From positions 1 to 47,655 of the forward strand of contig JBDRKL010000013.1 of assembly GCA_043814055.1 (NCBI GenBank): 47,655 bases of DNA, written 5' to 3'. The position numbers were made by a program, and so were the translations under genes. Shown one piece after another: positions 1-47,655 of the stretch. Origin of the DNA: an archaeon (GTDB lineage Archaea; Undinarchaeota; Undinarchaeia; Undinarchaeales; JBDRKL01). The notes beneath the pieces were generated by a model. The model ran no database searches. It had not been told where the DNA came from and saw nothing but the letters and a program-made list of their open reading frames with translations. Numbering within the stretch: position 1 is the stretch's first letter; each line of letters opens with the position of its first letter.

Positions 1-704
1 GAATCATCAAACACAGGCCCCTCTTTGCAAACTCTTAGCCCTTTAATCAGGCAGGAGCCGCAAATCCCAATTCCGCATTTCATATACCTCTCAAGGCTCG
101 CCTGCATCCCCACTTTGTTCTTAACGCAAATATCCAAAACCCTCTTCATCATAATCTCAGGTCCGCAGGTGTAAACATAATTAAACTCCTTGATTTTCTC
201 TTCAAGCACTTCAGTAACAAATCCTTTATGCCCTTCAGAACCGTCATCAGTCGCAACCAAAACTTCCCCGCACATTTTGAACTTTTCCAAAAATATCAAA
301 TTTTCCTTGTCCCGCGCCCCAACAATCGCGGTAACATCCGCGCCTTTATTCTTCAATTCCTCTGCGAGAAAACCAATCGGCGCAGCGCCGCATCCCCCGG
401 AAACAACCGCGACATTTCCCCCCTTCAATTCAAACCCTTTCCCATATGGCCCCCTGAGCCCGGCATAATCGCCTATCTTGAGCGAATTCATCGCTTTTGT
501 GGTATCCCCAACTTCGTAAACAGTAATCTCCAGCCTATCCCCGCTTGAGTGCGACACGCTAATCGGAATTTCCTCCCTACCTGGGACCCATGTCATCATG
601 AACTGGCCCGGAGCTACCCTCGCCTTAAAATCAAATAGAAATGACCTAGTCTTGGGAGACCTTTCCGTAATCTCGAGTATCTCGTAGCTGATTGAAGTTC
701 CCAT
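1..704 (-). CDS. pyrK: Dihydroorotate dehydrogenase electron transfer subunit (3' end runs off the window)
   Basis: Manual translation from ATG at 704: MGTSISYEI..PGQFMMTWVPG..; C-terminal 2Fe-2S motif SLERYMKCGIGICGSC..VCKEGPVF; adjacent to pyrD. Confidence 0.93.
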   Translation of the reverse strand, partial: MGTSISYEILEITERSPKTRSFLFDFKARVAPGQFMMTWVPGREEIPISVSHSSGDRLEITVYEVGDTTKAMNSLKIGDYAGLRGPYGKGFELKGGNVAVVSGGCGAAPIGFLAEELKNKGADVTAIVGARDKENLIFLEKFKMCGEVLVATDDGSEGHKGFVTEVLEEKIKEFNYVYTCGPEIMMKRVLDICVKNKVGMQASLERYMKCGIGICGSCLIKGLRVCKEGPVFDD

Positions 705-712
705 CCCAGCCT

Positions 713-946
713 TTATCTCTTGCGTTTTGCTGCCTTCTCTACTTCCTGTATGCTCGGCGTTGTTGCTATTGTGTAGCCAACCCAGAACATTATGCCAAAC
801 ACGCCTAGTACGAGCACTGAAACCACGGTATATACTGCGTAAAGACTCCAGTAGCCGGGGCTGAACAGCGCCCAGAAGTACAGTGCGCCGAGCAGGATAG
901 CTACCAAACACATAATTGCGCCGAATGCCTTGTCGCGTCCACTCAT
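713..946 (-). CDS. Small two-TM conserved archaeal membrane protein
   Basis: 77 aa, two hydrophobic helices, WVGYTIATTP motif, basic tail; ATGA overlap with the pyrD stop. Confidence 0.75.
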   Translation of the reverse strand: MSGRDKAFGAIMCLVAILLGALYFWALFSPGYWSLYAVYTVVSVLVLGVFGIMFWVGYTIATTPSIQEVEKAAKRKR

Positions 947-1869
947 TTTTGTATCCTCCTGTGAGCTAATCCCACTAAATCTTTCACGCTTTTATAGTTT
1001 TTTCTTTCCATAAAATCGGAAAGCTCCTTGCAAATCTTGCTGAAAACATCAATCTCCCGGTCCTTCACCGCAGTGCCAATCCCTACTGCGCTCGCGCCTG
1101 CCATGAGCATCTCTGCAGCGTCCAGTCCAGTATAAACTCCCCCAGTCCCTATAATCGGAATCTTAACAGTCTTGTAAATTTCATAAACGCACCTCACCGC
1201 AATCGGCTTTATCGCTTCTCCGCTCAAGCCGCCTGCTACATTGCTCAGCACTGGGCTAGCTGTTTCAACATCAATCACAACACCCGGGCCCAGCGTGTTA
1301 ATCGCAGTAATCCCGTCAGCTCCTGCGTTCTCTACTGCTTTTGCAATCGCGCTTATGCTCACCACATTCGGAGTGAGCTTTGCAAAAACCGGCGTTTTCC
1401 CTGAAACTTTCTTCACAGCTTTCACAACTTGTCCCGCAGTTTCCTCGTCGCTGCCGAAACTTGCGCCGTGCCCCTTGGCGTGCGGGCAGGACATATTAAT
1501 CTCAATCATATCCGGCTTTGCTGCAAGAACTTTCTTCGCAACAGCGGCATATCCCTCCACAGAGCTTCCAAAAATGCTCGCTATGACAGGAACTTTCGCC
1601 TCTTTCGCAATTTTTATCTCATCAACAAAAGCAGTTGCTCCAGGATTTGGGAGTCCCATCGCGTTCAGCATAATCTTTCCCATGTCAACAATCGTCGCGT
1701 TCCCGTGTCCGGTCCTCGCGTCCTCACCAATGGATTTCGTAGTCACCGCCCCAGCTCCGCCTTCGGTTGCAACTCTTTTCAAAATTTCCCCGGTGTTGCC
1801 GAGAATGCCAGAAGCTAGAATAGTTGGATTTTTGAGCTTGATGCCCGCGAGTTCAGTATCCAGTTTCAT
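943..1869 (-). CDS. pyrD: Dihydroorotate dehydrogenase (family 1B) catalytic subunit
   Basis: NPTILASG, TTKS, NAMGLPNPG, EINMSCPH, KLTPN, GGLSG motifs. Confidence 0.96.
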   Translation of the reverse strand: MKLDTELAGIKLKNPTILASGILGNTGEILKRVATEGGAGAVTTKSIGEDARTGHGNATIVDMGKIMLNAMGLPNPGATAFVDEIKIAKEAKVPVIASIFGSSVEGYAAVAKKVLAAKPDMIEINMSCPHAKGHGASFGSDEETAGQVVKAVKKVSGKTPVFAKLTPNVVSISAIAKAVENAGADGITAINTLGPGVVIDVETASPVLSNVAGGLSGEAIKPIAVRCVYEIYKTVKIPIIGTGGVYTGLDAAEMLMAGASAVGIGTAVKDREIDVFSKICKELSDFMERKNYKSVKDLVGLAHRRIQK

Positions 1870-2603
1870 TCCAAGCCATTCTTGGTTATCCTAAACTTTA
1901 TATGTTTCCCTTCCGCCGCATACGGGTGCTTTATGAGCGTTGCCTTCCTCTGCCCCGGCCCCAGCTTTTCTAATTCCAAACTCAATTTGCTCCAATACAA
2001 TAGCACATCCCCACCAACCGGAACAACCTCTTTCTCCCCGTCCTCGTCAAAACTTGCGTAGACCTGATTGCTCAGCATCACTGCGAGGTTGAAATCTCTC
2101 GCAATCTTTGAAAGTTTCCCCAACTGCCGTCCCAATTCCCTGCTCAGCTCAAGAATCTCTCTTCTTGTCCCGCTCACCTCCAAGCGATACAGCGAGACAA
2201 ACGAGTCAAAAATCACAAGCCCAAAATCCTTGTTAACAATCCTGCGCAGGTTCCTCACAAGTTCTTTCTGCTCTTCAAAATCCCGAACCTGTTTCAACAT
2301 AATCCTCTTCGCAACATCGGCATCTTTGCAAATCTGCAAAAATCTCTCCACCCTAAACCCGCCCTCAGTATCAACAAACAAAACCTTCTTCCCTTTTTTT
2401 GCGCACTCAACCGCAGTGGTTAAACACAAGTTAGTTTTCCCAACTCCAGGCGGGCCGTAAACGTGCGCAATCAAGCCAAGCGGAATCCCCTTCCCAAGCA
2501 ACTCGTCAATATTCCTTGAGCCAGTCGGGGCGCATTCTCCAACCACATCGCTCAACGGCTTTGCCTCTGCTTTTGCATCAAATTCCTTTGTCAAAAGTTT
2601 CAT
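1866..2603 (-). CDS. radB: DNA repair protein RadB
   Basis: Walker A GPPGVGKT, VDTEGG, SNQVY, PVGG, C-terminal KHP motif; no RadA N-terminal domain. Confidence 0.92.
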   Translation of the reverse strand: MKLLTKEFDAKAEAKPLSDVVGECAPTGSRNIDELLGKGIPLGLIAHVYGPPGVGKTNLCLTTAVECAKKGKKVLFVDTEGGFRVERFLQICKDADVAKRIMLKQVRDFEEQKELVRNLRRIVNKDFGLVIFDSFVSLYRLEVSGTRREILELSRELGRQLGKLSKIARDFNLAVMLSNQVYASFDEDGEKEVVPVGGDVLLYWSKLSLELEKLGPGQRKATLIKHPYAAEGKHIKFRITKNGLE

Positions 2604-2675
2604 AGAATCAAGGGGCTCAGCAGGGCTTATAAAGTTTATTTAACTGGGCGGGGTTTATTTTGCAGCACCAAAACC

Positions 2676-2717
2676 TTTATATATACCAAATGCTACTAAT
2701 TGCTACGTAATACTACT
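2676..2717 (+). promoter_or_regulatory. TATA box followed by three T(G/A)CTAC direct repeats at 10-bp spacing (candidate operator)
   Basis: tttatatata at 2676-2685; tgctac 2691, tgctac 2701, tactac 2711; ATG at 2718. Confidence 0.6.
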
Positions 2718-2951
2718 ATGACATCAATACAAATAAATATTCGCGTTTCAAAAGATCTCGCTCAGGAAATAGAGGAAGTGTCCAGCATGCTCAAGATAGA
2801 CCGCAGCGACTGGATACGCATCGCACTAGCGAGGGGGGCATTTGAGGAGCACAAGCGCCTTCTCACAGAGGTAGAGGAACTGCACAAGATGATGGAGTCA
2901 GACATGGGCCGAATACTGCAGAAAATGTCACAGCGCTCCGCAAAGAGGTAA
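2718..2951 (+). CDS. Ribbon-helix-helix (CopG-like) DNA-binding protein
   Basis: MTSIQINIRVSKDLAQEIEEVSSMLKIDRSDWIRIAL fits the beta-alpha-alpha RHH pattern; 6 bp upstream of cdc48. Confidence 0.75.
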   Translation: MTSIQINIRVSKDLAQEIEEVSSMLKIDRSDWIRIALARGAFEEHKRLLTEVEELHKMMESDMGRILQKMSQRSAKR

Positions 2952-2957
2952 AATCAA

Positions 2958-5240
2958 ATGAGAAAACAAAAAGAAACTGAACTTGAACTGCAAGTCGCAA
3001 AAGCAATGCCAGAGGACGCAGAGAAGGGCATAGTACGGCTTGACTCAAAATCAATGCACACAATCGGCGTTGCGCCTGGCGACATTGTGGAAGTGGAAGG
3101 GCAAAGAATAACGGTCGCAATCGCAGCAAAGGCATACCCAAGCGATGTTGGGATGCAGGTTTGCCGAATGGATGGCCTGATGCGCAGGAACGCGGAGGCA
3201 GGCATCGGCGAAGCTATCAAAGTGCGCAAGGCAGAGATAAAGGAAGCATCAAAAGTAATGCTCGCTCCGGCTCAGCAGGGAATCCAACTCCAAATAGTGG
3301 GCGGCGGGCTTGAGAAAAGCATGCTCGGCAGGCCGGTAATGAAAGGGGACTTGGTCAGCCCGCTTCGCGCAAGGGCAAGCGCCCAGCCCAATGACATTTT
3401 CTCCGCAATGTTCGGCGGCGAACTTCCTGGGTTCACTGGTTTCTCCGGTCTCAAGCTGATGGTAACCTCCACAACCCCAAAAGGTCCTGTGATCATAACT
3501 GACATGACAGAAGTAAAAATAAGTTCTCATGCAGTTGAGCTAGAGGCAGACAGCAGAATCCCAACAATAAATTATGAGGATATTGGCGGCCTGAGCAAAG
3601 AAATCAAAAAAGTTCGGGAGATGATTGAGCTCCCGCTCAAGCACCCTGAAATATTTGATACAATCGGCGTTGAGCCGCCGAAAGGCGTGCTCCTCTACGG
3701 CCCTTCAGGCACTGGAAAAACCCTGTTGGCGCAAGCTGTTGCAACCGAGTGCAATGCAAATTTCATCCCAATAAACGGGCCAGAGATGATGAGCAAGTTT
3801 TACGGCGAATCTGAGAAGAATCTTCGGGACATCTTTGAAAAAGCAGAAAAAGAGGCGCCAAGCATAATTTTCATAGACGAAATTGATGCAATCGCCCCAA
3901 AGCGCGAGGAAGTCACAGGCGAAGTAGAGCGCCGTGTGGTTGCAACTTTACTTTCAGTCATGGATGGGCTGAAGGCAAGAGGCAAGGTTGTGGTAATCGC
4001 TGCAACAAATCGTGTGGACTCAATGGATGAAGCGCTCCGCAGGGGCGGCAGGTTTGACAGGGAAATTGAAATCGGAGTTCCAGACAGGAAAGGCCGAAAA
4101 GAAGTCCTGCAAATCCATACCCGCGCAATGCCGCTTGCAGAAGATGTCAAGCTAGACGAGTGGGCAGATGTTACCTATGGCTACGTAGGGGCAGACCTTG
4201 AGGCTTTGACCAAGGAAGCAGCCATGTCCGCTGTTCTTAGAATGCTCCCTCAACTCAAACCAGATGAGTATGAGAAAATCCCGCCTGAAATACTGGCGGA
4301 ACTACGCGTAACGCGCGAGGACTTCCAGCACGGGCTGCGCAATGTTTCCCCAAGCGCGATGCGTGAAGTGCTTGTTGAAATTCCGCGAGTGGGTTGGGAC
4401 GATGTTGGAGGATTAAGCGAGGCCAAGCAACAGATTAAGGAAGCCATAGAGTGGCCGCTCAAGAAGCCGCAGGTGTTCACGCGCATGGGCATCAAGCCGC
4501 CGAAAGGCGTGCTCCTCTACGGTCCGCCCGGCACTGGAAAAACAATGCTGGCCAAGGCAGTAGCAAAGGAGTCACAAGCTAACTTCATCTCAGTTCGCGG
4601 TCCAGAACTCTTTAGCAAATGGGTCGGCGAGACCGAGCGCGGAATAAGAAAAATCTTCGCAAAGGCAAAGCAAGTTGCGCCAGCTATAATATTCTTTGAC
4701 GAGCTTGACGCAATGGCTCCAACACGGGGTCGCGACCACGGCTCGCACACAATGGAGACCGCAGTGAACCAATTGCTCACTGAGCTTGACGGCTTAGAGG
4801 AGCTTGAGTCAGTCGTGGTGCTTGGAGCAACTAACAGGCCGGACATAATTGACCCTGGGCTTCTGCGGCCAGGCAGATTTGACCGCCACGTGCTAATTGG
4901 AATTCCAGACAAGGACAGCCGCGAGAAAATCTTCAAAGTGCACACCAAGAACATGCCGCTCACAAAAGATGTTTCCATAAAAAAGCTCGCTGAAATGACT
5001 GACAATTATGTCGGAGCGGACATAGAAGCGCTATGCAGAGAAGCTGCAATGCTTGCCCTGCGCGAGAATATAAGCGCAAAGGAAGTCAAGATGAGACACT
5101 TCAAGGAAGCAATGGACCAGATAAGACCAAGCATGACCAAAGAGCTGGAGCAGAGTTATGATAGCGTTCTGAAAAGCTTCAGAAAGTCAAAGGCAACTGC
5201 GAAGAGCGAAACTGAGTCGCGCGAGAAATATATCGGTTAA
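2958..5240 (+). CDS. cdc48: CDC48/VCP family AAA ATPase
   Basis: N-domain plus two AAA modules ([14 protein letters not shown]; [14 protein letters not shown]), C-terminal HbYX motif YIG. Confidence 0.97.
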
Positions 5241-5252
5241 AAAAAATAGATT

Positions 5253-5280
5253 AGAGCACGCGGTTAGCGTGCTCTTTTTT
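5253..5280 (+). terminator. Hairpin plus T-tract between convergent genes
   Basis: AGAGCACGC-ggtta-GCGTGCTCT followed by TTTTT. Confidence 0.65.
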
Positions 5281-5284
5281 AATT

Positions 5285-5764
5285 TTATTCCTTCTGCTCT
5301 TCAGTTACCTTTTTCTCAGGGTTTGCAACAGTTATTCCCTCAATGCCGAAGCTTCTCTCAATTTCGCCAATCATCATATTGCAGTCCTGCTTAATCCTGT
5401 CAAGATAAACCAGCATTCGTTCTTTCTGCTTTGCAATTTCCTCAAGCTGCTCATACTTCTTTATAGCTCTGTGGAAATCTCCAGCCTCAATAACAGTGTA
5501 AGGCGACTTGTTCATGTCCTTTGCAACGCGCTTGCACATCTCGCCGAGCCATTCGTTCATCTCTTTCTTCACGCGGGCGCGAATCATCTTTTCCTTGTCC
5601 AGCGAGCTCTTCATGTGCGCAACTACGCGCGCGTTCGGGAAAGGCAATCGCTCTTCATCCGCCAGTTCCTGCTCAAGCGCAACATCCTCGTTTGCTACTT
5701 CTTCAGCCGCTGGCTCTTCTGCTGCAGCTTCCTTGTTTTCTATTTGTTTTTCTTCTTTTGTCAT
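5285..5764 (-). CDS. Atypical histone-fold protein with acidic N-tail and coiled-coil C-terminus
   Basis: LPFPNARVVAHMK..VKKEMNEWLGEMCKRVAK..TVIEAGDFHRAIK resembles histone/NF-YB fold; E-rich N-terminus. Confidence 0.65.
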   Translation of the reverse strand: MTKEEKQIENKEAAAEEPAAEEVANEDVALEQELADEERLPFPNARVVAHMKSSLDKEKMIRARVKKEMNEWLGEMCKRVAKDMNKSPYTVIEAGDFHRAIKKYEQLEEIAKQKERMLVYLDRIKQDCNMMIGEIERSFGIEGITVANPEKKVTEEQKE

Positions 5765-5765
5765 T

Positions 5766-5840
5766 TCAAAGCACCTCCCATTTTACCAGCTTTGAAATAC
5801 ACACAAAGCTGGTTAGCTTTGTCAACCTTTGTTGTGTCAT
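5766..5840 (-). other. 76-bp twin-hairpin module containing a 24-codon leader ORF (MTQQRLTKLTSFVCISKLVKWEVL)
   Basis: SD gagggtga upstream; ends TGA-A-ATG; stem ATTTCAAAGC/GCTTTGAAAT; homologous to 24764-24838. Confidence 0.65.
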
Positions 5841-5872
5841 TATATTTCACCCTCTTTTTGAGTATTAAAACA

Positions 5873-5916
5873 ACACGCATGAATGCGTGTGTGTAAATCA
5901 TTTTATGATTTACGAC
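5873..5916 (+). repeat. Twin-hairpin module (hairpin-GT-hairpin-GAC)
   Basis: ACACGCAT/ATGCGTGT then GTAAATCAT/ATGATTTAC then GAC. Confidence 0.55.
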
Positions 5917-5969
5917 TACATTATTTTATTGATTTTTAGAGGTTAAATAGGTATTGTTCGCCCGATTTT

Positions 5970-6242
5970 TCACTCCAACCCATCCTTCGCAAGCTTGTCA
6001 AAAACACTGTCCTTCAGCTTAATCGGTTGAATCTTCAAGCCCTTTGAAATCAAATCATCTGTCTCAGGCATGTCAATGTACTCCGGGTTCAAATAGCGGT
6101 AAAGTATCCAAACCACTGTGCCCATATTTATTTGAGTGCGCCGTTCAATCTCGCGGACCCAGAGGAATTCCGAGCCCTCTTTCTTCGCGTCGTATAGGCA
6201 TTTCACAATTCTATTAAAGTTCTTCTTAGTGGTCTGGTTCAT
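5970..6242 (-). CDS. Small winged-helix/HTH DNA-binding protein
   Basis: LWVREIERRTQINMGTVVWILYRYL HTH-like pattern, 90 aa. Confidence 0.6.
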   Translation of the reverse strand: MNQTTKKNFNRIVKCLYDAKKEGSEFLWVREIERRTQINMGTVVWILYRYLNPEYIDMPETDDLISKGLKIQPIKLKDSVFDKLAKDGLE

Positions 6243-6243
6243 T

Positions 6244-6263
6244 TTCTATACAAGTGTATAGAA
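6244..6263. promoter_or_regulatory. Perfect 9-2-9 inverted repeat (candidate operator)
   Basis: TTCTATACA-AG-TGTATAGAA between a minus-strand TATA-like box (6270-6279) and the ATG at 6242. Confidence 0.6.
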
Positions 6264-6303
6264 GTGGTAGTATTAAAGGGTTACGGCTATTGATTTCCAT
6301 AAC

Positions 6304-7200
6304 CTATCGTGTAGTAATTATTGGATCTTCTAATACAATCACTGTATGCTCAGCCTGAGCAATTAATCCCCTCTCCTTTTCACGTAGCGCAGGGTACTGA
6401 TACAGCGCTCTTGCATTAACCAATTCTCTCAGCGCAAGACTCAGCTTCATCCCGCCAATATCCTTCTCAAGCCACCTTCTCGCAAACGGCAGTCCCTTGA
6501 ACTTCGTAACTCCAAGCTCAAGAATCCGCCTCGCTTCCCGGTTTCTTACAGATCTCGGCGCGAGAAACTCGTAAATATGAACCTCCTCTGAGTCAATCAC
6601 AGCTCCATACCCATTAGTTGAAAAGGGTTCTATCGCAATCGCCTGCCCCTCTTCAAGCACTGTCTTGTCATCATTTTTGATATTCGGAATAGTCAATCCA
6701 GTGTGCAGGCTGTACTGCTCAAGCCCGTGCCCGGTGAGATTGCTTATCGGCTTGAAACCTTTCTCAACAATCGCCTCCTCAATCTTCGTCCCAATCTCTC
6801 CAAGCGTAACCCCTGGCCTTATGCACTCAAGCCCAACCTTAAGCCCAGCCTCAGCAGCCTCAATCAGACCAAGCCTGGTCTCGTCCTTGTCCATGCTCAG
6901 CGTAAACGCCCTGTCCGCGATATACCCGTCAAAATGAACCCCCAAGTCAACCTTGACCAAGTCAGTTTCTCCAAAAACAAGCTCGGTCTTCAGGTCAGGA
7001 GTATAATGCGCAGCCATCTCATTGATTGAAATGTTCAGCGGAAACGCAGGCCCGTCACTCTCGTTCCAAATCAATCCCTCAACCTTGTCCGCAATATCCA
7101 AAACTTTAGCCCCTGGCTTCACAATATCCCGCGCGAGCTTCTCAGCTTTCTTGGCAACTTCCCCAGCCTTCCTGTATTTCTCTAAAACTGCATCGTCCAT
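6304..7200 (-). CDS. map: Methionine aminopeptidase type II
   Basis: AAHYTP, KVDLGVHFDGYIAD, NLTGH, AIEPF, QAEHT motifs. Confidence 0.96.
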   Translation of the reverse strand: MDDAVLEKYRKAGEVAKKAEKLARDIVKPGAKVLDIADKVEGLIWNESDGPAFPLNISINEMAAHYTPDLKTELVFGETDLVKVDLGVHFDGYIADRAFTLSMDKDETRLGLIEAAEAGLKVGLECIRPGVTLGEIGTKIEEAIVEKGFKPISNLTGHGLEQYSLHTGLTIPNIKNDDKTVLEEGQAIAIEPFSTNGYGAVIDSEEVHIYEFLAPRSVRNREARRILELGVTKFKGLPFARRWLEKDIGGMKLSLALRELVNARALYQYPALREKERGLIAQAEHTVIVLEDPIITTR

Positions 7201-7260
7201 AGGATATGCTTATCGCTATTGCTTCATATAAATTGCGCCAGCCCCTTCTCACAGGTATTT

Positions 7261-10200
7261 TTACTTCTTGGTGTAGAAGTAATAACCCAGACCAGCCACA
7301 ACAAGTATCAATACAACTGCCAGTGGAAGCGTCCAGTCCTGCCTAACTCCCTGCTCTTCAGCTACCACCGCGGCTGTCGGCGCCTCATCTGGTACTGGTG
7401 CGCTTGGGGTTGCAGTTCGCCTAACGCTTTCGGTTATTTCCTGCTTCTCTGCTTCCTCATACAGCTTAAAGGTTATGTCAGCAACTCCATTTTGTATCCT
7501 GTTCAGCAGAAGCTCAAGGTCAAGCATGCCATCACTGTCCACGTCAACGCGCGTAATCTTGCCTGGTTGTAGTGTTACCAGTATTGGGTCTGAGGTTATC
7601 CTCATAATAACACTTCCCGCACTCACACTATCTATCTTTGCCGTGTGACTGGAGCCCTCAACCCTGAAACCTACACTGTCGCCTTCAACCATACTCAGTG
7701 TTTTCTCAACACCCTCTTGCAAGGTGGGCGCGCTGCTCCCAAGGCCGCCTGTGTCCCCTGTTCTTGATGGACCACTTGGCGCTGAACCTGTTGTAAAGGT
7801 CCAGGTGACATTAGCCCCCTGCTGGTTTCCATATATATCTGCAACATCCTCTTTCACAGTCACGTTATATTGCGTGGCATAGGAAAGCGCATTGCTAAAG
7901 GTGTACACAAATGCAGTTCCGCTCGTATTCGTTATGGTGCCGCCCACAGAAGTTCCACCGCTTGTCAGGTTCACATAGAACGTGCTCGTATTCACGGTTT
8001 CATTGTTCATCCTGGAGTCATTGAAGGTTACGTATACGGCTGTTGCCAGCCCACTCAGAGTTCCATTCGGTGAAACAGATAGCAAAGTTGGCAACGAACC
8101 ATTATCAATCCACAGTGTTCTGCTTGCTGACTCTCCGCTGTCATTCAGCGGAGTTGTGCAATTTATGTACCACGTATTGGAACCATTTGCAATTGTTGCA
8201 TTGGCTGTTATAACTGTTGCAGTATTGTTTATCGCGCTTGAGTTGTTTCCATACTGCGTGGTGCCAACATACAAATTACAGTCTGCAGTACTCTCTGCAT
8301 TGTGCACAAACGTGAAGTTAAAGTCCGGGGTTGCATCTGTTGTTATGTTGTTGTCTGCCGGAGAATTCAGCGTTATGTTCCCTGTCCCTGTCAGGCTGAA
8401 ATCTATCTGCGGCCCAACACCTGAGAAGTGCGGCAGTTTCATCCATATCATATTGTTCGTGGTGTCTATGTAGCACAGTCCTGAACTCAAGTTCACGTCA
8501 GATGAATTGCAGAGCGCTTTGCTGCCATTTAGGTACGACCTGTACGTGCTCGTGTTGTAGTCTTCGTATCCAACCGGTACATATTCCGTTCCATTTGACT
8601 CATTCCAAACCTCTGTCCAGGTGCTCGTGTCATCCGCATCAACGTCATAGAAGCTGTCCATTGACACATATGCCAGGCCTTCCTGTACAGTGCCTCCTCC
8701 GGTTGTGGTGTCCTCGTATGGGAACCCGACTATGATATAGTCATATATCTCCGGGCCGGTGCTCGCGAACTTCCAGACCTCTTCCTTGCTGATATTCCCT
8801 TCTGTTGACTCGTTTGACTCGTTATCAAACATCGCGTCCGGCGGACCTGATGCCATCATGTCAACATTCACATAGTGAACTGTGATTCCTCTCACAGCGT
8901 CTGTCATCCTCAGGCTAACCTTTGCGCCGCCTATAACAGCTGCAAACATTCCGGACTTGAAGGAGTCCTCTCCCCCCATGCCGGAGCTTCCTGCCGGGCT
9001 ACACAGTGTCATGTTCGGGTTTGGCACGTCGCAGACCGCAGTGCTGTTCAGCATTGTCATGTTTATAGCCATAGCCTCATCTTTCATTCCTTTCGGGTCA
9101 AAGCCGTACAATGTTATTATTACTGGGTCGCTCTGAAGCTGCGCGATGGTTAACTTCATCTTTCTTGGAGCTCCCCCATTCTGCGCGAATATTTCAATGT
9201 TCTGCACCGACGCGTTCAGGAGCGGTAACTTGAAAATTCCATTCGCGTTCTCAGTATTTTCCCCTCCTACGTCAGTCATAAAGCTGAACGCAGACCCGTT
9301 GTATGCCGTGTAATTAACAGTCATTGAAATGTGCGCCTGGCTTATGGCACTTCCACTGGAGTTAACAACGAGGAACGTCTTCTTGGTCGTGTTTATCAGC
9401 GTGTTCCCCCCATCATTTGCCGTCAGGTTGTGCTCTGTCACGTTCCCAACCAGCGGTACTGTCGTGAAGTTTAAGTCGCTGAAATTCGCCTGTGTCATTG
9501 TAATGTTCCTGTAGTTTGCAGTGTAGAGCTCATTTCCTGAGCTGTTGTATGCGTTCGCGAACAGCAGGAAGCTGGAGTTTTCTGAAGATACTGGCACTGA
9601 TATATTATAGAATCCGCTCGTGGTATTATAAACCGCAGCGCCGCTCCAGTTGTATGGAACATTCCACTGCATAAACACCATATTGCCCGGCTCCATCAGG
9701 TATGCAACAACCTGCATCTCAGTGAAGTTGCCACTGCCCCCGTATGAAACATATCCTGTAATAGTCTGCACGCTTTCACTCAGGTTGAACTGCCTGGCAT
9801 AAAGGTCTCCGTTGCTGAAGGCTGAACCATTGTTGAAGTCCCATGCGAAAGGCATTGACATATTTGGATAAAGCATCAGTGAGTAGTTCCTATCTTTTCT
9901 TAGCCAGATGACGGTTTCGTTCGTGTAGTTCTGGAACTCCATCGCTACTGCGTATCCAAGTTTCTGGTCCTTTAGCATATACTTGTAGTTGACGGTTTCA
10001 TCCGAACCATTTATTGCAGTAATGTTAACACCAACAGCCTCCCTGAGGTAAAATCTTATCGTGCTGCTTGTAAGCATCTGCATTTCCCCTATGCCAAACT
10101 CTGGCAGGCTGGGTCCTATGTAGCTGACGCTGGTTCCTGTGTAATTCCTTATAACCGGCTTGTAGTACCAAGAATTGTTGTTGGGCACAGTGAGGTTAAA

Positions 10201-10419
10201 CCAGCCCTCTGTCCCGTTCGTACCGCTCAGGTTGCTGTACTCGGCAATCTTGCTCGGGCCATATTGTCCAAAGGTGTATACTTCCACCGTGACATTAGTT
10301 CCATTCAGGATATCGCCAGAAATATTGTACGTATACCCAGTTAAGTCAAACGCATATGCGTTCCCCGCGAGCGCCAATAACATGACGCCCACAAATAAGG
10401 TTAGTTTTATAGTTTTCAT
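7261..10419 (-). CDS. Large secreted, membrane-anchored surface glycoprotein with Ig-like domains
   Basis: Signal peptide MKTIKLTLFVGVMLLALAGNAYA, very dense N-x-S/T sequons, Ig-like block ending TWTFTT, C-terminal TM helix plus KK; start moved to ATG 10419. Confidence 0.8.
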   Translation of the reverse strand: MKTIKLTLFVGVMLLALAGNAYAFDLTGYTYNISGDILNGTNVTVEVYTFGQYGPSKIAEYSNLSGTNGTEGWFNLTVPNNNSWYYKPVIRNYTGTSVSYIGPSLPEFGIGEMQMLTSSTIRFYLREAVGVNITAINGSDETVNYKYMLKDQKLGYAVAMEFQNYTNETVIWLRKDRNYSLMLYPNMSMPFAWDFNNGSAFSNGDLYARQFNLSESVQTITGYVSYGGSGNFTEMQVVAYLMEPGNMVFMQWNVPYNWSGAAVYNTTSGFYNISVPVSSENSSFLLFANAYNSSGNELYTANYRNITMTQANFSDLNFTTVPLVGNVTEHNLTANDGGNTLINTTKKTFLVVNSSGSAISQAHISMTVNYTAYNGSAFSFMTDVGGENTENANGIFKLPLLNASVQNIEIFAQNGGAPRKMKLTIAQLQSDPVIITLYGFDPKGMKDEAMAINMTMLNSTAVCDVPNPNMTLCSPAGSSGMGGEDSFKSGMFAAVIGGAKVSLRMTDAVRGITVHYVNVDMMASGPPDAMFDNESNESTEGNISKEEVWKFASTGPEIYDYIIVGFPYEDTTTGGGTVQEGLAYVSMDSFYDVDADDTSTWTEVWNESNGTEYVPVGYEDYNTSTYRSYLNGSKALCNSSDVNLSSGLCYIDTTNNMIWMKLPHFSGVGPQIDFSLTGTGNITLNSPADNNITTDATPDFNFTFVHNAESTADCNLYVGTTQYGNNSSAINNTATVITANATIANGSNTWYINCTTPLNDSGESASRTLWIDNGSLPTLLSVSPNGTLSGLATAVYVTFNDSRMNNETVNTSTFYVNLTSGGTSVGGTITNTSGTAFVYTFSNALSYATQYNVTVKEDVADIYGNQQGANVTWTFTTGSAPSGPSRTGDTGGLGSSAPTLQEGVEKTLSMVEGDSVGFRVEGSSHTAKIDSVSAGSVIMRITSDPILVTLQPGKITRVDVDSDGMLDLELLLNRIQNGVADITFKLYEEAEKQEITESVRRTATPSAPVPDEAPTAAVVAEEQGVRQDWTLPLAVVLILVVAGLGYYFYTKK

Positions 10420-10487
10420 AGGGACCATCTCAAGGATGTTAAAAATCACTAAGGGAAGTTACTATTTAAGCTTTTTTTTTAATGCAG

Positions 10488-11051
10488 CTATTCGCATAAC
10501 TTGAGAACACCCCGTCGCAACACCTCAACCCCATTCTCAACCTTAACCACAGTGCTTGGTCCGTTCTCCTTGGTTGTTCCCCCATCAATAACCAAATCAA
10601 CCCCATCAAGAATGCTCTGCGGTATTTGTTCCACCTTCACCGGCTCCTCGCCCCCGCTCAAATTCGCAGAAGTGCTTGCAATCGGCCCAACCTGCCTTAT
10701 TATTTCAAGAACACTCTCCTCGTCAGGAACCCTAATCCCAACATACTCAGTATCAGTAACCCAAGCTGGAACAATCTCCTTCTTCTTCAGCACAAGAGTC
10801 AACGGCCCTGGCAGGTATTTATCAATCAATTCCTGAGCCTTCTCATTAACCTCAGCATATTTACCAACCTCCTCTTTTAGCACAGCAATTGAAAGCGGCT
10901 TGTTAAAATCCCTGCCCTTCAACTCATAAATTTTCTTCACAGCAGCCTCATTGAAAACATCAGCCCCTAAGCCATAAAGCGTTTCAGTAGGGTAAACAAT
11001 AACCCCGCCAGATTTCAAAACCTCAACTGCTTTCTCAATCTCCAATTTCAT
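10488..11051 (-). CDS. sua5: L-threonylcarbamoyladenylate synthase (YrdC/Sua5, short form)
   Basis: YPTETLYGL, KGR..KPL, PGPLT, STSANLSG, STVV. Confidence 0.93.
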   Translation of the reverse strand: MKLEIEKAVEVLKSGGVIVYPTETLYGLGADVFNEAAVKKIYELKGRDFNKPLSIAVLKEEVGKYAEVNEKAQELIDKYLPGPLTLVLKKKEIVPAWVTDTEYVGIRVPDEESVLEIIRQVGPIASTSANLSGGEEPVKVEQIPQSILDGVDLVIDGGTTKENGPSTVVKVENGVEVLRRGVLKLCE

Positions 11052-11694
11052 CTATCACTCCAAGCATCTCCTCAAACCTGTGGCTGTCTATCTTATAGTC
11101 AGCCCCGCACTCCCCACTTGAAACAGTAACCATCCCAAGCTCCTTCGCCGGCTTTATATCACTCTCCTTGTCCCCGACCATAATCGCATCTCTTGCACTA
11201 CATTTTGCAAGCTCTAACGCCTTTTCAAATATTTCCTTCTCCGGCTTCCTAACCCCAATATCCTCTGAAATCACAACCACTTCAAAAAACTCCTGCAAGC
11301 CAAGTTTTATCAATTTCTCCCTCTGCTTCACAGACCTGCCATTGCTTATCACCCCAAGCCTGTGCCCTCTCTTCTTCAGCTCTTCAAGCGTCCGAACCAC
11401 TCCTGAATAAGGCTTCAAATAATACTTCGCAACTTCCTGGTAGGCAACAACCCCTGCAGTCACGATGTCCCAGTCCGCAACACCATTAAATTTCTTCACG
11501 AGCTCGTTGAAGTGCGCGTCCGAATTAGACCCGAGCCTCTCCACAATCTTCACAAGCTCCTCGTACGCTTCTTTTTCACTCGCCTTGAGCCCCCTCTTTA
11601 TCATCGCTTGTATCGCGTTCTTCCGCGCGTGCTCAGAGTGTTCCCTTGAATAGAAAAGCGTGTTGTCAATGTCAAAAAAAATCCATTTTTTCAT
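11035..11694 (-). CDS. HAD-superfamily hydrolase (probable nucleotidase-type)
   Basis: FFDIDNTL, ISNG, KPEKEIF, MVGD...D motifs. Confidence 0.9.
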   Translation of the reverse strand: MKKWIFFDIDNTLFYSREHSEHARKNAIQAMIKRGLKASEKEAYEELVKIVERLGSNSDAHFNELVKKFNGVADWDIVTAGVVAYQEVAKYYLKPYSGVVRTLEELKKRGHRLGVISNGRSVKQREKLIKLGLQEFFEVVVISEDIGVRKPEKEIFEKALELAKCSARDAIMVGDKESDIKPAKELGMVTVSSGECGADYKIDSHRFEEMLGVIDEIGD

Positions 11695-14126
11695 TTCCCA
11701 AAATCCCCCAATTTAAATTGCTTCTTCCCCATCAGCTCGCCTTCTTCATAGCCAAGCGCGCCCATCACCCTAGACACAGCTGGAACTATCTCGTGCTCAA
11801 TATAATAAGTTGTGTCAACCTGCTCTTCCTTCACCTCGTCAACAGGCCGCGCCCGCTCGCTTATCATGCCCCCACCCTTCACTATAATATAGCCAATAGT
11901 GCTTCCTGTGTGAATATCCTCTCCGCGCTTCTTGAGCAGTTTCGCAACCGAGATGTGCGGAGCTGTTGCAGTATACTTATCCAACGGTCGCGTTAAGTCA
12001 GTGTAAATCGCCAACTCTTCTTTCTTAAAATCTCCATCCTTTAATCTCTTAATCACTTCCCTCACAATTTCAAAAGCCCGCTCAGATTTTCCATCCTCAA
12101 GCACAGACTCCAGAACCCTCTTTTGCGTGTCCTTTGACATCGGCGACCAGTCCTTCCTTACGAATTCAAGCCCCTTCACACTGGTCTCGCCCTTCTCGTT
12201 AATCAGCGCGTACCTCTTCTTTGACACGAAAATTCCGCGCTTGTAAGTCCCCTCAAACTCCAGTTCCATGACTCCTGGCAGTTCTTTGTTCACTTTTTGC
12301 AGGAACTCTTTTGAAACATCCTTGACCTTCCCTTTCTCAGCCACAACGAACAATGAATCAGTATCCCCGTAAATAACCCTCAGCCCAAAATCTTCTGCAA
12401 CTCCAATAATCTTCTTGATATACATCCTGCCCCACGAAGTAACTGAACTTGCTCCGTCTCGTGTGTACCATCTTGAGCCGCGGTAAGCCAGATAACCATA
12501 AGCAGAATTTGCCAGAATCTTCAGCGCGTACTGCGCGTTATCCAATCGCTCATAAGCTACAGAGCCTTTCTCGTGCTTCTTCATCTCCTTCTTCGCCTTA
12601 ATCCGCTCCTCAAGAATATGCTTCAGCACAGCGGGCATCAAACCCTCGCGCTTCTTGCAGAACCAATTCTCTGTCTCCTCATTCTTTTCCACTTTCCCTT
12701 CACAACATCTGCAATCAATAGTGCTCTGGTCAATGTTGTGCGAGATTATAATCGTGGGATACAGTGATCTGAAATCAAACAGCGCGATGTTCTCGTGCAT
12801 TCCAACCTCGGGCTCTTTCACGTACGCGCCTTCAAACGCCTCGAACTGCGCCCTCTGCTCTCTTTCCGCGTCCTCAGGCCTGTTCGGTATCAGCTCATCC
12901 CGCTCAAACGCGTTCCACATCAAATAAGCCTCAACAAGCTGTCCATAAGTTGTCCTGATACAGTCAAACAGCGGAACCTTAACCATTCTCGCAATTTCAT
13001 ACTCCCGCGGGAGGAACAGCTCGCTCAGCTTGTGAGTAATCACAGCATCATTCAGCGAGTACGCAACCATTTCCTTGAACTTCTCCCCGGTCTTCCAGTA
13101 AGCGTCAATATTCTTCCAGTCAACCTCGCCCTTCTCAATACCCTCAGGCAAAAACTTCTCCGCAATGCTCTTCAGCGTCCGCTTGTTCACCTGCCCAAGC
13201 GCGCCCCTCAAAATAATCGTAACATAATGATACAAATCCGCGTGCACCCTGCCTTTCATCCCTGCAGCGTGATACATCCCACGGCTCTTGAACTGCACAG
13301 CCCTCTTGTCCCTGCCAAGCCTCAGCTCGTGCCCATAGGCTTTTGCCCTGTCCCTCAGGTAAGGCATATCAAAATTGTCCGAATTGTAAGCGGTCAAAAT
13401 GTCAACATCCCTTTCCCGCACAATTTCCTCAAACCTCTGAATCATTGCAATCTCATCTTTCAGAACCTCAACATCCTTCAGCCCCTCTCCGAATTCCTTG
13501 TAAGTCAAAACTTTCTTGAATTTCTCAGAACCAAGGCTAATCATCATTATCGGATCGCTCTCAGCCTGCGGCATACCACCTTTTGAGTAAGTCTCAATGT
13601 CAAAACTCATAATGTTCAGCTTCGGCAGTTCCTTGTCAACCATCCTAGGCTCTTTTGAAATCTCAACCGCAAGCCCAACATCCAAGTCGCTCTTAACTTC
13701 CTTCCCCTCAACTTTAATCATCCCCATCGGCTCCAGACCCTTGTTGATTATGTATCTCCTGCCAAACAAAATATCAGCCTCATAAACATTCCGCACACCA
13801 GGCAGAATCCGCACTGCCTCCCGCGCAGGAACAACCTGCGGCGGATTCCTTGTAAAAACCTTCAAAACTTTTACCTTCTCAGTCCTGTAAAAAAGTTCTT
13901 CTTGCTCAACCTTGACAATCTCAAACTCTCCGCCTCCCAATTCCTTAATGCTCTTCTCCACTTTTTTCAAGTCATCCTTCACAAGAACATAAAAATATGG
14001 CTCAAAACTCTTATCCAGCACTACAATGCTCTTCCCCTTGTCAGTCCTGCCAAACATCCGAACTGCAGGCAGTCCTCCGTCTAGGGAATAGTCAATGTCC
14101 AGCAGGCAGAACGTGTATTCTGGCAT
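11691..14126 (-). CDS. polB: Family B DNA polymerase, no intein
   Basis: FDIETY, YNSDNFD, DFRSLYPTII, KILANSAYGY, YGDTDS; C-terminal PIP-like QFKLGDF. Confidence 0.97.
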   Translation of the reverse strand: MPEYTFCLLDIDYSLDGGLPAVRMFGRTDKGKSIVVLDKSFEPYFYVLVKDDLKKVEKSIKELGGGEFEIVKVEQEELFYRTEKVKVLKVFTRNPPQVVPAREAVRILPGVRNVYEADILFGRRYIINKGLEPMGMIKVEGKEVKSDLDVGLAVEISKEPRMVDKELPKLNIMSFDIETYSKGGMPQAESDPIMMISLGSEKFKKVLTYKEFGEGLKDVEVLKDEIAMIQRFEEIVRERDVDILTAYNSDNFDMPYLRDRAKAYGHELRLGRDKRAVQFKSRGMYHAAGMKGRVHADLYHYVTIILRGALGQVNKRTLKSIAEKFLPEGIEKGEVDWKNIDAYWKTGEKFKEMVAYSLNDAVITHKLSELFLPREYEIARMVKVPLFDCIRTTYGQLVEAYLMWNAFERDELIPNRPEDAEREQRAQFEAFEGAYVKEPEVGMHENIALFDFRSLYPTIIISHNIDQSTIDCRCCEGKVEKNEETENWFCKKREGLMPAVLKHILEERIKAKKEMKKHEKGSVAYERLDNAQYALKILANSAYGYLAYRGSRWYTRDGASSVTSWGRMYIKKIIGVAEDFGLRVIYGDTDSLFVVAEKGKVKDVSKEFLQKVNKELPGVMELEFEGTYKRGIFVSKKRYALINEKGETSVKGLEFVRKDWSPMSKDTQKRVLESVLEDGKSERAFEIVREVIKRLKDGDFKKEELAIYTDLTRPLDKYTATAPHISVAKLLKKRGEDIHTGSTIGYIIVKGGGMISERARPVDEVKEEQVDTTYYIEHEIVPAVSRVMGALGYEEGELMGKKQFKLGDFGK

Positions 14127-14149
14127 ACTCTAGAATAGTCCTCAATATC

Positions 14150-16873
14150 TTAAGTATTCTTCCTAATCTCAGCCTGCGCAGCCGCGAGTATTGCAACCGG
14201 AACCCTGTATGGCGAGCAGCTCACGTAGTTCAGCGGAAGCGTGTTGAAGAACTCAATTGAAGCTGGGTCGCCGCCGTGCTCGCCGCACACGCCAATCTCA
14301 AGCTCTTTGTTGGTTTTCCTGCCCTTCTCAATTCCCATCTTGATCAGCTCGCCAACTCCGTCCCGGTCAACTGACATGAACGGGCTCCTCTCAAGAATCC
14401 CGCGCTGCCTGTATTCCGGTATGAACTTGCCCTCAACATCGTCCCTGCTGAAGCCGAGCGTGGTCTGCGTCAAATCATTCGTCCCGAAACTGAAGAAATC
14501 AGCCTCCTGCGCAATCTTGTCCGCTGTAATCGCTGCGCGCGGGAGCTCAATCATTGTGCCAACCATCACGTTCGGCAGTTTGCTAAGGTCCATGTCGTCC
14601 ATAACTGCCTTGATGTGATTCTTTATCTCAATTAGCTCCTTCACGTATCCAACGAGCGGCACCATTATTTCCGGCCTCGGGTTCTTGCCCTCTTTCTTGA
14701 GCTCAGCGGCAGCTTCAAGAATCGCCCGCACCTGCATCTTGTAAATATCAGGGAAAGTGATTCCAAGCCTGCACCCCCTGTGCCCGAGCATCGGGTTTTG
14801 CTCGTGCAGTTTCTCAACCTTCTCAAGCAATTTCTCTTTCTCCTTGAGCATTTTCTTGTCCTTGCCTGTAAGCTCAAGCTCCTTAATCTCAACCATTAAT
14901 TCCTCAAGCCTCGGCAAGAACTCGTGGAGCGGCGGGTCAAGCAGCCTGATGATAACCGGCAATCCGTCCATTGCTTTCAAAATTCCTTTGAAGTCCTTCC
15001 TCTGCATCGGGAGCAGTTTCTGAAGCGCCTTTGCCCTTTCAGCATCGTCATCCGCAAGTATCATTTGCTGCACAACAGGCAGTCGCTCGTCGCCGAAGAA
15101 CATGTGCTCTGTTCTGCACAGCCCAACTCCAATAGCTCCAAGCTCGCGGGCAAGCATTGAATCATCCGGCGTGTCAGAGTTCGCCCTGACTCCAAGCCGC
15201 TTGAACCCGTCAGCCCATTTCATTATAATCTCATACTGCTGGTAAACAATAGATTTCTCTTTCTTGACCTCTCCGCGAAGCACCCGAATAATCTCGGAGT
15301 CCATTGTCTTGACCTCACCCAGCATCAGCTCTCCGGTGCTGCCGTCAATTGAAATCGCGTCTCCTTTCTTCACAATCTTACCGTTAACCTCAAACTCCTG
15401 CTTGTCATAATCAACATTAACAGCGTCACACCCTGCGACGCAGCACTTGCCCATTCCTCTTGCAACAACAGCTGCGTGGCTGGTCATCCCACCCCTCGCG
15501 GTCAGAATGCCCTCCGAAGCTGCCATTCCCTGAATATCATCCGGCGAGGTTTCAAGCCGGACCAGAATTGTTTTCTCGCCCCTGCCTTTTGCCTCAACAG
15601 AATCTTCTGCATTGAAAACAACCTTGCCGCTCGCCGCGCCCGGAGACGCAGGCAGGCCTTTTGCCACAACATCTCTCTTAATTTTGTCATCAAATGTCCT
15701 GTGCAATAATTGATCCAACTGTTCTGGCCCGACCTTCATTACCGCGGTCTTCTTGTCCATCAGCCCTTCCTTCTCCATTTCAATCGCAACCCGTATCGCA
15801 GCCTTCGCAGTCCTCTTCCCATTCCTAGTCTGCAGTATCCATAGCTTTCCCTTTTGAATAGTAAACTCAAGGTCCTGCATATCGTGGTAGTGCTTCTCAA
15901 GCTTGTCGCGGATATCATCAAGTTGCTTGTATAGCTCAGGCATAATCTCCTCAAGCGAGCTCAATTTTGAATCCCCCTTGTTCTTGTTCAGCGGGTGCGG
16001 AGTCCTGATTCCTGCGACAACATCCTCGCCCTGCGCATTGGTCAGAAACTCGCCATAGAAAACATTCTCCCCTGTGCTCGGGTCTCTTGTGAACGCAACA
16101 CCTGTGGCTGAGTCGTCTCCCATGTTTCCGAAAACCATTGATTGCACGTTCGCCGCAGTGCCCCAGTTGCCAGGAATATTATTCAGCTGCCTGTAGCTCA
16201 CTGCCCTTGGAACATTCCACGAGCTGAAAACAGCGCTTATCGCGCCCCACAACTGCTCTTTCGGATCCTCTGGGAAAGCCTTCTTTGTTTCATCCTTAAC
16301 AATCTCCTTGAACTTCGCAACAAGCCCTTTCAAATCCTCAGCGCTCATATCAGTATCCTTCTTGATTCCTCTCTTCTCCTTGACCTTTTCAATCTCTTTT
16401 TCAAAAAGCTCGCTGCTCAGTCCGAGCACAACATCTCCATACATTTGAACAAAGCGCCTGTAGCTGTCATACGCCGCCCGCTCGTTGTCGGTGTGCTTTA
16501 TCATTCCTTCAACAGTCTTGTCGTTCAGGCCGATGTTCAAAACTGTGTCCATCATCCCAGGCATTGAAACCCGCGAGCCAGACCTTACAGACATTAGAAG
16601 CGGATTCTCAACATCTCCGAACTTCGCTCCCATAGCCTTCTCAACAGTCTCCAGGTTATCCTCAACTTCCTTCTCCAAGCCCTGCGGGTACTTGTGGTTG
16701 TTCTCGTAGAACTCTGTGCAGACATCTGTCGTAATCGTGAAGCCAGCAGGCACCGGAAGCCCAAGGCTGGTCATCTCAGCGAGGTTCGCGCCCTTGCCGC
16801 CGAGCAGTTCGCGCATAGCCGCGTTTCCATCAGCTTTTCCGTTGCCGAAAAAGTAAACATATTTTTTTGTCAT
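14150..16873 (-). CDS. ppdK: Pyruvate, phosphate dikinase
   Basis: LGGKGANLAEM, SMPGMMDT, GGMTSHAAVVARG, FSFGTNDLTQ, CGEHGG. Confidence 0.97.
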   Translation of the reverse strand: MTKKYVYFFGNGKADGNAAMRELLGGKGANLAEMTSLGLPVPAGFTITTDVCTEFYENNHKYPQGLEKEVEDNLETVEKAMGAKFGDVENPLLMSVRSGSRVSMPGMMDTVLNIGLNDKTVEGMIKHTDNERAAYDSYRRFVQMYGDVVLGLSSELFEKEIEKVKEKRGIKKDTDMSAEDLKGLVAKFKEIVKDETKKAFPEDPKEQLWGAISAVFSSWNVPRAVSYRQLNNIPGNWGTAANVQSMVFGNMGDDSATGVAFTRDPSTGENVFYGEFLTNAQGEDVVAGIRTPHPLNKNKGDSKLSSLEEIMPELYKQLDDIRDKLEKHYHDMQDLEFTIQKGKLWILQTRNGKRTAKAAIRVAIEMEKEGLMDKKTAVMKVGPEQLDQLLHRTFDDKIKRDVVAKGLPASPGAASGKVVFNAEDSVEAKGRGEKTILVRLETSPDDIQGMAASEGILTARGGMTSHAAVVARGMGKCCVAGCDAVNVDYDKQEFEVNGKIVKKGDAISIDGSTGELMLGEVKTMDSEIIRVLRGEVKKEKSIVYQQYEIIMKWADGFKRLGVRANSDTPDDSMLARELGAIGVGLCRTEHMFFGDERLPVVQQMILADDDAERAKALQKLLPMQRKDFKGILKAMDGLPVIIRLLDPPLHEFLPRLEELMVEIKELELTGKDKKMLKEKEKLLEKVEKLHEQNPMLGHRGCRLGITFPDIYKMQVRAILEAAAELKKEGKNPRPEIMVPLVGYVKELIEIKNHIKAVMDDMDLSKLPNVMVGTMIELPRAAITADKIAQEADFFSFGTNDLTQTTLGFSRDDVEGKFIPEYRQRGILERSPFMSVDRDGVGELIKMGIEKGRKTNKELEIGVCGEHGGDPASIEFFNTLPLNYVSCSPYRVPVAILAAAQAEIRKNT

Positions 16874-16955
16874 TATAGTCTCCTCTTGTTGGTTAGCATT
16901 AACAAATTACTTGTATTCTATTATACTCGGTGGTTTTTATATTTTCTCCGCCTGC

Positions 16956-17234
16956 CGAGCGCAGCGAGTTTTTGGTCAATCTTTTTTGACAAACCTCACA
17001 AATAAAAAGGTTGGTGGGAGGGAGGAGATCTCCGGCAAATTCCGGAGGAGAATTAGGCGGCATTCGACTACGTCGAAGCCTCTATGTCATTTAGCATACG
17101 AGCGATAGCGAGACTTTTTGGTCAAGCTTTTTCAAGCGAACAGAGTGAGCGCAGAAAAAGGTTGGTGGGAGGGAGGAGATCTCCGGCAAATTCCGGAGGA
17201 GAATTAGGCGGCATTCGGCTGCGCCGAAGCCACC
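16956..17234. repeat. 151-bp-period direct repeat downstream of tRNA-Pro, with tRNA-3'-end-like sequence and hairpins
   Basis: 17004-17066 identical to 17155-17217; minus strand reads ...CCCTCCC-A-CCA; cgagcg..gcgag-tttttggtcaa-ctttt..aaaaagg block also repeated. Confidence 0.85.
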
Positions 17235-17279
17235 TTGCCAAGCAATTTGATTGCCTTTGGTTATGTTTGTGAAGATGAG

Positions 17280-17377
17280 TGGGAGAGGCCGGATTTGAAC
17301 CGGCGACCACGGCGTATTCCTGTTTCTTTTTAAGAAACACCCGAACGCCGTATCATACCAAGCTAGACCACCCTCCC
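17280..17377 (-). tRNA. tRNA-Pro(CGG) with a 24-nt intron at 37/38 (17316-17339); CCA not encoded
   Basis: GGGAGGG/CTCTCCC acceptor, CGGCG-TT-CGG-G|intron|A-CGCCG anticodon arm, GCCGG-TTCAAAT-CCGGC T arm. Confidence 0.95.
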
Positions 17378-17436
17378 AACTTCTAGCGAAGTTGACACGC
17401 TAGGCGACATTCGCGCTTCGCGCGAAGTCACCTTGT
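17378..17436. repeat. Palindromic element between tRNA-Pro and tyrS (bulged-A hairpin family)
   Basis: AACTTC/GAAGTT-GACAC.. then GGCGAC-A-TTCGCGC-ttc-GCGCGAA-GTCACC. Confidence 0.6.
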
Positions 17437-17508
17437 GCGCAACAGCGCTCGCTTGGACTCTTTTAATCTCCCACAACCTATATAATATTATAGATTCTAA
17501 ACCCCCCT

Positions 17509-18510
17509 ATGGAAAAACTTGAGCTCATCCGGCGCAACATTATAGAAGTCATAGAGGAATCCGAACTAGACGCGCTCCTCAAGGAAAAGAAAAGCCCCTC
17601 GGTCTACTGCGGCTACGAGACCTCTGGCCCGGTCCACATCGGCACCATGCTTTCTGTGAACAAGCTTATCGATTTCCAAGACGCAGGCTTAAAAGTAAAA
17701 GCTCTTTTCGCAGACCTGCACACCTGGCTCAACCGCAAGGGCGACACCAAGTGGATTGAAACCGCAATGCTCTACTGGCAGCACGCGTTCAAGGCGCTTG
17801 GCCTGAAGAAAGCCGAGTACGTGACCGGCTCCTCTTTTGAGCTCACGGAAAAATACATTCGCGACCTTTTTTCATTCGCAACGAACACAACAATAAACCG
17901 CGCGCTCCGCAGCATGCAGCAGGTTGCCCGCGATATTGAAAACGCCCACGTTTCCCAGGTCCTCTATCCTCTTATGCAGTCCCTTGACATAGCGCATATG
18001 GAGATTGACATCGCCTTCGGCGGAATTGAGCAGAGAAAAATTCACATGATTGCGCGCGAAGAACTCCCAAAGCTCGGCTACAAGAAACCCGTCTGCCTCC
18101 ACAATCCATTAATGGTCTCGCTCAAAGGTCCTGAAGTAAAAATGTCCAGTTCAGACCCAGCCACAATGATTGAAATCACAGAAGACCCAGCTGCAATCAA
18201 GAAAAAAATCAACAGCGCCTACTGCACAACCGATAACATAGCTGGAAACCCGGTTCTTCAAATTGCGCACTTCCATATATTCCCAAAGCTCGGCAAGCTT
18301 AAGATTGAACGCGACAAAAAATACGGCGGAGACCGTGAATTCAAAAATTCAGAAGAGCTCACAGAGGCATTCACCTCAGCCCAGCTCCACCCGGCAGACC
18401 TAAAAGCTGGAGTTTCCTCCTCGCTTTCAGAAATACTCAAGCCGGTCCGCGCTTATTTTGAAAAAACATCCGAGGCGCAGAAGGCGCTTGATTTTATAAA
18501 GAAAAAGTAA
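17509..18510 (+). CDS. tyrS: Tyrosine--tRNA ligase (archaeal type)
   Basis: YCGYETSGPVHIG, YPLMQSLD, GGIEQRKIH, KMSSS, LHPADLK. Confidence 0.95.
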   Translation: MEKLELIRRNIIEVIEESELDALLKEKKSPSVYCGYETSGPVHIGTMLSVNKLIDFQDAGLKVKALFADLHTWLNRKGDTKWIETAMLYWQHAFKALGLKKAEYVTGSSFELTEKYIRDLFSFATNTTINRALRSMQQVARDIENAHVSQVLYPLMQSLDIAHMEIDIAFGGIEQRKIHMIAREELPKLGYKKPVCLHNPLMVSLKGPEVKMSSSDPATMIEITEDPAAIKKKINSAYCTTDNIAGNPVLQIAHFHIFPKLGKLKIERDKKYGGDREFKNSEELTEAFTSAQLHPADLKAGVSSSLSEILKPVRAYFEKTSEAQKALDFIKKK

Positions 18511-18593
18511 AGTTCTCTGCAATTTTTTTGCAGACCACCTGAACTCATCGTGCCATAACACTTATTAAAGAAACAAATTATCTTTAGCCAACT

Positions 18594-19640
18594 ATGAACG
18601 TAGGTATAATTGGCTACGGCGCATACATTCCGCGCTACAGAATTGCTGTTGAAGAAATAGCAAAGGTCTGGGGCGCTGACGCGAAGGCAATAGCCAGCGG
18701 GTTGAAAGTTGAGGAAAAATCAGTCCCGGCAATAGACGAGGACGCAGCCACAATCGCTGTTGAAGCTGCCCGCAACGCCCTGCTCCGCGCGCAGATTAAC
18801 CCTGAAGACATTGAGGCAATTTATGTCGGTTCAGAATCACATCCTTACGCAGTCAAGCCAACCGCGACCATAGTTGCCGAGGCAATCCAGGCAACCCCCA
18901 ACCTAATGGCGGCAGACCTTGAGTTTGCCTGCAAGGCAGGAACCGCTGGAATCCAAATCGCAATCGGAATGGTCTCATCCAAACTCGCAAAATACGCTCT
19001 CGCAATCGGCGCTGACACTTCCCAGGGAGCCCCAGGCGACGCGCTTGAATACACAGCTGCAGCCGGGGGCGCAGCATTTCTAATTGGAGCGGAGAACGCA
19101 ATAGCGGAATTTGAAGGAACAGAATCCTTCACAACAGACACTCCAGATTTCTGGCGCAGGGAAGGCGCAATCTACCCGCAGCACGGAGGCCGCTTCACAG
19201 GTGAGCCTGCGTATTTCCGCCACGTGATTTCAGCGTCAAAGACCCTGATGCTAAAACTCAAGCTCAAGCCCGAGGATATTGACTACTTTGTCCCTCATCA
19301 GCCCAATGGTAAATTCCCGCGCGCAGCAGCGAAGATACTAGGATTCTCTGAAAAGCAACTGCTCCCCGGTCTCTTGGTTGGCAAAATCGGAAACACATAC
19401 TCAGGAGCAAGCCCGCTCGGCCTCAGCGCAGTGCTTGACATTGCAAAACCAGGCGAGCGCATAATGGTTACGTCATACGGCTCAGGCGCTGGCTCTGACT
19501 CATTCAGCCTTGTCGTGACTGACAAAATAAAAGAAGTGCAAAACAGGGCACCATTAACATCATCATACGTGGAGGACAAGACCAACATTGACTACGGCAC
19601 TTACGTCAAGTACCGCAAGAAGTTGAATCTCGCAAAATGA
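18594..19640 (+). CDS. mvaS: Hydroxymethylglutaryl-CoA synthase (archaeal)
   Basis: [43 protein letters not shown]. Confidence 0.96.
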
Positions 19641-20803
19641 GTGAAAAAGTAGCAATAATAGGAATTGGAATGTCAAAGTTCGGCGAGCTCTGGGACCGCT
19701 CGCTCCGCTCGCTTGTAGTCGAGGCTGGAGTCGGTGCAATCACTGACGCGAGCATCAAGCCGGACCAGATAGAGGCAATCTTCGGCGGCAACATGAGCTC
19801 AGGCCAGTTCATCGGCCAGGAGCACATCGCGTCGCTCATCGCTGATCACATGGGCTTAACCCCAAAGCCGTCAATGCGCGTTGAATCAGCGTGCGCATCC
19901 GGCGGCCTCGCACTCCGCGCGGCATATATGTCAATTAGAGCAGGTATGCACGATATCGTCGTGGCCGGCGGGGTTGAGAAAATGACAGATGTTCTCGGTG
20001 GCCGCGCCACAGGCGCGCTCGGAACCGCGTCCGACCAGGAATGGGAGGTCTTCCAGGGCGCAACTTTCCCAGGGCTCTACGCCCTTGCAGCCCGCAGGCA
20101 CATGCACGAGTACGGAACCACTGAGGAACAGCTTGCTCAGGTCGCTGTGAAGAACCACCAGAACGGCGCGCTCAACGAGCACGCGCAATTCCCATTTGAA
20201 ATCACAGTTGACCAGGTAATGAAATCCTCAAAAGTCGCAACACCCCTAAAGCTCCTTGACTGCTCTCCAATCTCAGACGGCGCAGCCGCGGTAATTCTCG
20301 CAAGCGAGGAGAAAGCAAAAGAGATTTGCGACGACCCAATTTGGATACTCGGCTCAGGCCAGGCAACAGACACAATCTCGCTCCACTCCCGCGCTGACCT
20401 GTGCACGTTCAACGCCACAGTTCAGGCTGCAAAGCAGGCCTACGAGCAGTCCGGCCTGAAGCCAAAGGACATTGACATAGCAGAGGTGCACGACTGCTTC
20501 ACAATCGCTGAAATAATAGCAATAGAGGATCTCGGCTTCTGCAAGAAGGGCGAAGGCGGCAAGTTCACAGAGAAAGGAGAAACCGCTCGCAGCGGCTCAA
20601 AGCCAATCAACACTTCCGGCGGGCTCAAGTCAAAGGGACACCCGGTCGGAGCAACAGGAATTGCCCAGGCAATAGAAGCAGTAACCCAGCTCCGCGGCGA
20701 TGCTGGCAAGCGCCAGGTGAAAAACGTGAAGCATGCGATGACCCACAATGTCGGCGGCTCAGGCGGAAGCTGCGCAGTCCACATATTCGGGGGTGAGGCT
20801 TAA
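19637..20803 (+). CDS. acaB: Acetoacetyl-CoA thiolase (archaeal, DUF35-associated)
   Basis: [37 protein letters not shown]. Confidence 0.94.
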
Positions 20804-21192
20804 TGAACAAGCCGGCAACAAAAGCTCAACTAGAAAGAATTCAAAAACTTATAAGATTTTATCATGAGTTCCTAATGAAATTTTTTAATGTCTACTCTGC
20901 CATAGTTAAAATAGTTGAGCAAGATCCCTCTATTCCCTGGGTTCATTACGAGAACTTCACCTCCATTGCAGTAAAATTACAAGAAAAATATTCTATTATG
21001 AGAGATGTAGTCACTGCATTACCCGATTCTTTTAATCTTTCAGACTCTGCGACAATCACAGGCTTAACTGAAAAAGATGCAAACGAAATACTGAAAAAAC
21101 TTGAAGATGTCATGGCTTTTGTTAAGGCAACATTTCCCGAACTTAGGGATTCCATTAGATTGTTCAAACAAGATTGGGGGGACATCAAATGA
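20803..21192 (+). CDS. Hypothetical helical protein (AT-rich insert)
   Basis: 129-aa ORF with TAATG and ATGA overlaps with both neighbours; visibly lower GC than flanks. Confidence 0.7.
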   Translation: MNKPATKAQLERIQKLIRFYHEFLMKFFNVYSAIVKIVEQDPSIPWVHYENFTSIAVKLQEKYSIMRDVVTALPDSFNLSDSATITGLTEKDANEILKKLEDVMAFVKATFPELRDSIRLFKQDWGDIK

Positions 21193-21674
21193 GCGTCCCA
21201 AGATTCTGGCGTGAAATAGGCGCCCGCTACAACCTCATAGGAAACAAGTGCAACAAGTGCGGCCACGTGATGTTCCCGCCGCGCGAGGCATGCTCAAAGT
21301 GCAAGTCAATCCAGATAGAGCCCTTCCAGCTCAAGGGAGAGGGCGAAATAATCACGCACACGACAATCCATGTCCCGCAGGAGGGTTTTGAGCACCAAAT
21401 TCCCTATGAGCTCGCGATAATAGAGCTTGTGGACGGGCCGCGCATAACTGCGGAGATTGTTGACTCAAACCCGGCACATATTAAAATCGGCGCAAAGGTA
21501 AAGTCGTGCTTCCGCAGAATTGGCGAGGACGGCGCAGCAGGAATGATTTACTACGGCTACAAGTTCAAGCTCATAAAATCAGACACCCCCTCTCAAAGTG
21601 GTTTGGCGTGTTACTCAACATCGGCAGAAGCTGATAAAAAAGCCAGGAGGTCTCGGCACCCTTCTAATGAATAA
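21189..21674 (+). CDS. DUF35 Zn-ribbon/OB-fold protein (thiolase-HMGS scaffold), with C-terminal extension
   Basis: MSVPRFWR, CNKC..FPPR..CSKC, FRRI..G.IYYGYKF. Confidence 0.92.
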   Translation: MSVPRFWREIGARYNLIGNKCNKCGHVMFPPREACSKCKSIQIEPFQLKGEGEIITHTTIHVPQEGFEHQIPYELAIIELVDGPRITAEIVDSNPAHIKIGAKVKSCFRRIGEDGAAGMIYYGYKFKLIKSDTPSQSGLACYSTSAEADKKARRSRHPSNE

Positions 21675-21695
21675 TTATGAAGGTTGCCGATGTTG

Positions 21696-22952
21696 ATGAC
21701 AAAATCCTCAGAACTTTCCGGATTCTACAAGCTAACCCTAGATGAGCGCCTTAGCGCTGTCAAGGATTTCGCAGACTTGACTGACGAGGAAGTATCTCTC
21801 CTAAAAAAAGAATCCGCGCTCCCGCTTGACCAGGCTGATAGAATGGTTGAAAACGCAATCGGAACCCACGCGCTCCCTCTCGGCGTTGCAGTTAATTTTC
21901 TCATAAACAACAAGGATTACATTATTCCAATGGCGATTGAAGAGCCCTCTGTAATAGCTGCGGCGTCTAACACGGCAAAACTCGTCCGCGCCACTGGCGG
22001 ATTCAGGACATCCTCCACAGACCCGATAATGATTGGCCAGATATACTTTATGGATATTGAAAATCCCGCGGCTGCGAAAGAGAAAATACTCTCAAAAAAG
22101 CAGGAGTTTCTTGAAATAATGAACTCCCGCGACCCGCTCCTCATCAAGTACGGCGGCGGCGCCCGTGACATAGAAGTTGACATAATTGAAACCTCAAAAG
22201 GCCCGTCCCTGCGCGTCCACATCCTAGTGGACTGCCGCGACGCAATGGGGGCGAACGCAATAAACACAATGGTTGAGGCTCTTTCTCCTGAACTCCAGAC
22301 GCTCGTCGGTGGAGACCCAATCCTCAGAATAATCTCAAACCTCGCAGACCGCCGCCTTGCTCGCGCCGAGGTAACCTTTCCAAAAGATGCTCTCGGCGGC
22401 GCCGAGGTGGTTGAAAAAATCCTCAGGGCATATGCAATCGCAGACGCAGACCCTTACCGAGCCTGCACGCACAACAAGGGAGTAATGAACGGTATCTCCG
22501 CAGTAATTGTCGCGACAGGAAATGACTGGCGCGCAGTTGAGGCAGGCGCCCACGCCTACGCATCGCGCTCAGGCCAGTACAAGCCGCTCACAAAATACGA
22601 AATAAACAATGACGGCGACCTTGTTGGCTCAATTGAGCTCCCAATGGCAGTGGGTCTTGTCGGTGGCGCAACAAAAGTCCACCCAACCGCCCAGGTTGCG
22701 GTAAAAATCCTCGGAGTAAAATCCGCAAACGAGCTCGGCGAGGTAATAGCCACGGTCGGCTTGGCTCAAAACTTCGCGGCAATCCGCGCAATAGCAACCG
22801 AGGGAATTCAAAAGGGGCACATGCGTCTCCACGCGCGCAACATAGCTGCTTCAGCAGGAGCGAAAGGCGCAAAGATTGATGAAATCGCAGAGCAGCTGAT
22901 TTCTGAAAACAAGATAAGCATGACTCGCGCCAAAGAGCTCCTCTCCAATTAA
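21696..22952 (+). CDS. mvaA: HMG-CoA reductase, class II
   Basis: SGFYKL, ENAIG, EEPSVIAA, DAMGANAINT, HNKGVMNG, GIQKGHMRLH. Confidence 0.95.
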   Translation: MTKSSELSGFYKLTLDERLSAVKDFADLTDEEVSLLKKESALPLDQADRMVENAIGTHALPLGVAVNFLINNKDYIIPMAIEEPSVIAAASNTAKLVRATGGFRTSSTDPIMIGQIYFMDIENPAAAKEKILSKKQEFLEIMNSRDPLLIKYGGGARDIEVDIIETSKGPSLRVHILVDCRDAMGANAINTMVEALSPELQTLVGGDPILRIISNLADRRLARAEVTFPKDALGGAEVVEKILRAYAIADADPYRACTHNKGVMNGISAVIVATGNDWRAVEAGAHAYASRSGQYKPLTKYEINNDGDLVGSIELPMAVGLVGGATKVHPTAQVAVKILGVKSANELGEVIATVGLAQNFAAIRAIATEGIQKGHMRLHARNIAASAGAKGAKIDEIAEQLISENKISMTRAKELLSN

Positions 22953-22957
22953 TTCTA

Positions 22958-23854
22958 ATGAAAAAAATAATTGCCTGCGTCCCGAACTTCAGCGAGGGCC
23001 GCGACATTGAAAAAATTGATTCAATCGCGTCCGCAGTGTCAAACATTCCTGGCGTTGAACTTCTTGACAGGCACGTTGACCCTGACCACAACCGAGCAGT
23101 CCTAACCTTCGCCGGGGAAATCGCACAGGTCTCAGAGGCAGCGTTCCAAGCGGTGAAAAAAGCCACTGAGATCATGACTCTTGAAAATCACTCAGGTGAG
23201 CACCCGCGAATCGGCGTCGCTGACGTGGTTCCTTTTGTCCCGGTTTTAAATTCCACGCTTGAGGAATGCGCCGAGGCCGCGCGCGAAGTCGGGAAAAGAA
23301 TTGGAAACGAGCTGAATCTTCCTGTCTATCTCTACGGCAGCGTTGCGGCGAACCCATCCCGTGAAAATCTTGCCAACATCAGAAAAGGCCAGTATGAGTC
23401 AATCCGCGCAGAGATAGAGCATAATCCTGAGAGAAAACCAGATTTCGGGCCCAGCAAAATCAGCTCTGCAGGCGCCGTAGCAGTTGGCACAAGAAGGCCG
23501 CTCATCGCCTTCAACATAAACCTGGATACAAGCGATGTTTCAATTGCGAAAAAAATTGCTGAAAAAATACGCGAATCTTCAGGCGGTCTAAAATCAGTCA
23601 GGGCGCTTGGGCTTTTCCTAAAAAGCAAGGGCATTGCTCAGGTTTCAATGAACCTGACAAACTTCAGGGAAACAGGCATAACCCAAGTTTTTGAGGCGGT
23701 GGAATCAGAAGCAGATGCCCTTGGCGTTTCAGTGAAAAATTCAGAACTCATCGGGCTTGCGCCCCGTGCAGCATTTGAAGGCATAGATACAGAGCGCATA
23801 AAACTTGAGAATTTCACCGATGCGCAAATTCTTGAGAAGCGCCTCGGTCTCTGA
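22958..23854 (+). CDS. ftcD: Glutamate formiminotransferase (stand-alone FT domain)
   Basis: CVPNFSEGR, DHNRAV, HSGEHPRIG..DVVPFVP, AQVSMNL. Confidence 0.92.
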   Translation: MKKIIACVPNFSEGRDIEKIDSIASAVSNIPGVELLDRHVDPDHNRAVLTFAGEIAQVSEAAFQAVKKATEIMTLENHSGEHPRIGVADVVPFVPVLNSTLEECAEAAREVGKRIGNELNLPVYLYGSVAANPSRENLANIRKGQYESIRAEIEHNPERKPDFGPSKISSAGAVAVGTRRPLIAFNINLDTSDVSIAKKIAEKIRESSGGLKSVRALGLFLKSKGIAQVSMNLTNFRETGITQVFEAVESEADALGVSVKNSELIGLAPRAAFEGIDTERIKLENFTDAQILEKRLGL

Positions 23855-23890
23855 GCATATTTTAAATACTAGACACCACACTTGTTATTT

Positions 23891-24304
23891 ATGGCAGCAC
23901 CAATGAGTGAAATGTTCAATTTCCTCTACATGACCAAGGTTCCGGCATCATTCAGCCTGCCTATTACAATTCTGCTTGTTTACGCTGTCCACTTACTCGT
24001 AGCTTCCTCAATACTCTATTACGCAGTGCGCCTTAGCGGCGCCCAGCTAACCCCTGGCACTGGATTCTCAAAAGCCCTCACCGCAACTTTTGTCCGTGAC
24101 ATTCTCTTCATACCATTGGTTCTAATGGGTTTCCTAATACCTTTCTTCGGCCTGTTCATAGCACTAGTAATCTGGATGGGCATTGTAAAATTGGTGTTCA
24201 ACATAAGCTGGGCGCGCACAGTACTCGCATTCCTAATCAGCATAATCCTGCCGCTTGTTATCCTGCTGTTTATACTATTGCCACTGTTCGCGCTTCTGCT
24301 CTAG
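23891..24304 (+). CDS. Hypothetical multi-pass membrane protein
   Basis: About four hydrophobic helices; TATA-like ttttaaat upstream. Confidence 0.7.
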   Translation: MAAPMSEMFNFLYMTKVPASFSLPITILLVYAVHLLVASSILYYAVRLSGAQLTPGTGFSKALTATFVRDILFIPLVLMGFLIPFFGLFIALVIWMGIVKLVFNISWARTVLAFLISIILPLVILLFILLPLFALLL

Positions 24305-24762
24305 AGCTGTTCCTCTATCAGGTCCTTCTCCATAATCCGCTCGCAGAACTTGCATCTCAGCCTTATCGGGTCCTTGCTCTCAACAGTGAACAGCGGAACA
24401 ATCGGCTCGCCCTGGTTCGTTACGCAGTTTGGGTTCGCGCACTTTATTGAGTCCTCAATCTCGTCCGGGACTTCAACTTTTTTCTTCTCCGCGACAGTGT
24501 AGTCCTTTATGATGTTTATAGTGGCTTTTGGGGCAATCAGCGCGAGCCGGTTGATTTCCTTTGGCCTAAGTATCTTGTCCTCAATCTTTACAATGTCCTT
24601 TGTCCCTGACTTTCCCTTGACATTCATCGCCACCGCAACAGTGTATTCGCAGTTCTTGTGTATTCCAAGCGCCTTTGCAACGCTCGTACTGCTCCCCGCA
24701 GGCAGGTGGTCAATAACTGTCCCGTTCTTAATCTTCTTAATCGTTAGTTCTTTTTCGCTCAT
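24301..24762 (-). CDS. pyrI: Aspartate carbamoyltransferase regulatory chain
   Basis: IKNGTVIDHL, KDIVKIE, CANPNCVT..RCKFCE. Confidence 0.96.
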   Translation of the reverse strand: MSEKELTIKKIKNGTVIDHLPAGSSTSVAKALGIHKNCEYTVAVAMNVKGKSGTKDIVKIEDKILRPKEINRLALIAPKATINIIKDYTVAEKKKVEVPDEIEDSIKCANPNCVTNQGEPIVPLFTVESKDPIRLRCKFCERIMEKDLIEEQL

Positions 24763-24763
24763 T

Positions 24764-24838
24764 TCAAAGTCTCACCTCCTTCTCCAGCTTTGAAATGCAC
24801 ACGAAGCGAACCAAATTCATAGAGCTTTGTGTCGTCAT
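24764..24838 (-). other. 76-bp twin-hairpin module containing a 24-codon leader ORF (MTTQSSMNLVRFVCISKLEKEVRL) between pyrB and pyrI
   Basis: ATG overlaps the pyrB stop (ATGA) with SD ggaggt; ends TGA-A-ATG of pyrI; stem CATTTCAAAG/CTTTGAAATG. Confidence 0.65.
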
Positions 24839-25767
24839 TTTACCTCCACCCCCAGAACGCCTGCAAGCAGCGCCATCCTGACCGGAACTCCGTAGTATGC
24901 CTGCTGGAAATACCTTGCGAATTTCGTGTTGTCCACCTCGGAGTCAATTTCATAAACCCGCGGCAGAGGGTGCATCACAATCATGCCCTCCTTTGCCTTC
25001 TCCAGAAGTTCAATGTCAACCTTGTGTTCACTCTTAACTCGCTCATATTCCTCCGGCGCCGGGAACCTCTCTTTCTGAATTCTCGTGACATACAGCACAT
25101 CAACATCCCCTACAACATCGCTCAAACTTTCTTTCTCCTCAATTTCAACCTCAAACTTATGCTTCAGCGAAATCGTGAAGTCCCGTGGCATCTTCAATTC
25201 TTTGGGTGAGGCAAAAACCATGTCCGCCCCGAGCATGGCGAGCGCGGCGGACAGTGAGTGGGCAGTTCTTCCATACTTCAAGTCTCCTGTTATCGCAACT
25301 TTTAATCCCTTGATTTTGCCCTTCTCCCGTATCATTGTGTAAAGGTCAAGAAGCGTTTGCGTCGGGTGTGCGTGCGGCCCGTCTCCGCCGTTAAGTATCG
25401 GAACCTTTGAAACATCAGCCGCGTGCTTTGCCGACCCCTCAACAGGATGCCGCATCGCTATAACGTCGCAATACTGCTCAACAGTCCTTATCGTGTCTGC
25501 AAGATTCTCCCCCTTCTTCACAGAAGTTCCTGCAGTGTCAGAGAACCCAATCACAGAGCCTCCGAGCCTTAGCATAGCGCTCTCAAAGCTCAGCCTCGTC
25601 CTGGTGCTCGGCTCAAAAAACAGCGTTGCAAGAATCTTCCCCTTCAAAAGGTCTGATTTCCCGCTCTCAATAACTTTCTCGCACCTCTCGGCCTGTTTCA
25701 GGATATAGTCAATATCTTCCTTGGTCAGGTCTGTAAGCGTGAGTATGTCTTTGCCTTTAATGCTCAT
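24835..25767 (-). CDS. pyrB: Aspartate carbamoyltransferase catalytic chain
   Basis: FFEPSTRTRLSF, HPTQTLLD, GDLKYGRT, MHPLPR; start at ATG 25767 after SD gggaggt. Confidence 0.97.
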   Translation of the reverse strand: MSIKGKDILTLTDLTKEDIDYILKQAERCEKVIESGKSDLLKGKILATLFFEPSTRTRLSFESAMLRLGGSVIGFSDTAGTSVKKGENLADTIRTVEQYCDVIAMRHPVEGSAKHAADVSKVPILNGGDGPHAHPTQTLLDLYTMIREKGKIKGLKVAITGDLKYGRTAHSLSAALAMLGADMVFASPKELKMPRDFTISLKHKFEVEIEEKESLSDVVGDVDVLYVTRIQKERFPAPEEYERVKSEHKVDIELLEKAKEGMIVMHPLPRVYEIDSEVDNTKFARYFQQAYYGVPVRMALLAGVLGVEVK

Positions 25768-25887
25768 TCTAAACCTCCCTATAATTAGAAAGTTAATTTG
25801 ACTCAAGGCACTTAAAAAGGTTGCGGTGCCCCAATGAGAAACAATATATATTATGGGAAACACAGAATAATTATCTGATTATTTTTT

Positions 25888-26066
25888 CTAAAGTTTCCTT
25901 GCGAAAGTCAAAAATTCCACACAGACTTTGCTCTTTATGACTGTGTGTCTTCCTAACTTTTCTATACTTTTCGTGCAAAAGTTAAGAATTCCACACAGAC
26001 TTTGCAATTTGTGACTGCGGGTCTTTTTGACCTTTCTTACAATTTCCTTGCGAAGGTCAAAAATCC
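25888..26066 (-). repeat. Tandem 74-75-bp modules reiterating the trmI 3' end
   Basis: FLTFARKL*, FLTFARKV*, FLTFARKL* with stops at 26037, 25962, 25888; shared gcaaagtctgtgtggaatt. Confidence 0.85.
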
Positions 26067-26768
26067 AGTATGCCCAACAGGTATTGTAACAGGCCTTGAC
26101 CTGTCCTCTCCAATTTCCCAGTCCCTAATTATGCACTCTAGGGTCTCAACATCCCCAAAACCAATCAGGCCTTTCTTGAACTTGACCGCCTGCTCCACAG
26201 TCGGGCAGTAGCCAACAACGAAACCGCCGGGCTTCAGCGCCTTGTGCGCCTCCGGGAGCGCCTTCGCCGGCTCGCTCATATCCAGCATCACAACATCCAC
26301 ATCCTTCTCAGCAATCCCCTTTGTAATATCCTTGTTTTTAATATGGACGTTTTTGCACCCGCACTTCTCAATGTTCGCCTTCGCGACCTTGTAGAAATCC
26401 TCCCTCAGCTCGTAAGTGTAAAGCTCCTTGACCATCCCAGCCACTGCGATTGTGAACCCTGCGCTCCCTGTCCCTGCCTCAACAAGCACATCATCCTTTG
26501 TCAGCCCAACCTTCGCAGCAATAATCCCCACATCCTTCCACATCACAATCTGCGGCAGGCGCTTGATTTTTTTGAGCAAATCAGGAACCCGCGGCTCAAC
26601 CACGTTGAACTTCTCGCCCTTGTGCGTTGTGACTTTAATCCCAAACTTCTTCTTCGCCAGGAATCCAAGGTCAATAGTCCCATACTCTGTGCTGAACTTT
26701 GTATCATCCACAGTAACCAGGTAATTTTTCTTTCCAATGAGCAAAACCCTGTCCCCTTTTTTAATCAT
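26037..26768 (-). CDS. trmI: tRNA (adenine-N1)-methyltransferase TrmI/GCD14
   Basis: RLPQIV..KD, EAGTGSA, YELREDF, LDM..P, RP...VGHTGFLTFARK. Confidence 0.92.
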   Translation of the reverse strand: MIKKGDRVLLIGKKNYLVTVDDTKFSTEYGTIDLGFLAKKKFGIKVTTHKGEKFNVVEPRVPDLLKKIKRLPQIVMWKDVGIIAAKVGLTKDDVLVEAGTGSAGFTIAVAGMVKELYTYELREDFYKVAKANIEKCGCKNVHIKNKDITKGIAEKDVDVVMLDMSEPAKALPEAHKALKPGGFVVGYCPTVEQAVKFKKGLIGFGDVETLECIIRDWEIGEDRSRPVTIPVGHTGFLTFARKL

Positions 26769-26807
26769 ATTATTTAGATAGTGCAACGGGCATTATAATC
26801 CTTGCCC

Positions 26808-27233
26808 TCATCCCTGCCGCTTGAAAACGTACTCGCACATAGAGCATCTCACCTTTTCCTTCGGTCTCCCCCTCTTCTCTATTCTAATTTGAAAATGGCA
26901 GCGCGGGCAAAACACAATTAATAATCCTTCCCGCTCGCTCTGAACCGGCTTGGACCCTTCCTGCACTATGAATTCGGGCTCCCCTCTTTTGCGCGCCTCC
27001 TCCTCCTCGCGCTTTTCCTGTTCACGAACTGCCTTCTGATCCTTCTTTGAGCCATATTCTCTCCTCAAGTCCGGTCTCCTGCTATCCTCTCCTGCCCTCT
27101 TTATCAATTCGCCTGTCTCTGAGTCATAAACATTGTGACAACTCGGGCATCCAAGCCTCCCAAGAATATTAGGCCCCCTAAGTTTGCCTCCGCATTCCCT
27201 GCAGTGAGTTATTGCTGGTTTTTTCTTTCCCAT
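26808..27233 (-). CDS. Hypothetical protein with two Zn-ribbons and a charged linker
   Basis: CREC..CPSC and CPRC..CSMC pairs. Confidence 0.7.
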   Translation of the reverse strand: MGKKKPAITHCRECGGKLRGPNILGRLGCPSCHNVYDSETGELIKRAGEDSRRPDLRREYGSKKDQKAVREQEKREEEEARKRGEPEFIVQEGSKPVQSEREGLLIVFCPRCHFQIRIEKRGRPKEKVRCSMCEYVFKRQG

Positions 27234-27272
27234 CCTAAACTATATTAATCCCCTCCCCTTTTATTTGTAACT

Positions 27273-28160
27273 ATGTCTATTTTAGAGTTCAAGATTACAG
27301 AGAAGAGCCTCAACAAGTCGCTCGCAATTCCTATCGCGCTTCTCTTAATCGCGATTATCGGCATGGGCTTTACCTACGCGACAGAGGGCGAACTGCTCAA
27401 GAAGGGAATTGACCTTGAGGGTGGGATGCAAATAACAATACATCACTCCACCCCTGTTGACACTGCCGAGCTTGAGGCTGGTCTTCGCGCCGCGCTTGGA
27501 GTAACCGACGTTTCCGCAGTCACAACTACAGACCCTGCAACGCGCGTCCAGGAAACAATCGTAATCTCAATCAGCGGAGAGACCAATACAGAATCCGCGA
27601 TTTCTGCTATTGAAAATCAACTAAACATTCAACTCTCTCCAAATTCCTATTCAATAATGGTCCTTGGTCCGTCACTCGCTCGCTCTTTCTGGGCTCAGGC
27701 TCAGTGGGCTCTCAGCTTTGCGTTCCTCTTCATGGCAATTGTCATCGGCCTCTACTACCGCAAATTGGTTCCAGCGCTTGCAATAATCATCGCAACAATC
27801 TACGACCTCATCATAATAGTCGGCTTCATGTCCTTTTTCCACATACCTTTAACCCTCGCAACAGTCGCCGCACTCTTGATGATAATCGGGTATGGGGTTG
27901 ACACAAACGTGCTCCTCACGAACAAGGTCATAAAGGAGAAAGCGGGCTCGCTCTACGAGCGCCTCAACGCCGGCTTCCGCACAGGCCTTATGATGAGCGC
28001 AACCACGATTTCAGTGCTGCTCGCGCTCCTCATAGTCGGCGGCGCGTACTCGCTGGTTCTGCGCCAGATGGCAATCATCCTGCTCATCGGCCTCATCGCG
28101 GACATTCCAAACACATGGATTCTCAACGCGAAAATACTAACATGGCATCAAAAACAATAA
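27273..28160 (+). CDS. secF: Protein translocase subunit SecF
   Basis: GIDLEGG, LGPSL, AALLMIIGYGVDTNVLL, six TM helices. Confidence 0.93.
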   Translation: MSILEFKITEKSLNKSLAIPIALLLIAIIGMGFTYATEGELLKKGIDLEGGMQITIHHSTPVDTAELEAGLRAALGVTDVSAVTTTDPATRVQETIVISISGETNTESAISAIENQLNIQLSPNSYSIMVLGPSLARSFWAQAQWALSFAFLFMAIVIGLYYRKLVPALAIIIATIYDLIIIVGFMSFFHIPLTLATVAALLMIIGYGVDTNVLLTNKVIKEKAGSLYERLNAGFRTGLMMSATTISVLLALLIVGGAYSLVLRQMAIILLIGLIADIPNTWILNAKILTWHQKQ

Positions 28161-29722
28161 ACCTAATCAAGCAACCGAGAATAATCATACTTCTCTTATT
28201 CGTGATTCTCTCAATCCTCTCAATCCCAACATTCAACGACGAGGGCGTGCAGATATCATACGTGCTTCCTGAGTCCCCTTTCTACGGCCAGCTAACCGAA
28301 GGCCAGGTGATAACCTCGCTCAATAGCCACCCTGTCCAAAACCTTGAGGAATACGCAGCAGAGGTTGCGAAAATTCCAACAGACCAGTCCCTTGCAATAG
28401 AAGCCAATGGAAAGACCTACAGAGAAATCGTGCAGGCAGACAAGACGGACCGCAACGCGGCTTATCTAGGAATTCACGTAACAACCCCTGCAACGAGCAA
28501 CATAAATCTTGGCCTGGACCTGCAGGGCGGCGCGCGTGTAATACTCAACCCAATCCCGGCAGACGGGGTTGAAATGACCGACGAGCTCTTTGACACCACA
28601 ATGAGCGTTCTGATGACGCGAATGAACATGTACGGCCTCAAAAACGTTTACATTCGCAAGGTAAAAGATGTTGACGGCAACACTTTCATGGAAGTTGAAA
28701 TGGCTGGAGAGGGCTCTGAGCAAGTGGTTGGCATAGTGAAAAGCATAGGCAAGTTTGAGCTCCGCATTCTGAACGAAACAATCCTTGGCGGGGATGCAAT
28801 AGTGCGCCAATCAATAGGCGAGCCAACAATTGACTCGCAATCCGGTTCGTACGAAGTTCCATTCACGCTCACCGCTGGCGCAGCAAAAGACCTCCAGCAG
28901 GGGTATGCAAAAGTCGCGCCGCGCAACCCAACAACATGCTCCCAGGACACGGACTGCGACGAGTCATACGCATGCTCGTCCGGCATCGGTTCTGGAATGT
29001 GCCTGCCGCAAATTCAAATGTATCTTGACGACAGGGAAACCTTCTCAGCTCCTCCGCACCAGTCACTCCACCAGACCTGGCTCGCCGGCGAGAACTACAA
29101 AAACCTCAGGATAACCACAGGCACAATAGAGCAGGCTCAGGAAGTCTACGTAGTTCTCAAGGCAGGCCAGCTACCTGGAGAGCTCAAGGAGCTTGAAGTG
29201 CTCTCGCAGGACTATGTTGACCCAAAGCTCGGCGAAGAATTTTTGCAGGGCGCAATCTTTGCAGCCATTGCAGCCCTCGTCGCAGTAAGCCTTGTAGTTT
29301 CAATTAGATACCGCAAGCTCAAGGTTCTCCTTCCAATAATCTTCATGGACATCTGCGAGATTATCATAATCATCGGCCTTGCGTCAATGATACACTGGTC
29401 AATTGACCTGCCTGCAATAGCCGGTATCATAATGGTGCTCGGCATTGCGGTTGACCAGCAAATAGTCATAACTGACGAAGTGTTCAGCGGTAAGAGCGCA
29501 AAGTGGAGCGTGAAGCATCAGGTCAAGGGAGCTTACAAAATCGTTATAATCGCAGCATCAACCACAATCGCAGCAATGTTCTCCCTCCTATTGCCAATGT
29601 TCACAGGGCTTCACATGCTTAGGGGCTTCGCAATAGTCACAATCCTCGGCGTTTTGATTGGATTGTTCATAACCCGCCCTGCGTTCGCGAAGATGGCTGA
29701 GATGTTGTTCGGGGAAGAGTAA
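28142..29722 (+). CDS. secD: Protein translocase subunit SecD (with PDZ-like domain and Cys-rich insert)
   Basis: LGLDLQGG, VLKAGQLP, IDLPAIAGII..GIAVDQQIVITDE, LRGFAIVT. Confidence 0.93.
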   Translation: MASKTINLIKQPRIIILLLFVILSILSIPTFNDEGVQISYVLPESPFYGQLTEGQVITSLNSHPVQNLEEYAAEVAKIPTDQSLAIEANGKTYREIVQADKTDRNAAYLGIHVTTPATSNINLGLDLQGGARVILNPIPADGVEMTDELFDTTMSVLMTRMNMYGLKNVYIRKVKDVDGNTFMEVEMAGEGSEQVVGIVKSIGKFELRILNETILGGDAIVRQSIGEPTIDSQSGSYEVPFTLTAGAAKDLQQGYAKVAPRNPTTCSQDTDCDESYACSSGIGSGMCLPQIQMYLDDRETFSAPPHQSLHQTWLAGENYKNLRITTGTIEQAQEVYVVLKAGQLPGELKELEVLSQDYVDPKLGEEFLQGAIFAAIAALVAVSLVVSIRYRKLKVLLPIIFMDICEIIIIIGLASMIHWSIDLPAIAGIIMVLGIAVDQQIVITDEVFSGKSAKWSVKHQVKGAYKIVIIAASTTIAAMFSLLLPMFTGLHMLRGFAIVTILGVLIGLFITRPAFAKMAEMLFGEE

Positions 29723-29723
29723 A

Positions 29724-30203
29724 TCACTGCGCACTTCTCAAAACCATTTCTGCCTTAGCCTTAATCCTATACAGTAAAACCCCGGAAACTGGGGATTCAG
29801 TTGTTCCATATTCATCAAACCCGAGCTTTTTGTAAAACGCTCTTGCCCGAGCATCAATGCCGCTCACCTCAGAATAAATAATATTAGCGCCATCATCCAC
29901 TGCATGCTCGGCAACTTTCCTCATCAGCTTCTTTCCAATGCCTTTCCCAGTTTCAATGGTGCCTATGAAATTTATTTTAACCCTTTTCGGCCTGATCCTG
30001 CCCCATCCATGGACGCGGAAAACCACAAGGCCTGTAATCTTTCCATCACTTTTATACACGAAGCATTTGTGCCGCCTGAGCATTTTCCTAACGAGCTCTT
30101 CAGGCATGTTACCTGGTGGTTTTTCCAGCTTCGCTGCCCGAACATAGACACCAGCCGCTTCCTCCAAATTCTCTCCCAAAAGAAATTCTATGCAGTCTAC
30201 CAT
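29724..30203 (-). CDS. GNAT family N-acetyltransferase
   Basis: [22 protein letters not shown]. Confidence 0.85.
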
Positions 30204-30205
30204 AC

Positions 30206-30393
30206 CAATACTGTATACACAACCATATATAAAAAAACCGCCTATGAATCTCTATATGACCCTAACCCCAGCCCAAGGCAAATTCCTCTTCAGGGGCTTC
30301 ACAATAGTCACAATCCTCGGCGTCTTGATTGGATTGTTCATAACCCGACCAGCATTCGCGAAGATGGCTGAAGTTTTCTTAGGGGAAGAGTAA
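30206..30393 (+). repeat. Duplication junction: AMMECR1 promoter and 5' end fused in frame to the last 102 bp of secD (chimeric 49-codon ORF 30244-30393)
   Basis: 30240-30280 identical to 31813-31853; 30292-30393 similar to 29621-29722. Confidence 0.88.
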
Positions 30394-30397
30394 ACTT

Positions 30398-31213
30398 TTA
30401 CCAGTACGTCCTACAGAAATAGTCGGTTCTAAACCTTTTTATATCGCGGTTTTTTTCATAATTTAGAATATCCACTATTGGTAGCAATCCTTTGGAACCT
30501 TTCTCCCTTCTTTTCACTACAAGATTCGCTAAGTTCAGCATAAATTTGTTAAAGTCCTCTGGCATAGCAAAAACTTGTATAACCACAAAATATAGCCGGT
30601 CTTCATGTGGCTTGTCAAATAATTTCTTCCCTTTTATTTTACTATCTTTAGACAGTCCCTGCATCAGTTTCTTCTTAATCTCTTTCAGGTCTTCAAGATT
30701 CTTGACAGAGCTCATATAGAAAACAAGGCGGGTGGGGTCGTCATGGTCGAGAAGGGCTTCTCTGCTACTTATATACGTAGTGTCCATTGCGAACCTATAG
30801 CTGCCGTTTTTCATTTTAAGTGGCTCTCTCCTGTGCTTGCTCCACTTAAAGTCCATTTCATTTGACTTGTTGTACTTCAAAATACCAACTCTTGGCCACA
30901 GTTTGCTAGTGTCACCCCCACGTCTATCGTCTAGAAGTTCTGCTAGGTTTAGCATAAATCTTTGAAAATCATATATTGGAGCGTGGATTTCTATGACTGC
31001 ATAATATATCTCGTCCCCGTATTTTTTCTTAAACAGCTGCTTTCCTCTTATTTTACTCTCTTTTGACAGCCCTCTCATTAGCCTCTCCGTAATCCCTTCT
31101 AAATCCTTGGACCCTCTGACAGAACTCATATAGAAAACAAGGCGCCTATACCACGGAAATACAAGACCTTCCCTAGTTTCGTCAATAATGCCAAGGGAGC
31201 AATCTATGGTCAT
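30398..31213 (-). CDS. Hypothetical protein made of two tandem homologous domains
   Basis: RLVFYMSSV..LM.GLSK.SKI.GK.LF.K..FMLNLA..IL.Y.K occurs twice. Confidence 0.8.
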   Translation of the reverse strand: MTIDCSLGIIDETREGLVFPWYRRLVFYMSSVRGSKDLEGITERLMRGLSKESKIRGKQLFKKKYGDEIYYAVIEIHAPIYDFQRFMLNLAELLDDRRGGDTSKLWPRVGILKYNKSNEMDFKWSKHRREPLKMKNGSYRFAMDTTYISSREALLDHDDPTRLVFYMSSVKNLEDLKEIKKKLMQGLSKDSKIKGKKLFDKPHEDRLYFVVIQVFAMPEDFNKFMLNLANLVVKRREKGSKGLLPIVDILNYEKNRDIKRFRTDYFCRTYW

Positions 31214-31245
31214 AATTTACTTAAGATTCTCTTCATATATATATC

Positions 31246-31289
31246 TCGCGAAGATGGCTGAAGTTTTCCTTGGGGAAGAGTAAATCACT
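31246..31289 (+). repeat. Third copy of the secD 3' end
   Basis: tcgcgaagatggctgaagttttccttggggaagagtaaatcact ([11 protein letters not shown]). Confidence 0.88.
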
Positions 31290-31776
31290 TAACTCTACAT
31301 ATTTTGTTAAAAACTTCTTGAGTTCTAGCTCGAATCTTGTAAATTCGCGTCCCAAGAATTTCAGACTCTCGTGTTTCATATTCTTCAAAACCGTATTTTT
31401 TAAAAAAAGCCCGTGCACCCATATCAATGCTACTGACCTCTGAATAAATCATTTTCACATTCGCCTCAAAGGCATATATTACAAGATTCTGCAATAGGAT
31501 TTTTCCATTATATCCACCCCTATCCAAAGTACCTATGAAGTGTAGCATAATATGCTTGTGAACTAATCCTTCAACATTGAAAACAACCAGACCGCGTATT
31601 CCTCTCTCCCCTCGCTTTAAGACACGGCACTTTGCTTTCTTAAACTCATCCCCAAGCGTGTCTTTTCGCGAAAAGCTGTTTGTCGGAGTCTGAAACCTCC
31701 TGCACTCTGCATAAACCTTAGTTGCCTCTTCCCAATCTTCTTCCTGAAGTTCTTCCACCCGAATTCCTTCTCCCAT
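31285..31776 (-). CDS. GNAT family N-acetyltransferase (paralog of 29724-30203)
   Basis: GLVVF, FIGT, IYSEVS.ID..ARAF.KK.GF.EY shared with the first GNAT. Confidence 0.85.
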   Translation of the reverse strand: MGEGIRVEELQEEDWEEATKVYAECRRFQTPTNSFSRKDTLGDEFKKAKCRVLKRGERGIRGLVVFNVEGLVHKHIMLHFIGTLDRGGYNGKILLQNLVIYAFEANVKMIYSEVSSIDMGARAFFKKYGFEEYETRESEILGTRIYKIRARTQEVFNKICRVK

Positions 31777-31816
31777 ACAATACTGTAGGGGGCAATGATA
31801 TATAAAAAAAGCGCCT

Positions 31817-32392
31817 ATGAATCTCTATATGACCCTAACCCCAGCCCAAGGCACTTTCTTGCTTCAAATAGCCCGCAGCACAATTGACTCCTTCCTGAGC
31901 GGAGTGAAACCATCGAAGCCGAAATCCTACGACAAGGAATTCGACAAAAAATACGGAGTCTTCGTAACACTCAACAAAAACGAAGAGCTCCGCGGCTGCA
32001 TCGGATACCCAGAGCCAATAAAACCCCTCATCGAAGCAGTAATGGACTCAGCAATAAACGCAGCCACCCAGGACCCGCGCTTCCCCCCGGTAACCCCAGA
32101 CGAACTTCCCGAACTAAAAATCGAAATCACAATCCTAACCCCGCCAAAGCTCATAAAAGTAAGGAACCCGGTCCAGTACCGTCATGAAATCCAACTCGGC
32201 GTGGACGGCCTCATCGTGGAGCGCGGCATGAACCGCGGACTTCTGCTCCCGCAGGTCGCGGCGGAGTGGAGGTGGGGCGAGGAGCAATTCCTCGAGCACA
32301 CCTGCCTCAAGACCGGCCTCCCCGCTGACGCGTGGGAAGACAAGGAAACAAAAGTGTACAAGTTTCAGGGCCAAATTTTCAAAGAAAGCTAA
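31817..32392 (+). CDS. AMMECR1 domain protein (start may be ATG 31829)
   Basis: GVFVTL, LRGCIG, DPRFPP, GLLLPQV, FLEHTCLKTGL. Confidence 0.93.
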   Translation: MNLYMTLTPAQGTFLLQIARSTIDSFLSGVKPSKPKSYDKEFDKKYGVFVTLNKNEELRGCIGYPEPIKPLIEAVMDSAINAATQDPRFPPVTPDELPELKIEITILTPPKLIKVRNPVQYRHEIQLGVDGLIVERGMNRGLLLPQVAAEWRWGEEQFLEHTCLKTGLPADAWEDKETKVYKFQGQIFKES

Positions 32393-32423
32393 GTTTTTAT
32401 AGAAGAGATGACAAAAATATAGT

Positions 32424-33905
32424 ATGGGCACGGCAGACATCTCAGAAGTATTGAGAACAGCTTTAAAGAGTGACAACGTAGCACTGCGCAGGTTCCACAC
32501 AAAACTTCTCGCAGGCATGGTGGAGGACTACCCTAAAGAGATTTTAGAGGATTTAGACGCTTTGCTGATTGCAGTTTCAGACGAAGATGAAACGGTTCGC
32601 AAAAACATTGTAAAAATACTTACTGGCCTTGCAGAGAAGAATCGAGATAAAATCTCAGATGCTCTGAAACTTAAGTTGAACAGCAAAGATGAAAAGGAAC
32701 GCATATTCACGTCAGAGACAATTGTTGCTATTTCAAAAACGGGTCCGCTTATAGTTTTTGATAGTATTTTAATAAGTGCACTTGAAAAAGAGGATTCTGG
32801 AGAAGTGCGTGTAAACATTACAAAGGCATTGAGGTACTATGTATCAAGGCGTAGGAGTTCAGATAAACACTTAATTAAGCCCGGCTTGAAATTAATGCAA
32901 GACCCAGATGTGCGCGTGCGCAGAAATGCCCCGATGATCATTGCTTATGTTCGCGATTTTGAAATACTCAAAGCACTGTCAGATGGAATAAATGATGGCG
33001 ACAAAGAAGTGAGCGAGAACTGTATAACTGGTCTTCAAACTTTTATGGACAATAGTAGAGATAAGTATGGACCTCTCCACCCCTCCGAGATTGAATTTAA
33101 GCTTTTAAAACCCGTAATACCTGCTCTAACTAAATTGGCGAAAGGCAAAATAAATGAAGACACATGGGGGTCAATCCAAAGCGCTTCTAGAATTCTTTTC
33201 CTCCATGCAAATCACAAAGTCCCCTCCTTCTCACCTCTTGCGAGGTCTCCGAGAGCTGCGAAAATTGATGAAACGGACAAGCATTTCCTTGACAGATACA
33301 TTCTGTGGGCTGTGACAGCATTAATACGCATAGCTGAGATTGAGTTCAAAAAAATATCCAAGCTTGGTTGGCCTTCTGACCAGGAGTTTTATGAAGAAAA
33401 GTGTTTTGCTTTTAAAGCATTGTCCTACATCGCATGGGACTATCCAGACGAATGCGTAAAGGCTGGCGCAGGACCTATCTTTGTGACCGGTTTTGGGAGT
33501 GACATCACGAGGGGTTTGGCAATGAATGTAGGACTCCCCGGACAACCTAAGGACTACGATATTCCTCATCACCTATCTGACAACGTCCTCAAACGCATGA
33601 TAAAAAACAATCCTAGAGAGATTATAGAGCTTTTGACACCAACACTAAAATCCAAGGAGACCTGCATTCCTGCTTTTTATCGAATGCATGACGCCATAGA
33701 ACGACACCCAGAGGCGGCAAAATATCTTCCTGTAAAGGAGTTGGCAGCTATCGTGGATGAAAAGAAAGTGGGTTCAGAGCATTGGGGTATTATAGACGAT
33801 TTGTTCATAGGCGCCAAACAGCAGGGCGTAGAACTGGGGTCGAATATTGAGACAACTTGGAACAAAGCAAGACAAGGGTACATCAAGTGGCGTGACAAAA
33901 AATGA
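32424..33905 (+). CDS. HEAT-repeat protein
   Basis: DEDETVRKN, EDSGEVRVN, DPDVRVRRNA, DGDKEVSEN repeats; codon usage differs from flanks. Confidence 0.8.
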   Translation: MGTADISEVLRTALKSDNVALRRFHTKLLAGMVEDYPKEILEDLDALLIAVSDEDETVRKNIVKILTGLAEKNRDKISDALKLKLNSKDEKERIFTSETIVAISKTGPLIVFDSILISALEKEDSGEVRVNITKALRYYVSRRRSSDKHLIKPGLKLMQDPDVRVRRNAPMIIAYVRDFEILKALSDGINDGDKEVSENCITGLQTFMDNSRDKYGPLHPSEIEFKLLKPVIPALTKLAKGKINEDTWGSIQSASRILFLHANHKVPSFSPLARSPRAAKIDETDKHFLDRYILWAVTALIRIAEIEFKKISKLGWPSDQEFYEEKCFAFKALSYIAWDYPDECVKAGAGPIFVTGFGSDITRGLAMNVGLPGQPKDYDIPHHLSDNVLKRMIKNNPREIIELLTPTLKSKETCIPAFYRMHDAIERHPEAAKYLPVKELAAIVDEKKVGSEHWGIIDDLFIGAKQQGVELGSNIETTWNKARQGYIKWRDKK

Positions 33906-33913
33906 TCTTATAA

Positions 33914-33958
33914 GACGCGAAGATTTACCGCTTTGAGGGCCAAATTTTCAAAGAGTAA
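33914..33958 (+). pseudogene. Relic second 3' end of the AMMECR1 gene
   Basis: Reads DAKIYRFEGQIFKE* vs ETKVYKFQGQIFKES*; 19-nt identity 33936-33954 = 32367-32385. Confidence 0.8.
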
Positions 33959-33997
33959 CCTATTTAACCCTTCCTGATAATTTTATGCTGGGGAGAA

Positions 33998-34933
33998 ATG
34001 GCTGACACATCTAATTCAAAACTTGACCTAGTTACAATAGGCAACGTTTCTATAGACACTATCAAAATAGAGGGCTCGCGCACCTACACAAGGCCAGGCG
34101 GTTCAGCCGCAGCGGTCTCAACCTCTGCCGCCGCCTGCGGCCTCAGGACTGGAATTTTCTCCCGCGTTGGCAGGGACTTCAAGAAGACCTGGCTCAACGA
34201 GCTCCGCCTCCACGGCGTTGACACTTCAGGAATAATAACAAGAAAATCCTCGCCGCGTTTTGAGCTCCACTACAACTCCAAGGGCGACCTCCTTAACTTC
34301 AACGAGATTTTCAACTCAGAGGACAATCTCACGCACAGCGACATTCCAAGCCATTACCTCAGGACTCAGCACATCCACCTCTCCGCAGCGCATCCAAAGA
34401 CGCAGATGAAATACCTCTCCTACAAGTCACTCAAGAATGCAACAATCTCAGTCGCGCTCTGGCCAGCGTACGAGTCAGAGTACGACGGCACGTTCGTTAA
34501 AATGCTCAAGAATGTGCACGTGCTCTTCTGCAACAACCACGAGGCAAAAATGCTCGCGCACGAGGATAACATCTACGACGCAGTAAAGAAAATAAAAGGT
34601 CCGGATGTCATCGTTCTCACAAAGGGCTCAAAGGGCTCTGCAATCTACCACAATGGAAAGTTCCACCTATTCCCAGCCCCGCGAACATCTACAATAGATC
34701 GCACTGGCTGCGGCGACAGCTTTGCCGGCGGGTTCCTTGCCGAGTACCTGCAGAGCGGCAACGTGGAGAAAGCCGGCTGGACAGGGGTGACAACAGCCTC
34801 ATTCACGCTGAACAAGATGGGCTCCTGGTTTCCGCGCGAAGTCACGCAGGACAAAATCACGCAAAGAATCTCCCTTGCCAAGAACTACTCAGAAATGAAT
34901 GTCAAGAAAGGAACACTCCTTGATTTTCTCTAG
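33998..34933 (+). CDS. PfkB family carbohydrate/nucleoside kinase
   Basis: PGGSA, RVGRD, NNHEA, TKGSKG, DRTGCGDSFAGGF. Confidence 0.92.
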   Translation: MADTSNSKLDLVTIGNVSIDTIKIEGSRTYTRPGGSAAAVSTSAAACGLRTGIFSRVGRDFKKTWLNELRLHGVDTSGIITRKSSPRFELHYNSKGDLLNFNEIFNSEDNLTHSDIPSHYLRTQHIHLSAAHPKTQMKYLSYKSLKNATISVALWPAYESEYDGTFVKMLKNVHVLFCNNHEAKMLAHEDNIYDAVKKIKGPDVIVLTKGSKGSAIYHNGKFHLFPAPRTSTIDRTGCGDSFAGGFLAEYLQSGNVEKAGWTGVTTASFTLNKMGSWFPREVTQDKITQRISLAKNYSEMNVKKGTLLDFL

Positions 34934-35802
34934 GCGGTCAATAACTTAAGAAACGCCAGTAGCACATCTCCATACCAAAGAGTCACAACTAGAGTTATTG
35001 GGAATACGGGAATAAGCGGAACGCCCCATTTCACGTTAAACTTCCTCGGTAGCTTTCCTGCCTTTACAAGCTTCTTTATCTCAGCAATCTGCTCAAGTGT
35101 CATACCATTCGGGTCTTTCGTTCCAGCAATAACTTTTTTCCCAACCTTGATAGCCACCTCCGGTATGTCAAACTCAACAAGCTGATTAACAGTAACTTCT
35201 CTATACATGCAGTTCTTCTCAACAGCCTTCAGAAATCTTGACATAAACCATAGCAAGGGAATAAAAACCATCCACGAGAGCCAAGTGTAGTACATTCCAA
35301 TAACAATTGAGATAAGAATCAAGGCAAGCCCAATTATTGGCTCGTGCTTGTGCATAGACTTCTTGAAGTCCTTCATCACCTTTGGCTCATTAAGCGCTTT
35401 TTTAACCGCGTAAGCAACCGAGTAGACCACGGTGATTATGAAAAAGTTCATCAAAAGCGTGAGGAAAAACGGCCACGGTCCAATGTTCAGTGGCAAAAAT
35501 CCTAAAGGCAAAACTCCAAATCCAATCCCAAAAGCTGTTATGAGCTTTAGGTCAGCCCCGCCCCACTGCTGTGAGTAAAATAGGACCAGCCCCATCACGA
35601 AGAAAGCTCCGCCAACTCCAAGGCACACGAGAAAAGTGTCAAAGCTTCCAATCACAAAACCCTCAACAACCCTGAGCCCGAGCAGCGCAAATATGAGTCC
35701 GAACGAGACCCAGTTTGAAACCTCGCGGGTCTTAATGTCAGTCCAGGACCCAATCAATGACCCAATCAGCGCAACTCCTGCTATTAAGTATCCAATCATC
35801 AA
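34930..35802 (-). CDS. A24 family prepilin peptidase
   Basis: [27 protein letters not shown]; multi-TM. Confidence 0.88.
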
Positions 35803-35852
35803 ATCTCCCTAAATCCCAAATGTATTTAAAATCTCCTTTACAAACTCATCCT

Positions 35853-36053
35853 ATGGCTGAGATACCTCTTGCGGCAATTGAGCGCATAATCAAGAAGGCC
35901 GGCGCAGGCAGAGTTTCTGAGGACGCGAAGGAAAAGCTCCGCGACGTCCTGGAAGAGCACGCGGTGGAAATCGCAACCAAGGCAAACACGCTTGCCCTGC
36001 ACGCAAAGCGCAAGACAGTCAAGAAGGAAGACATACTTCTCGCTCAGAAGTAA
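35853..36053 (+). CDS. Archaeal histone (HMf family)
   Basis: [34 protein letters not shown], 66 aa. Confidence 0.96.
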
Positions 36054-36088
36054 CTTTTTATTAAATAAACACGTGCCTCAAAATTACT

Positions 36089-36574
36089 CTAAACCACTTT
36101 CCCGCCCTGATACTTCCCGTCATACTTCTTAACTCCGCCTTCAACTTTTTCAAAAATAATCTGCCCAACCCTTGCCCCACGCTCAACCTCAAATTCAAAC
36201 TCGCCCTGATTCTTCATACCAAAAGTCAAAGTCCCATTAAAACCAGGGTCAATCAATGCAGTAAAAAGTGAAACCCCGCAACGCTGCAGCGTGCTCCTCT
36301 GCCTCATCCACGCGCACAAATCGCTCGGCATATTAACTTTTTCCATAGTCTCAACCAGCACGTACTCATTGGGTTTTAAAATAATAGTATTCTCAGCAAC
36401 TTCCTCAATCTCCGGGGTCTGCCTGTCATCAACCCCAAGCTTCGCCCCGCTCTTCAACCTGTAAATCTTCCCAATCCTCAAATCAACCCCGCAGCTCTCA
36501 ATGTGCTTCTCTTCAAAGTTCTCAAGCAAACCTTCCTTGCAAAGCTCCAGAATCTTTTCACTTCCTAAAATCAT
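36089..36574 (-). CDS. dcd: dCTP deaminase / trimeric dUTPase family
   Basis: GVDLR, RSTLQRCG, IDPGFNG, RVGQIIF, YDGKYQ. Confidence 0.85.
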   Translation of the reverse strand: MILGSEKILELCKEGLLENFEEKHIESCGVDLRIGKIYRLKSGAKLGVDDRQTPEIEEVAENTIILKPNEYVLVETMEKVNMPSDLCAWMRQRSTLQRCGVSLFTALIDPGFNGTLTFGMKNQGEFEFEVERGARVGQIIFEKVEGGVKKYDGKYQGGKVV

Positions 36575-37959
36575 TTTTTCATCATACTCCTCTCAAACCT
36601 CTCAACAAACTTCTCTATGTCATTACTTGGTATAAATCCTCCGCACGCAACTGAATGGCCCCCACCAAACCCGCCAAATGATTCAGCAGCCACTCTCAAA
36701 GAATTTGCCATATCAATCTTCTGCAGAACAAGAACTCTTGAACACCTTGCAGAAATCTTATAACCTCCACTAGTCATTGAAAATCCAAGCATCGGTTTGT
36801 AAGGGTCTCTATTCTCCCCAGCCAAACTCATCCCTGCCACGGTTCCGATAATATTTGATGCAATCTCTTCCCCTGCGTCAAAATACTGCGCATAGCCCAG
36901 CGGTCCAACCTTAATCCCGTTCTCCTCTACAAAGTTCAAACCCTTTGCAATATTCTGCCTGTGCTTCCTAAGCAGGCTCATCAATGAATCATAATATTTT
37001 CCCCTTTTTCCCTCTGCAATCCTGAGCCCAACCTCAGGCCTGCGGTTCCTTCCTGTCGCGTTCAGGCAGGTTGAGAATTCCGTCACACCCTTCAGCTCAG
37101 TCCTGTCATCCTCCCTCACGTTGGTATAATGGTCCCCAACAAACAGCTCAGGAATATGCGCCATTAATTCAGGCGGCAATTTCTCCATTGCTCTCTGAAT
37201 CAGCTCTGAAGTAATCTTCTGCCTCTCCTCGTGCTTCAAGTCAATCGCAGCTCTCCACAAATCGCCTTCCTTGAGCGGAATATTCAGCGCCTGCAAAAGC
37301 GAAATTGAACCGCTTTCATTATTTGAAATCCCCGGAACAAACGGGTCAGTGAAATATTGCAGTGACTTGTAAACTGGTCTCGTGTGCCTGCCATAGAGCA
37401 ATAAATCAGTTTCCATTTCCAAAACTTTCTCATCAATCGCATCTTTCAAAATTTCAGTGTTAATCCCCTCAAGCTTTCCCCAGAAATTCTGAATGTCTCC
37501 TACTGCGCCAACAATCGCAAGCCCGCTCAGGTCAATATTCTCCTTGTCCATTGCTTTTGCCAGGAAATAGCTCAGCCCTGCGCCCGAAACTTCCCTTGAG
37601 CCATCCAGCCCCTTAAGGCACGGGTTCACGTGCACAAGCCCTTTCCACGCCTCGCCGTGCACCTGGTGGTGGTCAAGAATAATCGTTTTCTCTTTCCTGA
37701 ACTTCTCTGCGAGAACATTCAAATTCCCGGAGCCCAAATCTGTGAAAATATTCAATTCGTCCGGCTCAAGATTCGCAACAGATTTCTTTGAAATGCTTGC
37801 CAGCGGGACAACATTGAAATCCTTCCCTTGCCTCTTCAACGCTTTTGAAATAATCCCGCCCGCGCTCAAGCCATCAGCATCAATATGCGTGACTATCTGG
37901 ATTGACCTGGAATTCTTGACAAGCTGGCAAGCCTCTTCATATTGTTTCTGCATGAACAT
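36571..37959 (-). CDS. DHH/DHHA1 phosphoesterase, archaeal RecJ/Cdc45-like
   Basis: HIDADGL, DLGSG, LDHH, GAVGD, GGGH; start uncertain (37953 or 37959). Confidence 0.9.
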   Translation of the reverse strand: MFMQKQYEEACQLVKNSRSIQIVTHIDADGLSAGGIISKALKRQGKDFNVVPLASISKKSVANLEPDELNIFTDLGSGNLNVLAEKFRKEKTIILDHHQVHGEAWKGLVHVNPCLKGLDGSREVSGAGLSYFLAKAMDKENIDLSGLAIVGAVGDIQNFWGKLEGINTEILKDAIDEKVLEMETDLLLYGRHTRPVYKSLQYFTDPFVPGISNNESGSISLLQALNIPLKEGDLWRAAIDLKHEERQKITSELIQRAMEKLPPELMAHIPELFVGDHYTNVREDDRTELKGVTEFSTCLNATGRNRRPEVGLRIAEGKRGKYYDSLMSLLRKHRQNIAKGLNFVEENGIKVGPLGYAQYFDAGEEIASNIIGTVAGMSLAGENRDPYKPMLGFSMTSGGYKISARCSRVLVLQKIDMANSLRVAAESFGGFGGGHSVACGGFIPSNDIEKFVERFERSMMKK

Positions 37960-38039
37960 GCGGCTTTCTTGAACCCGATTATAATTATACTTTCCCATTG
38001 CAGGCAAACTTAATAAGCAAAGCCAAAGATAAACAAACT

Positions 38040-39266
38040 ATGCACAACCGAAAAATAAAAACGGCAATTTTTAAGGATATACACAAGTCTGTTTTTGAGG
38101 CATATTCTGAACTTAAGGCAGGGAAGCTCTATGCGAAAGATGAAGTGCAGCTCCGCCACACCTTTGTCAAACTCCTATCCGAAAACCTGGCAGACGAGGA
38201 ACTGGTTCTTGAAGTTGCAAACGAATATGCAGGGGCGCCGCAAAACGCCCAAGAAATGCAAAAAGAGGCTAAACATTCTTTCAATGAACTAACTCAAATT
38301 TTAGCTAAGAATGACATTGTCGTTGGTTCTTTAGGCAAGCAATTCCGCGGACCAATGGACGCTTCTGACGTCAAGTACAGACTATACATAAACGCCAGCC
38401 CCTTTCACATACAAGACCTTGCTGTTGAAATTCTAAAGCTCGCCCGATTGGATACTTGTCCTCGCTGCCATTCACCTAGCATAGACAATGCAAACATTTG
38501 TCCAGAATGCGGAGAATCTTTTGAAAATGTAAACAAGTGTCCAAAATGCAAAGAAAAAATTAGCCCAACTGCAAATATTTGCCCAAGCTGTGGTTTTAAA
38601 CTAAATTCTGTTCGATGGTTAAAATTCCCCTACGAATATCATAATCCAAAACTGTATGAAAAAATGCGAAATGAATACATTGCCGCAATTCGGGACTCTG
38701 CACAACATGTAAAAGCTGTGCTCCGTAAAGAAGGCGATGGGTCTGATACTCTTATAGAACTATCTAATGGCGCCCCCTATCCGTTGGAGACTTTAAAATC
38801 GTTTTTAGAATCAAACCATCTTAATGGAATCCCTTATGTGGACGAAAACTGGGTGCTCAGAGATTTTGTCCCAGAGAAAAAGCTTTTGGTAGCCAAGCTG
38901 CAGGAAATGATGCAATCCAACAAAATAGTCATATACTTTGACGACAACAAAAAATACATCAAGTTCTGCGTTTCTTTTTTAAAAAAGCTCCCAAAAGAAT
39001 GGTTTGGAAAAGGCGTTTCAAGGTTCACAAAGCAAATACATCCAGGCATTGGTTTTTCAAGACAGCCCGACAGGGGAGAGGGCAAGGAAATTGCAGAAAG
39101 CGTTGGCATGTATTTCCGCAGAAAGCTTCCTAGCCTAATTTGGATGGCTGTGAGTGATGGTCAGGGGAATCTTTTAGACCAAACTGAAAAAGATTTAGAA
39201 AAAATCTCAAAAAAAATCTATTGGGAGCTCAGCGAATTCGCAGAGAAAATCCATTCATTAGACTAA
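38040..39266 (+). CDS. Hypothetical protein: HopA1-like domain with inserted double zinc ribbon
   Basis: YRLYIN, KIVIYF, FTKQIHPGIGFSRQP..ESVG; four CPxC motifs; AT-rich. Confidence 0.6.
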   Translation: MHNRKIKTAIFKDIHKSVFEAYSELKAGKLYAKDEVQLRHTFVKLLSENLADEELVLEVANEYAGAPQNAQEMQKEAKHSFNELTQILAKNDIVVGSLGKQFRGPMDASDVKYRLYINASPFHIQDLAVEILKLARLDTCPRCHSPSIDNANICPECGESFENVNKCPKCKEKISPTANICPSCGFKLNSVRWLKFPYEYHNPKLYEKMRNEYIAAIRDSAQHVKAVLRKEGDGSDTLIELSNGAPYPLETLKSFLESNHLNGIPYVDENWVLRDFVPEKKLLVAKLQEMMQSNKIVIYFDDNKKYIKFCVSFLKKLPKEWFGKGVSRFTKQIHPGIGFSRQPDRGEGKEIAESVGMYFRRKLPSLIWMAVSDGQGNLLDQTEKDLEKISKKIYWELSEFAEKIHSLD

Positions 39267-39718
39267 TGACCACAGCTCTATTCATCGGCAAGTTCCAGCC
39301 TTTTCATTTAGGCCACCTCGGCGCGATAAAGCAAATCCTCGCAGAGAACGAGAAAGTAGTCATAGCCATCTCTGAAACCTCCGAACCATTCACAACCTCA
39401 GAGCGAAAAGAAATGATTGAACTCGCGCTCGCCGAGGCTGAAATTGAAAATTATAAAATAATCTCAATCCAGGCACCTTATGTTAAGTTCGCCAAGACCC
39501 AGGTTAAATTTGACTCAGTCTGCACCTCAGACGACCCAAAAACCCGCCACTGCTTCTCCGAAGCTGGATTTCAGGTAAAACAAATAAAACGAATCTCTCC
39601 CTACAGCTCAACTCTGGTCCGTGAGCGGATAAAAAACTCCGCGCCTTGGGAAGAACTTGTTCCAGACGCAGTCCACACTTACTTGCTTAAAATCAATGCG
39701 CAGCAGCGCATAAAATAA
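39266..39718 (+). CDS. nadM: Nicotinamide-nucleotide adenylyltransferase-like cytidylyltransferase family protein
   Basis: FIGKFQPFHLGH, PFTTSERKEMI, SSTLVR, WEELVP; TAATG overlap. Confidence 0.8.
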   Translation: MTTALFIGKFQPFHLGHLGAIKQILAENEKVVIAISETSEPFTTSERKEMIELALAEAEIENYKIISIQAPYVKFAKTQVKFDSVCTSDDPKTRHCFSEAGFQVKQIKRISPYSSTLVRERIKNSAPWEELVPDAVHTYLLKINAQQRIK

Positions 39719-39771
39719 TTTTGAGTTAACTTTTTATACTCCCTGCAATTAGTCCAGCTTGAGGTGTAATA

Positions 39772-40329
39772 ATGGCAACAAGCAGAATTTCAGTCAGGGA
39801 TGCAATGACCCGCAAGGTTATTACAGTTACCCCCGGGGATAATGTGTCTGACGCCGCGAAGCTCATGGTGAAGCACGAGCTCGGCGGACTCGTGGTTCTC
39901 ACTGGCGGCGAGCCAGTAGGAATAGTGACCGAGCGCGATCTTTTGGACGTGCTTGCCAACGACAAACTGCCGTCAAAAATCAAGATTTTGGAAGTAATGG
40001 CAAAGCCGCTTATAACCATAAGCCCGGACGACAGCATAATGGACGCGGCAAAGACCATGCAAAAGAACAAGATACGAAAACTGCCGGTCCAGGAAAATGG
40101 AGAGCTCATCGGAATCCTCAGCGCAGAGGACATTGTCAGGATTGCGCCGCGGGAGATAGAGCTTTTGCTTGAACTTGCTGCGATAAAGGCGCAGGATACC
40201 AGCGGCTTCCTGCAGTCCGGCACAGAAGGGGATTGTGAGGTCTGCGGAAACTACGCAGAATACCTTGAACAGGTTGGCGACGCACACGTTTGCCAAGACT
40301 GTAAGGCATCTGATGAAGAGGGAAAATAA
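39772..40329 (+). CDS. CBS-pair protein with C-terminal Zn ribbon
   Basis: Two CBS repeats (GIVTERD, GILSAED) plus CEVC..CQDC. Confidence 0.9.
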   Translation: MATSRISVRDAMTRKVITVTPGDNVSDAAKLMVKHELGGLVVLTGGEPVGIVTERDLLDVLANDKLPSKIKILEVMAKPLITISPDDSIMDAAKTMQKNKIRKLPVQENGELIGILSAEDIVRIAPREIELLLELAAIKAQDTSGFLQSGTEGDCEVCGNYAEYLEQVGDAHVCQDCKASDEEGK

Positions 40330-41103
40330 ATGATGCAAACAAAGGAGTTGATAAAACCCTGCCCCAGCCTCTCCTACACTGACTTGGCGTCAAAGGCAAG
40401 GGCGCAGTTCCGCAAGAACAACACCAGAGCTATGCCAGTTTTTCGGGGCAGCGAACTCGTTGGAATACTAACGCGCTCCGACCTAGTTAAGGTTACTTCA
40501 ACAAAGTCAAACATCACGGTGGGAGGCCTTCTGTGGAAGCCCTTAATACCCATAAACTCAACCGACTCAGTCATGACCGCCGCGCGCACGCTCGTCCAGA
40601 ATCAAATAAAGCAGGCGCCTGTTTTTGAAAACGGCAAGTTCCTAGGATTAATCCGGGATGTTGATATACTTCGGGCTTTCTCCCAGTCCAAACGGATGAA
40701 AGTCAAGCGCAAAAAGGTATCTGCCCTGATGGACACGAATATAACCACATTCTCTCCAAAAGACCTGCTCTCCCGCGTCTGGCCCGCCATGACCGAACAC
40801 TCAAGTTTCCCAATCCTTAACAAGGACGAGCTCGTCGGCATAATCTCCAGCCGCGAGCTTCTGGAGAACAAGAAGTCCAGGCTTGGTAAAGAATCAGAGA
40901 AGTCGAGAAAGTCCGCTAGCATTGAAACCGTTATGCTTAACATTAAGGGAGAGGAGGCAAGATTCATACTCAAGCCAACACACACGATTCACGAGGCGAC
41001 TTCAAAAATCCTAAAAACTGGAACCAACATCCTGCCGGTTGTTGATGGCAAACTCGTTGGGCTGGTGTCAAGGCGTGACTTAATACGGGGGTATCTACAA
41101 TGA
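40330..41103 (+). CDS. Four-CBS-domain protein
   Basis: GILTRSD, GLIRDVD, GIISSRE, GLVSRRD. Confidence 0.88.
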   Translation: MMQTKELIKPCPSLSYTDLASKARAQFRKNNTRAMPVFRGSELVGILTRSDLVKVTSTKSNITVGGLLWKPLIPINSTDSVMTAARTLVQNQIKQAPVFENGKFLGLIRDVDILRAFSQSKRMKVKRKKVSALMDTNITTFSPKDLLSRVWPAMTEHSSFPILNKDELVGIISSRELLENKKSRLGKESEKSRKSASIETVMLNIKGEEARFILKPTHTIHEATSKILKTGTNILPVVDGKLVGLVSRRDLIRGYLQ

Positions 41104-41987
41104 CCAAACTTTCATCAATGCAAAACCTGCGCGGCAAGATGCGCACGCACAACTTTAATCCAGTTGAGTTCAAGACAAACAACGCGACAAACGAGGGCTC
41201 AGTAATGGAAATAGCCAACACAGAGTTCCTGACAATTCAAAAGGAGAACACGATAAAGAACGCGGCAGACCTGATGGCAGAAAACCACGTTCGCCGCATA
41301 TTCATAACAGAACCGGACAACACGCTCCTCAGCATCCTGACCGCCATGGACATAATTGACTTTCTCGGCGGCGGCGACCGCTTCAGGCTCGTGTCAGAGA
41401 AGCACAAGGGCAACCTAACCTCAGCGATAAACGAGCCAATACGTGAGCTGATGAAAGGCTCTTTCATAGGAGTCTCTCACAAGGACAGCCTAAAGGACGT
41501 GCTTAAGATATTGCTGGAGACCGGACACGGCGGCCTCCCTGTGATGGACGGCGACAAGATAATCGGGACTGTTGGCGAGCGCGACTTCGCGCACCTAGCC
41601 TCAAAACAGCACACAACCGCCAAGGTCTCAGAGGTAATGACCAAGGAAGTTATGTTCGGCACTGCAGGAATGTCAGTCTCGGACGCTGCGAAGGCGATGC
41701 TCCGCAACCACTTCCGCCGCCTGCCAATCCTCACCGAGCGCAAGCTAGCCGGCATAGTAACCGCCCGCGACCTTGTAACACTGTTCTCGGTCAAATTCTC
41801 ACCGGACATTCTTGACGCAAAAATAGACGAGGTAATGCACGACCCGGTAACCACGACGCCGGACGAGCTCTTGATGAACGCGGCTACCCTGATGCAGGAA
41901 CTTGACGTTGGTGGCCTGCCAGTTCTTGACGGTGAGAAAGTGGTTGGGCTTCTTACTGAACGGGACATAATTGAGACTGTGAAGTGA
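41100..41987 (+). CDS. Four-CBS-domain protein
   Basis: DIIDFLGGG, GGLPV, RRLPI, GLLTERD. Confidence 0.9.
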   Translation: MTKLSSMQNLRGKMRTHNFNPVEFKTNNATNEGSVMEIANTEFLTIQKENTIKNAADLMAENHVRRIFITEPDNTLLSILTAMDIIDFLGGGDRFRLVSEKHKGNLTSAINEPIRELMKGSFIGVSHKDSLKDVLKILLETGHGGLPVMDGDKIIGTVGERDFAHLASKQHTTAKVSEVMTKEVMFGTAGMSVSDAAKAMLRNHFRRLPILTERKLAGIVTARDLVTLFSVKFSPDILDAKIDEVMHDPVTTTPDELLMNAATLMQELDVGGLPVLDGEKVVGLLTERDIIETVK

Positions 41988-41999
41988 TTTCAAGTTAGT

Positions 42000-42035
42000 G
42001 GTTTGTAGTTAATAGTAGGCTATCGACTACGAACC
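42000..42035. terminator. Long imperfect hairpin after the CBS cluster
   Basis: GGTTTGTAGTTAATAG-tagg-CTATCGACTACGAACC. Confidence 0.45.
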
Positions 42036-42056
42036 CCAAACTACCAACTTCAGGCT

Positions 42057-42154
42057 TTTCACAACCTTTTTAAACTCCGCCTGGCCACGGAGGTAGGCCG
42101 GGGGCATTCGCTCGTCGCGCTCGCGAAGCCCCTTTCACAACCTTTAAAAACCCC
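42057..42154 (+). repeat. 76-bp twin-hairpin module flanked by a duplicated promoter-like sequence
   Basis: tttcacaacctttttaaactcc (42057) and tttcacaacctttaaaaacccc (42133); CTCCG/CGGAG and GGGGC-A-TTCGC..GCGAA-GCCCC hairpins. Confidence 0.75.
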
Positions 42155-42170
42155 AAAGCACACTATAATC

Positions 42171-42605
42171 TGCTCGAGGTCTCGATATGAGGGTTACTCA
42201 GTGGAGTACGACCTGTTCAATCGATGATCCTGGGTGTTAATATTGGGAACCCCGAGCATTCATATCATGAGACTTAGGATTCGTGTAAAGCCGAACGCAC
42301 CCGAACTGGAGGTGGAGGTGGTTGGCGAGAAGGAATTAAAGGTCTCGGTTAAATCCCCTCCCCAAGACGGGAGGGCAAACAAGGAACTCACAAATTTCCT
42401 TAAGAAGCTCCTGCGCAAAGCAGGAGAAAGCCCGCGGGTTGAACTCGTGGGCGGTCACACATCACGCATCAAGTATGTAGAAGTTGACCTAACGTGGCAA
42501 CAGATCAAGAATGTCATCAACTCAGGATCTTGCTCATCAGACCGATAAGATGAACGCGCCCGCACAGCCGCTGGACAAACCACCGGCAGTCAGCGCTGAG
42601 ACTTC
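42171..42605 (+). ncRNA. Candidate structured RNA encompassing the DUF167 ORF
   Basis: Leader helices 42177-42190/42260-42275 and 42171-42176/42253-42258; long-range 42226-42235/42520-42529; several strong in-ORF hairpins. Confidence 0.4.
42267..42548 (+). CDS. DUF167 / UPF0235 (YggU-like) protein
   Basis: IRVKPNA, VKSPPQDGRANKEL..FL, GGHTSRIK. Confidence 0.9.
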   Translation: MRLRIRVKPNAPELEVEVVGEKELKVSVKSPPQDGRANKELTNFLKKLLRKAGESPRVELVGGHTSRIKYVEVDLTWQQIKNVINSGSCSSDR

Positions 42606-42688
42606 TGGGAATTGATACTTACCACGCTTCTGGCCAAATGGCCTTGGAAATTTTTAACTGAGTTCTATACACAAGGAGATGAAATAAA

Positions 42689-44080
42689 ATGGGAAAAATA
42701 GGAATGTCCGCTACAAAATACATAATCAAGGCAAAGATTGACGCAACTGGCGTAGTTGAGAAACCGGACGTGATAGGGGCAGTTTTCGGCCAGACCGAAG
42801 GACTGCTCGGGGATGAACTAGAACTAAGAGAGCTTCAGAAGAGCGGCAGAATTGGCCGCATTGAAGTAACGATTCAGTCCAAAGAGGGCAAGTCAGATGG
42901 GTTCATAGAAATACCAACCTCTTTGAGCAAGGAAGACACAGCGCTCATCGCAGCCGCGCTTGAGACCATAGACCGAGTTGGCCCCTGCAATGCAAAGATA
43001 ATCATCGAAGGCATAGAGGACGTGCGAACTTCAAAGCGCGACTTCGTTGTTGGCCGCGCCCAAGCGCTTTTGGACAAGATGGGTGAGTCAGTGCCGGAGT
43101 CGCAGGAGCTGAGCACGCAGGTCAAGAACAACATCCGCACTTCAGACCTGAAAGAGTACGGTCCAGACAAGCTCCCTGGGGGTCCAACGCTTGACACTGC
43201 ATCTGAGATAATTCTAGTGGAAGGCCGCGCAGATGTTCTAAATCTCTTAAAGCACGGCATACCAAACGTGCTCGGGGTCGGCGGGACAAACGCGCCGCCA
43301 TCCCTCAAGGATATGTGTCGCGGAAAGCAGGTTACTGTTTTCGTGGACGGAGACCGAGGGGGCGACTTAATTCTGAAGGCGCTTCAGCAGATGGTATCTG
43401 TTGATTTCGTCGCGAGCGCGCCAACCGGGCTTGAAGTTGAAGAACTAACCCAGAAGGACTCAATAAAAGCGCTAAGGAGCAAGACCAAGGCAAGACCGGG
43501 TGGAGCAACCGCGCCAGCATCAAGAACTTTTGAAAGGCATCCTCGCCCAGCTCCAAGGAGCCACGCGCCACCGCGAAGGTCATTTGACCGTGATCGCAGA
43601 CCAATGCCAACTCCACAGAAAGTTCCGTACCAGCCCGAGTTCAAGGCTCTTGGGAAAATTCTCAACGGCATAGGCCCGACCGAGGCGTGCCTGCTCAAGC
43701 AGAGTGGCGCAAACTTCCGCGAGGTTGGAAAAGTGCCGAAGGCAGACCTTGAAGACGTGCTTGAGAACTTGCAGAAAGGGAAGGCACAGGCATTGATAGT
43801 CAGCTGGGATCTTGACCAGAGCTTAATCAATGACGCGTGCAACAAGGACATCAAGTACATTGTTGGTCGAAGAAAGCCGATAATGGTTAAGCGAGCGCCA
43901 GGAGTTCTAGTCCTTGACAAGCGTGACCTTGAGCCGCCAGCGCAGGCAGCTGCTCCAAAATCAGCAACACCAGCAGCGCCAACTCAACCAGCGCCGGCTG
44001 CAAATCCAGTAGCAAATCCAGCCGCGCCAGTAGCAAAATCAATCGGAGGACAAAACAATGATGCCAAACCTAAATCCTAA
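42689..44080 (+). CDS. dnaG: Archaeal DnaG (TOPRIM, exosome-associated primase-like)
   Basis: GVVEKPDVIGAVFGQTEGLLG, VEGRADV, DGDRGG; Pro/Ala-rich tail. Confidence 0.96.
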   Translation: MGKIGMSATKYIIKAKIDATGVVEKPDVIGAVFGQTEGLLGDELELRELQKSGRIGRIEVTIQSKEGKSDGFIEIPTSLSKEDTALIAAALETIDRVGPCNAKIIIEGIEDVRTSKRDFVVGRAQALLDKMGESVPESQELSTQVKNNIRTSDLKEYGPDKLPGGPTLDTASEIILVEGRADVLNLLKHGIPNVLGVGGTNAPPSLKDMCRGKQVTVFVDGDRGGDLILKALQQMVSVDFVASAPTGLEVEELTQKDSIKALRSKTKARPGGATAPASRTFERHPRPAPRSHAPPRRSFDRDRRPMPTPQKVPYQPEFKALGKILNGIGPTEACLLKQSGANFREVGKVPKADLEDVLENLQKGKAQALIVSWDLDQSLINDACNKDIKYIVGRRKPIMVKRAPGVLVLDKRDLEPPAQAAAPKSATPAAPTQPAPAANPVANPAAPVAKSIGGQNNDAKPKS

Positions 44081-44402
44081 ACAGATGCAAAAAATGATGA
44101 AGCAGCTCGGGATGAGCACTGAGCAAATAGACGCGGAGGAAGTTGTGATATTCCTCAAGAATGGAAGTGAGATGCGGATAAGCAACCCTCAGGTTTCCCG
44201 CATGAAAGTGCAGGGACAGGAATCCTTCCAGATATCCGGCGATGTGCAGGAGAACGCGGGCTCAGTGTCACTGGACGTGAGCGAGGACGACGTTGAGATG
44301 GTCGTGTCTCAGGCCGGGGTCTCTGAGGAAGACGCGCAGAAAGCTCTTGAAGAATCCGGCGGCGACATCGCCAAGGCAATCCTCTCACTGACTAAGAATT
44401 AA
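44058..44402 (+). CDS. nac: Nascent polypeptide-associated complex protein
   Basis: NPKQMQKMMKQLG, GQESFQISG, UBA-like GGDIAKAI. Confidence 0.95.
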   Translation: MMPNLNPKQMQKMMKQLGMSTEQIDAEEVVIFLKNGSEMRISNPQVSRMKVQGQESFQISGDVQENAGSVSLDVSEDDVEMVVSQAGVSEEDAQKALEESGGDIAKAILSLTKN

Positions 44403-44403
44403 A

Positions 44404-45528
44404 ATGCCAGCAACAATAATAATCGGAACCCAGTGGGGCGACGAGGGAAAAGGGAAAGTGGTTGACTACTTTGCAGAGGACGCTGACATAGTCGCGCGTT
44501 TCCAGGGCGGCAACAACGCTGGCCACACTGTCATCGTTGACGGCAAAACGTTCAAGCTGCACTTTCTCCCGTCCGGCATAGTCCGCGGCAAGGAAATTGT
44601 TCTCGGGAATGGAATGGTTCTTGAGCCGAAAGCGCTTCTTGATGAAATAAAATATGTTGAAGACGCCGGGCTTGACGCTTCAAAAATACTAATCTCTGAA
44701 AAAGCCCACGTGATAAGCAAGGAAAATCTTGAAACCGATGCCAAGGACTCTAAAATCGGAACCACAAAAAAGGGCATTGGCCCGACCTACTGCGCAAAAG
44801 TCTCCAGAATCGGAAAGCGAATCCACGACATTCTTGAAGATTATCCAGGCCTGAAAAAATACGCCGGCGACGCGTCACTCCGCATAAATGAAGCTCTTGA
44901 AGCTGGAAAAAACATAATTCTTGAAGGCGCCCAGGGCACAATGCTTGACATTGACCACGGCACATACCCGTTCGTGACAAGCTCAAATACAGTGGCTGGA
45001 GCCGCGTGCACCGGGCTCGGCGTGGGTCCGATGAAAATAGATCGGATAATTGGAGTAACCAAGGCATACACAACCAGAGTCGGCAATGGTCCATTCCCAA
45101 CCGAGCTCGGTGACAAAATCGGCAAGCACCTGCTTGAAACTGGCAAAGAGTTCGGCACAACAACAGGCCGGCCGCGAAGGTGCGGATGGTTTGACGCTGT
45201 GCTGGTAAAATACGCTGTCAGAATAAACAGCGTTTCAGAAATCGCGCTCACAAAGCTTGATGTTCTCTCTGGGCTTGAAAAACTCAAGATTTGCACTTCT
45301 TACGAAATTGACGGGAAACAAACAACATCCCCTCCAGTTAACCTTGAAAACTGCAAGCCAGTCTACGAGGAAATGCCTGGATTTGACCTCAGCACATCGG
45401 TTTCCAAGTATGAAGACCTCCCTGCCGCAGCCAAAAAATACATTGAAAGGCTTGAAGAATTGGCTGGCGTTAAAATCGCTATGCTTGGCACAGGACCGGC
45501 ACGAAGCGATACCTTTATAAAGGGGTAG
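44404..45528 (+). CDS. purA: Adenylosuccinate synthetase
   Basis: QWGDEGKGK, GGNNAGHT, EGAQG, YPFVTSS, TTGRPRRCGW, TKLDVL. Confidence 0.97.
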   Translation: MPATIIIGTQWGDEGKGKVVDYFAEDADIVARFQGGNNAGHTVIVDGKTFKLHFLPSGIVRGKEIVLGNGMVLEPKALLDEIKYVEDAGLDASKILISEKAHVISKENLETDAKDSKIGTTKKGIGPTYCAKVSRIGKRIHDILEDYPGLKKYAGDASLRINEALEAGKNIILEGAQGTMLDIDHGTYPFVTSSNTVAGAACTGLGVGPMKIDRIIGVTKAYTTRVGNGPFPTELGDKIGKHLLETGKEFGTTTGRPRRCGWFDAVLVKYAVRINSVSEIALTKLDVLSGLEKLKICTSYEIDGKQTTSPPVNLENCKPVYEEMPGFDLSTSVSKYEDLPAAAKKYIERLEELAGVKIAMLGTGPARSDTFIKG

Positions 45529-45572
45529 TGGCTACGCATACTTGTTAAAAAGCTTACCAGGAGGTGGAAATC

Positions 45573-45863
45573 ATGGCTGAAAAGAAGTATTACGTACTCA
45601 GGACTGCCAATAAGGATACAGAACACGTTTTCTCAGGTTCTGCTCCGCGACAGGCAGCTCTGAAAGCCGCTACCCGAAACTTTACTGACATTAAGCTGAG
45701 GGAGAGAGGCAGGCGCAACCAAGACGGCACATACTCTGTGCACAACTTTAAGGGATCTCGAAAGAAGGTCTCTGCACCTGCAAACGCCCCAAGCTGGCTG
45801 CCAAAGAACGTGTGGAAGCCAACAGTTAGAAAAGTTGGAGTGGACAGGATCAAGAAGCTCTAA
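45573..45863 (+). CDS. Non-histone chromosomal protein MC1
   Basis: YVLR..EHVFSG.APRQAALKAA..IKLRERG..P.WLP..WKP.V. Confidence 0.9.
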   Translation: MAEKKYYVLRTANKDTEHVFSGSAPRQAALKAATRNFTDIKLRERGRRNQDGTYSVHNFKGSRKKVSAPANAPSWLPKNVWKPTVRKVGVDRIKKL

Positions 45864-45880
45864 GCGATTAGATGCTAACC

Positions 45881-45912
45881 AAGCAAGGGCGGAAGCAACG
45901 CCCTTGCTTTTT
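45881..45912 (+). terminator. Hairpin plus T-tract
   Basis: AAGCAAGGGCG-gaagcaa-CGCCCTTGCTT-TTT. Confidence 0.7.
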
Positions 45913-45918
45913 ATATTT

Positions 45919-45995
45919 TTTAAAATTCCAGCGAATTCCTTTGAAATCCGCTGTCTTTAAATCACCACTATGCCTCTTAGCTTGGTGATTTAAAA
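45919..45995 (-). repeat. 70-bp twin-hairpin module at the 3' end of the membrane-protein gene
   Basis: TTTAAATCACCA/TGGTGATTTAAA-GAC-AGCGGATTTC/GAATTCGCT-GGAA-TTTTAAA; TTTTAAA repeated at both ends. Confidence 0.65.
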
Positions 45996-46553
45996 ACCAA
46001 TTAGAAACTCAGCACCATATTTAATAATCAAATAGCTCAGCGGCACGTGGATGAGCGCGAACTTGAAACAGCCAACGAAGCTGTGCCCGGTCACTGTGTA
46101 GAAAATTCCAGTGCCCAAGTCATAAATCAAGACAAGAATCAAACCCGCAAGAGCATAAGTCCCCATAATTCCATAAACCCACGGCGCAAGCACAGCAAGC
46201 GCGCTCATCCCAATCATTGCAACAACAACATCCTGCGGCCTCTCAATTGTGAAAAACCTGCTCAACCCAAGCGCCGAAGCGCCAACCAATGCCCCGGCAA
46301 GTGAGCCATACTTCAGCGCAGCAACAAACATGGCGAGCGTAACGAGCTCAATGGGCCAAGCATCAGGAGCAAACTTCTGCGGAATCCGTGAGCCAACCGC
46401 GAGCAGTAGCAAGAATCCTACAAAACCTATATCGGCGTAAGCGAATCCTAAAAAGATGTTGGTGGAGAGGACTGCGAGGAGAGCAATTGCTACGAAGCCA
46501 ATGTATTTCGCAAATTCTTTTGGAGTGGTTTGGACAACTTCTTTACGGCTCAT
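45990..46553 (-). CDS. Multi-pass membrane protein, possibly ECF S-component-like
   Basis: About six TM helices, IELVTLAMFVAALKYGSLAGALVG pattern. Confidence 0.6.
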   Translation of the reverse strand: MSRKEVVQTTPKEFAKYIGFVAIALLAVLSTNIFLGFAYADIGFVGFLLLLAVGSRIPQKFAPDAWPIELVTLAMFVAALKYGSLAGALVGASALGLSRFFTIERPQDVVVAMIGMSALAVLAPWVYGIMGTYALAGLILVLIYDLGTGIFYTVTGHSFVGCFKFALIHVPLSYLIIKYGAEFLIGF

Positions 46554-46554
46554 T

Positions 46555-47415
46555 TCAAACTGTAACCTCTTTTTCCCCTTCTAGCGAGGCAGTACCGCCA
46601 ACTTGGACTTCTTGGATGGTCTTCCCTTTTGTCTTTAATCTCACTCTAATCTCTGACGGCTTATTCATCGTGTATCCCTGCTCAAAAATAAGATTTTTAT
46701 AATCCACAGCCACTTTGTGCTTGTAAAGATAACATCCTAAAATCCCGCTTGAAGTGCCTGTTGCGGACTCTTCTGGTATTCCATAAAGCGGAGCAAAGTT
46801 CCTGCAGTGTGCAGTTGAGTTATTTTTGGTTTCAAGTGTAAAAACGTGCAGCCCCATCACATCATACTTCTTACTAAGTTCAGTTATTCTCTTAAAATCT
46901 GGTTCAAACATTTCTAAAGATTTAATATCCTTGATTGGCACTATTATATCTCGCAACCCAGCTGAAACAATCTGGCTAGGCAGCTCTGCACTAAGTTGCT
47001 CTTCATCCAAATTCAAACAATCAGCAATCTCTTTCTTGTTTATTTCTTCAAAAAATTTGGGCAGGGCCAAATCCATAAACACCAAATCTTTTTTAATTTC
47101 TATTCCCAAAACACCAGCTCTTGTTTCCTGTTTGTATTTTCCTGGCTTTGCTAATCCTTTCTTCGCCAACAATGAATAAGTTGCAATGGTCGCATGTCCA
47201 CAAATATCAATTTCCTTTGCCGGCGTAAAAAATCTAACTTTAAAATCTGCTTTATCCGATTTCTGAACAAACGCAGTCTCAGAAAATCCAACTTTCCTCG
47301 CAATAGATAACATCTCCGAATCAGAAAGCGAATCTGCATCCAGCACAACACCTGCTAGATTTCCGCCTCCTGCTGTTTTTGCAAAGGAATTCAAAAGATA
47401 TACTTTTATTTTCAT
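46555..47415 (-). CDS. PhzF family isomerase/epimerase
   Basis: GGNLAGVV, FSETAFV, RFFTP..EIDICGHAT, EESATGT, EQG; likely start ATG 47415. Confidence 0.92.
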   Translation of the reverse strand: MKIKVYLLNSFAKTAGGGNLAGVVLDADSLSDSEMLSIARKVGFSETAFVQKSDKADFKVRFFTPAKEIDICGHATIATYSLLAKKGLAKPGKYKQETRAGVLGIEIKKDLVFMDLALPKFFEEINKKEIADCLNLDEEQLSAELPSQIVSAGLRDIIVPIKDIKSLEMFEPDFKRITELSKKYDVMGLHVFTLETKNNSTAHCRNFAPLYGIPEESATGTSSGILGCYLYKHKVAVDYKNLIFEQGYTMNKPSEIRVRLKTKGKTIQEVQVGGTASLEGEKEVTV

Positions 47416-47426
47416 TTTTGAAAATA

Positions 47427-47655
47427 TGGTAGCGGGGGATGGACTCGGGAACGCAGAACCTAACGGTTCCGCACCTCCCAAGGTGGCTCTCCACTTTGTG
47501 AAGCCACTTTTGTGATTAGTAGCGGGGGATGGACTCGGGAACGCAGAACCTAACGGTTCCGCACCTCCCAAGGTGGCTCTCCACTTTGTGAAGCCACTTT
47601 TGTGATTAGTAGCGGGGGATGGACTCGGGAACGCAGAACCTAACGGTTCCGCACC
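47427..47655 (-). repeat. Perfect 90-bp tandem repeat (about 2.5 copies, runs off the window), each copy carrying an initiator tRNA-Met-like 3' end
   Basis: Units start at 47429, 47519, 47609; minus strand CGAGT-CCATC-CCCCGCT-A(CCA) followed by two hairpins. Confidence 0.88.

Follow-up and report, generated by a model that had tools for sequence, protein, structure and literature searches.

Hairpin-bearing repeats recur at gene boundaries along a 47,655-nt fragment of an archaeal chromosome (the window, that is, the whole stretch of DNA analysed here), which raises the question of whether they belong to one system or to several. The original prediction was a single mobile-type system whose twin-hairpin modules of about 75 bp reiterate whichever terminus adjoins them. 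Small hairpin repeats do occur at gene boundaries and leave the genes unbroken. Of 46 perfect-stem hairpins, 17 fell in intergenic DNA, which makes up 6.4% of the window. No Rfam family matched any module, the sole Rfam match in the window being a tRNA gene. As anticipated, no Y1/RAYT-type enzyme was found among the window proteins: Y1, RAYT, integrase and Cas1 families were absent from its 47 proteins at E up to 1e-5, and from ten proteins searched at E up to 0.05 (nine of the ten had no family at 1e-5).

The repeats were grouped by 66 pairwise sequence comparisons with 300 shuffles each. Apart from a self-control, similarity was reached by 0/300 shuffles only within three sets: between the two modules on start codons (family A, copies A1 and A2), between units of an array at the end of trmI (family B), and among three copies of a bulged hairpin beside a tRNA gene (family H; E1–E2, E1–E3 and E2–E3, the last with z 14). 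A further H copy, D, was linked to E1 (4/300) and E3 (1/300). Between A and B, and between A or B and D, E or the contig-end array F, similarity was at chance, and a model built from A (R2) gave the B array only 7.4 bits. The predicted single system reiterating any adjoining terminus is contradicted by this lack of common sequence, and a suspicion voiced with it, that two motif classes were separate families, was borne out. The hairpin repeats are real, but on sequence comparison they form at least three unrelated sets. The best explanation, to which we give a probability of roughly one half, is that the prediction merged three independent kinds of small repeat on this chromosome fragment.

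Family A consists of two modules on the minus strand, predicted as 76-bp units at 5764/5840 and 24762/24838; both proved to be 76 nt long and homologous. A1 (5765–5840) lies between the old ATG (5840–5838) and the working ATG (5764–5762) of a gene for a 159-aa histone-fold-like protein, for which the histone-fold family, found in 12% of Atlas neighbour members, is a lead only. A2 (24763–24838) lies between two genes that match the PyrB and PyrI families. Identity between the copies is 75% across 60 nt and 78% across an alignment of 131 columns, and they score 101.9 (A1) and 100.4 bits (A2) with R2; their common 19-mer occurs twice against 0.05 expected, a count reached by 0/100 shuffles. An R2 scan of the window found no third copy, so that two are known, and a search of 185,579 species genomes with the 19-mer gave six matches where about nine were estimated by chance; all six lay in bacterial DNA that lacked the remainder of the module.

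The window has about 48 start codons in its 47.7 kb, and each A copy sits precisely on one of them, the module beginning at the gene's former ATG. That ATG opens a frame of 24 codons in both copies (5840–5766 in A1, including its TGA; 24838–24764 in A2), with the same end geometry, TGA-A-ATG; in A2, the TGA lies one base before the pyrI ATG (24762–24760), and the ATG of the frame (24838–24836) overlaps the pyrB stop (24837–24835) as ATGA. Although the copies differ at 26 nucleotides, only 11 residues of the frame change (P 0.007 relative to random substitutions). The second hairpin, present in the centroid fold of both copies, has perfect 10-bp arms (8–9 bp by another count) at 5763–5772 and 5789–5798 in A1 and at 24760–24769 and 24788–24797 in A2. 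The module carries a second Shine–Dalgarno sequence (GGAGGTG) in the loop of this hairpin, 16 nt long in A1, and the 3' arm abuts the new ATG. Folding energy was nevertheless weak (A2, z −0.12 for RNA, reached by 83/200 shuffles, and −0.61 for DNA), as it was for D (z −0.95) and for the B units (about −1, for unit boundaries as cut here).

Removing one period had been proposed to restore an ordinary junction, and removal of 76 nt does give Shine–Dalgarno–ATG at both genes, with pyrI also regaining an ATGA overlap with the pyrB stop. The direct repeats flanking A, taken in the prediction for signal copies, did not hold up: they are only 7 nt (A1) and 6 nt (A2), lengths reached by 373/2000 and 429/2000 shuffles, so no signal was copied beyond the ATG. 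Because these repeats alone are non-significant, we infer the insertion event from the junction logic. In cross-controls, the Shine–Dalgarno sequence in the A1 loop was no closer to its own flank than to that of A2.

Family B (25884–26064, minus strand) comprises 2.4 tandem units of 74/75 nt that start within the last ten codons of trmI (coding region 26037–26768). The spacings of 74 and 75 nt were as predicted, and TRF confirmed the array (period 74, 2.4 copies, 76% matches). Each unit has a gene-end copy of about 35 nt reading (G/E)FLTFARK(L/V)-stop and a CACACAG..CTGTGTG hairpin, and an 11-bp inverted repeat (26024–26034/26053–26063) spans the real trmI stop codon. The C terminus of TrmI relatives is ..HTGFLTFARK(L/V/I). 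Synonymous changes and compensated stem changes leave the unused copies encoding EFLTFARK(L/V)-stop, and conservation of the peptide in the three pairwise unit comparisons has P values of 0.0004, 0.014 and 0.0003. Of the 10 differences that separate units 1 and 2, 7 are at third codon positions; on our reading, three changes between these units in the 5' arm of the hairpin are matched in the 3' arm, an instance of the predicted stems that vary yet stay paired. From the sequences, the unused copies look to have diverged under coding-type and stem-pairing constraint. Were the working copy alone under constraint, roughly half of the differences would be expected at third positions, and this alternative is not rejected (P about 0.07, hand calculation).

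We view B as a local tandem repetition of the end of trmI together with hairpins; the unused copies may be gene ends that once worked and were displaced when diverged DNA from relatives recombined in, or units shuffled into the expressed position by unequal exchange. Similar gene-end copies occur at secD, where third codon positions account for 8 of 10 differences (P 0.02) between the copies beside inserted genes. A gene's 3' end is also repeated by elements that restore their target gene when they integrate (attachment-site duplication), as it is in the B and secD copies. The reiterated ends of trmI, secD and AMMECR1 could be scars of repeated integration, either of relatives' diverged homologous DNA or of an element with a replacement gene end, the old end being left downstream, with A and H as unrelated passengers. 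The unused B and secD copies, which keep frame through synonymous changes, fit such scars, as does the terminal V of B unit 2, shared with the nearest TrmI relative (80% identity). At secD the flanking copies are 86–92% identical and the bracketed GNAT genes only 37%, and a chimeric frame, in which 12 codons from the start of AMMECR1 run into 34 from the end of secD, resembles the joint of a circular or tandem intermediate. However, the DNA between the B copies is only about 40 nt, its two copies are about 80% alike and no cargo remains; homologous recombination would be improbable over 35 nt; unit 1 differs from unit 3 at 5 positions and from unit 2 at 10, a misfit with a simple series; and the window proteins searched include no integrase. 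Scars of integration are therefore a possible account, although one we hold to be rather less than probable.

Other array types also compare imperfectly with B. B, E and F are head-to-tail arrays, as in minisatellite-type duplication, but B differs from this and from attachment-site duplication in the absence of cargo between copies, in unused copies that look constrained and in repeating the same short spacer. With a 35-nt repeat, a 39–40-nt spacer and a period of 74–75, B also recalls a CRISPR array, but its two spacers share about 80% identity and its repeat is a gene end; there was no Rfam CRISPR match at threshold, and no cas genes were found among the 47 window proteins.

Family H, on the separate-families reading a third kind of repeat, is a GC-rich bulged hairpin at five loci, all on the plus strand (P about 0.12 for about four independent loci, by our arithmetic). 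Three copies flank an intron-bearing tRNA gene (17280–17377, minus strand; Rfam tRNA, 47 bits), whose anticodon we read as CGG (Pro) and which ARAGORN missed, reporting 0 tRNA genes in the window. E1 and E2 form two 151-nt tandem units (17004–17240), each with a CTCCGG..CCGGAG hairpin (17030–17047, 17181–17198) followed by an H hairpin (17055–17083, 17206–17234); the units are identical over 63 nt, after which comes a compensated A-T to G-C change at the top of the H stem. E3 (17378–17437), again a first hairpin plus an H hairpin, is across the tRNA gene from these units, where it separates the 5' end of the tRNA from the closest A/T-rich promoter-like box. D (42057–42154) lies upstream of a DUF167 gene, where the predicted promoter repeat at 42057/42133 was recovered as 22-nt direct repeats (42057–42078 and 42133–42154), 19/22 identical at a spacing of 76 nt and reached by 0/2000 shuffles; we read the repeat as a promoter from its TTTAAA-type box. 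Between the repeats lie a first hairpin and then the H hairpin (about 42099–42133), which overlaps the first base of the second repeat. With model R1, E1, E2, E3 and D score 49.8, 51.8, 47.0 and 36.9 bits.

The H stem has a conserved base (GGC, a bulged A, and TTCG pairing with CGAA and GCC) and a variable top. The hairpin motif is enriched, CATTCG..CGAAG occurring four times against 0.70 expected (reached by 0/100 shuffles). Pairing is maintained, in 90.2% of cells against 39–49% with partners slid. Three pairs changed on both sides (reached by 8/500 shuffles); the covariation score was reached by 29/500, and five sequences give little power. H resembles bacterial REPs, whose definitions include long hairpins with a 1–3-nt bulge and a tetranucleotide at the foot (PMC6006769). 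Like REP, BIME and REPIN sequences it is an intergenic, GC-rich imperfect palindrome of 30–40 nt with a bulge; its base is conserved, its top varies with compensation, and it recurs in tandem together with the DNA beside it. Its 5' foot carries an NTAG-type tetranucleotide, but exact GTAG is found at only one of five loci (D), the other copies having TTAG, TTAG, CTAG and CAAG. H further differs from these elements in that no inverted, head-to-head doublets occur in the window, its partner hairpin is unrelated, it keeps one orientation throughout and no RAYT (TnpA-REP) is encoded in the window. Loosely defined REPs are described in archaea (PMC12306157), and PMC3733652 lists GTAG families from bacteria only. 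H may be a REP-like structured palindrome which, as bacterial REP clusters are, would be reiterated along with parts of the neighbouring DNA (in the arrays of 151-nt and 90-nt units) and in one case sits between two putative promoter copies.

The last H locus, F (47429–47655, plus strand), consists of 2.5 units of 90 nt that run into the window end, each with one hairpin plus an H-like hairpin, and the repeat is open in the phzF frame. F showed no significant likeness to E or D in the pairwise shuffles, and its R1 score of 38.3 bits comes from a training row of that model. Contigs often break in unresolved repeats. As F is 100% identical over its 2.5 units, part of the signal, namely this array and possibly the tandem arrays, might be an assembly artefact from an unresolved repeat. 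We think this very improbable: B units differ by 20–24% and E units differ outside their 63-nt core, differences that assemblers do not invent, and A and D stand singly between unique flanks. The 151-nt and 90-nt repeats had been described as reiterated tRNA 3' ends; the repeats exist, but the likeness of the real tRNA 3' end to the tail of the 151-nt unit was reached by 408/2000 shuffles and that to the 90-nt unit by 1803/2000, and we rejected this identification. The predicted 70-bp repeat at 45919/45989 likewise dissolved into a 7-nt run of T and A (160/2000 shuffles). This locus, C (45919–45994), has two hairpins between convergent genes, one with a 12-bp stem and a 15-nt loop across the stop codon of a 187-aa gene; it folds very well (z −5.12), and the hairpins look like the ordinary terminator type.

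In a single structure-defined, non-autonomous mobile system, twin-hairpin modules some 75 nt long would enter gene boundaries, duplicating the adjacent signal on insertion, and an HUH/Y1-type nuclease recognizing single-stranded DNA hairpins would move them. Such a system would account for the period common to sequence-unrelated families (76/76 in A, 74/75 in B, 76 in D, and 151, about twice, in E), which the three-family account leaves unexplained, but the coincidence was spotted post hoc and the period of F is 90. A and B also share a format on our reading, with stems of 6–12 bp, loops of 15–18 nt and the order CACA/TGTG-base hairpin, 3-nt linker, T-rich-arm hairpin, GAC. Reiteration of the neighbouring signal extended beyond a few bases only in B (about 35 nt) and D (22 nt), and failed in A, at C and at the tRNA ends; the A1 loop sequence, no nearer its own flank, also speaks against copying. 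IS200/IS605 elements have small subterminal hairpins at their ends, occur in archaea and target the lagging-strand template (PMC6006769); the bulged base and one-strand orientation of H, and in A a hairpin near each end, recall them. Modules too short to encode a transposase also fit miniature IS200/IS605 derivatives and MITEs (as defined in PMC6009581), but A lacks terminal inverted repeats and a significant flanking repeat, and has a translated-looking frame and a ribosome-binding site, which are not defining features of such elements. With no mutual similarity among A, B and H and no such enzyme among the window proteins searched, one mobile system is quite improbable.

The structures could instead be cis-acting RNA signals that arose in place and do not move: A a translational leader (an upstream frame plus a hairpin gating the ribosome-binding site), B and C 3'-end or terminator hairpins, and H a leader or trailer around the tRNA and DUF167 genes. 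The strong enrichment of hairpins between genes, the stable fold of C and the placing of Shine–Dalgarno sequence in the loop and ATG at the stem foot in both A copies agree with this, as does a wobble pair in B unit 2 that, on our reading, is allowed only on the sense strand. A conserved regulatory leader would look identical to A in a single genome. Yet unrelated genes, pyrI and the histone-fold-like gene, have leaders that are 75–78% identical and retain the old ATG, which points to copying rather than independent origin; H keeps to one chromosomal strand regardless of its neighbours' direction, which is odd for RNA signals; and the modules have no Rfam matches. We consider signals that arose in place unlikely.

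Within the three-family account, the simplest reading of A is an insertion that keeps the gene expressed: a short element, perhaps spread by transposition or copying, that would land on start codons and be built to be harmless there. Ribosomes starting at the old signal, or ending pyrB, would translate the short frame, open the hairpin, stop at the TGA and restart one base later; fresh ribosomes may also load at the module's own Shine–Dalgarno site. By analogy, A may work like the MIRUs described for mycobacteria, which appear mobile, insert at start codons and have an internal reading frame coupled to the gene (PMC12548453, whose reference list gives Supply et al. 1997 as the primary paper). 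In A, too, a short repeat occupies start codons and has an internal short frame that is coupled to the gene, so that expression should suffer little from the insertion, and the A2 frame overlaps the upstream stop as ATGA. A differs, in this comparison of descriptions, in its archaeal host; in downstream coupling by stop, one base and start, where MIRUs have a 4-nt overlap; in bringing its own Shine–Dalgarno sequence inside a hairpin loop; and in occurring as single units rather than tandem arrays. Family A, a 76-base insert exactly on two start codons with its own mini-reading-frame and ribosome-binding site, is the most interesting of these sets.

Local alignment of all 66 module pairs, each set against 300 shuffles, did not uphold a single module system: the start-codon modules (family A; A1 at 5765–5840 and A2 at 24763–24838, both on the minus strand), the trmI gene-end units (family B; 25884–26064, minus strand) and the bulged-hairpin modules (family H) lacked mutual sequence likeness. 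A1 and A2, at the starts of the histone-fold-like gene and pyrI, aligned at z 14, two trmI units at z 25, and the H copies near the tRNA gene at z 35 (E1–E2; 17004–17240), z 14 (E2–E3; E3 at 17378–17437) and z 3.5 (E1–E3); D, the H copy near the DUF167 gene (42057–42154), was weakly akin to E1 (z 3.3) and E3 (z 4.3). Likeness between A and B, and of either to D, E or the 90-nt array F, was at chance level, which bears out the original prediction's caveat that two motif classes may be separate families. The hairpin module at 45919/45989, between convergent genes, and the 90-nt unit had no sequence likeness to other modules. We regard the original observation as partly confirmed and its interpretation as partly supported. 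Our best account, to which we give a probability of about 0.5, is that three separate kinds of element are present, a MIRU-like start-codon insert (A), a constrained tandem gene-end array (B) and a REP-like palindrome (H), as fresh variants on already known repeat kinds. All family readings rest on one 47.7-kb window.

Modules had also been described as flanked by direct repeats of the neighbouring signal. This held for D, which sits between two promoter-like 22-mers identical at 19 of 22 nt (reached in 0 of 2,000 shuffles), and not for the 7 nt of T and A at 45919/45989 (160 of 2,000), the 7 nt at A1 (373 of 2,000) or the 6 nt at A2 (429 of 2,000). TRF reported two tandem arrays only in the window, B (25884–26064; period 74, 2.4 copies, 76% matches) and F (47429–47655; period 90, 2.5 copies, 100% matches). 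Searches with blastn returned no match to plasmids for A1, the E units and F, and none to phages for A1 and the E units.

The window is archaeal, with genes for MC1, a family-B DNA polymerase, RadA, Cdc48, HMG-CoA reductase, PyrB/PyrI, a GCD14/TrmI methyltransferase and SecD/F. Its lineage has been sampled thinly: identity is 80% to the closest TrmI relative, found on five contigs of which the longest is 79 kb, and no more than 61% to those that follow. Atlas neighbours of one window protein lead, as a hint only, to Altiarchaeota or Methanobacteriota. The longest frames of trmI (26037–26786, minus strand) and pyrB (24835–25863, minus strand) both begin too far upstream; TrmI relatives begin MIKKGD (243 aa), placing the trmI ATG at 26768. 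In the pyrB frame, which opens with GTG, the PyrB family match does not begin until residue 38. Two gaps that seem intergenic on the longest-ORF map contain a putative short histone-like gene, proposed on reading (35853–36053, plus strand), and a small frame whose weak resemblance to ribbon-helix-helix proteins (2700–2951, plus strand; E 0.0095) falls short of the family cut-off.

In both A copies the former ATG opens the module and the working ATG follows it after one base, and deletion of one 76-nt period, as predicted, restores an ordinary junction, with the Shine–Dalgarno-to-ATG arrangement regained at both genes. Each copy carries, on the coding minus strand, a 24-codon frame ending TGA-A-ATG (spacing +1); the two frames read MTQQRLTKLTSFVCISKLVKWEVL-stop and MTTQSSMNLVRFVCISKLEKEVRL-stop. 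The last third of the module forms a hairpin in which TTTCAAAG pairs with CTTTGAAA; its 10-bp arms are perfect in A1 and A2 alike, and its loop of 16–18 nt contains GGAGGTG. On reading, two shifts of GGAGGTG by 3 nt between the copies cancel, leaving frame and loop length unchanged. The 26 nucleotide differences between A1 and A2 produce 11 residue differences, a lower number than under random substitution (P 0.007), which on sequence comparison gives modest support to the idea that the short frame matters. The overall fold of A2 was no better than that of shuffles. The notion that the Shine–Dalgarno sequence in the loop was copied from the module's own target was dropped, as cross-controls equalled matched pairs, and a bulge-helix-bulge intron was set aside on reading, the two junctions being identical in sequence and not complementary.

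A model built from A, run over the whole window with filters off, recovered A1 and A2 only, with no third copy; A1 also scored on the opposite strand (24.3 bits), because both hairpins use CAAAGC/GCTTTG arms. Across 185,579 species genomes, the source genome not included, the A core 19-mer occurred at six loci, none of them archaeal, all in bacterial coding DNA without the remainder of the module; these matches are incidental. The junction between phzF and a 187-aa gene (46551–46580, minus strand), which ends ..EKEVTV-stop, shares TTTGAAATGAGC with the A2 3' end, at 79% over 38 nt. This junction was not counted as a third copy, being explained by an in-frame Shine–Dalgarno sequence and the common TTTGAAATGAGC. 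The string TTTGAAATG occurs five times in the window against 1.08 expected, three of these at minus-strand gene starts. Directly upstream of A1, behind a 90-aa gene, lies a pair of short-looped hairpins (5860–5925, minus strand; z −4.64) that looks like a terminator pair and has no sequence relation to the named modules.

MIRUs are described as apparently mobile elements inserted at start codons at low cost, with an internal frame coupled to the gene (PMC12548453). A resembles them in being short, in sitting on a start codon or between cistrons (2 of 2 copies), and in having an internal frame apparently coupled to the flanking genes; the A2 module ATG overlaps the pyrB TGA as ATGA. The coupling spacing differs, +1 in A as against the −4 quoted for MIRUs (PMC12548453). 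The comparison is one by description, with two A copies known in 47.7 kb. A departs from MITEs in that its ends, on reading, are not mutual inverted repeats and its 6–7-nt flanking repeat is not significant. Set beside IS200/IS605-derived miniature elements, A has hairpins near both ends, and the window is without a transposase; the two A copies share the minus strand and the H copies all share the plus strand, numbers too few for a test of strand bias.

Family B reiterates the final 30–35 nt of trmI, whose product ends PVGHTGFLTFARKL-stop, the usual C-terminus of the family. Beyond the stop codon lie unit 2, which reads EFLTFARKV-stop, and unit 3, which reads EFLTFARKL-stop. Between units 1 and 2, 7 of 10 differences fall at third codon positions and one Arg codon is changed at two positions with the residue kept; conservation of the peptide across the three unit pairs had P of 0.0004, 0.014 and 0.0003 against random substitutions. 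An 11-bp inverted repeat has its 5' arm in the coding end and its 3' arm past the stop, and in unit 2, on reading, three arm changes are matched in that unit's own 3' arm, with one G-T pair that only the sense strand permits. Because conservation is of both the coding and the stem-pairing type, the unused copies look, by sequence, like gene ends with a past or an occasional working role. Against this reading stands one in which the working copy alone was constrained, which a hand estimate does not firmly reject (P about 0.07). Unit 2 is in frame after the TAA, with 15 codons without a stop, and a second frame is open through all units; we do not consider these open frames significant. The array was rejected as CRISPR: the would-be spacers are about 80% alike, Rfam gave no CRISPR match at threshold, and no cas family was found among the window proteins.

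Gene ends also recur around secD. The secD 3' end (29621–29723) is found again at 30292–30394 (90% identical) and 31246–31289, and the AMMECR1 promoter with the first 12–14 codons (31793–31858) recurs at 30220–30285 (92%). A chimeric 67-aa frame (30190–30393) fuses an AMMECR1 start to a secD end. The region 29621–31858 brackets two GNAT paralogues (37% identical) and a 271-aa gene without a family, and has a low GC content (0.415). The displaced secD copies keep frame: of their 10 differences, 8 fall on the third base of a codon (P 0.02). The region looks like inserted diverged homologous segments and not like a simple duplication.

At the base of the H hairpin, GGC, a bulged A and TTCG pair with CGAA and GCC; the top is variable, and at each copy a second hairpin of varying sequence precedes it. 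The claim that stems vary yet stay paired was borne out here: across the five loci pairing holds in 90.2% of cells, compared with 39–49% once partners are slid, and three pairs are changed on both sides (reached in 8 of 500 shuffles); the covariation score over the same loci was reached in 29 of 500. E1 and E2 share 63 identical nt, beyond which the stem top carries a compensated A-T to G-C change. All six H matches lie on the plus strand whatever the direction of the neighbours, minus-strand scores coming from the same palindromes, and a model built from H, run over the whole window with filters off, found no further copies. H was discarded as a K-turn or H/ACA element on reading, since no GA pairs lie past the bulge and there is no ACA box. 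A protein search with a 54-aa frame across E1 returned nothing, and the window's own frames were missing from the result too.

REP definitions comprise a foot tetranucleotide, long bulged hairpins and tandem reiteration with flanking DNA (PMC6006769, PMC3733652), with the foot GT[AG]G 0–2 nt 5' of the hairpin and a long form with a 1–3-nt bulge (PMC6006769). H fits these in part. It is an imperfect palindrome with a 1-nt bulge and compensated stem changes; it differs in that the foot is exact only in D (1 of 5 loci; TTAG, TTAG, CTAG and CAAG elsewhere), where GTAG lies several bases upstream of the drawn hairpin foot, and in forming no inverted doublets (BIME/REPIN) in the window. A Y1 nuclease family was found neither among the 47 window proteins nor in a 10-protein search. 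For archaea, REPs in a loosely defined sense are on record (PMC12306157).

The repeats had been taken for tRNA 3' ends, and this did not survive. ARAGORN found no tRNA genes in the window; the single Rfam match at gathering threshold over the whole window is a real tRNA gene with an intron of about 28 nt (17280–17377, minus strand), and no module matched. E-value scans of three module regions with Rfam gave chance-level matches only. Alignment of the true tRNA 3' end to the 151-nt unit reached a score seen in 408 of 2,000 shuffles, and to the 90-nt unit one seen in 1,803 of 2,000. A tRNA-derived repeat or tRNA attachment-site fragment was likewise discarded, no T-arm, acceptor or CCA likeness exceeding chance. 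The tRNA gene has E1 and E2 on its downstream side, and E3 lies between it and the closest A/T-rich box. In 17378–17480 there is no such box within about 60 nt upstream of the gene, because E3 takes up the space; the tRNA transcript may therefore carry a structured leader of about 50 nt.

The 90-nt repeat of F, which has an H-like hairpin, is exactly 30 codons long and open in the phzF frame (minus strand) up to the window end. Since the phzF family match covers only what follows the MKIK start, chance is the probable explanation. The array forms the contig end, so the units counted are those inside the window only. When the phzF frame through F was searched with its first 85 residues, there were no protein matches, the window's own frames again missing, and like the E1 search this speaks neither way. 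Perfect-stem hairpins (at least 7 bp, loop 3–20 nt) are found 46 times and cluster strongly between genes, 17 of them within the intergenic 6.4% of the window; several have unusually long loops of 15–18 nt and T-rich 5' arms, and one lies inside the 271-aa gene (30815–30850). A C/D-box sRNA reading of the modules was rejected, no C or D boxes being seen on reading; the C/D-box sRNA mobility described in Pyrobaculum concerns a different element (PMC6009581).

The period of 74–76 nt is, in retrospect, common to three sequence-unrelated families, with an E unit of 151 nt, and A and B are also alike, again after the fact, in format (stems of 6–12 bp, loops of 15–18 nt). From this common period and long-looped format we propose, as an unlikely alternative to three separate kinds, a length-measuring insertion or duplication process at gene boundaries that would add about 75 nt, or double that, with two long-looped hairpins, partly templated by the boundary. 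Insertion would then duplicate promoters and start and stop signals instead of destroying them, and A, B and D/E would be products of one machinery. In a weaker form, archaea would have their own equivalent of MIRUs, aimed at start codons and equipped with a ribosome-binding site.

Should A turn out to be dispersed, archaea would have a repeat that sits on start codons and is made harmless by translational coupling. It would be a natural test bed for archaeal termination-reinitiation, and in annotation it would cause starts to be mis-called and short frames to be missed. The trmI and secD copies, which look constrained, would record the entry of diverged relatives' DNA into archaeal chromosomes at conserved gene ends, and with H an archaeon would join the range of REP-like elements in the strict sense, which have until now been linked to nucleases of bacteria.

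Follow-up and report, generated by a model that had tools for sequence, protein, structure and literature searches.

Homologous 24-codon mini-ORFs with predicted start-codon-pairing hairpins precede pyrI and a histone-fold gene in an Undinarchaeota contig

Genes and features at the two loci

The window, i.e. the whole stretch of DNA analysed, comprises 47,655 nt of contig JBDRKL010000013.1 from an archaeon of the Undinarchaeota. Two mini-ORFs were compared, uORF-A (copy A) between pyrB and pyrI, and uORF-B (copy B) ahead of a gene for a histone-fold protein. Every feature of both copies is carried on the minus strand, as listed below together with one comparison site.

24835..25767, minus: pyrB, aspartate carbamoyltransferase catalytic chain (Pfam OTCace_N and OTCace)
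24842..24847, minus: SD-like GGAGGT in the 3' end of pyrB, 3 nt 5' of the uORF-A ATG, read from the sequence
24764..24838, minus: uORF-A, 24 codons plus TGA (MTTQSSMNLVRFVCISKLEKEVRL)
24801..24830, minus: hairpin 1 of copy A, ACAAAG (24830-24825) with CTTCGT (24806-24801), one A-C mismatch, from the MFE fold at 37 C
24784..24807, minus: 24-nt conserved core of copy A, running from the 3' half of hairpin 1 through GTGTG and the 5' half of hairpin 2 to CTGG
24760..24797, minus: hairpin 2 of copy A, stem CATTTCAAAG/CTTTGAAATG, 10 nt, 100% complementary
24301..24762, minus: pyrI, regulatory chain (Pfam PyrI and PyrI_C)
5863..5870, minus: TATA-like TTTTAATA, beginning at -30 from the uORF-B ATG
5766..5840, minus: uORF-B, 24 codons plus TGA (MTQQRLTKLTSFVCISKLVKWEVL)
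5786..5809, minus: 24-nt conserved core of copy B, from the blastn match to the copy A core and pattern statistics
5785..5813, minus: competing hairpin of copy B, ACCAGCTTTG/CAAAGCTGGT, perfect 10 bp
5762..5799, minus: hairpin 2 of copy B, in which 5763-5772 and 5789-5798 form 10 Watson-Crick pairs, with an outer U.G
5285..5764, minus: gene behind copy B, 159 aa, acidic N-terminal tail, histone fold
46551..46559, minus: comparison site outside the module, PhzF-family gene to a 187-aa ORF, TGA-A-ATG

The identities of PyrB and PyrI, which an earlier note on this DNA had assigned from the sequence, were upheld by Pfam. The start of pyrB is most likely the ATG at 25767 (SD GGGAGGT; N-terminus MSIKGKDIL) and not the GTG at 25863 reported by the ORF lister, and the pyrI start at 24762 agrees with the N-termini of at least 120 relatives. 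The histone-fold protein belongs to a family of 33 members including the query, all metagenomic and carrying no functional name, and all 33 begin at the same Met. This gene and pyrI are functionally unrelated, the former having no pyrimidine link. Proteome composition suggests that the host is a mesophile. A 74-nt tandem repeat lies upstream of pyrB; it was considered as a relative of the module and rejected, its local scores falling within the null (24% and 86% of random chunks scored as high).

Layout of the mini-ORFs and their start contexts

The ATG of uORF-A at 24838 shares bases with the pyrB stop (ATGA; TGA at 24837-24835), and its TGA lies 1 nt ahead of the pyrI ATG (24762). FVCISKL occupies residues 12-18 of both 24-codon ORFs, and the end CTT-TGA-A-ATG is common to the two. 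The overlap with pyrB, a stem over the pyrI ATG and a GGAGGTG in its loop had been pointed out in the earlier note, along with a second copy at 5766-5840 of the same length, with FVCISKL at the same residues and the same TGA-A-ATG end; all of these were found in the sequence.

Both mini-ORF ATGs stand in a credible initiation context, as judged from the surrounding sequence, and the two contexts are of different native types. Under the insertion model described below, the GGAGGT at 24842..24847 would be the original ribosome-binding site of pyrI. For uORF-B, TTTTAATA is the sole all-A/T 8-mer upstream, situated exactly at -30, and is a putative promoter element; of the 45 gene starts in the window, 7 have a TATA-like box in this register, compared with 24 of 1348 background ATGs. 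Leaderless first genes in the window show a TATA-like spacing similar to that of uORF-B.

Among 31 co-oriented gene pairs in the window, the -4 (ATGA) junction is the commonest tight junction (5/31) and the +1 (TGA-A-ATG) junction the second commonest tight type (2/31 ordinary pairs). uORF-A is bracketed by one of each, -4 on the pyrB side and +1 on the pyrI side. The +1 site at 46551..46559 has 12 nt (TTTGAAATGAGC) in common with copy A and no upstream complementary arm.

Homology of the two copies and searches for others

Comparison by blastn showed 22/24 identity between the two 24-nt cores, the two differences being third-position C/T changes that are both synonymous, as the earlier note had stated. 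When up to 3 mismatches were allowed, the 19-nt core matched twice in the window against 0.05 matches expected, and 2 or more matches were obtained in 0 of 100 shuffles. Aligned without gaps, the copies are identical at 53 of 79 positions, with four conserved blocks in the same order and spacing; identity is 43/45 in the four stem halves and ends and 10/34 in the loops, for blocks that were picked after alignment. Clustering of mismatches as strong as that observed was reached by 170 of 20000 permutations. The loops of hairpin 2 are identical at 5 of 14 positions outside GGAGGTG, and the motif itself is present in both, shifted by 3 nt. Copies A and B are homologous, and chance is disfavoured. 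The word "portable", by which the device had been described, is justified to the extent that homologous copies stand ahead of two unrelated genes, pyrI and that of the histone-fold protein.

No third copy was detected in the window by a structure-aware covariance model run with filters off (other matches were weak, E ≥ 0.19), and blastn-short over the window returned, besides the copies, fragments of 9-14 nt only. An exact 10-mer match of CTTTGAAATG in the RecJ gene (37786) has no further likeness and was ascribed to chance. The motif CTTTGAAA occurs at 13 sites in the window against 4.8 ± 2.2 expected; 4 of these belong to the elements, and the excess was rejected as a signal.

A scan of 185,579 GTDB representative genomes, one per species, for the exact 19-nt core alone, diverged copies being outside its reach, gave 6 matches, all bacterial and none related; about 9 are expected by chance (18.5 specified bases, 596 Gb, both strands), and the flanks shown for the 6 loci have no likeness to the module beyond the 19-mer. 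No match to the module was found in plasmids, and in phages a 22-nt match in a Bacillus phage was judged to be chance, with nothing related. Rfam searched with the whole window at gathering thresholds reported a tRNA only, and the surroundings of the two copies, searched with E up to 10, gave sub-threshold noise only. In the literature searched, no mention of FVCISKL was found, nor any report combining MITE, archaea, start codon and Shine-Dalgarno, and an archaeal pyrB-pyrI spacer ORF was not found among the best matches listed. With no related copy found in these searches, the claim of mobility therefore rests on two copies within one contig.

Predicted RNA structure

Hairpin 1 forms 5 of 6 pairs in copy A and 6 of 6 in copy B. 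In hairpin 2 of copy A, the arms (24760-24769 and 24788-24797) are separated by an 18-nt loop; the pyrI ATG (24762-24760) is inside the 3' arm and GGAGGTG (24779-24773) in the loop. The perfect Watson-Crick stem of copy B, ATTTCAAAGC/GCTTTGAAAT, is shifted by one base relative to copy A, with the ATG of the downstream gene (5764-5762) again in the 3' arm and GGAGGTG (5778-5772) abutting that arm. For either copy, hairpin 2 was predicted to have -11.1 kcal/mol at 37 C. The predicted probability of the AUG being unpaired was 0.01-0.03 for pyrI in copy A and 0.01-0.39 over both copies, the loop SD being mostly unpaired in the same predictions and the AUG paired.

A competing hairpin would release the ATG of copy B, in which it is perfect and is the predicted MFE fold at 60 and 80 C; the equivalent in copy A is GCUUCG/CAAAGC with a mismatch. 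Six distinct loci of perfect hairpins of at least 10 bp were found in the window, and 3 of them are within the two elements (the raw count was 10 overlapping entries, compared with 1.5 in shuffles). Between the copies, 14 of 16 base pairs are invariant and compensatory changes number 0 of 16. The fold of copy B had a z of -2.64 against shuffles; that of copy A over 101 nt had a z of only -0.46, with 60 of 200 shuffles equally stable, and this was counted against the relay and insertion reading given below.

Reading frame and peptide

On the insertion reading described below, the two peptides would be alike because both ORFs are read in one frame, set by their common register after the old ATG. 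Each conserved residue falls on a conserved half-stem, and frame 3 is likewise open in both copies; therefore, the openness of the uORF frame is no evidence. In the uORF frame, 5 of the 16 differing codons are synonymous and 11 non-synonymous, and the other two frames have 0/15 and 2/13 synonymous. This excess (5/16 versus 2/30) gave a one-sided p of 0.04, for frames that are not independent and two sequences only, and selection on the peptide is thus only hinted at. The earlier suggestion that the peptide match might be a by-product of conserved RNA structure largely stands, with the weak synonymous excess as the point against it.

A proposed insertion directly after native start codons

The explanation that we prefer, while giving it somewhat less than an even chance, is that a 76-nt module was inserted or copied into two unrelated genes directly 3' of their native start codons, and that the mini-ORF relays ribosomes across it. 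The homology of the copies, their anatomy and their start contexts are observed; the insertion, the translation of the mini-ORF and the relay are what we infer from them. The module would consist of hairpin 1 (ACAAAG/CTTTGT), a GTGTG linker and hairpin 2 (ATTTCAAAG/CTTTGAAAT), whose loop holds a full-strength Shine-Dalgarno GGAGGTG, and would end in ...CTT TGA A ATG, thereby supplying a new start codon for the gene body. The old ATG would be where ribosomes initiate, coupled to pyrB via the ATGA overlap in copy A and on a leaderless mRNA in copy B. In crossing the module they would melt hairpin 2 and free the new ATG that is otherwise paired; after termination 1 nt short of this ATG, the same or a fresh ribosome would initiate there, assisted by the loop SD. 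The mini-ORF would in this way bridge an insert by which translational coupling would otherwise be interrupted, and the twin peptides would be a positional consequence with no need for a function of their own.

Direct repeats flank the module at a 76-nt period, AAATGA in copy A and AATGACA in copy B. As a target-site duplication they are confounded by ATGA, which opens 20 of the 46 listed gene starts anyway. Terminal inverted repeats are unconvincing, with just CAAAG/CTTTG near the module ends, and no partner transposase for the module was found. The number of copies (only two), the missing transposase and clear terminal inverted repeats, and the confounded repeats were all counted against insertion.

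Empty sites were sought among relatives of the two downstream genes. Two histone-fold relatives called longer read MI-M... and ...GEIN-M... before the shared Met. The uORF-B ATG is preceded by ATA-ATG and by ...KEGEI plus 2 nt, and the present ATG of the gene by NGRCFE; the extended N-termini resemble the sequence upstream of uORF-B and not NGRCFE. In this protein-level comparison, 2 of 32 relatives were informative, with 3 to 5 residues matched and an indel needed, and these two seem to be without the module. For copy A, none of at least 120 PyrI relatives was informative.

[quoted passage not shown] The proposed role in setting PyrB:PyrI stoichiometry is not borne out, the second copy serving a gene unconnected to pyrimidines; because that gene encodes a histone-fold protein, pyrimidine-specific control is unlikely.

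If the relay is true, an insert of 76 nt can be tolerated by a tightly coupled archaeal pair such as pyrB-pyrI, in that the former start codon begins a throw-away mini-ORF that hands ribosomes to the regenerated start, and the module would be a natural, compact and transferable coupling device (SD in the loop, start in the stem, stop-1-start). A caution for small-protein discovery also follows, in that twin conserved mini-ORFs can stem from one DNA module placed in the same register after two start codons.

Alternative explanations

An unlikely alternative is a shared cis-acting RNA or DNA site, bound by a protein or small RNA or serving as a dimeric operator (TTTCAAAG-N-CTTTGAAA), that would co-regulate both genes with the mini-ORF as an incidental feature. 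The restriction of conservation to four blocks that build two hairpins, the loops being no more alike than random sequence, is what such a site would give. The element is also quasi-palindromic, the reverse strand of copy B matching the covariance model with 23 bits (E 0.0055) and that of copy A with only 10 bits, over hairpin 2, and z is lower for folds of the plus strand (-3.65 and -4.35) than for those of the mRNA strand. However, there is no sign of opposite-strand transcription, covariation between the copies is absent, Rfam is without a match, and the ATG, frame, stop, loop SD and +1 junction present in both copies would be left unexplained.

Rather improbable is a dedicated sensory leader peptide, the translation or stalling of which would switch the hairpins and tune PyrI and the second gene to a metabolite. 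Both ORFs are intact, of equal length and with good starts, and the slight synonymous excess (p = 0.04) and the perfect 10-bp competitor of copy B, which would free the ATG, are consistent with it. Leaderless short ORFs of mycobacteria, according to one report (10.1101/834739), unmask a sequestered ribosome-binding site. Against these points, sensory codon clusters, repeated residues and arrest motifs are absent from both 24-mers, leaving no codon run able to sense a metabolite, and the mismatch of the competitor in copy A indicates that the switch is not conserved. Furthermore, the functions of the two genes are unrelated, frame 3 is open as well, the conserved residues fall on stem halves, and two relatives of the histone-fold gene seem to lack the module. 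The attenuation raised in the earlier note is disfavoured by the same lack of sensory codon runs, by a competing hairpin perfect in copy B only and by these two relatives.

A bolder form of the insertion reading is a start-codon-seeking portable cassette in an uncultured mesophilic archaeon, which would land on AATGA start sites, convert the native start into that of a 24-codon relay ORF, contribute an SD and a hairpin gate, and regenerate the ATG, the conserved FVCISKL peptide or the hairpin joining pyrI and the histone-fold gene under one ribosome-mediated control. We regard it as doubtful in this full form.

Programmed +1 frameshifting at CUU UGA A, in which slippage to UUU and reading of GAA AUG would fuse the 24 residues to PyrI or the histone-fold protein, is very improbable. 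Both copies have CTT TGA A with GGAGGTG upstream, and a +1 shift leads into the frame of the downstream gene, but the spacing between GGAGGTG and CUU is not the same (3 nt in copy A and 0 nt in copy B), the downstream genes have their own ATG at the family-conserved N-terminus, and the N-terminal extension occurs in 0 of 33 histone-fold proteins and in none of at least 120 PyrI relatives. Release-factor autoregulation is not known to have an archaeal counterpart. An archaeal mRNA intron (bulge-helix-bulge) excising the 76 nt was also considered and rejected, the two junctions being paired with each other in no predicted fold.

Chance likeness of two unrelated leaders can practically be dismissed: the common start context (ATGA at 20/46 listed starts) and the fair frequency of CTTTGAAA (9 sites outside the elements, 4.8 ± 2.2 expected) explain parts, but not the two 19-mer matches against 0.05 expected, the 53/79 identity or the 3 of 6 strong hairpin loci lying in the two elements.

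Comparison with known systems

The bacterial prfB +1 frameshift site has a CUU-UGA stop context after an SD-like element. The module likewise has a CUU-UGA stop context with an SD-like element ahead; it differs from prfB in that the spacing is not conserved, fused homologues are absent and the downstream genes have independent starts.

In enteric bacteria, pyrL lies upstream of pyrB and mediates attenuation by transcription termination in response to UTP. uORF-A resembles it as a short ORF associated with a pyrB-pyrI operon; in contrast to pyrL, it is located between the two genes, lacks a U-rich pause or terminator logic, and has a counterpart at a gene unrelated to pyrimidines.

The module is similar to MITEs and REP/Correia-type elements in size (about 70-76 nt), richness in hairpins, occurrence at unlinked sites, short flanking direct repeats and apparent absence from the corresponding site in relatives. 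Unlike MITEs, it has no clear terminal inverted repeats or transposase and is known from two copies only, and it sits precisely on start codons, carrying its own SD and regenerating the ATG.

In the mycobacterial leaderless short-ORF attenuators, consecutive Cys codons sense cysteine (10.1101/834739). Copy B shares with them a putative leaderless mini-ORF at the mRNA 5' end and a predicted duplex sequestering the ribosome-binding region, and the module as a whole shares the use of one design at several loci. In the module, by contrast, each peptide has one Cys only and no codon run, copy A lies within an operon, and the host is an archaeon.

Translational coupling is a further related framework. 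According to PMC12548453, junctions in archaea, too, are most often of the NTGA type, reporters in E. coli and H. volcanii showed coupling to fade at distances above about 30 nt, coupling is explained by two models (RNA unfolding and reinitiation), and archaeal mechanisms have been little studied. The module has in common with the systems described there a stop a few nucleotides from the next start, -4 and +1 junctions, a hairpin over the start and an SD. In contrast to those systems, its upstream ORF is a 24-codon spacer and not a protein gene, copy A is situated between genes that would normally be coupled directly, giving a putative two-step relay, and one spacer is present at two unlinked genes.

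Organization of the two mini-ORFs

All features of both copies lie on the minus strand, as follows.

24835-25767, minus: pyrB (Pfam OTCace_N and OTCace), whose stop TGA overlaps the ATG at 24838
24764-24838, minus: uORF-A, the mini-ORF of copy A, opening at ATG 24838; 24 codons, MTTQSSMNLVRFVCISKLEKEVRL, with its TGA ending 1 nt before the pyrI ATG
24301-24762, minus: pyrI (Pfam PyrI and PyrI_C)
5766-5840, minus: uORF-B, the mini-ORF of copy B, encoding MTQQRLTKLTSFVCISKLVKWEVL; length, position of FVCISKL and CTT-TGA-A-ATG end as in uORF-A
5285-5764, minus: ORF for a 159-aa protein, behind copy B

An earlier note had described the overlap of the 24838 ATG with the pyrB stop, the 24-codon ORF ending 1 nt before the pyrI ATG, and an unlinked twin of equal length with the same FVCISKL position and TGA-A-ATG end, and all of these were confirmed in the sequence. 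The twin, uORF-B, is about 19 kb from uORF-A on the same strand.

The pyrB start was placed at the ATG at 25767 (MSIKGKDIL, preceded by GGGAGGT), in agreement with the Pfam domain start; the GTG at 25863 given by the ORF lister is probably an over-extension. Between these positions (25767-25863, minus), pyrB apparently has an untranslated leader with the strong SD GGGAGGT and a hairpin GGCAC...GTGCC around a T-run, downstream of the TATA-like ATAATATATAT. Immediately before the pyrB promoter region, a tandem repeat (25884-26060; 74-nt period, approximately 2.4 copies, 79–82% identical) contains CACACAG...CTGTGTG in each unit and may serve pyrB as a group of regulator-binding sites. It was rejected as a relative of the 76-nt module that forms copies A and B, with local alignment scores within the null.

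Homology of copies A and B

The two copies are homologous. Over the stretch running from the mini-ORF ATG to the one after it, an ungapped alignment had 53 identities in 79 nt, and a 24-nt block common to both was identical at 22 positions, the two differences being synonymous third-position C/T changes, as had been noted earlier. Conserved blocks, four in number and defined after the alignment had been seen, were ATGAC (5/5), ACAAAG (6/6), the 24-nt core (22/24) and CTTTGAAATG (10/10), with random-level identity in the stretches between them (0/3, 5/17 and 5/14). This clustering of mismatches was equalled in only 170 of 20,000 permutations. Chance resemblance is hardly credible, since the window has two matches to the 19-nt core at up to 3 mismatches, where 0.05 were expected, and none of 100 shuffles gave two matches.

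Hairpins

The conserved blocks are halves of two hairpins, ACAAAG pairing with CTTYGT in the first (H1) and ATTTCAAAG with CTTTGAAAT in the second (H2), which covers the next ATG. In copy A, H2 is a perfect 10-bp inverted repeat, CATTTCAAAG/CTTTGAAATG (24788-24797 with 24760-24769), with 18 nt between the arms; it includes the pyrI ATG and holds GGAGGTG in its loop, just as the earlier note had it. Fourteen of the 16 pairs of H1 and H2 were invariant, one changed from C-G to U-G and one was A-C in copy A. Because compensatory changes between the copies numbered 0 among these 16 pairs, the structure agrees with the data, but covariation does not prove it.

In both copies, H2 alone had a predicted energy of -11.1 kcal/mol at 37°C, which weakened to -4.4 at 60°C and to 0 at 80°C. 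In the predicted ensemble, the downstream AUG was mostly paired (unpaired probability 0.01–0.03 in copy A and 0.02–0.39 in copy B), and GGAGGUG was mostly unpaired. The whole 101-nt region of copy A showed no advantage over shuffled sequences (z -0.46; 60 of 200 were equally stable), and copy B gave z -2.64. Only copy B has a perfect 10-bp competing hairpin, ACCAGCTTTG/CAAAGCTGGT, whose formation would release the ATG and which is the predicted minimum-energy fold at 60–80°C; because copy A has merely a mismatched version, a conserved switch between alternative hairpins is not supported. Full GGAGGTG sites are rare in the window (11, both strands together). The SD GGAGGTG is kept in both H2 loops, with the motif shifted by 3 nt, despite the otherwise randomised loops, and this is the best sign of selection on downstream initiation.

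Start contexts

Both mini-ORFs begin in contexts typical of native genes, and the reading therefore moved away from a purpose-built leader. Of the 31 co-oriented pairs of neighbouring genes in the window, 5 have the -4 ATGA overlap, the commonest tight junction, and 2 the next commonest, +1 spacing; uORF-A meets pyrB through the former type and pyrI through the latter. GGAGGT occurs 3 nt before the uORF-A ATG, within the pyrB 3′ end, and copy A minus the 76 nt between its AAATGA repeats is an ordinary pyrB-ATGA-pyrI overlap with a GGAGGT SD. Upstream of the uORF-B ATG, the sole all-A/T 8-mer (TTTTAATA) is exactly at -30 (background, 24 of 1348 ATGs). Of 45 gene starts in the window, 7 have such a TATA-like 8-mer at precisely -30, and 11 have one from -34 to -28. 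Many first genes combine an 8-mer of this kind some 30 nt ahead of the ATG with the lack of an SD, which suggests that mRNAs in the window are mostly leaderless.

Copy B has the direct repeat AATGACA on both sides, 76 nt being the period. Since ATGA opens 20 of the 46 listed gene starts in the window, the flanking direct repeats are weak evidence of target-site duplication. At 46551-46559 (minus), a PhzF-family gene and a 187-aa ORF form an ordinary pair joined by TGA-A-ATG; this junction has 12 nt (TTTGAAATGAGC) in common with that of copy A, and no hairpin.

Relatives of the downstream genes

The family of the 159-aa protein had 33 members including the query, all metagenomic and none functionally named; one was labelled a Woesearchaeota MAG hypothetical protein. 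All 33 share their initial Met, and an FVCISKL-like extension is absent from every one of them. Two relatives were called from a slightly earlier start, P0005 (MI-MTEEEK) and P0007 (MKRIGEIN-MSEEE). Here, the uORF-B ATG is preceded by ...ATA-ATG, or in another frame ...QKEGEI plus 2 nt, and the present ATG of the gene by NGRCFE. This hints that in P0005 and P0007 the gene directly follows the sequence that precedes the mini-ORF here, so that the module would be absent there; the hint is based on 3 to 5 residues in 2 of 32 relatives, and requires an indel.

Pfam and NCBIfam gave no match for the 159-aa protein. When its structure model, based on the family alignment (mean pLDDT 78), was compared with the PDB, the top of the list was all histone-fold (NF-YB/NF-YC, H2A/H2B and archaeal histones), with a best E-value of 2.4e-3, none at or below 1e-3, and target-normalised TM-scores up to 0.79 (1.8 Å rmsd, 67 columns). 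An acidic tail at the N-terminus and an invariant LP.xNA.VV motif accompany the predicted histone fold, which is extended by an extra long C-terminal helix. A putative histone-fold protein of this kind has no obvious connection with pyrimidine synthesis. This speaks against a control specific to one pathway and common to this gene and pyrI, and against the earlier proposal of a device that sets PyrB:PyrI stoichiometry.

For pyrI, 1435 relatives were found; the N-terminus aligned with the best 120 of these, confirming the start, and none of the 120 had an FVCISKL-like N-terminus or an informative over-called start. Since the nearest PyrI in the protein collection was 70% identical and named matches were mostly Thermoplasmatota MAGs, the lineage is poorly sampled.

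Search for further copies

No Rfam family matched the module, and no related sequence turned up on plasmids or in phages. A covariance model built from copies A and B, scanned over the window with filters off, returned these copies at 105 and 104 bits (by construction) and the reverse strand of copy B at 23 bits; it found no third copy in the window, the remaining matches having E-values of at least 0.19. One weak match (15.8 bits, E 0.19, opposite strand) is the region 5873-5913, between an upstream 90-aa ORF and the TATA-like box of copy B, where two short perfect hairpins, ACACGCAT/ATGCGTGT and GTAAATCAT/ATGATTTAC, are followed by TGTTTT and probably form a terminator.

The exact 19-nt core was found at 6 loci, all bacterial, in one genome per species of 185,579 species, three of them being one Roseovarius locus in three species; none of the six showed likeness to the module beyond the 19-mer. 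About 9 chance matches were expected by our own arithmetic, and this search would miss diverged copies.

Other features of the window

The window is archaeal, encoding Cdc48, RadB, archaeal RecJ, family B DNA polymerase, DnaG, NAC and SecDF, and also a GCD14/TrmI-type methyltransferase. Its GC content is 48%, and the IVYWREL fraction of its proteome, 0.39, points to a mesophile. The pyrD gene (943-1869, minus) overlaps radB (1866-2603, minus) by ATGA and is 23 kb from pyrBI on the contig; a dCTP deaminase/dUTPase-family gene is at 36089-36574. At 17280-17377 (minus), Rfam calls a 98-nt tRNA (47 bits), probably an intron-containing archaeal tRNA; ARAGORN found none in the window. The contig that encodes the 159-aa protein has a listed length of 47,655 nt, so the window is probably one complete contig. 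Reaching the window's end is a perfect tandem repeat of 90 nt (47429-47655; 2.5 copies, 100% identical), which lies within the 5′ end of the PhzF-family ORF or upstream of it and, at what is probably a contig end, may be an assembly artefact.

Proposed mechanism and alternatives

The sequence itself shows the homology of the two copies, their anatomy and their start contexts. Our best explanation, offered tentatively, is an inserted or copied module that turned a native start into a relay mini-ORF. We infer a mobile 76-nt two-hairpin module that would have been inserted or copied in directly after the native start codons of two unrelated genes; because its register is the same, the old ATG would open the same 24-codon frame in both copies. 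Ribosomes from pyrB (copy A) or from a leaderless 5′ AUG (copy B) would traverse the module, melt H2 and stop 1 nt before the regenerated ATG, where the same or a new ribosome would initiate, aided by the loop SD.

Five of 16 differing codons were synonymous in the mini-ORF frame, against 0/15 and 2/15 in the other frames (one-sided Fisher p 0.04, from two sequences only and frames that are not independent). The earlier suggestion that the peptide match could be a by-product of RNA structure runs against this excess and is favoured by three other findings, that frame 3 is open too in both copies, that all conserved peptide residues fall in conserved stem halves and that codon runs are absent; evidence for selection on the peptide is mixed and weak. 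That the copies are a common binding site in RNA or DNA, the ORF being incidental, is unlikely, and a sensory leader peptide slightly more so, as neither 24-codon mini-ORF has a run of any codon. A +1 frameshift at CUU-UGA-A, similar to the prfB site of bacteria, would put the peptide in frame with the downstream protein, whose gene is in the +1 frame, but such a fusion was supported by no homologue (33 of the 159-aa family, best 120 of 1435 PyrI relatives) and the GGAGGTG-to-CUU distance is unequal (3 nt in copy A, 0 nt in copy B), making it very improbable.

The relay reading fits both models of translational coupling set out in a coupling review (PMC12548453), and it also fits the reporter results cited in that review. 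In the E. coli and H. volcanii reporters described there, coupling faded with wider spacing, with little beyond 30 nt; an untranslated gap of 72 nt should therefore uncouple pyrB and pyrI, and a translated spacer would not.

Comparison with known systems

Literature searches returned nothing on the peptide motif FVCISKL or on a MITE/start-codon combination, and nothing relevant on archaeal pyrB/pyrI overlap among the matches listed. The principle that an upstream ORF unmasks, or passes ribosomes to, a hairpin-covered start is known; the cases in the coupling review (PMC12548453) and the mycobacterial leaderless short-ORF attenuators (10.1101/834739) are alike in this respect. What appears to be new is that one compact module occurs at two unlinked archaeal genes, its exact coincidence with start codons, and a spacer ORF that would relay coupling within pyrB-pyrI.

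Follow-up and report, generated by a model that had tools for sequence, protein, structure and literature searches.

Integrase-bearing viruses and plasmids of archaea duplicate the 3′ end of tRNA or protein genes as attL and attR. Small dispersed hairpin repeats, among them REP/BIME sequences, MITEs, mitochondrial GC clusters and double-hairpin elements, are a further kind of short insert, and in the known MITE- and REP-type families the target duplications are short and fixed, or missing altogether. To our knowledge, relic gene ends with silent divergence are no described feature of such repeats. In fungal mitochondria, C-terminal duplications called gene hybrids lie beside mobile endonuclease ORFs, in Glomus in atp6, atp9, cox2 and nad3 and, as cited in the same paper, in atp6 of Allomyces (PMC3630166). 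In the parts of that paper which deal with these genes, the order is an inserted foreign C-terminal piece that works, the endonuclease ORF, and the native C-terminus, unused, downstream; the two pieces share 64–81% DNA identity with near-identical protein, and the native piece is nearest to the sister species. A LAGLIDADG or GIY-YIG endonuclease gene of about 0.4–1 kb between the ends drives mobility, and the authors read the hybrids as horizontal transfer (PMC3630166). In the Rhs and polymorphic-toxin genes, as far as the pertinent part of the source describes them, new 3′ ends displace old ones and orphans remain downstream (PMC2935791).

Here we describe an archaeal locus at which three ends of one gene stand in a row. 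It lies in a stretch of 47,655 nucleotides, called the window in the following, from a genome (G000; 0.98 Mb, 14 contigs, 82% complete) that sits in the order of Ca. Naiadarchaeum limnaeum, placed in the Undinarchaeota by NCBI taxonomy, and whose closest TrmI is 61% identical. The trmI gene (26037..26786, minus strand; 249 aa in the ORF list) encodes a tRNA m1A methyltransferase of the GCD14/TrmI family (Pfam PF08704, E 2.1e-22). Its active terminus reads GHTGFLTFARKL followed by TAA, and the protein ends in GFLTFARKL. The last eight codons with the TAA (FLTFARKL*), seen in the sequence and by pattern search, make up end A (26037..26063, minus strand). Further downstream on this strand lie two spare 27-nt copies, at distances of 75 and 149 nt. 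End B (25962..25988; FLTFARKV, then TAG) starts 75 nt from end A and is in frame with trmI, while end C (25888..25914; FLTFARKL, then TAG) starts another 74 nt further and is out of frame with B. The two spacers measure about 47 nt each, and no ORF fits inside. Spacer A (25989..26036, minus strand) supplies the 3′ arm of a first hairpin and contains another inverted repeat; over its last 19 nt it is identical to the homologous spacer B (25915..25961, minus strand), the 74-nt units being 80% alike. Tandem Repeats Finder accordingly reports 2.4 copies of period 74 with 76% matches at 25884–26064. A CRISPR array was rejected as a reading of this layout, given the homologous spacers and the missing Cas1.

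Both relic ends sit between trmI and the next gene downstream, pyrB (aspartate carbamoyltransferase by Pfam; 24835..25767, minus strand), which is followed by pyrI; the order trmI–pyrB is also present in G001, G009, G007 and family f5. A degenerate pattern for seven of the end codons gave three matches in the 0.98-Mb genome, all at trmI, and the reversed-pattern control gave none. The unit of end plus spacer likewise matches only itself within G000 and is thus confined to this single locus, although trmI as such has orthologues in 39 of 41 genomes. In read data from three runs of one study, the sole fit was a 218-nt contig inside trmI (26271–26488), outside the repeat.

The bases that distinguish the three ends lie mostly at codon position 3. 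Of the 27 bases, 9 are different between ends A and B; seven of these are third positions, in seven of the nine codons, and yet only the last residue changes (L/V). Between A and C there are 4 base differences and no residue change, and between B and C 7 base differences and one residue change. These counts, which amount to one conservative residue change in total relative to the active end, bear out an earlier note on this DNA, made from the sequence by a model, which had claimed that the spare C-termini are conserved at the protein level. A plain tandem duplicate under neutral decay is expected to accumulate differences blind to codon position and to lose its stops, and neither is seen at the trmI ends. 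When we simulated decay with a working copy that takes silent changes only and a spare copy that drifts freely, the probability of residue changes as few as observed, or fewer, was 0.0000–0.0034 for A–B and 0.009–0.037 for A–C, values which carry an ascertainment bias, the locus having been chosen for its coding-like look, and which alone overstate the case. A fully neutral model of both copies gave still lower probabilities. Because independent loci of the same kind occur genome-wide and across genomes, as described below, the concern about ascertainment is reduced. Judged from the sequences, neutral decay of a tandem duplicate, which the earlier note had already rejected as a way of preserving codons, would rarely give such copies and does not explain them.

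Each copy, the note went on, once served as the real end of the gene. The relics do resemble working ends elsewhere. The C-terminal motif GHT[AG]FLTFARK[ILV] is kept throughout the order, and FLTFARKV, the peptide of end B, is the real TrmI C-terminus in G009. Counted by eye on the alignment, 4 of 27 bases separate end B from the active trmI end of Ca. Naiadarchaeum limnaeum (G001), fewer than the nine that separate it from its own end A and the seven from end C. Its arginine codon, CGA, is a rare one in G000, where it makes up 7% of Arg codons, yet G001 and G007 have it at this site. This resemblance supports the claim, while the mechanism by which an end would be retired is one that we infer and give in the conditional further below. 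End A is nearer to end C than to end B, which a simple series with the newest end first does not predict.

One could also imagine that the relic ends are still translated, by read-through, frameshifting, hopping or as small ORFs. End B is indeed in frame with trmI behind the TAA, and a 39-codon frame started by TTG ends in end C. We nevertheless give this idea hardly any credence, since the residues before the motif are unrelated between end B, end C and the copy in G001, and the spacings at the various loci (74, 75, 80, 85, 89, 99, 113, 157 and 168 nt) fall in all three frames. The same two observations speak against an independently translated family of small ORFs, the case that the earlier note had set against its own proposal.

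The ends are not only coding-like but also take part in hairpins. Hairpin 1 of unit A (26024..26063, minus strand), identified by inverted-repeat search, folding and covariation, uses the F-L-T-F codons (26053–26063) as its 5′ arm, carries the A-R-K-L codons and the stop in its loop, and has its 3′ arm at 26024–26034; the 11-nt arms are 100% complementary, and the predicted fold has -13.2 kcal/mol (z -3.8). Hairpin 1 of unit B (25950..25988, minus strand), found by the same three approaches, pairs 25977–25988 with 25950–25961 over 12 nt at 92%, with a single G-U pair. Downstream of end C there is no such arm. In an alignment of both G000 units with their counterparts in G001 and G003, 47 of 48 cells are paired in a stem of 12 pairs, four of which are altered on both sides. 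Sliding the 3′ partner by one to three columns left at most 75% of the cells paired. With four sequences this covariation is suggestive and no proof, and it agrees with the observation in the earlier note that each arm changes together with its own end. The active trmI ends of G000, G001 and G003 all form a 12-bp stem with a loop of 15–16 nt that holds the stop (-10.7 to -13.2 kcal/mol, z -3.3 to -3.8). Such a strong hairpin is found in all three Naiadarchaeales genomes with relic ends and in none of 11 single-end relatives, where z is no lower than -2.0, showing that the hairpin goes with the duplication and not with trmI as such. A bulge-helix-bulge intron was considered and dismissed: the predicted fold contains nothing of the kind, and a central helix cannot arise from borders that are direct repeats of each other.

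These structures raise the question whether the array owes its maintenance mainly to a role in cis, at the RNA or DNA level, between trmI and pyrBI, for instance as stacked terminators, an insulator or an attenuator, with the codon pattern as a by-product. The 206-nt trmI region folds better than 200 of 200 shuffles (z -4.55), and compensatory changes keep hairpin 1. Moreover, single-end relatives have a TATA-like box of pyrB that starts within about 10 nt of the trmI stop (by eye), so that an insert could separate overlapping functions. Structure, however, accounts for the pairing and not for the three-base periodicity or the kept stops, and end C does without a partner arm. The best match of Rfam 15 in 25700–26200 reached 21.6 bits versus a gathering score of 60, so the region belongs to no RNA family described there, and the same layout stands before unrelated downstream genes and after tRNA genes. 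We therefore regard a cis-acting device as an improbable reason for the relic ends; it may be true of the hairpins and yet not explain the ends.

For comparison with relatives we had 13 genomes of the order and 17 of the phylum, all from families other than that of G000. Relic trmI ends are present in two further families of the order. In G001 the active end is followed 80 nt downstream by a relic with five differences, all silent, and in G003 a decayed relic, FLTSAKKI*, lies 75 nt downstream of the active end. G001 and its congener G009 have flanks that are about 84% identical and are separated by an 80-nt indel, which comprises the active end plus spacer of G001. The sole end of G009 aligns with the G001 relic, with five mismatches versus eight for the G001 active end (by eye on the alignment). 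The indel fits a newcomer end that was placed ahead of the native one. The pair G003 and G007 gives a mixed answer on polarity: the active copy of G003 shows background divergence from G007, and the two have a genus-specific ARKA extension in common, while only the first 10 nt of the G003 relic match G007. The correspondence between spare ends and active ends of sister lineages that the earlier note anticipated is thus visible in FLTFARKV of G009 and in the G001/G009 pair, is mixed in G003/G007, and is missing in a second order, where a comparison with 27 active ends yielded no donor (see below).

Wider scans added little to this picture. A tandem-end pattern that required the first end to start with five T, and hence missed other codings, found in one genome for each of 185,579 species only Ca. 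Naiadarchaeum limnaeum and an unrelated Lachnospiraceae repeat, and in metagenomes only a contig identical to G001. In a protein-guided metagenome scan for close relatives, none of 51 pattern matches was confirmed. The kin are not independent, as G083 and G084 (introduced below) are congeners. Nearly all genomes are metagenome assemblies, and several of our counts were made by eye.

The use of metagenome assemblies makes it necessary to ask whether alleles of co-occurring strains were merely stacked in tandem during assembly. G000 is an assembly of 14 contigs, the differences between the ends look like allelic silent variation, and the window ends in a perfect 90-nt × 2.5 tandem repeat that may itself be an assembly effect. 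On the other hand, the G001 structure is reproduced base for base in the separate metagenome contig L043, although the two assemblies may share a sample, and comparable structures occur in many assemblies, including the single-contig genome G022. The junctions between spacer and next end match the gene over only about 5–7 nt, which should be too little for a loop in a k-mer graph. An artefact of this kind thus appears very improbable to us.

More importantly, trmI is not the only gene of G000 with a retired end. In a census of the whole genome we searched the 400 nt behind each open frame of at least 80 aa for the frame's own last eight residues (at least six of eight) directly before a stop. 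This gave 12 positives among 3367 frames, whereas each of 20 control rounds with permuted tails gave 0–1. Of the 12, nine are genuine ends of genes, namely those of pheS, fttA (aCPSF1), a DUF63 protein, a fused primase, a 97-aa ORF, a dph5-like methylase, a DUF357 protein, rpS10 and trmI; the other three, perfect tandem repeats or repeat proteins, were set aside. The same census in G001 (529 kb of about 1 Mb) returned trmI, one further plausible case and one doubtful one. At the eight loci other than trmI in G000, the spacers are 55–125 nt long and most are rich in hairpins; six of the eight fold with z from -2.3 to -5.4, in a fold set in which several spacers were cut too long. Six of the eight, and hence six of all nine, match other places in the genome. 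From these matches we conclude that the inserts at the six loci are dispersed hairpin elements, while the duplicated flank is always the locus's own.

The divergence at these loci resembles that at trmI. Among 86 codons compared between active and relic copies, 34 changed codons are silent and three change the residue (L/I, R/K and L/V), a count biased toward silent changes by the use of residue identity to set the repeat limits. For the dph5 pair, which this rule had shortened, there are two residue changes in seven codons. With repeats defined at the base level, about seven of about 33 changed codons alter the residue (by eye), versus about 60% expected under free drift of the relic. The stop codon differs in eight of ten pairs, always with TGA in the active copy and TAA in the relic, or with TAA in the active copy and TAG in the relic. 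In fttA of G000, about 32 identical nt are followed directly by eight silent changes in 28 nt. The commoner codon was found 19 times in the active copy and 22 times in the relic among 41 silent differences. This shows no recoding bias, just as one expects for two working alleles, and deliberate recoding was discarded for that reason.

By eye, the differences seem to be crowded toward the stop-codon side at pheS, fttA, the primase and trmI A–C. Elements in plain intergenic DNA, one of them in the window at 42057–42154, are seen to be flanked by imperfect direct repeats of 16–24 nt.

The tRNA genes of G000 show the phenomenon as well. By strict criteria, two of 23 have duplicated 3′ ends, tRNA-Pro having two such duplications behind two different elements, and the duplicated tRNA ends are identical.

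Relic ends are confined neither to trmI nor to the Undinarchaeota. In a first set of 30 trmI loci from 39 genomes, four of them without the motif, we found downstream copies also in two distant archaea; the reverse strands gave two weak chance matches at the same threshold. We then find relic trmI ends in 4 of 30 loci of an unrelated archaeal order (G030, G083, G084 and G088). The two ends of G030 are set apart by three differences, every one silent; the roughly 560 nt between them contain a DUF2683 ORF and another ORF that weakly resembles YhaV, a pair reminiscent of a toxin–antitoxin system, and the old end is itself split by a hairpin-rich insert of about 96 nt. Each of the three to four ends in G083 spans about 20 codons, and the first relic there differs from the active end by 10 bases, all third-position and silent (by eye). 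G088 carries three 242-nt units that span about 57 codons. Decay is visible in the trmI relics of G022 and G084. The control gene fttA has a relic in 1 of 30 genomes of this order, G087, where an insert of 655 nt, carrying two small ORFs of which one is weakly ParD-like, lies between the copies of a perfect 32-nt direct repeat that includes the stop. Small ORFs between the ends were seen only in G030, G084 and G087. In all, trmI has been struck in at least six separate lineages, but with 4 of 30 against 1 of 30 for fttA in this second order it is not significantly more often a target. In a hunt for donors in the second order, none of the six downstream copies lay nearer to any of the 27 active ends sampled than to the active end of its own genome, and one was tied.

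The earlier note had compared the module to integrative elements, and one may accordingly read the relics as scars of integrase elements, viruses or plasmids whose attP carried a replacement trmI end and whose bodies were deleted later. Such elements are classically recognized by the 3′ ends of tRNA and protein genes that they duplicate, and trmI indeed has its 3′ end directly repeated on either side of the insert while the gene stays whole. The cargo between the ends in G030 and G087 and the repeated strikes on trmI across lineages also speak for this idea. Yet at least nine protein genes plus tRNA genes in one 1-Mb genome would need many specificities, and the inserts of 55–125 nt are members of dispersed hairpin families. 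It is also unlikely that three lineages reached the same 74–80 nt two-hairpin remnant by chance deletion. We obtained no match to tyrosine (PF00589) or serine (PF00239) recombinases in G000, 82% complete, while the control genomes were positive. A search of the same genome for Y1 transposase (PF01797), Cas1 (PF01867) and reverse transcriptase was equally empty. Viral contigs searched for the trmI-end pattern gave two matches, both by chance and inside unrelated genes. Because eight other genes and tRNA genes have the same structure, one site-specific att system cannot explain it; with spacers of about 47 nt and no integrase found, the integrative part of the earlier proposal is not supported, and scars of integrase elements are in our view a distinctly poor prospect.

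A purely local origin deserves more room. Slippage, or a tandem duplication linked to insertion, could have copied the gene end together with its hairpin, and the copies would have diverged in place, their coding-like look being due either to youth or to selection against damaged relics that a deletion would expose. The head-to-tail units with homologous spacers agree with this, as do the spacers that are less diverged than the ends and whose last 19 nt are identical. The perfect 32-nt repeat at fttA of G087 and the identical tRNA ends indicate that duplicates start identical, and the nearness of the relics to their own active copies in the second order points the same way. The free-drift simulation for A–B, in contrast, is hard to reconcile with drift in place. 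Seven third-position changes among nine A–B differences need a long time, during which a free copy should also gain residue-changing and stop-destroying changes, and relics elsewhere do decay. Deletion mediated by the repeats, and with it any exposure to selection, should be negligible at such divergence. Finally, identical and heavily recoded blocks adjoin each other, as in fttA. We hold a purely local origin to be unlikely, with a real minority chance of being right; should the relics nevertheless be local duplicates that some other force keeps clean, this force would itself be unexplained.

Three observations have to be brought together. Duplications arise with small inserts and start identical, as fttA of G087 and the tRNA ends demonstrate. 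The decayed relics of G003, G022 and G084 show that relics are not kept for their own sake. Many relics nonetheless differ from the active end by numerous and nearly purely silent changes, sometimes beside identical blocks, a pattern that a relic drifting in place cannot give. An identical start, eventual decay and nearly purely silent divergence, when met together, fit recombination between lineages through the duplicated arms. The reading that we prefer, with a probability of roughly 45% and hence tentatively, is that hairpin modules without an enzyme of their own insert at gene ends with a duplication that spans the stop, and spread between diverged lineages by homologous recombination, each relic being a former working end.

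Such a module, lacking an enzyme gene and usually made of two hairpins, now and then of a toxin–antitoxin pair, would insert near the 3′ end of a gene and bring about a direct duplication of 10–90 nt of the target. The survivors would be those insertions whose duplication runs through the stop codon, as the gene then stays intact. The resulting unit of copy 1, module and copy 2 would be homologous on both sides to an uninterrupted gene end, and could enter diverged relatives, or be lost again, when ordinary homologous recombination places its crossovers within these short duplicated arms. In a genome that had received the unit in this way, copy 1 and its hairpins would be the working end of the donor and copy 2 the former working end of the recipient, and what sets them apart would be the silent differences found between two alleles in use. 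The third trmI end could have been stacked by another such event, or by unequal crossing-over between two alleles of this kind. The hairpin that includes the stop would travel with the module and be kept by selection, as the compensatory changes suggest; it may serve RNA 3′-end formation or stability, or may promote insertion.

In favor of hairpin modules that move by recombination we count the coding-like divergence of the ends, the census, the tRNA ends, the dispersed spacers, the distribution of the hairpin over relic-bearing and single-end genomes and its covariation, the polarity of G001/G009, the G087 repeat, the cargo between the ends of G030, the decay of old relics and the balanced codon usage. 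Against them we count the empty donor hunt, the mixed polarity of G003/G007, so that polarity is seen in one pair only, the nearness of end A to end C, and the rate at which trmI is struck, which does not significantly exceed that of fttA. Homologous recombination through arms of 20–60 nt that are 15–30% diverged is inefficient, and we know of no enzyme here for the step that makes the target duplication of 10–90 nt; both points weigh on the same side.

One may speculate further, with clearly less confidence than in the recombining modules themselves, that these are homology-guided gene-end cassettes, a class of selfish DNA that does without enzymes and resides in archaea whose genomes are reduced. 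In such a cassette, a double hairpin between two copies of a gene end would use these copies as homing arms into the same gene of diverged lineages, leaving a growing stack of retired ends and maybe supplying the 3′ hairpin of the gene. If the reading as mobile modules holds, one could read from relic gene ends how lineages of uncultured, host-dependent archaea have exchanged DNA. DNA could then be mobile without encoding an enzyme, its homing arm being the conserved and duplicated end of a housekeeping gene, and part of the hairpin-rich intergenic DNA of these genomes would be explained. Annotators would have a reason against calling such relics small genes or CRISPR-like arrays. The layout could also be tested as a design for insertions at gene ends that tolerates scars.

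How do these ends compare with the known systems? In the open-access literature on integrase and attachment sites at archaeal trmI and on hairpin repeats of Undinarchaeota we found no description of such relic ends, and within the searches made, the phenomenon has no earlier description in archaea in open-access text. Rhs genes differ in the outcome of the displacement: as stated in the part of the source on these genes, their ends encode different toxin tips and diversify the protein (PMC2935791), whereas all trmI ends encode the same peptide. The att duplications of integrase elements are alike in that a conserved gene 3′ end is the target, a replacement keeps the gene whole and a partial copy is left on the far side. 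They are unlike in that G000 shows neither integrase nor element body, has many targets, and duplicates a stretch that varies from 10 to about 90 nt. With MITEs and REP-type repeats, the spacers of G000 share that they are mostly short, enzyme-less and palindromic and belong to multi-copy intergenic families (at six of the eight non-trmI loci). The trmI spacer, however, is restricted to one locus in G000, and the duplications vary over about 10–87 nt instead of being fixed.

The closest known parallel is provided by the gene hybrids of fungal mitochondria. There are differences, as G000 has hairpin inserts of 47–125 nt in place of an endonuclease gene, the ends lie on an archaeal chromosome, tRNA genes are struck as well, and up to three ends are stacked. 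The match between relic and sister lineage that marks the fungal cases is seen in G001/G009 and is mixed in G003/G007. The layout, however, is the same, and at trmI as at the other loci of G000 the ends have diverged in their DNA while being conserved in the protein, just as in the fungal hybrids.

When the stop codons of active, translated gene ends were compared with those of their relic copies, the unused repeats of the last codons and stop that lie beyond a hairpin-bearing spacer, we found that they differ in eight of the ten pairs of the archaeal genome under study. All differences run in one direction: four pairs combine an active TGA with a relic TAA, four others an active TAA with a relic TAG, and the reverse was seen 0 times.

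Copied ends were also found next to tRNA genes. On contig C12 of the same genome (132988-133270), the 3' end of tRNA-Pro recurs twice downstream of the gene, once over 20 nt and once over 10 nt, and these extra copies are set apart by two hairpin elements from different families. In the window, an intron-containing tRNA was detected with Rfam on the minus strand at 17280-17377 (47 bits), while ARAGORN gave no call for it there. On its 3' side (region 17004-17377) an 86-nt unit is present twice, with 92% identity and a spacing of 151 nt. Both units contain hairpin elements and an acceptor-like stretch with CCA at the end, and they may be spare 3' ends of tRNA type. The GC-rich double-hairpin element at 42057-42154, a member of a dispersed family, has the same layout as the gene-end cases, yet it is located in plain intergenic DNA. 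It is flanked by two 22-nt direct repeats (86% alike), which look like a duplicated TATA-like stretch.

Two further matches are of a different kind. At the contig end, a perfect tandem repeat with a period of 90 and 2.5 copies (47429-47655) is crossed by an 82-aa open frame, which produced a false spare-end match in our census of gene ends; the repeat itself may be an assembly effect. The scan for tandem FLTFARK-type ends also matched positions 1440-1660 of locus L039 from Lachnospiraceae bacterium UBA1201. The bacterial tandem repeat at this place is unrelated; its units are palindromic and happen to read FLTFARK in one frame, and we rejected it as a chance match. The tyrosine-recombinase family gave no match in the whole genome under study (82% complete), while 14 of 14 control genomes were positive; hence no XerA-like gene was found there.

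In an unrelated archaeal order, two gene ends carry inserts with small ORFs. In genome G030, the trmI end contains an inserted toxin-antitoxin-like pair made up of a DUF2683 ORF and a weak YhaV-like ORF (locus L025, 2217-2955). The old, displaced end is interrupted in turn by a hairpin-rich insert of about 96 nt, which sits exactly before the I-T-I-A-R codons. At the fttA end of genome G087 (locus L143, about 740-1500 in stored coordinates), the insert is 655 nt long and contains two small ORFs, of which one is weakly ParD-like. This insert is bordered on both sides by a perfect 32-nt direct repeat, which covers the stop codon and the 9 nt past it.
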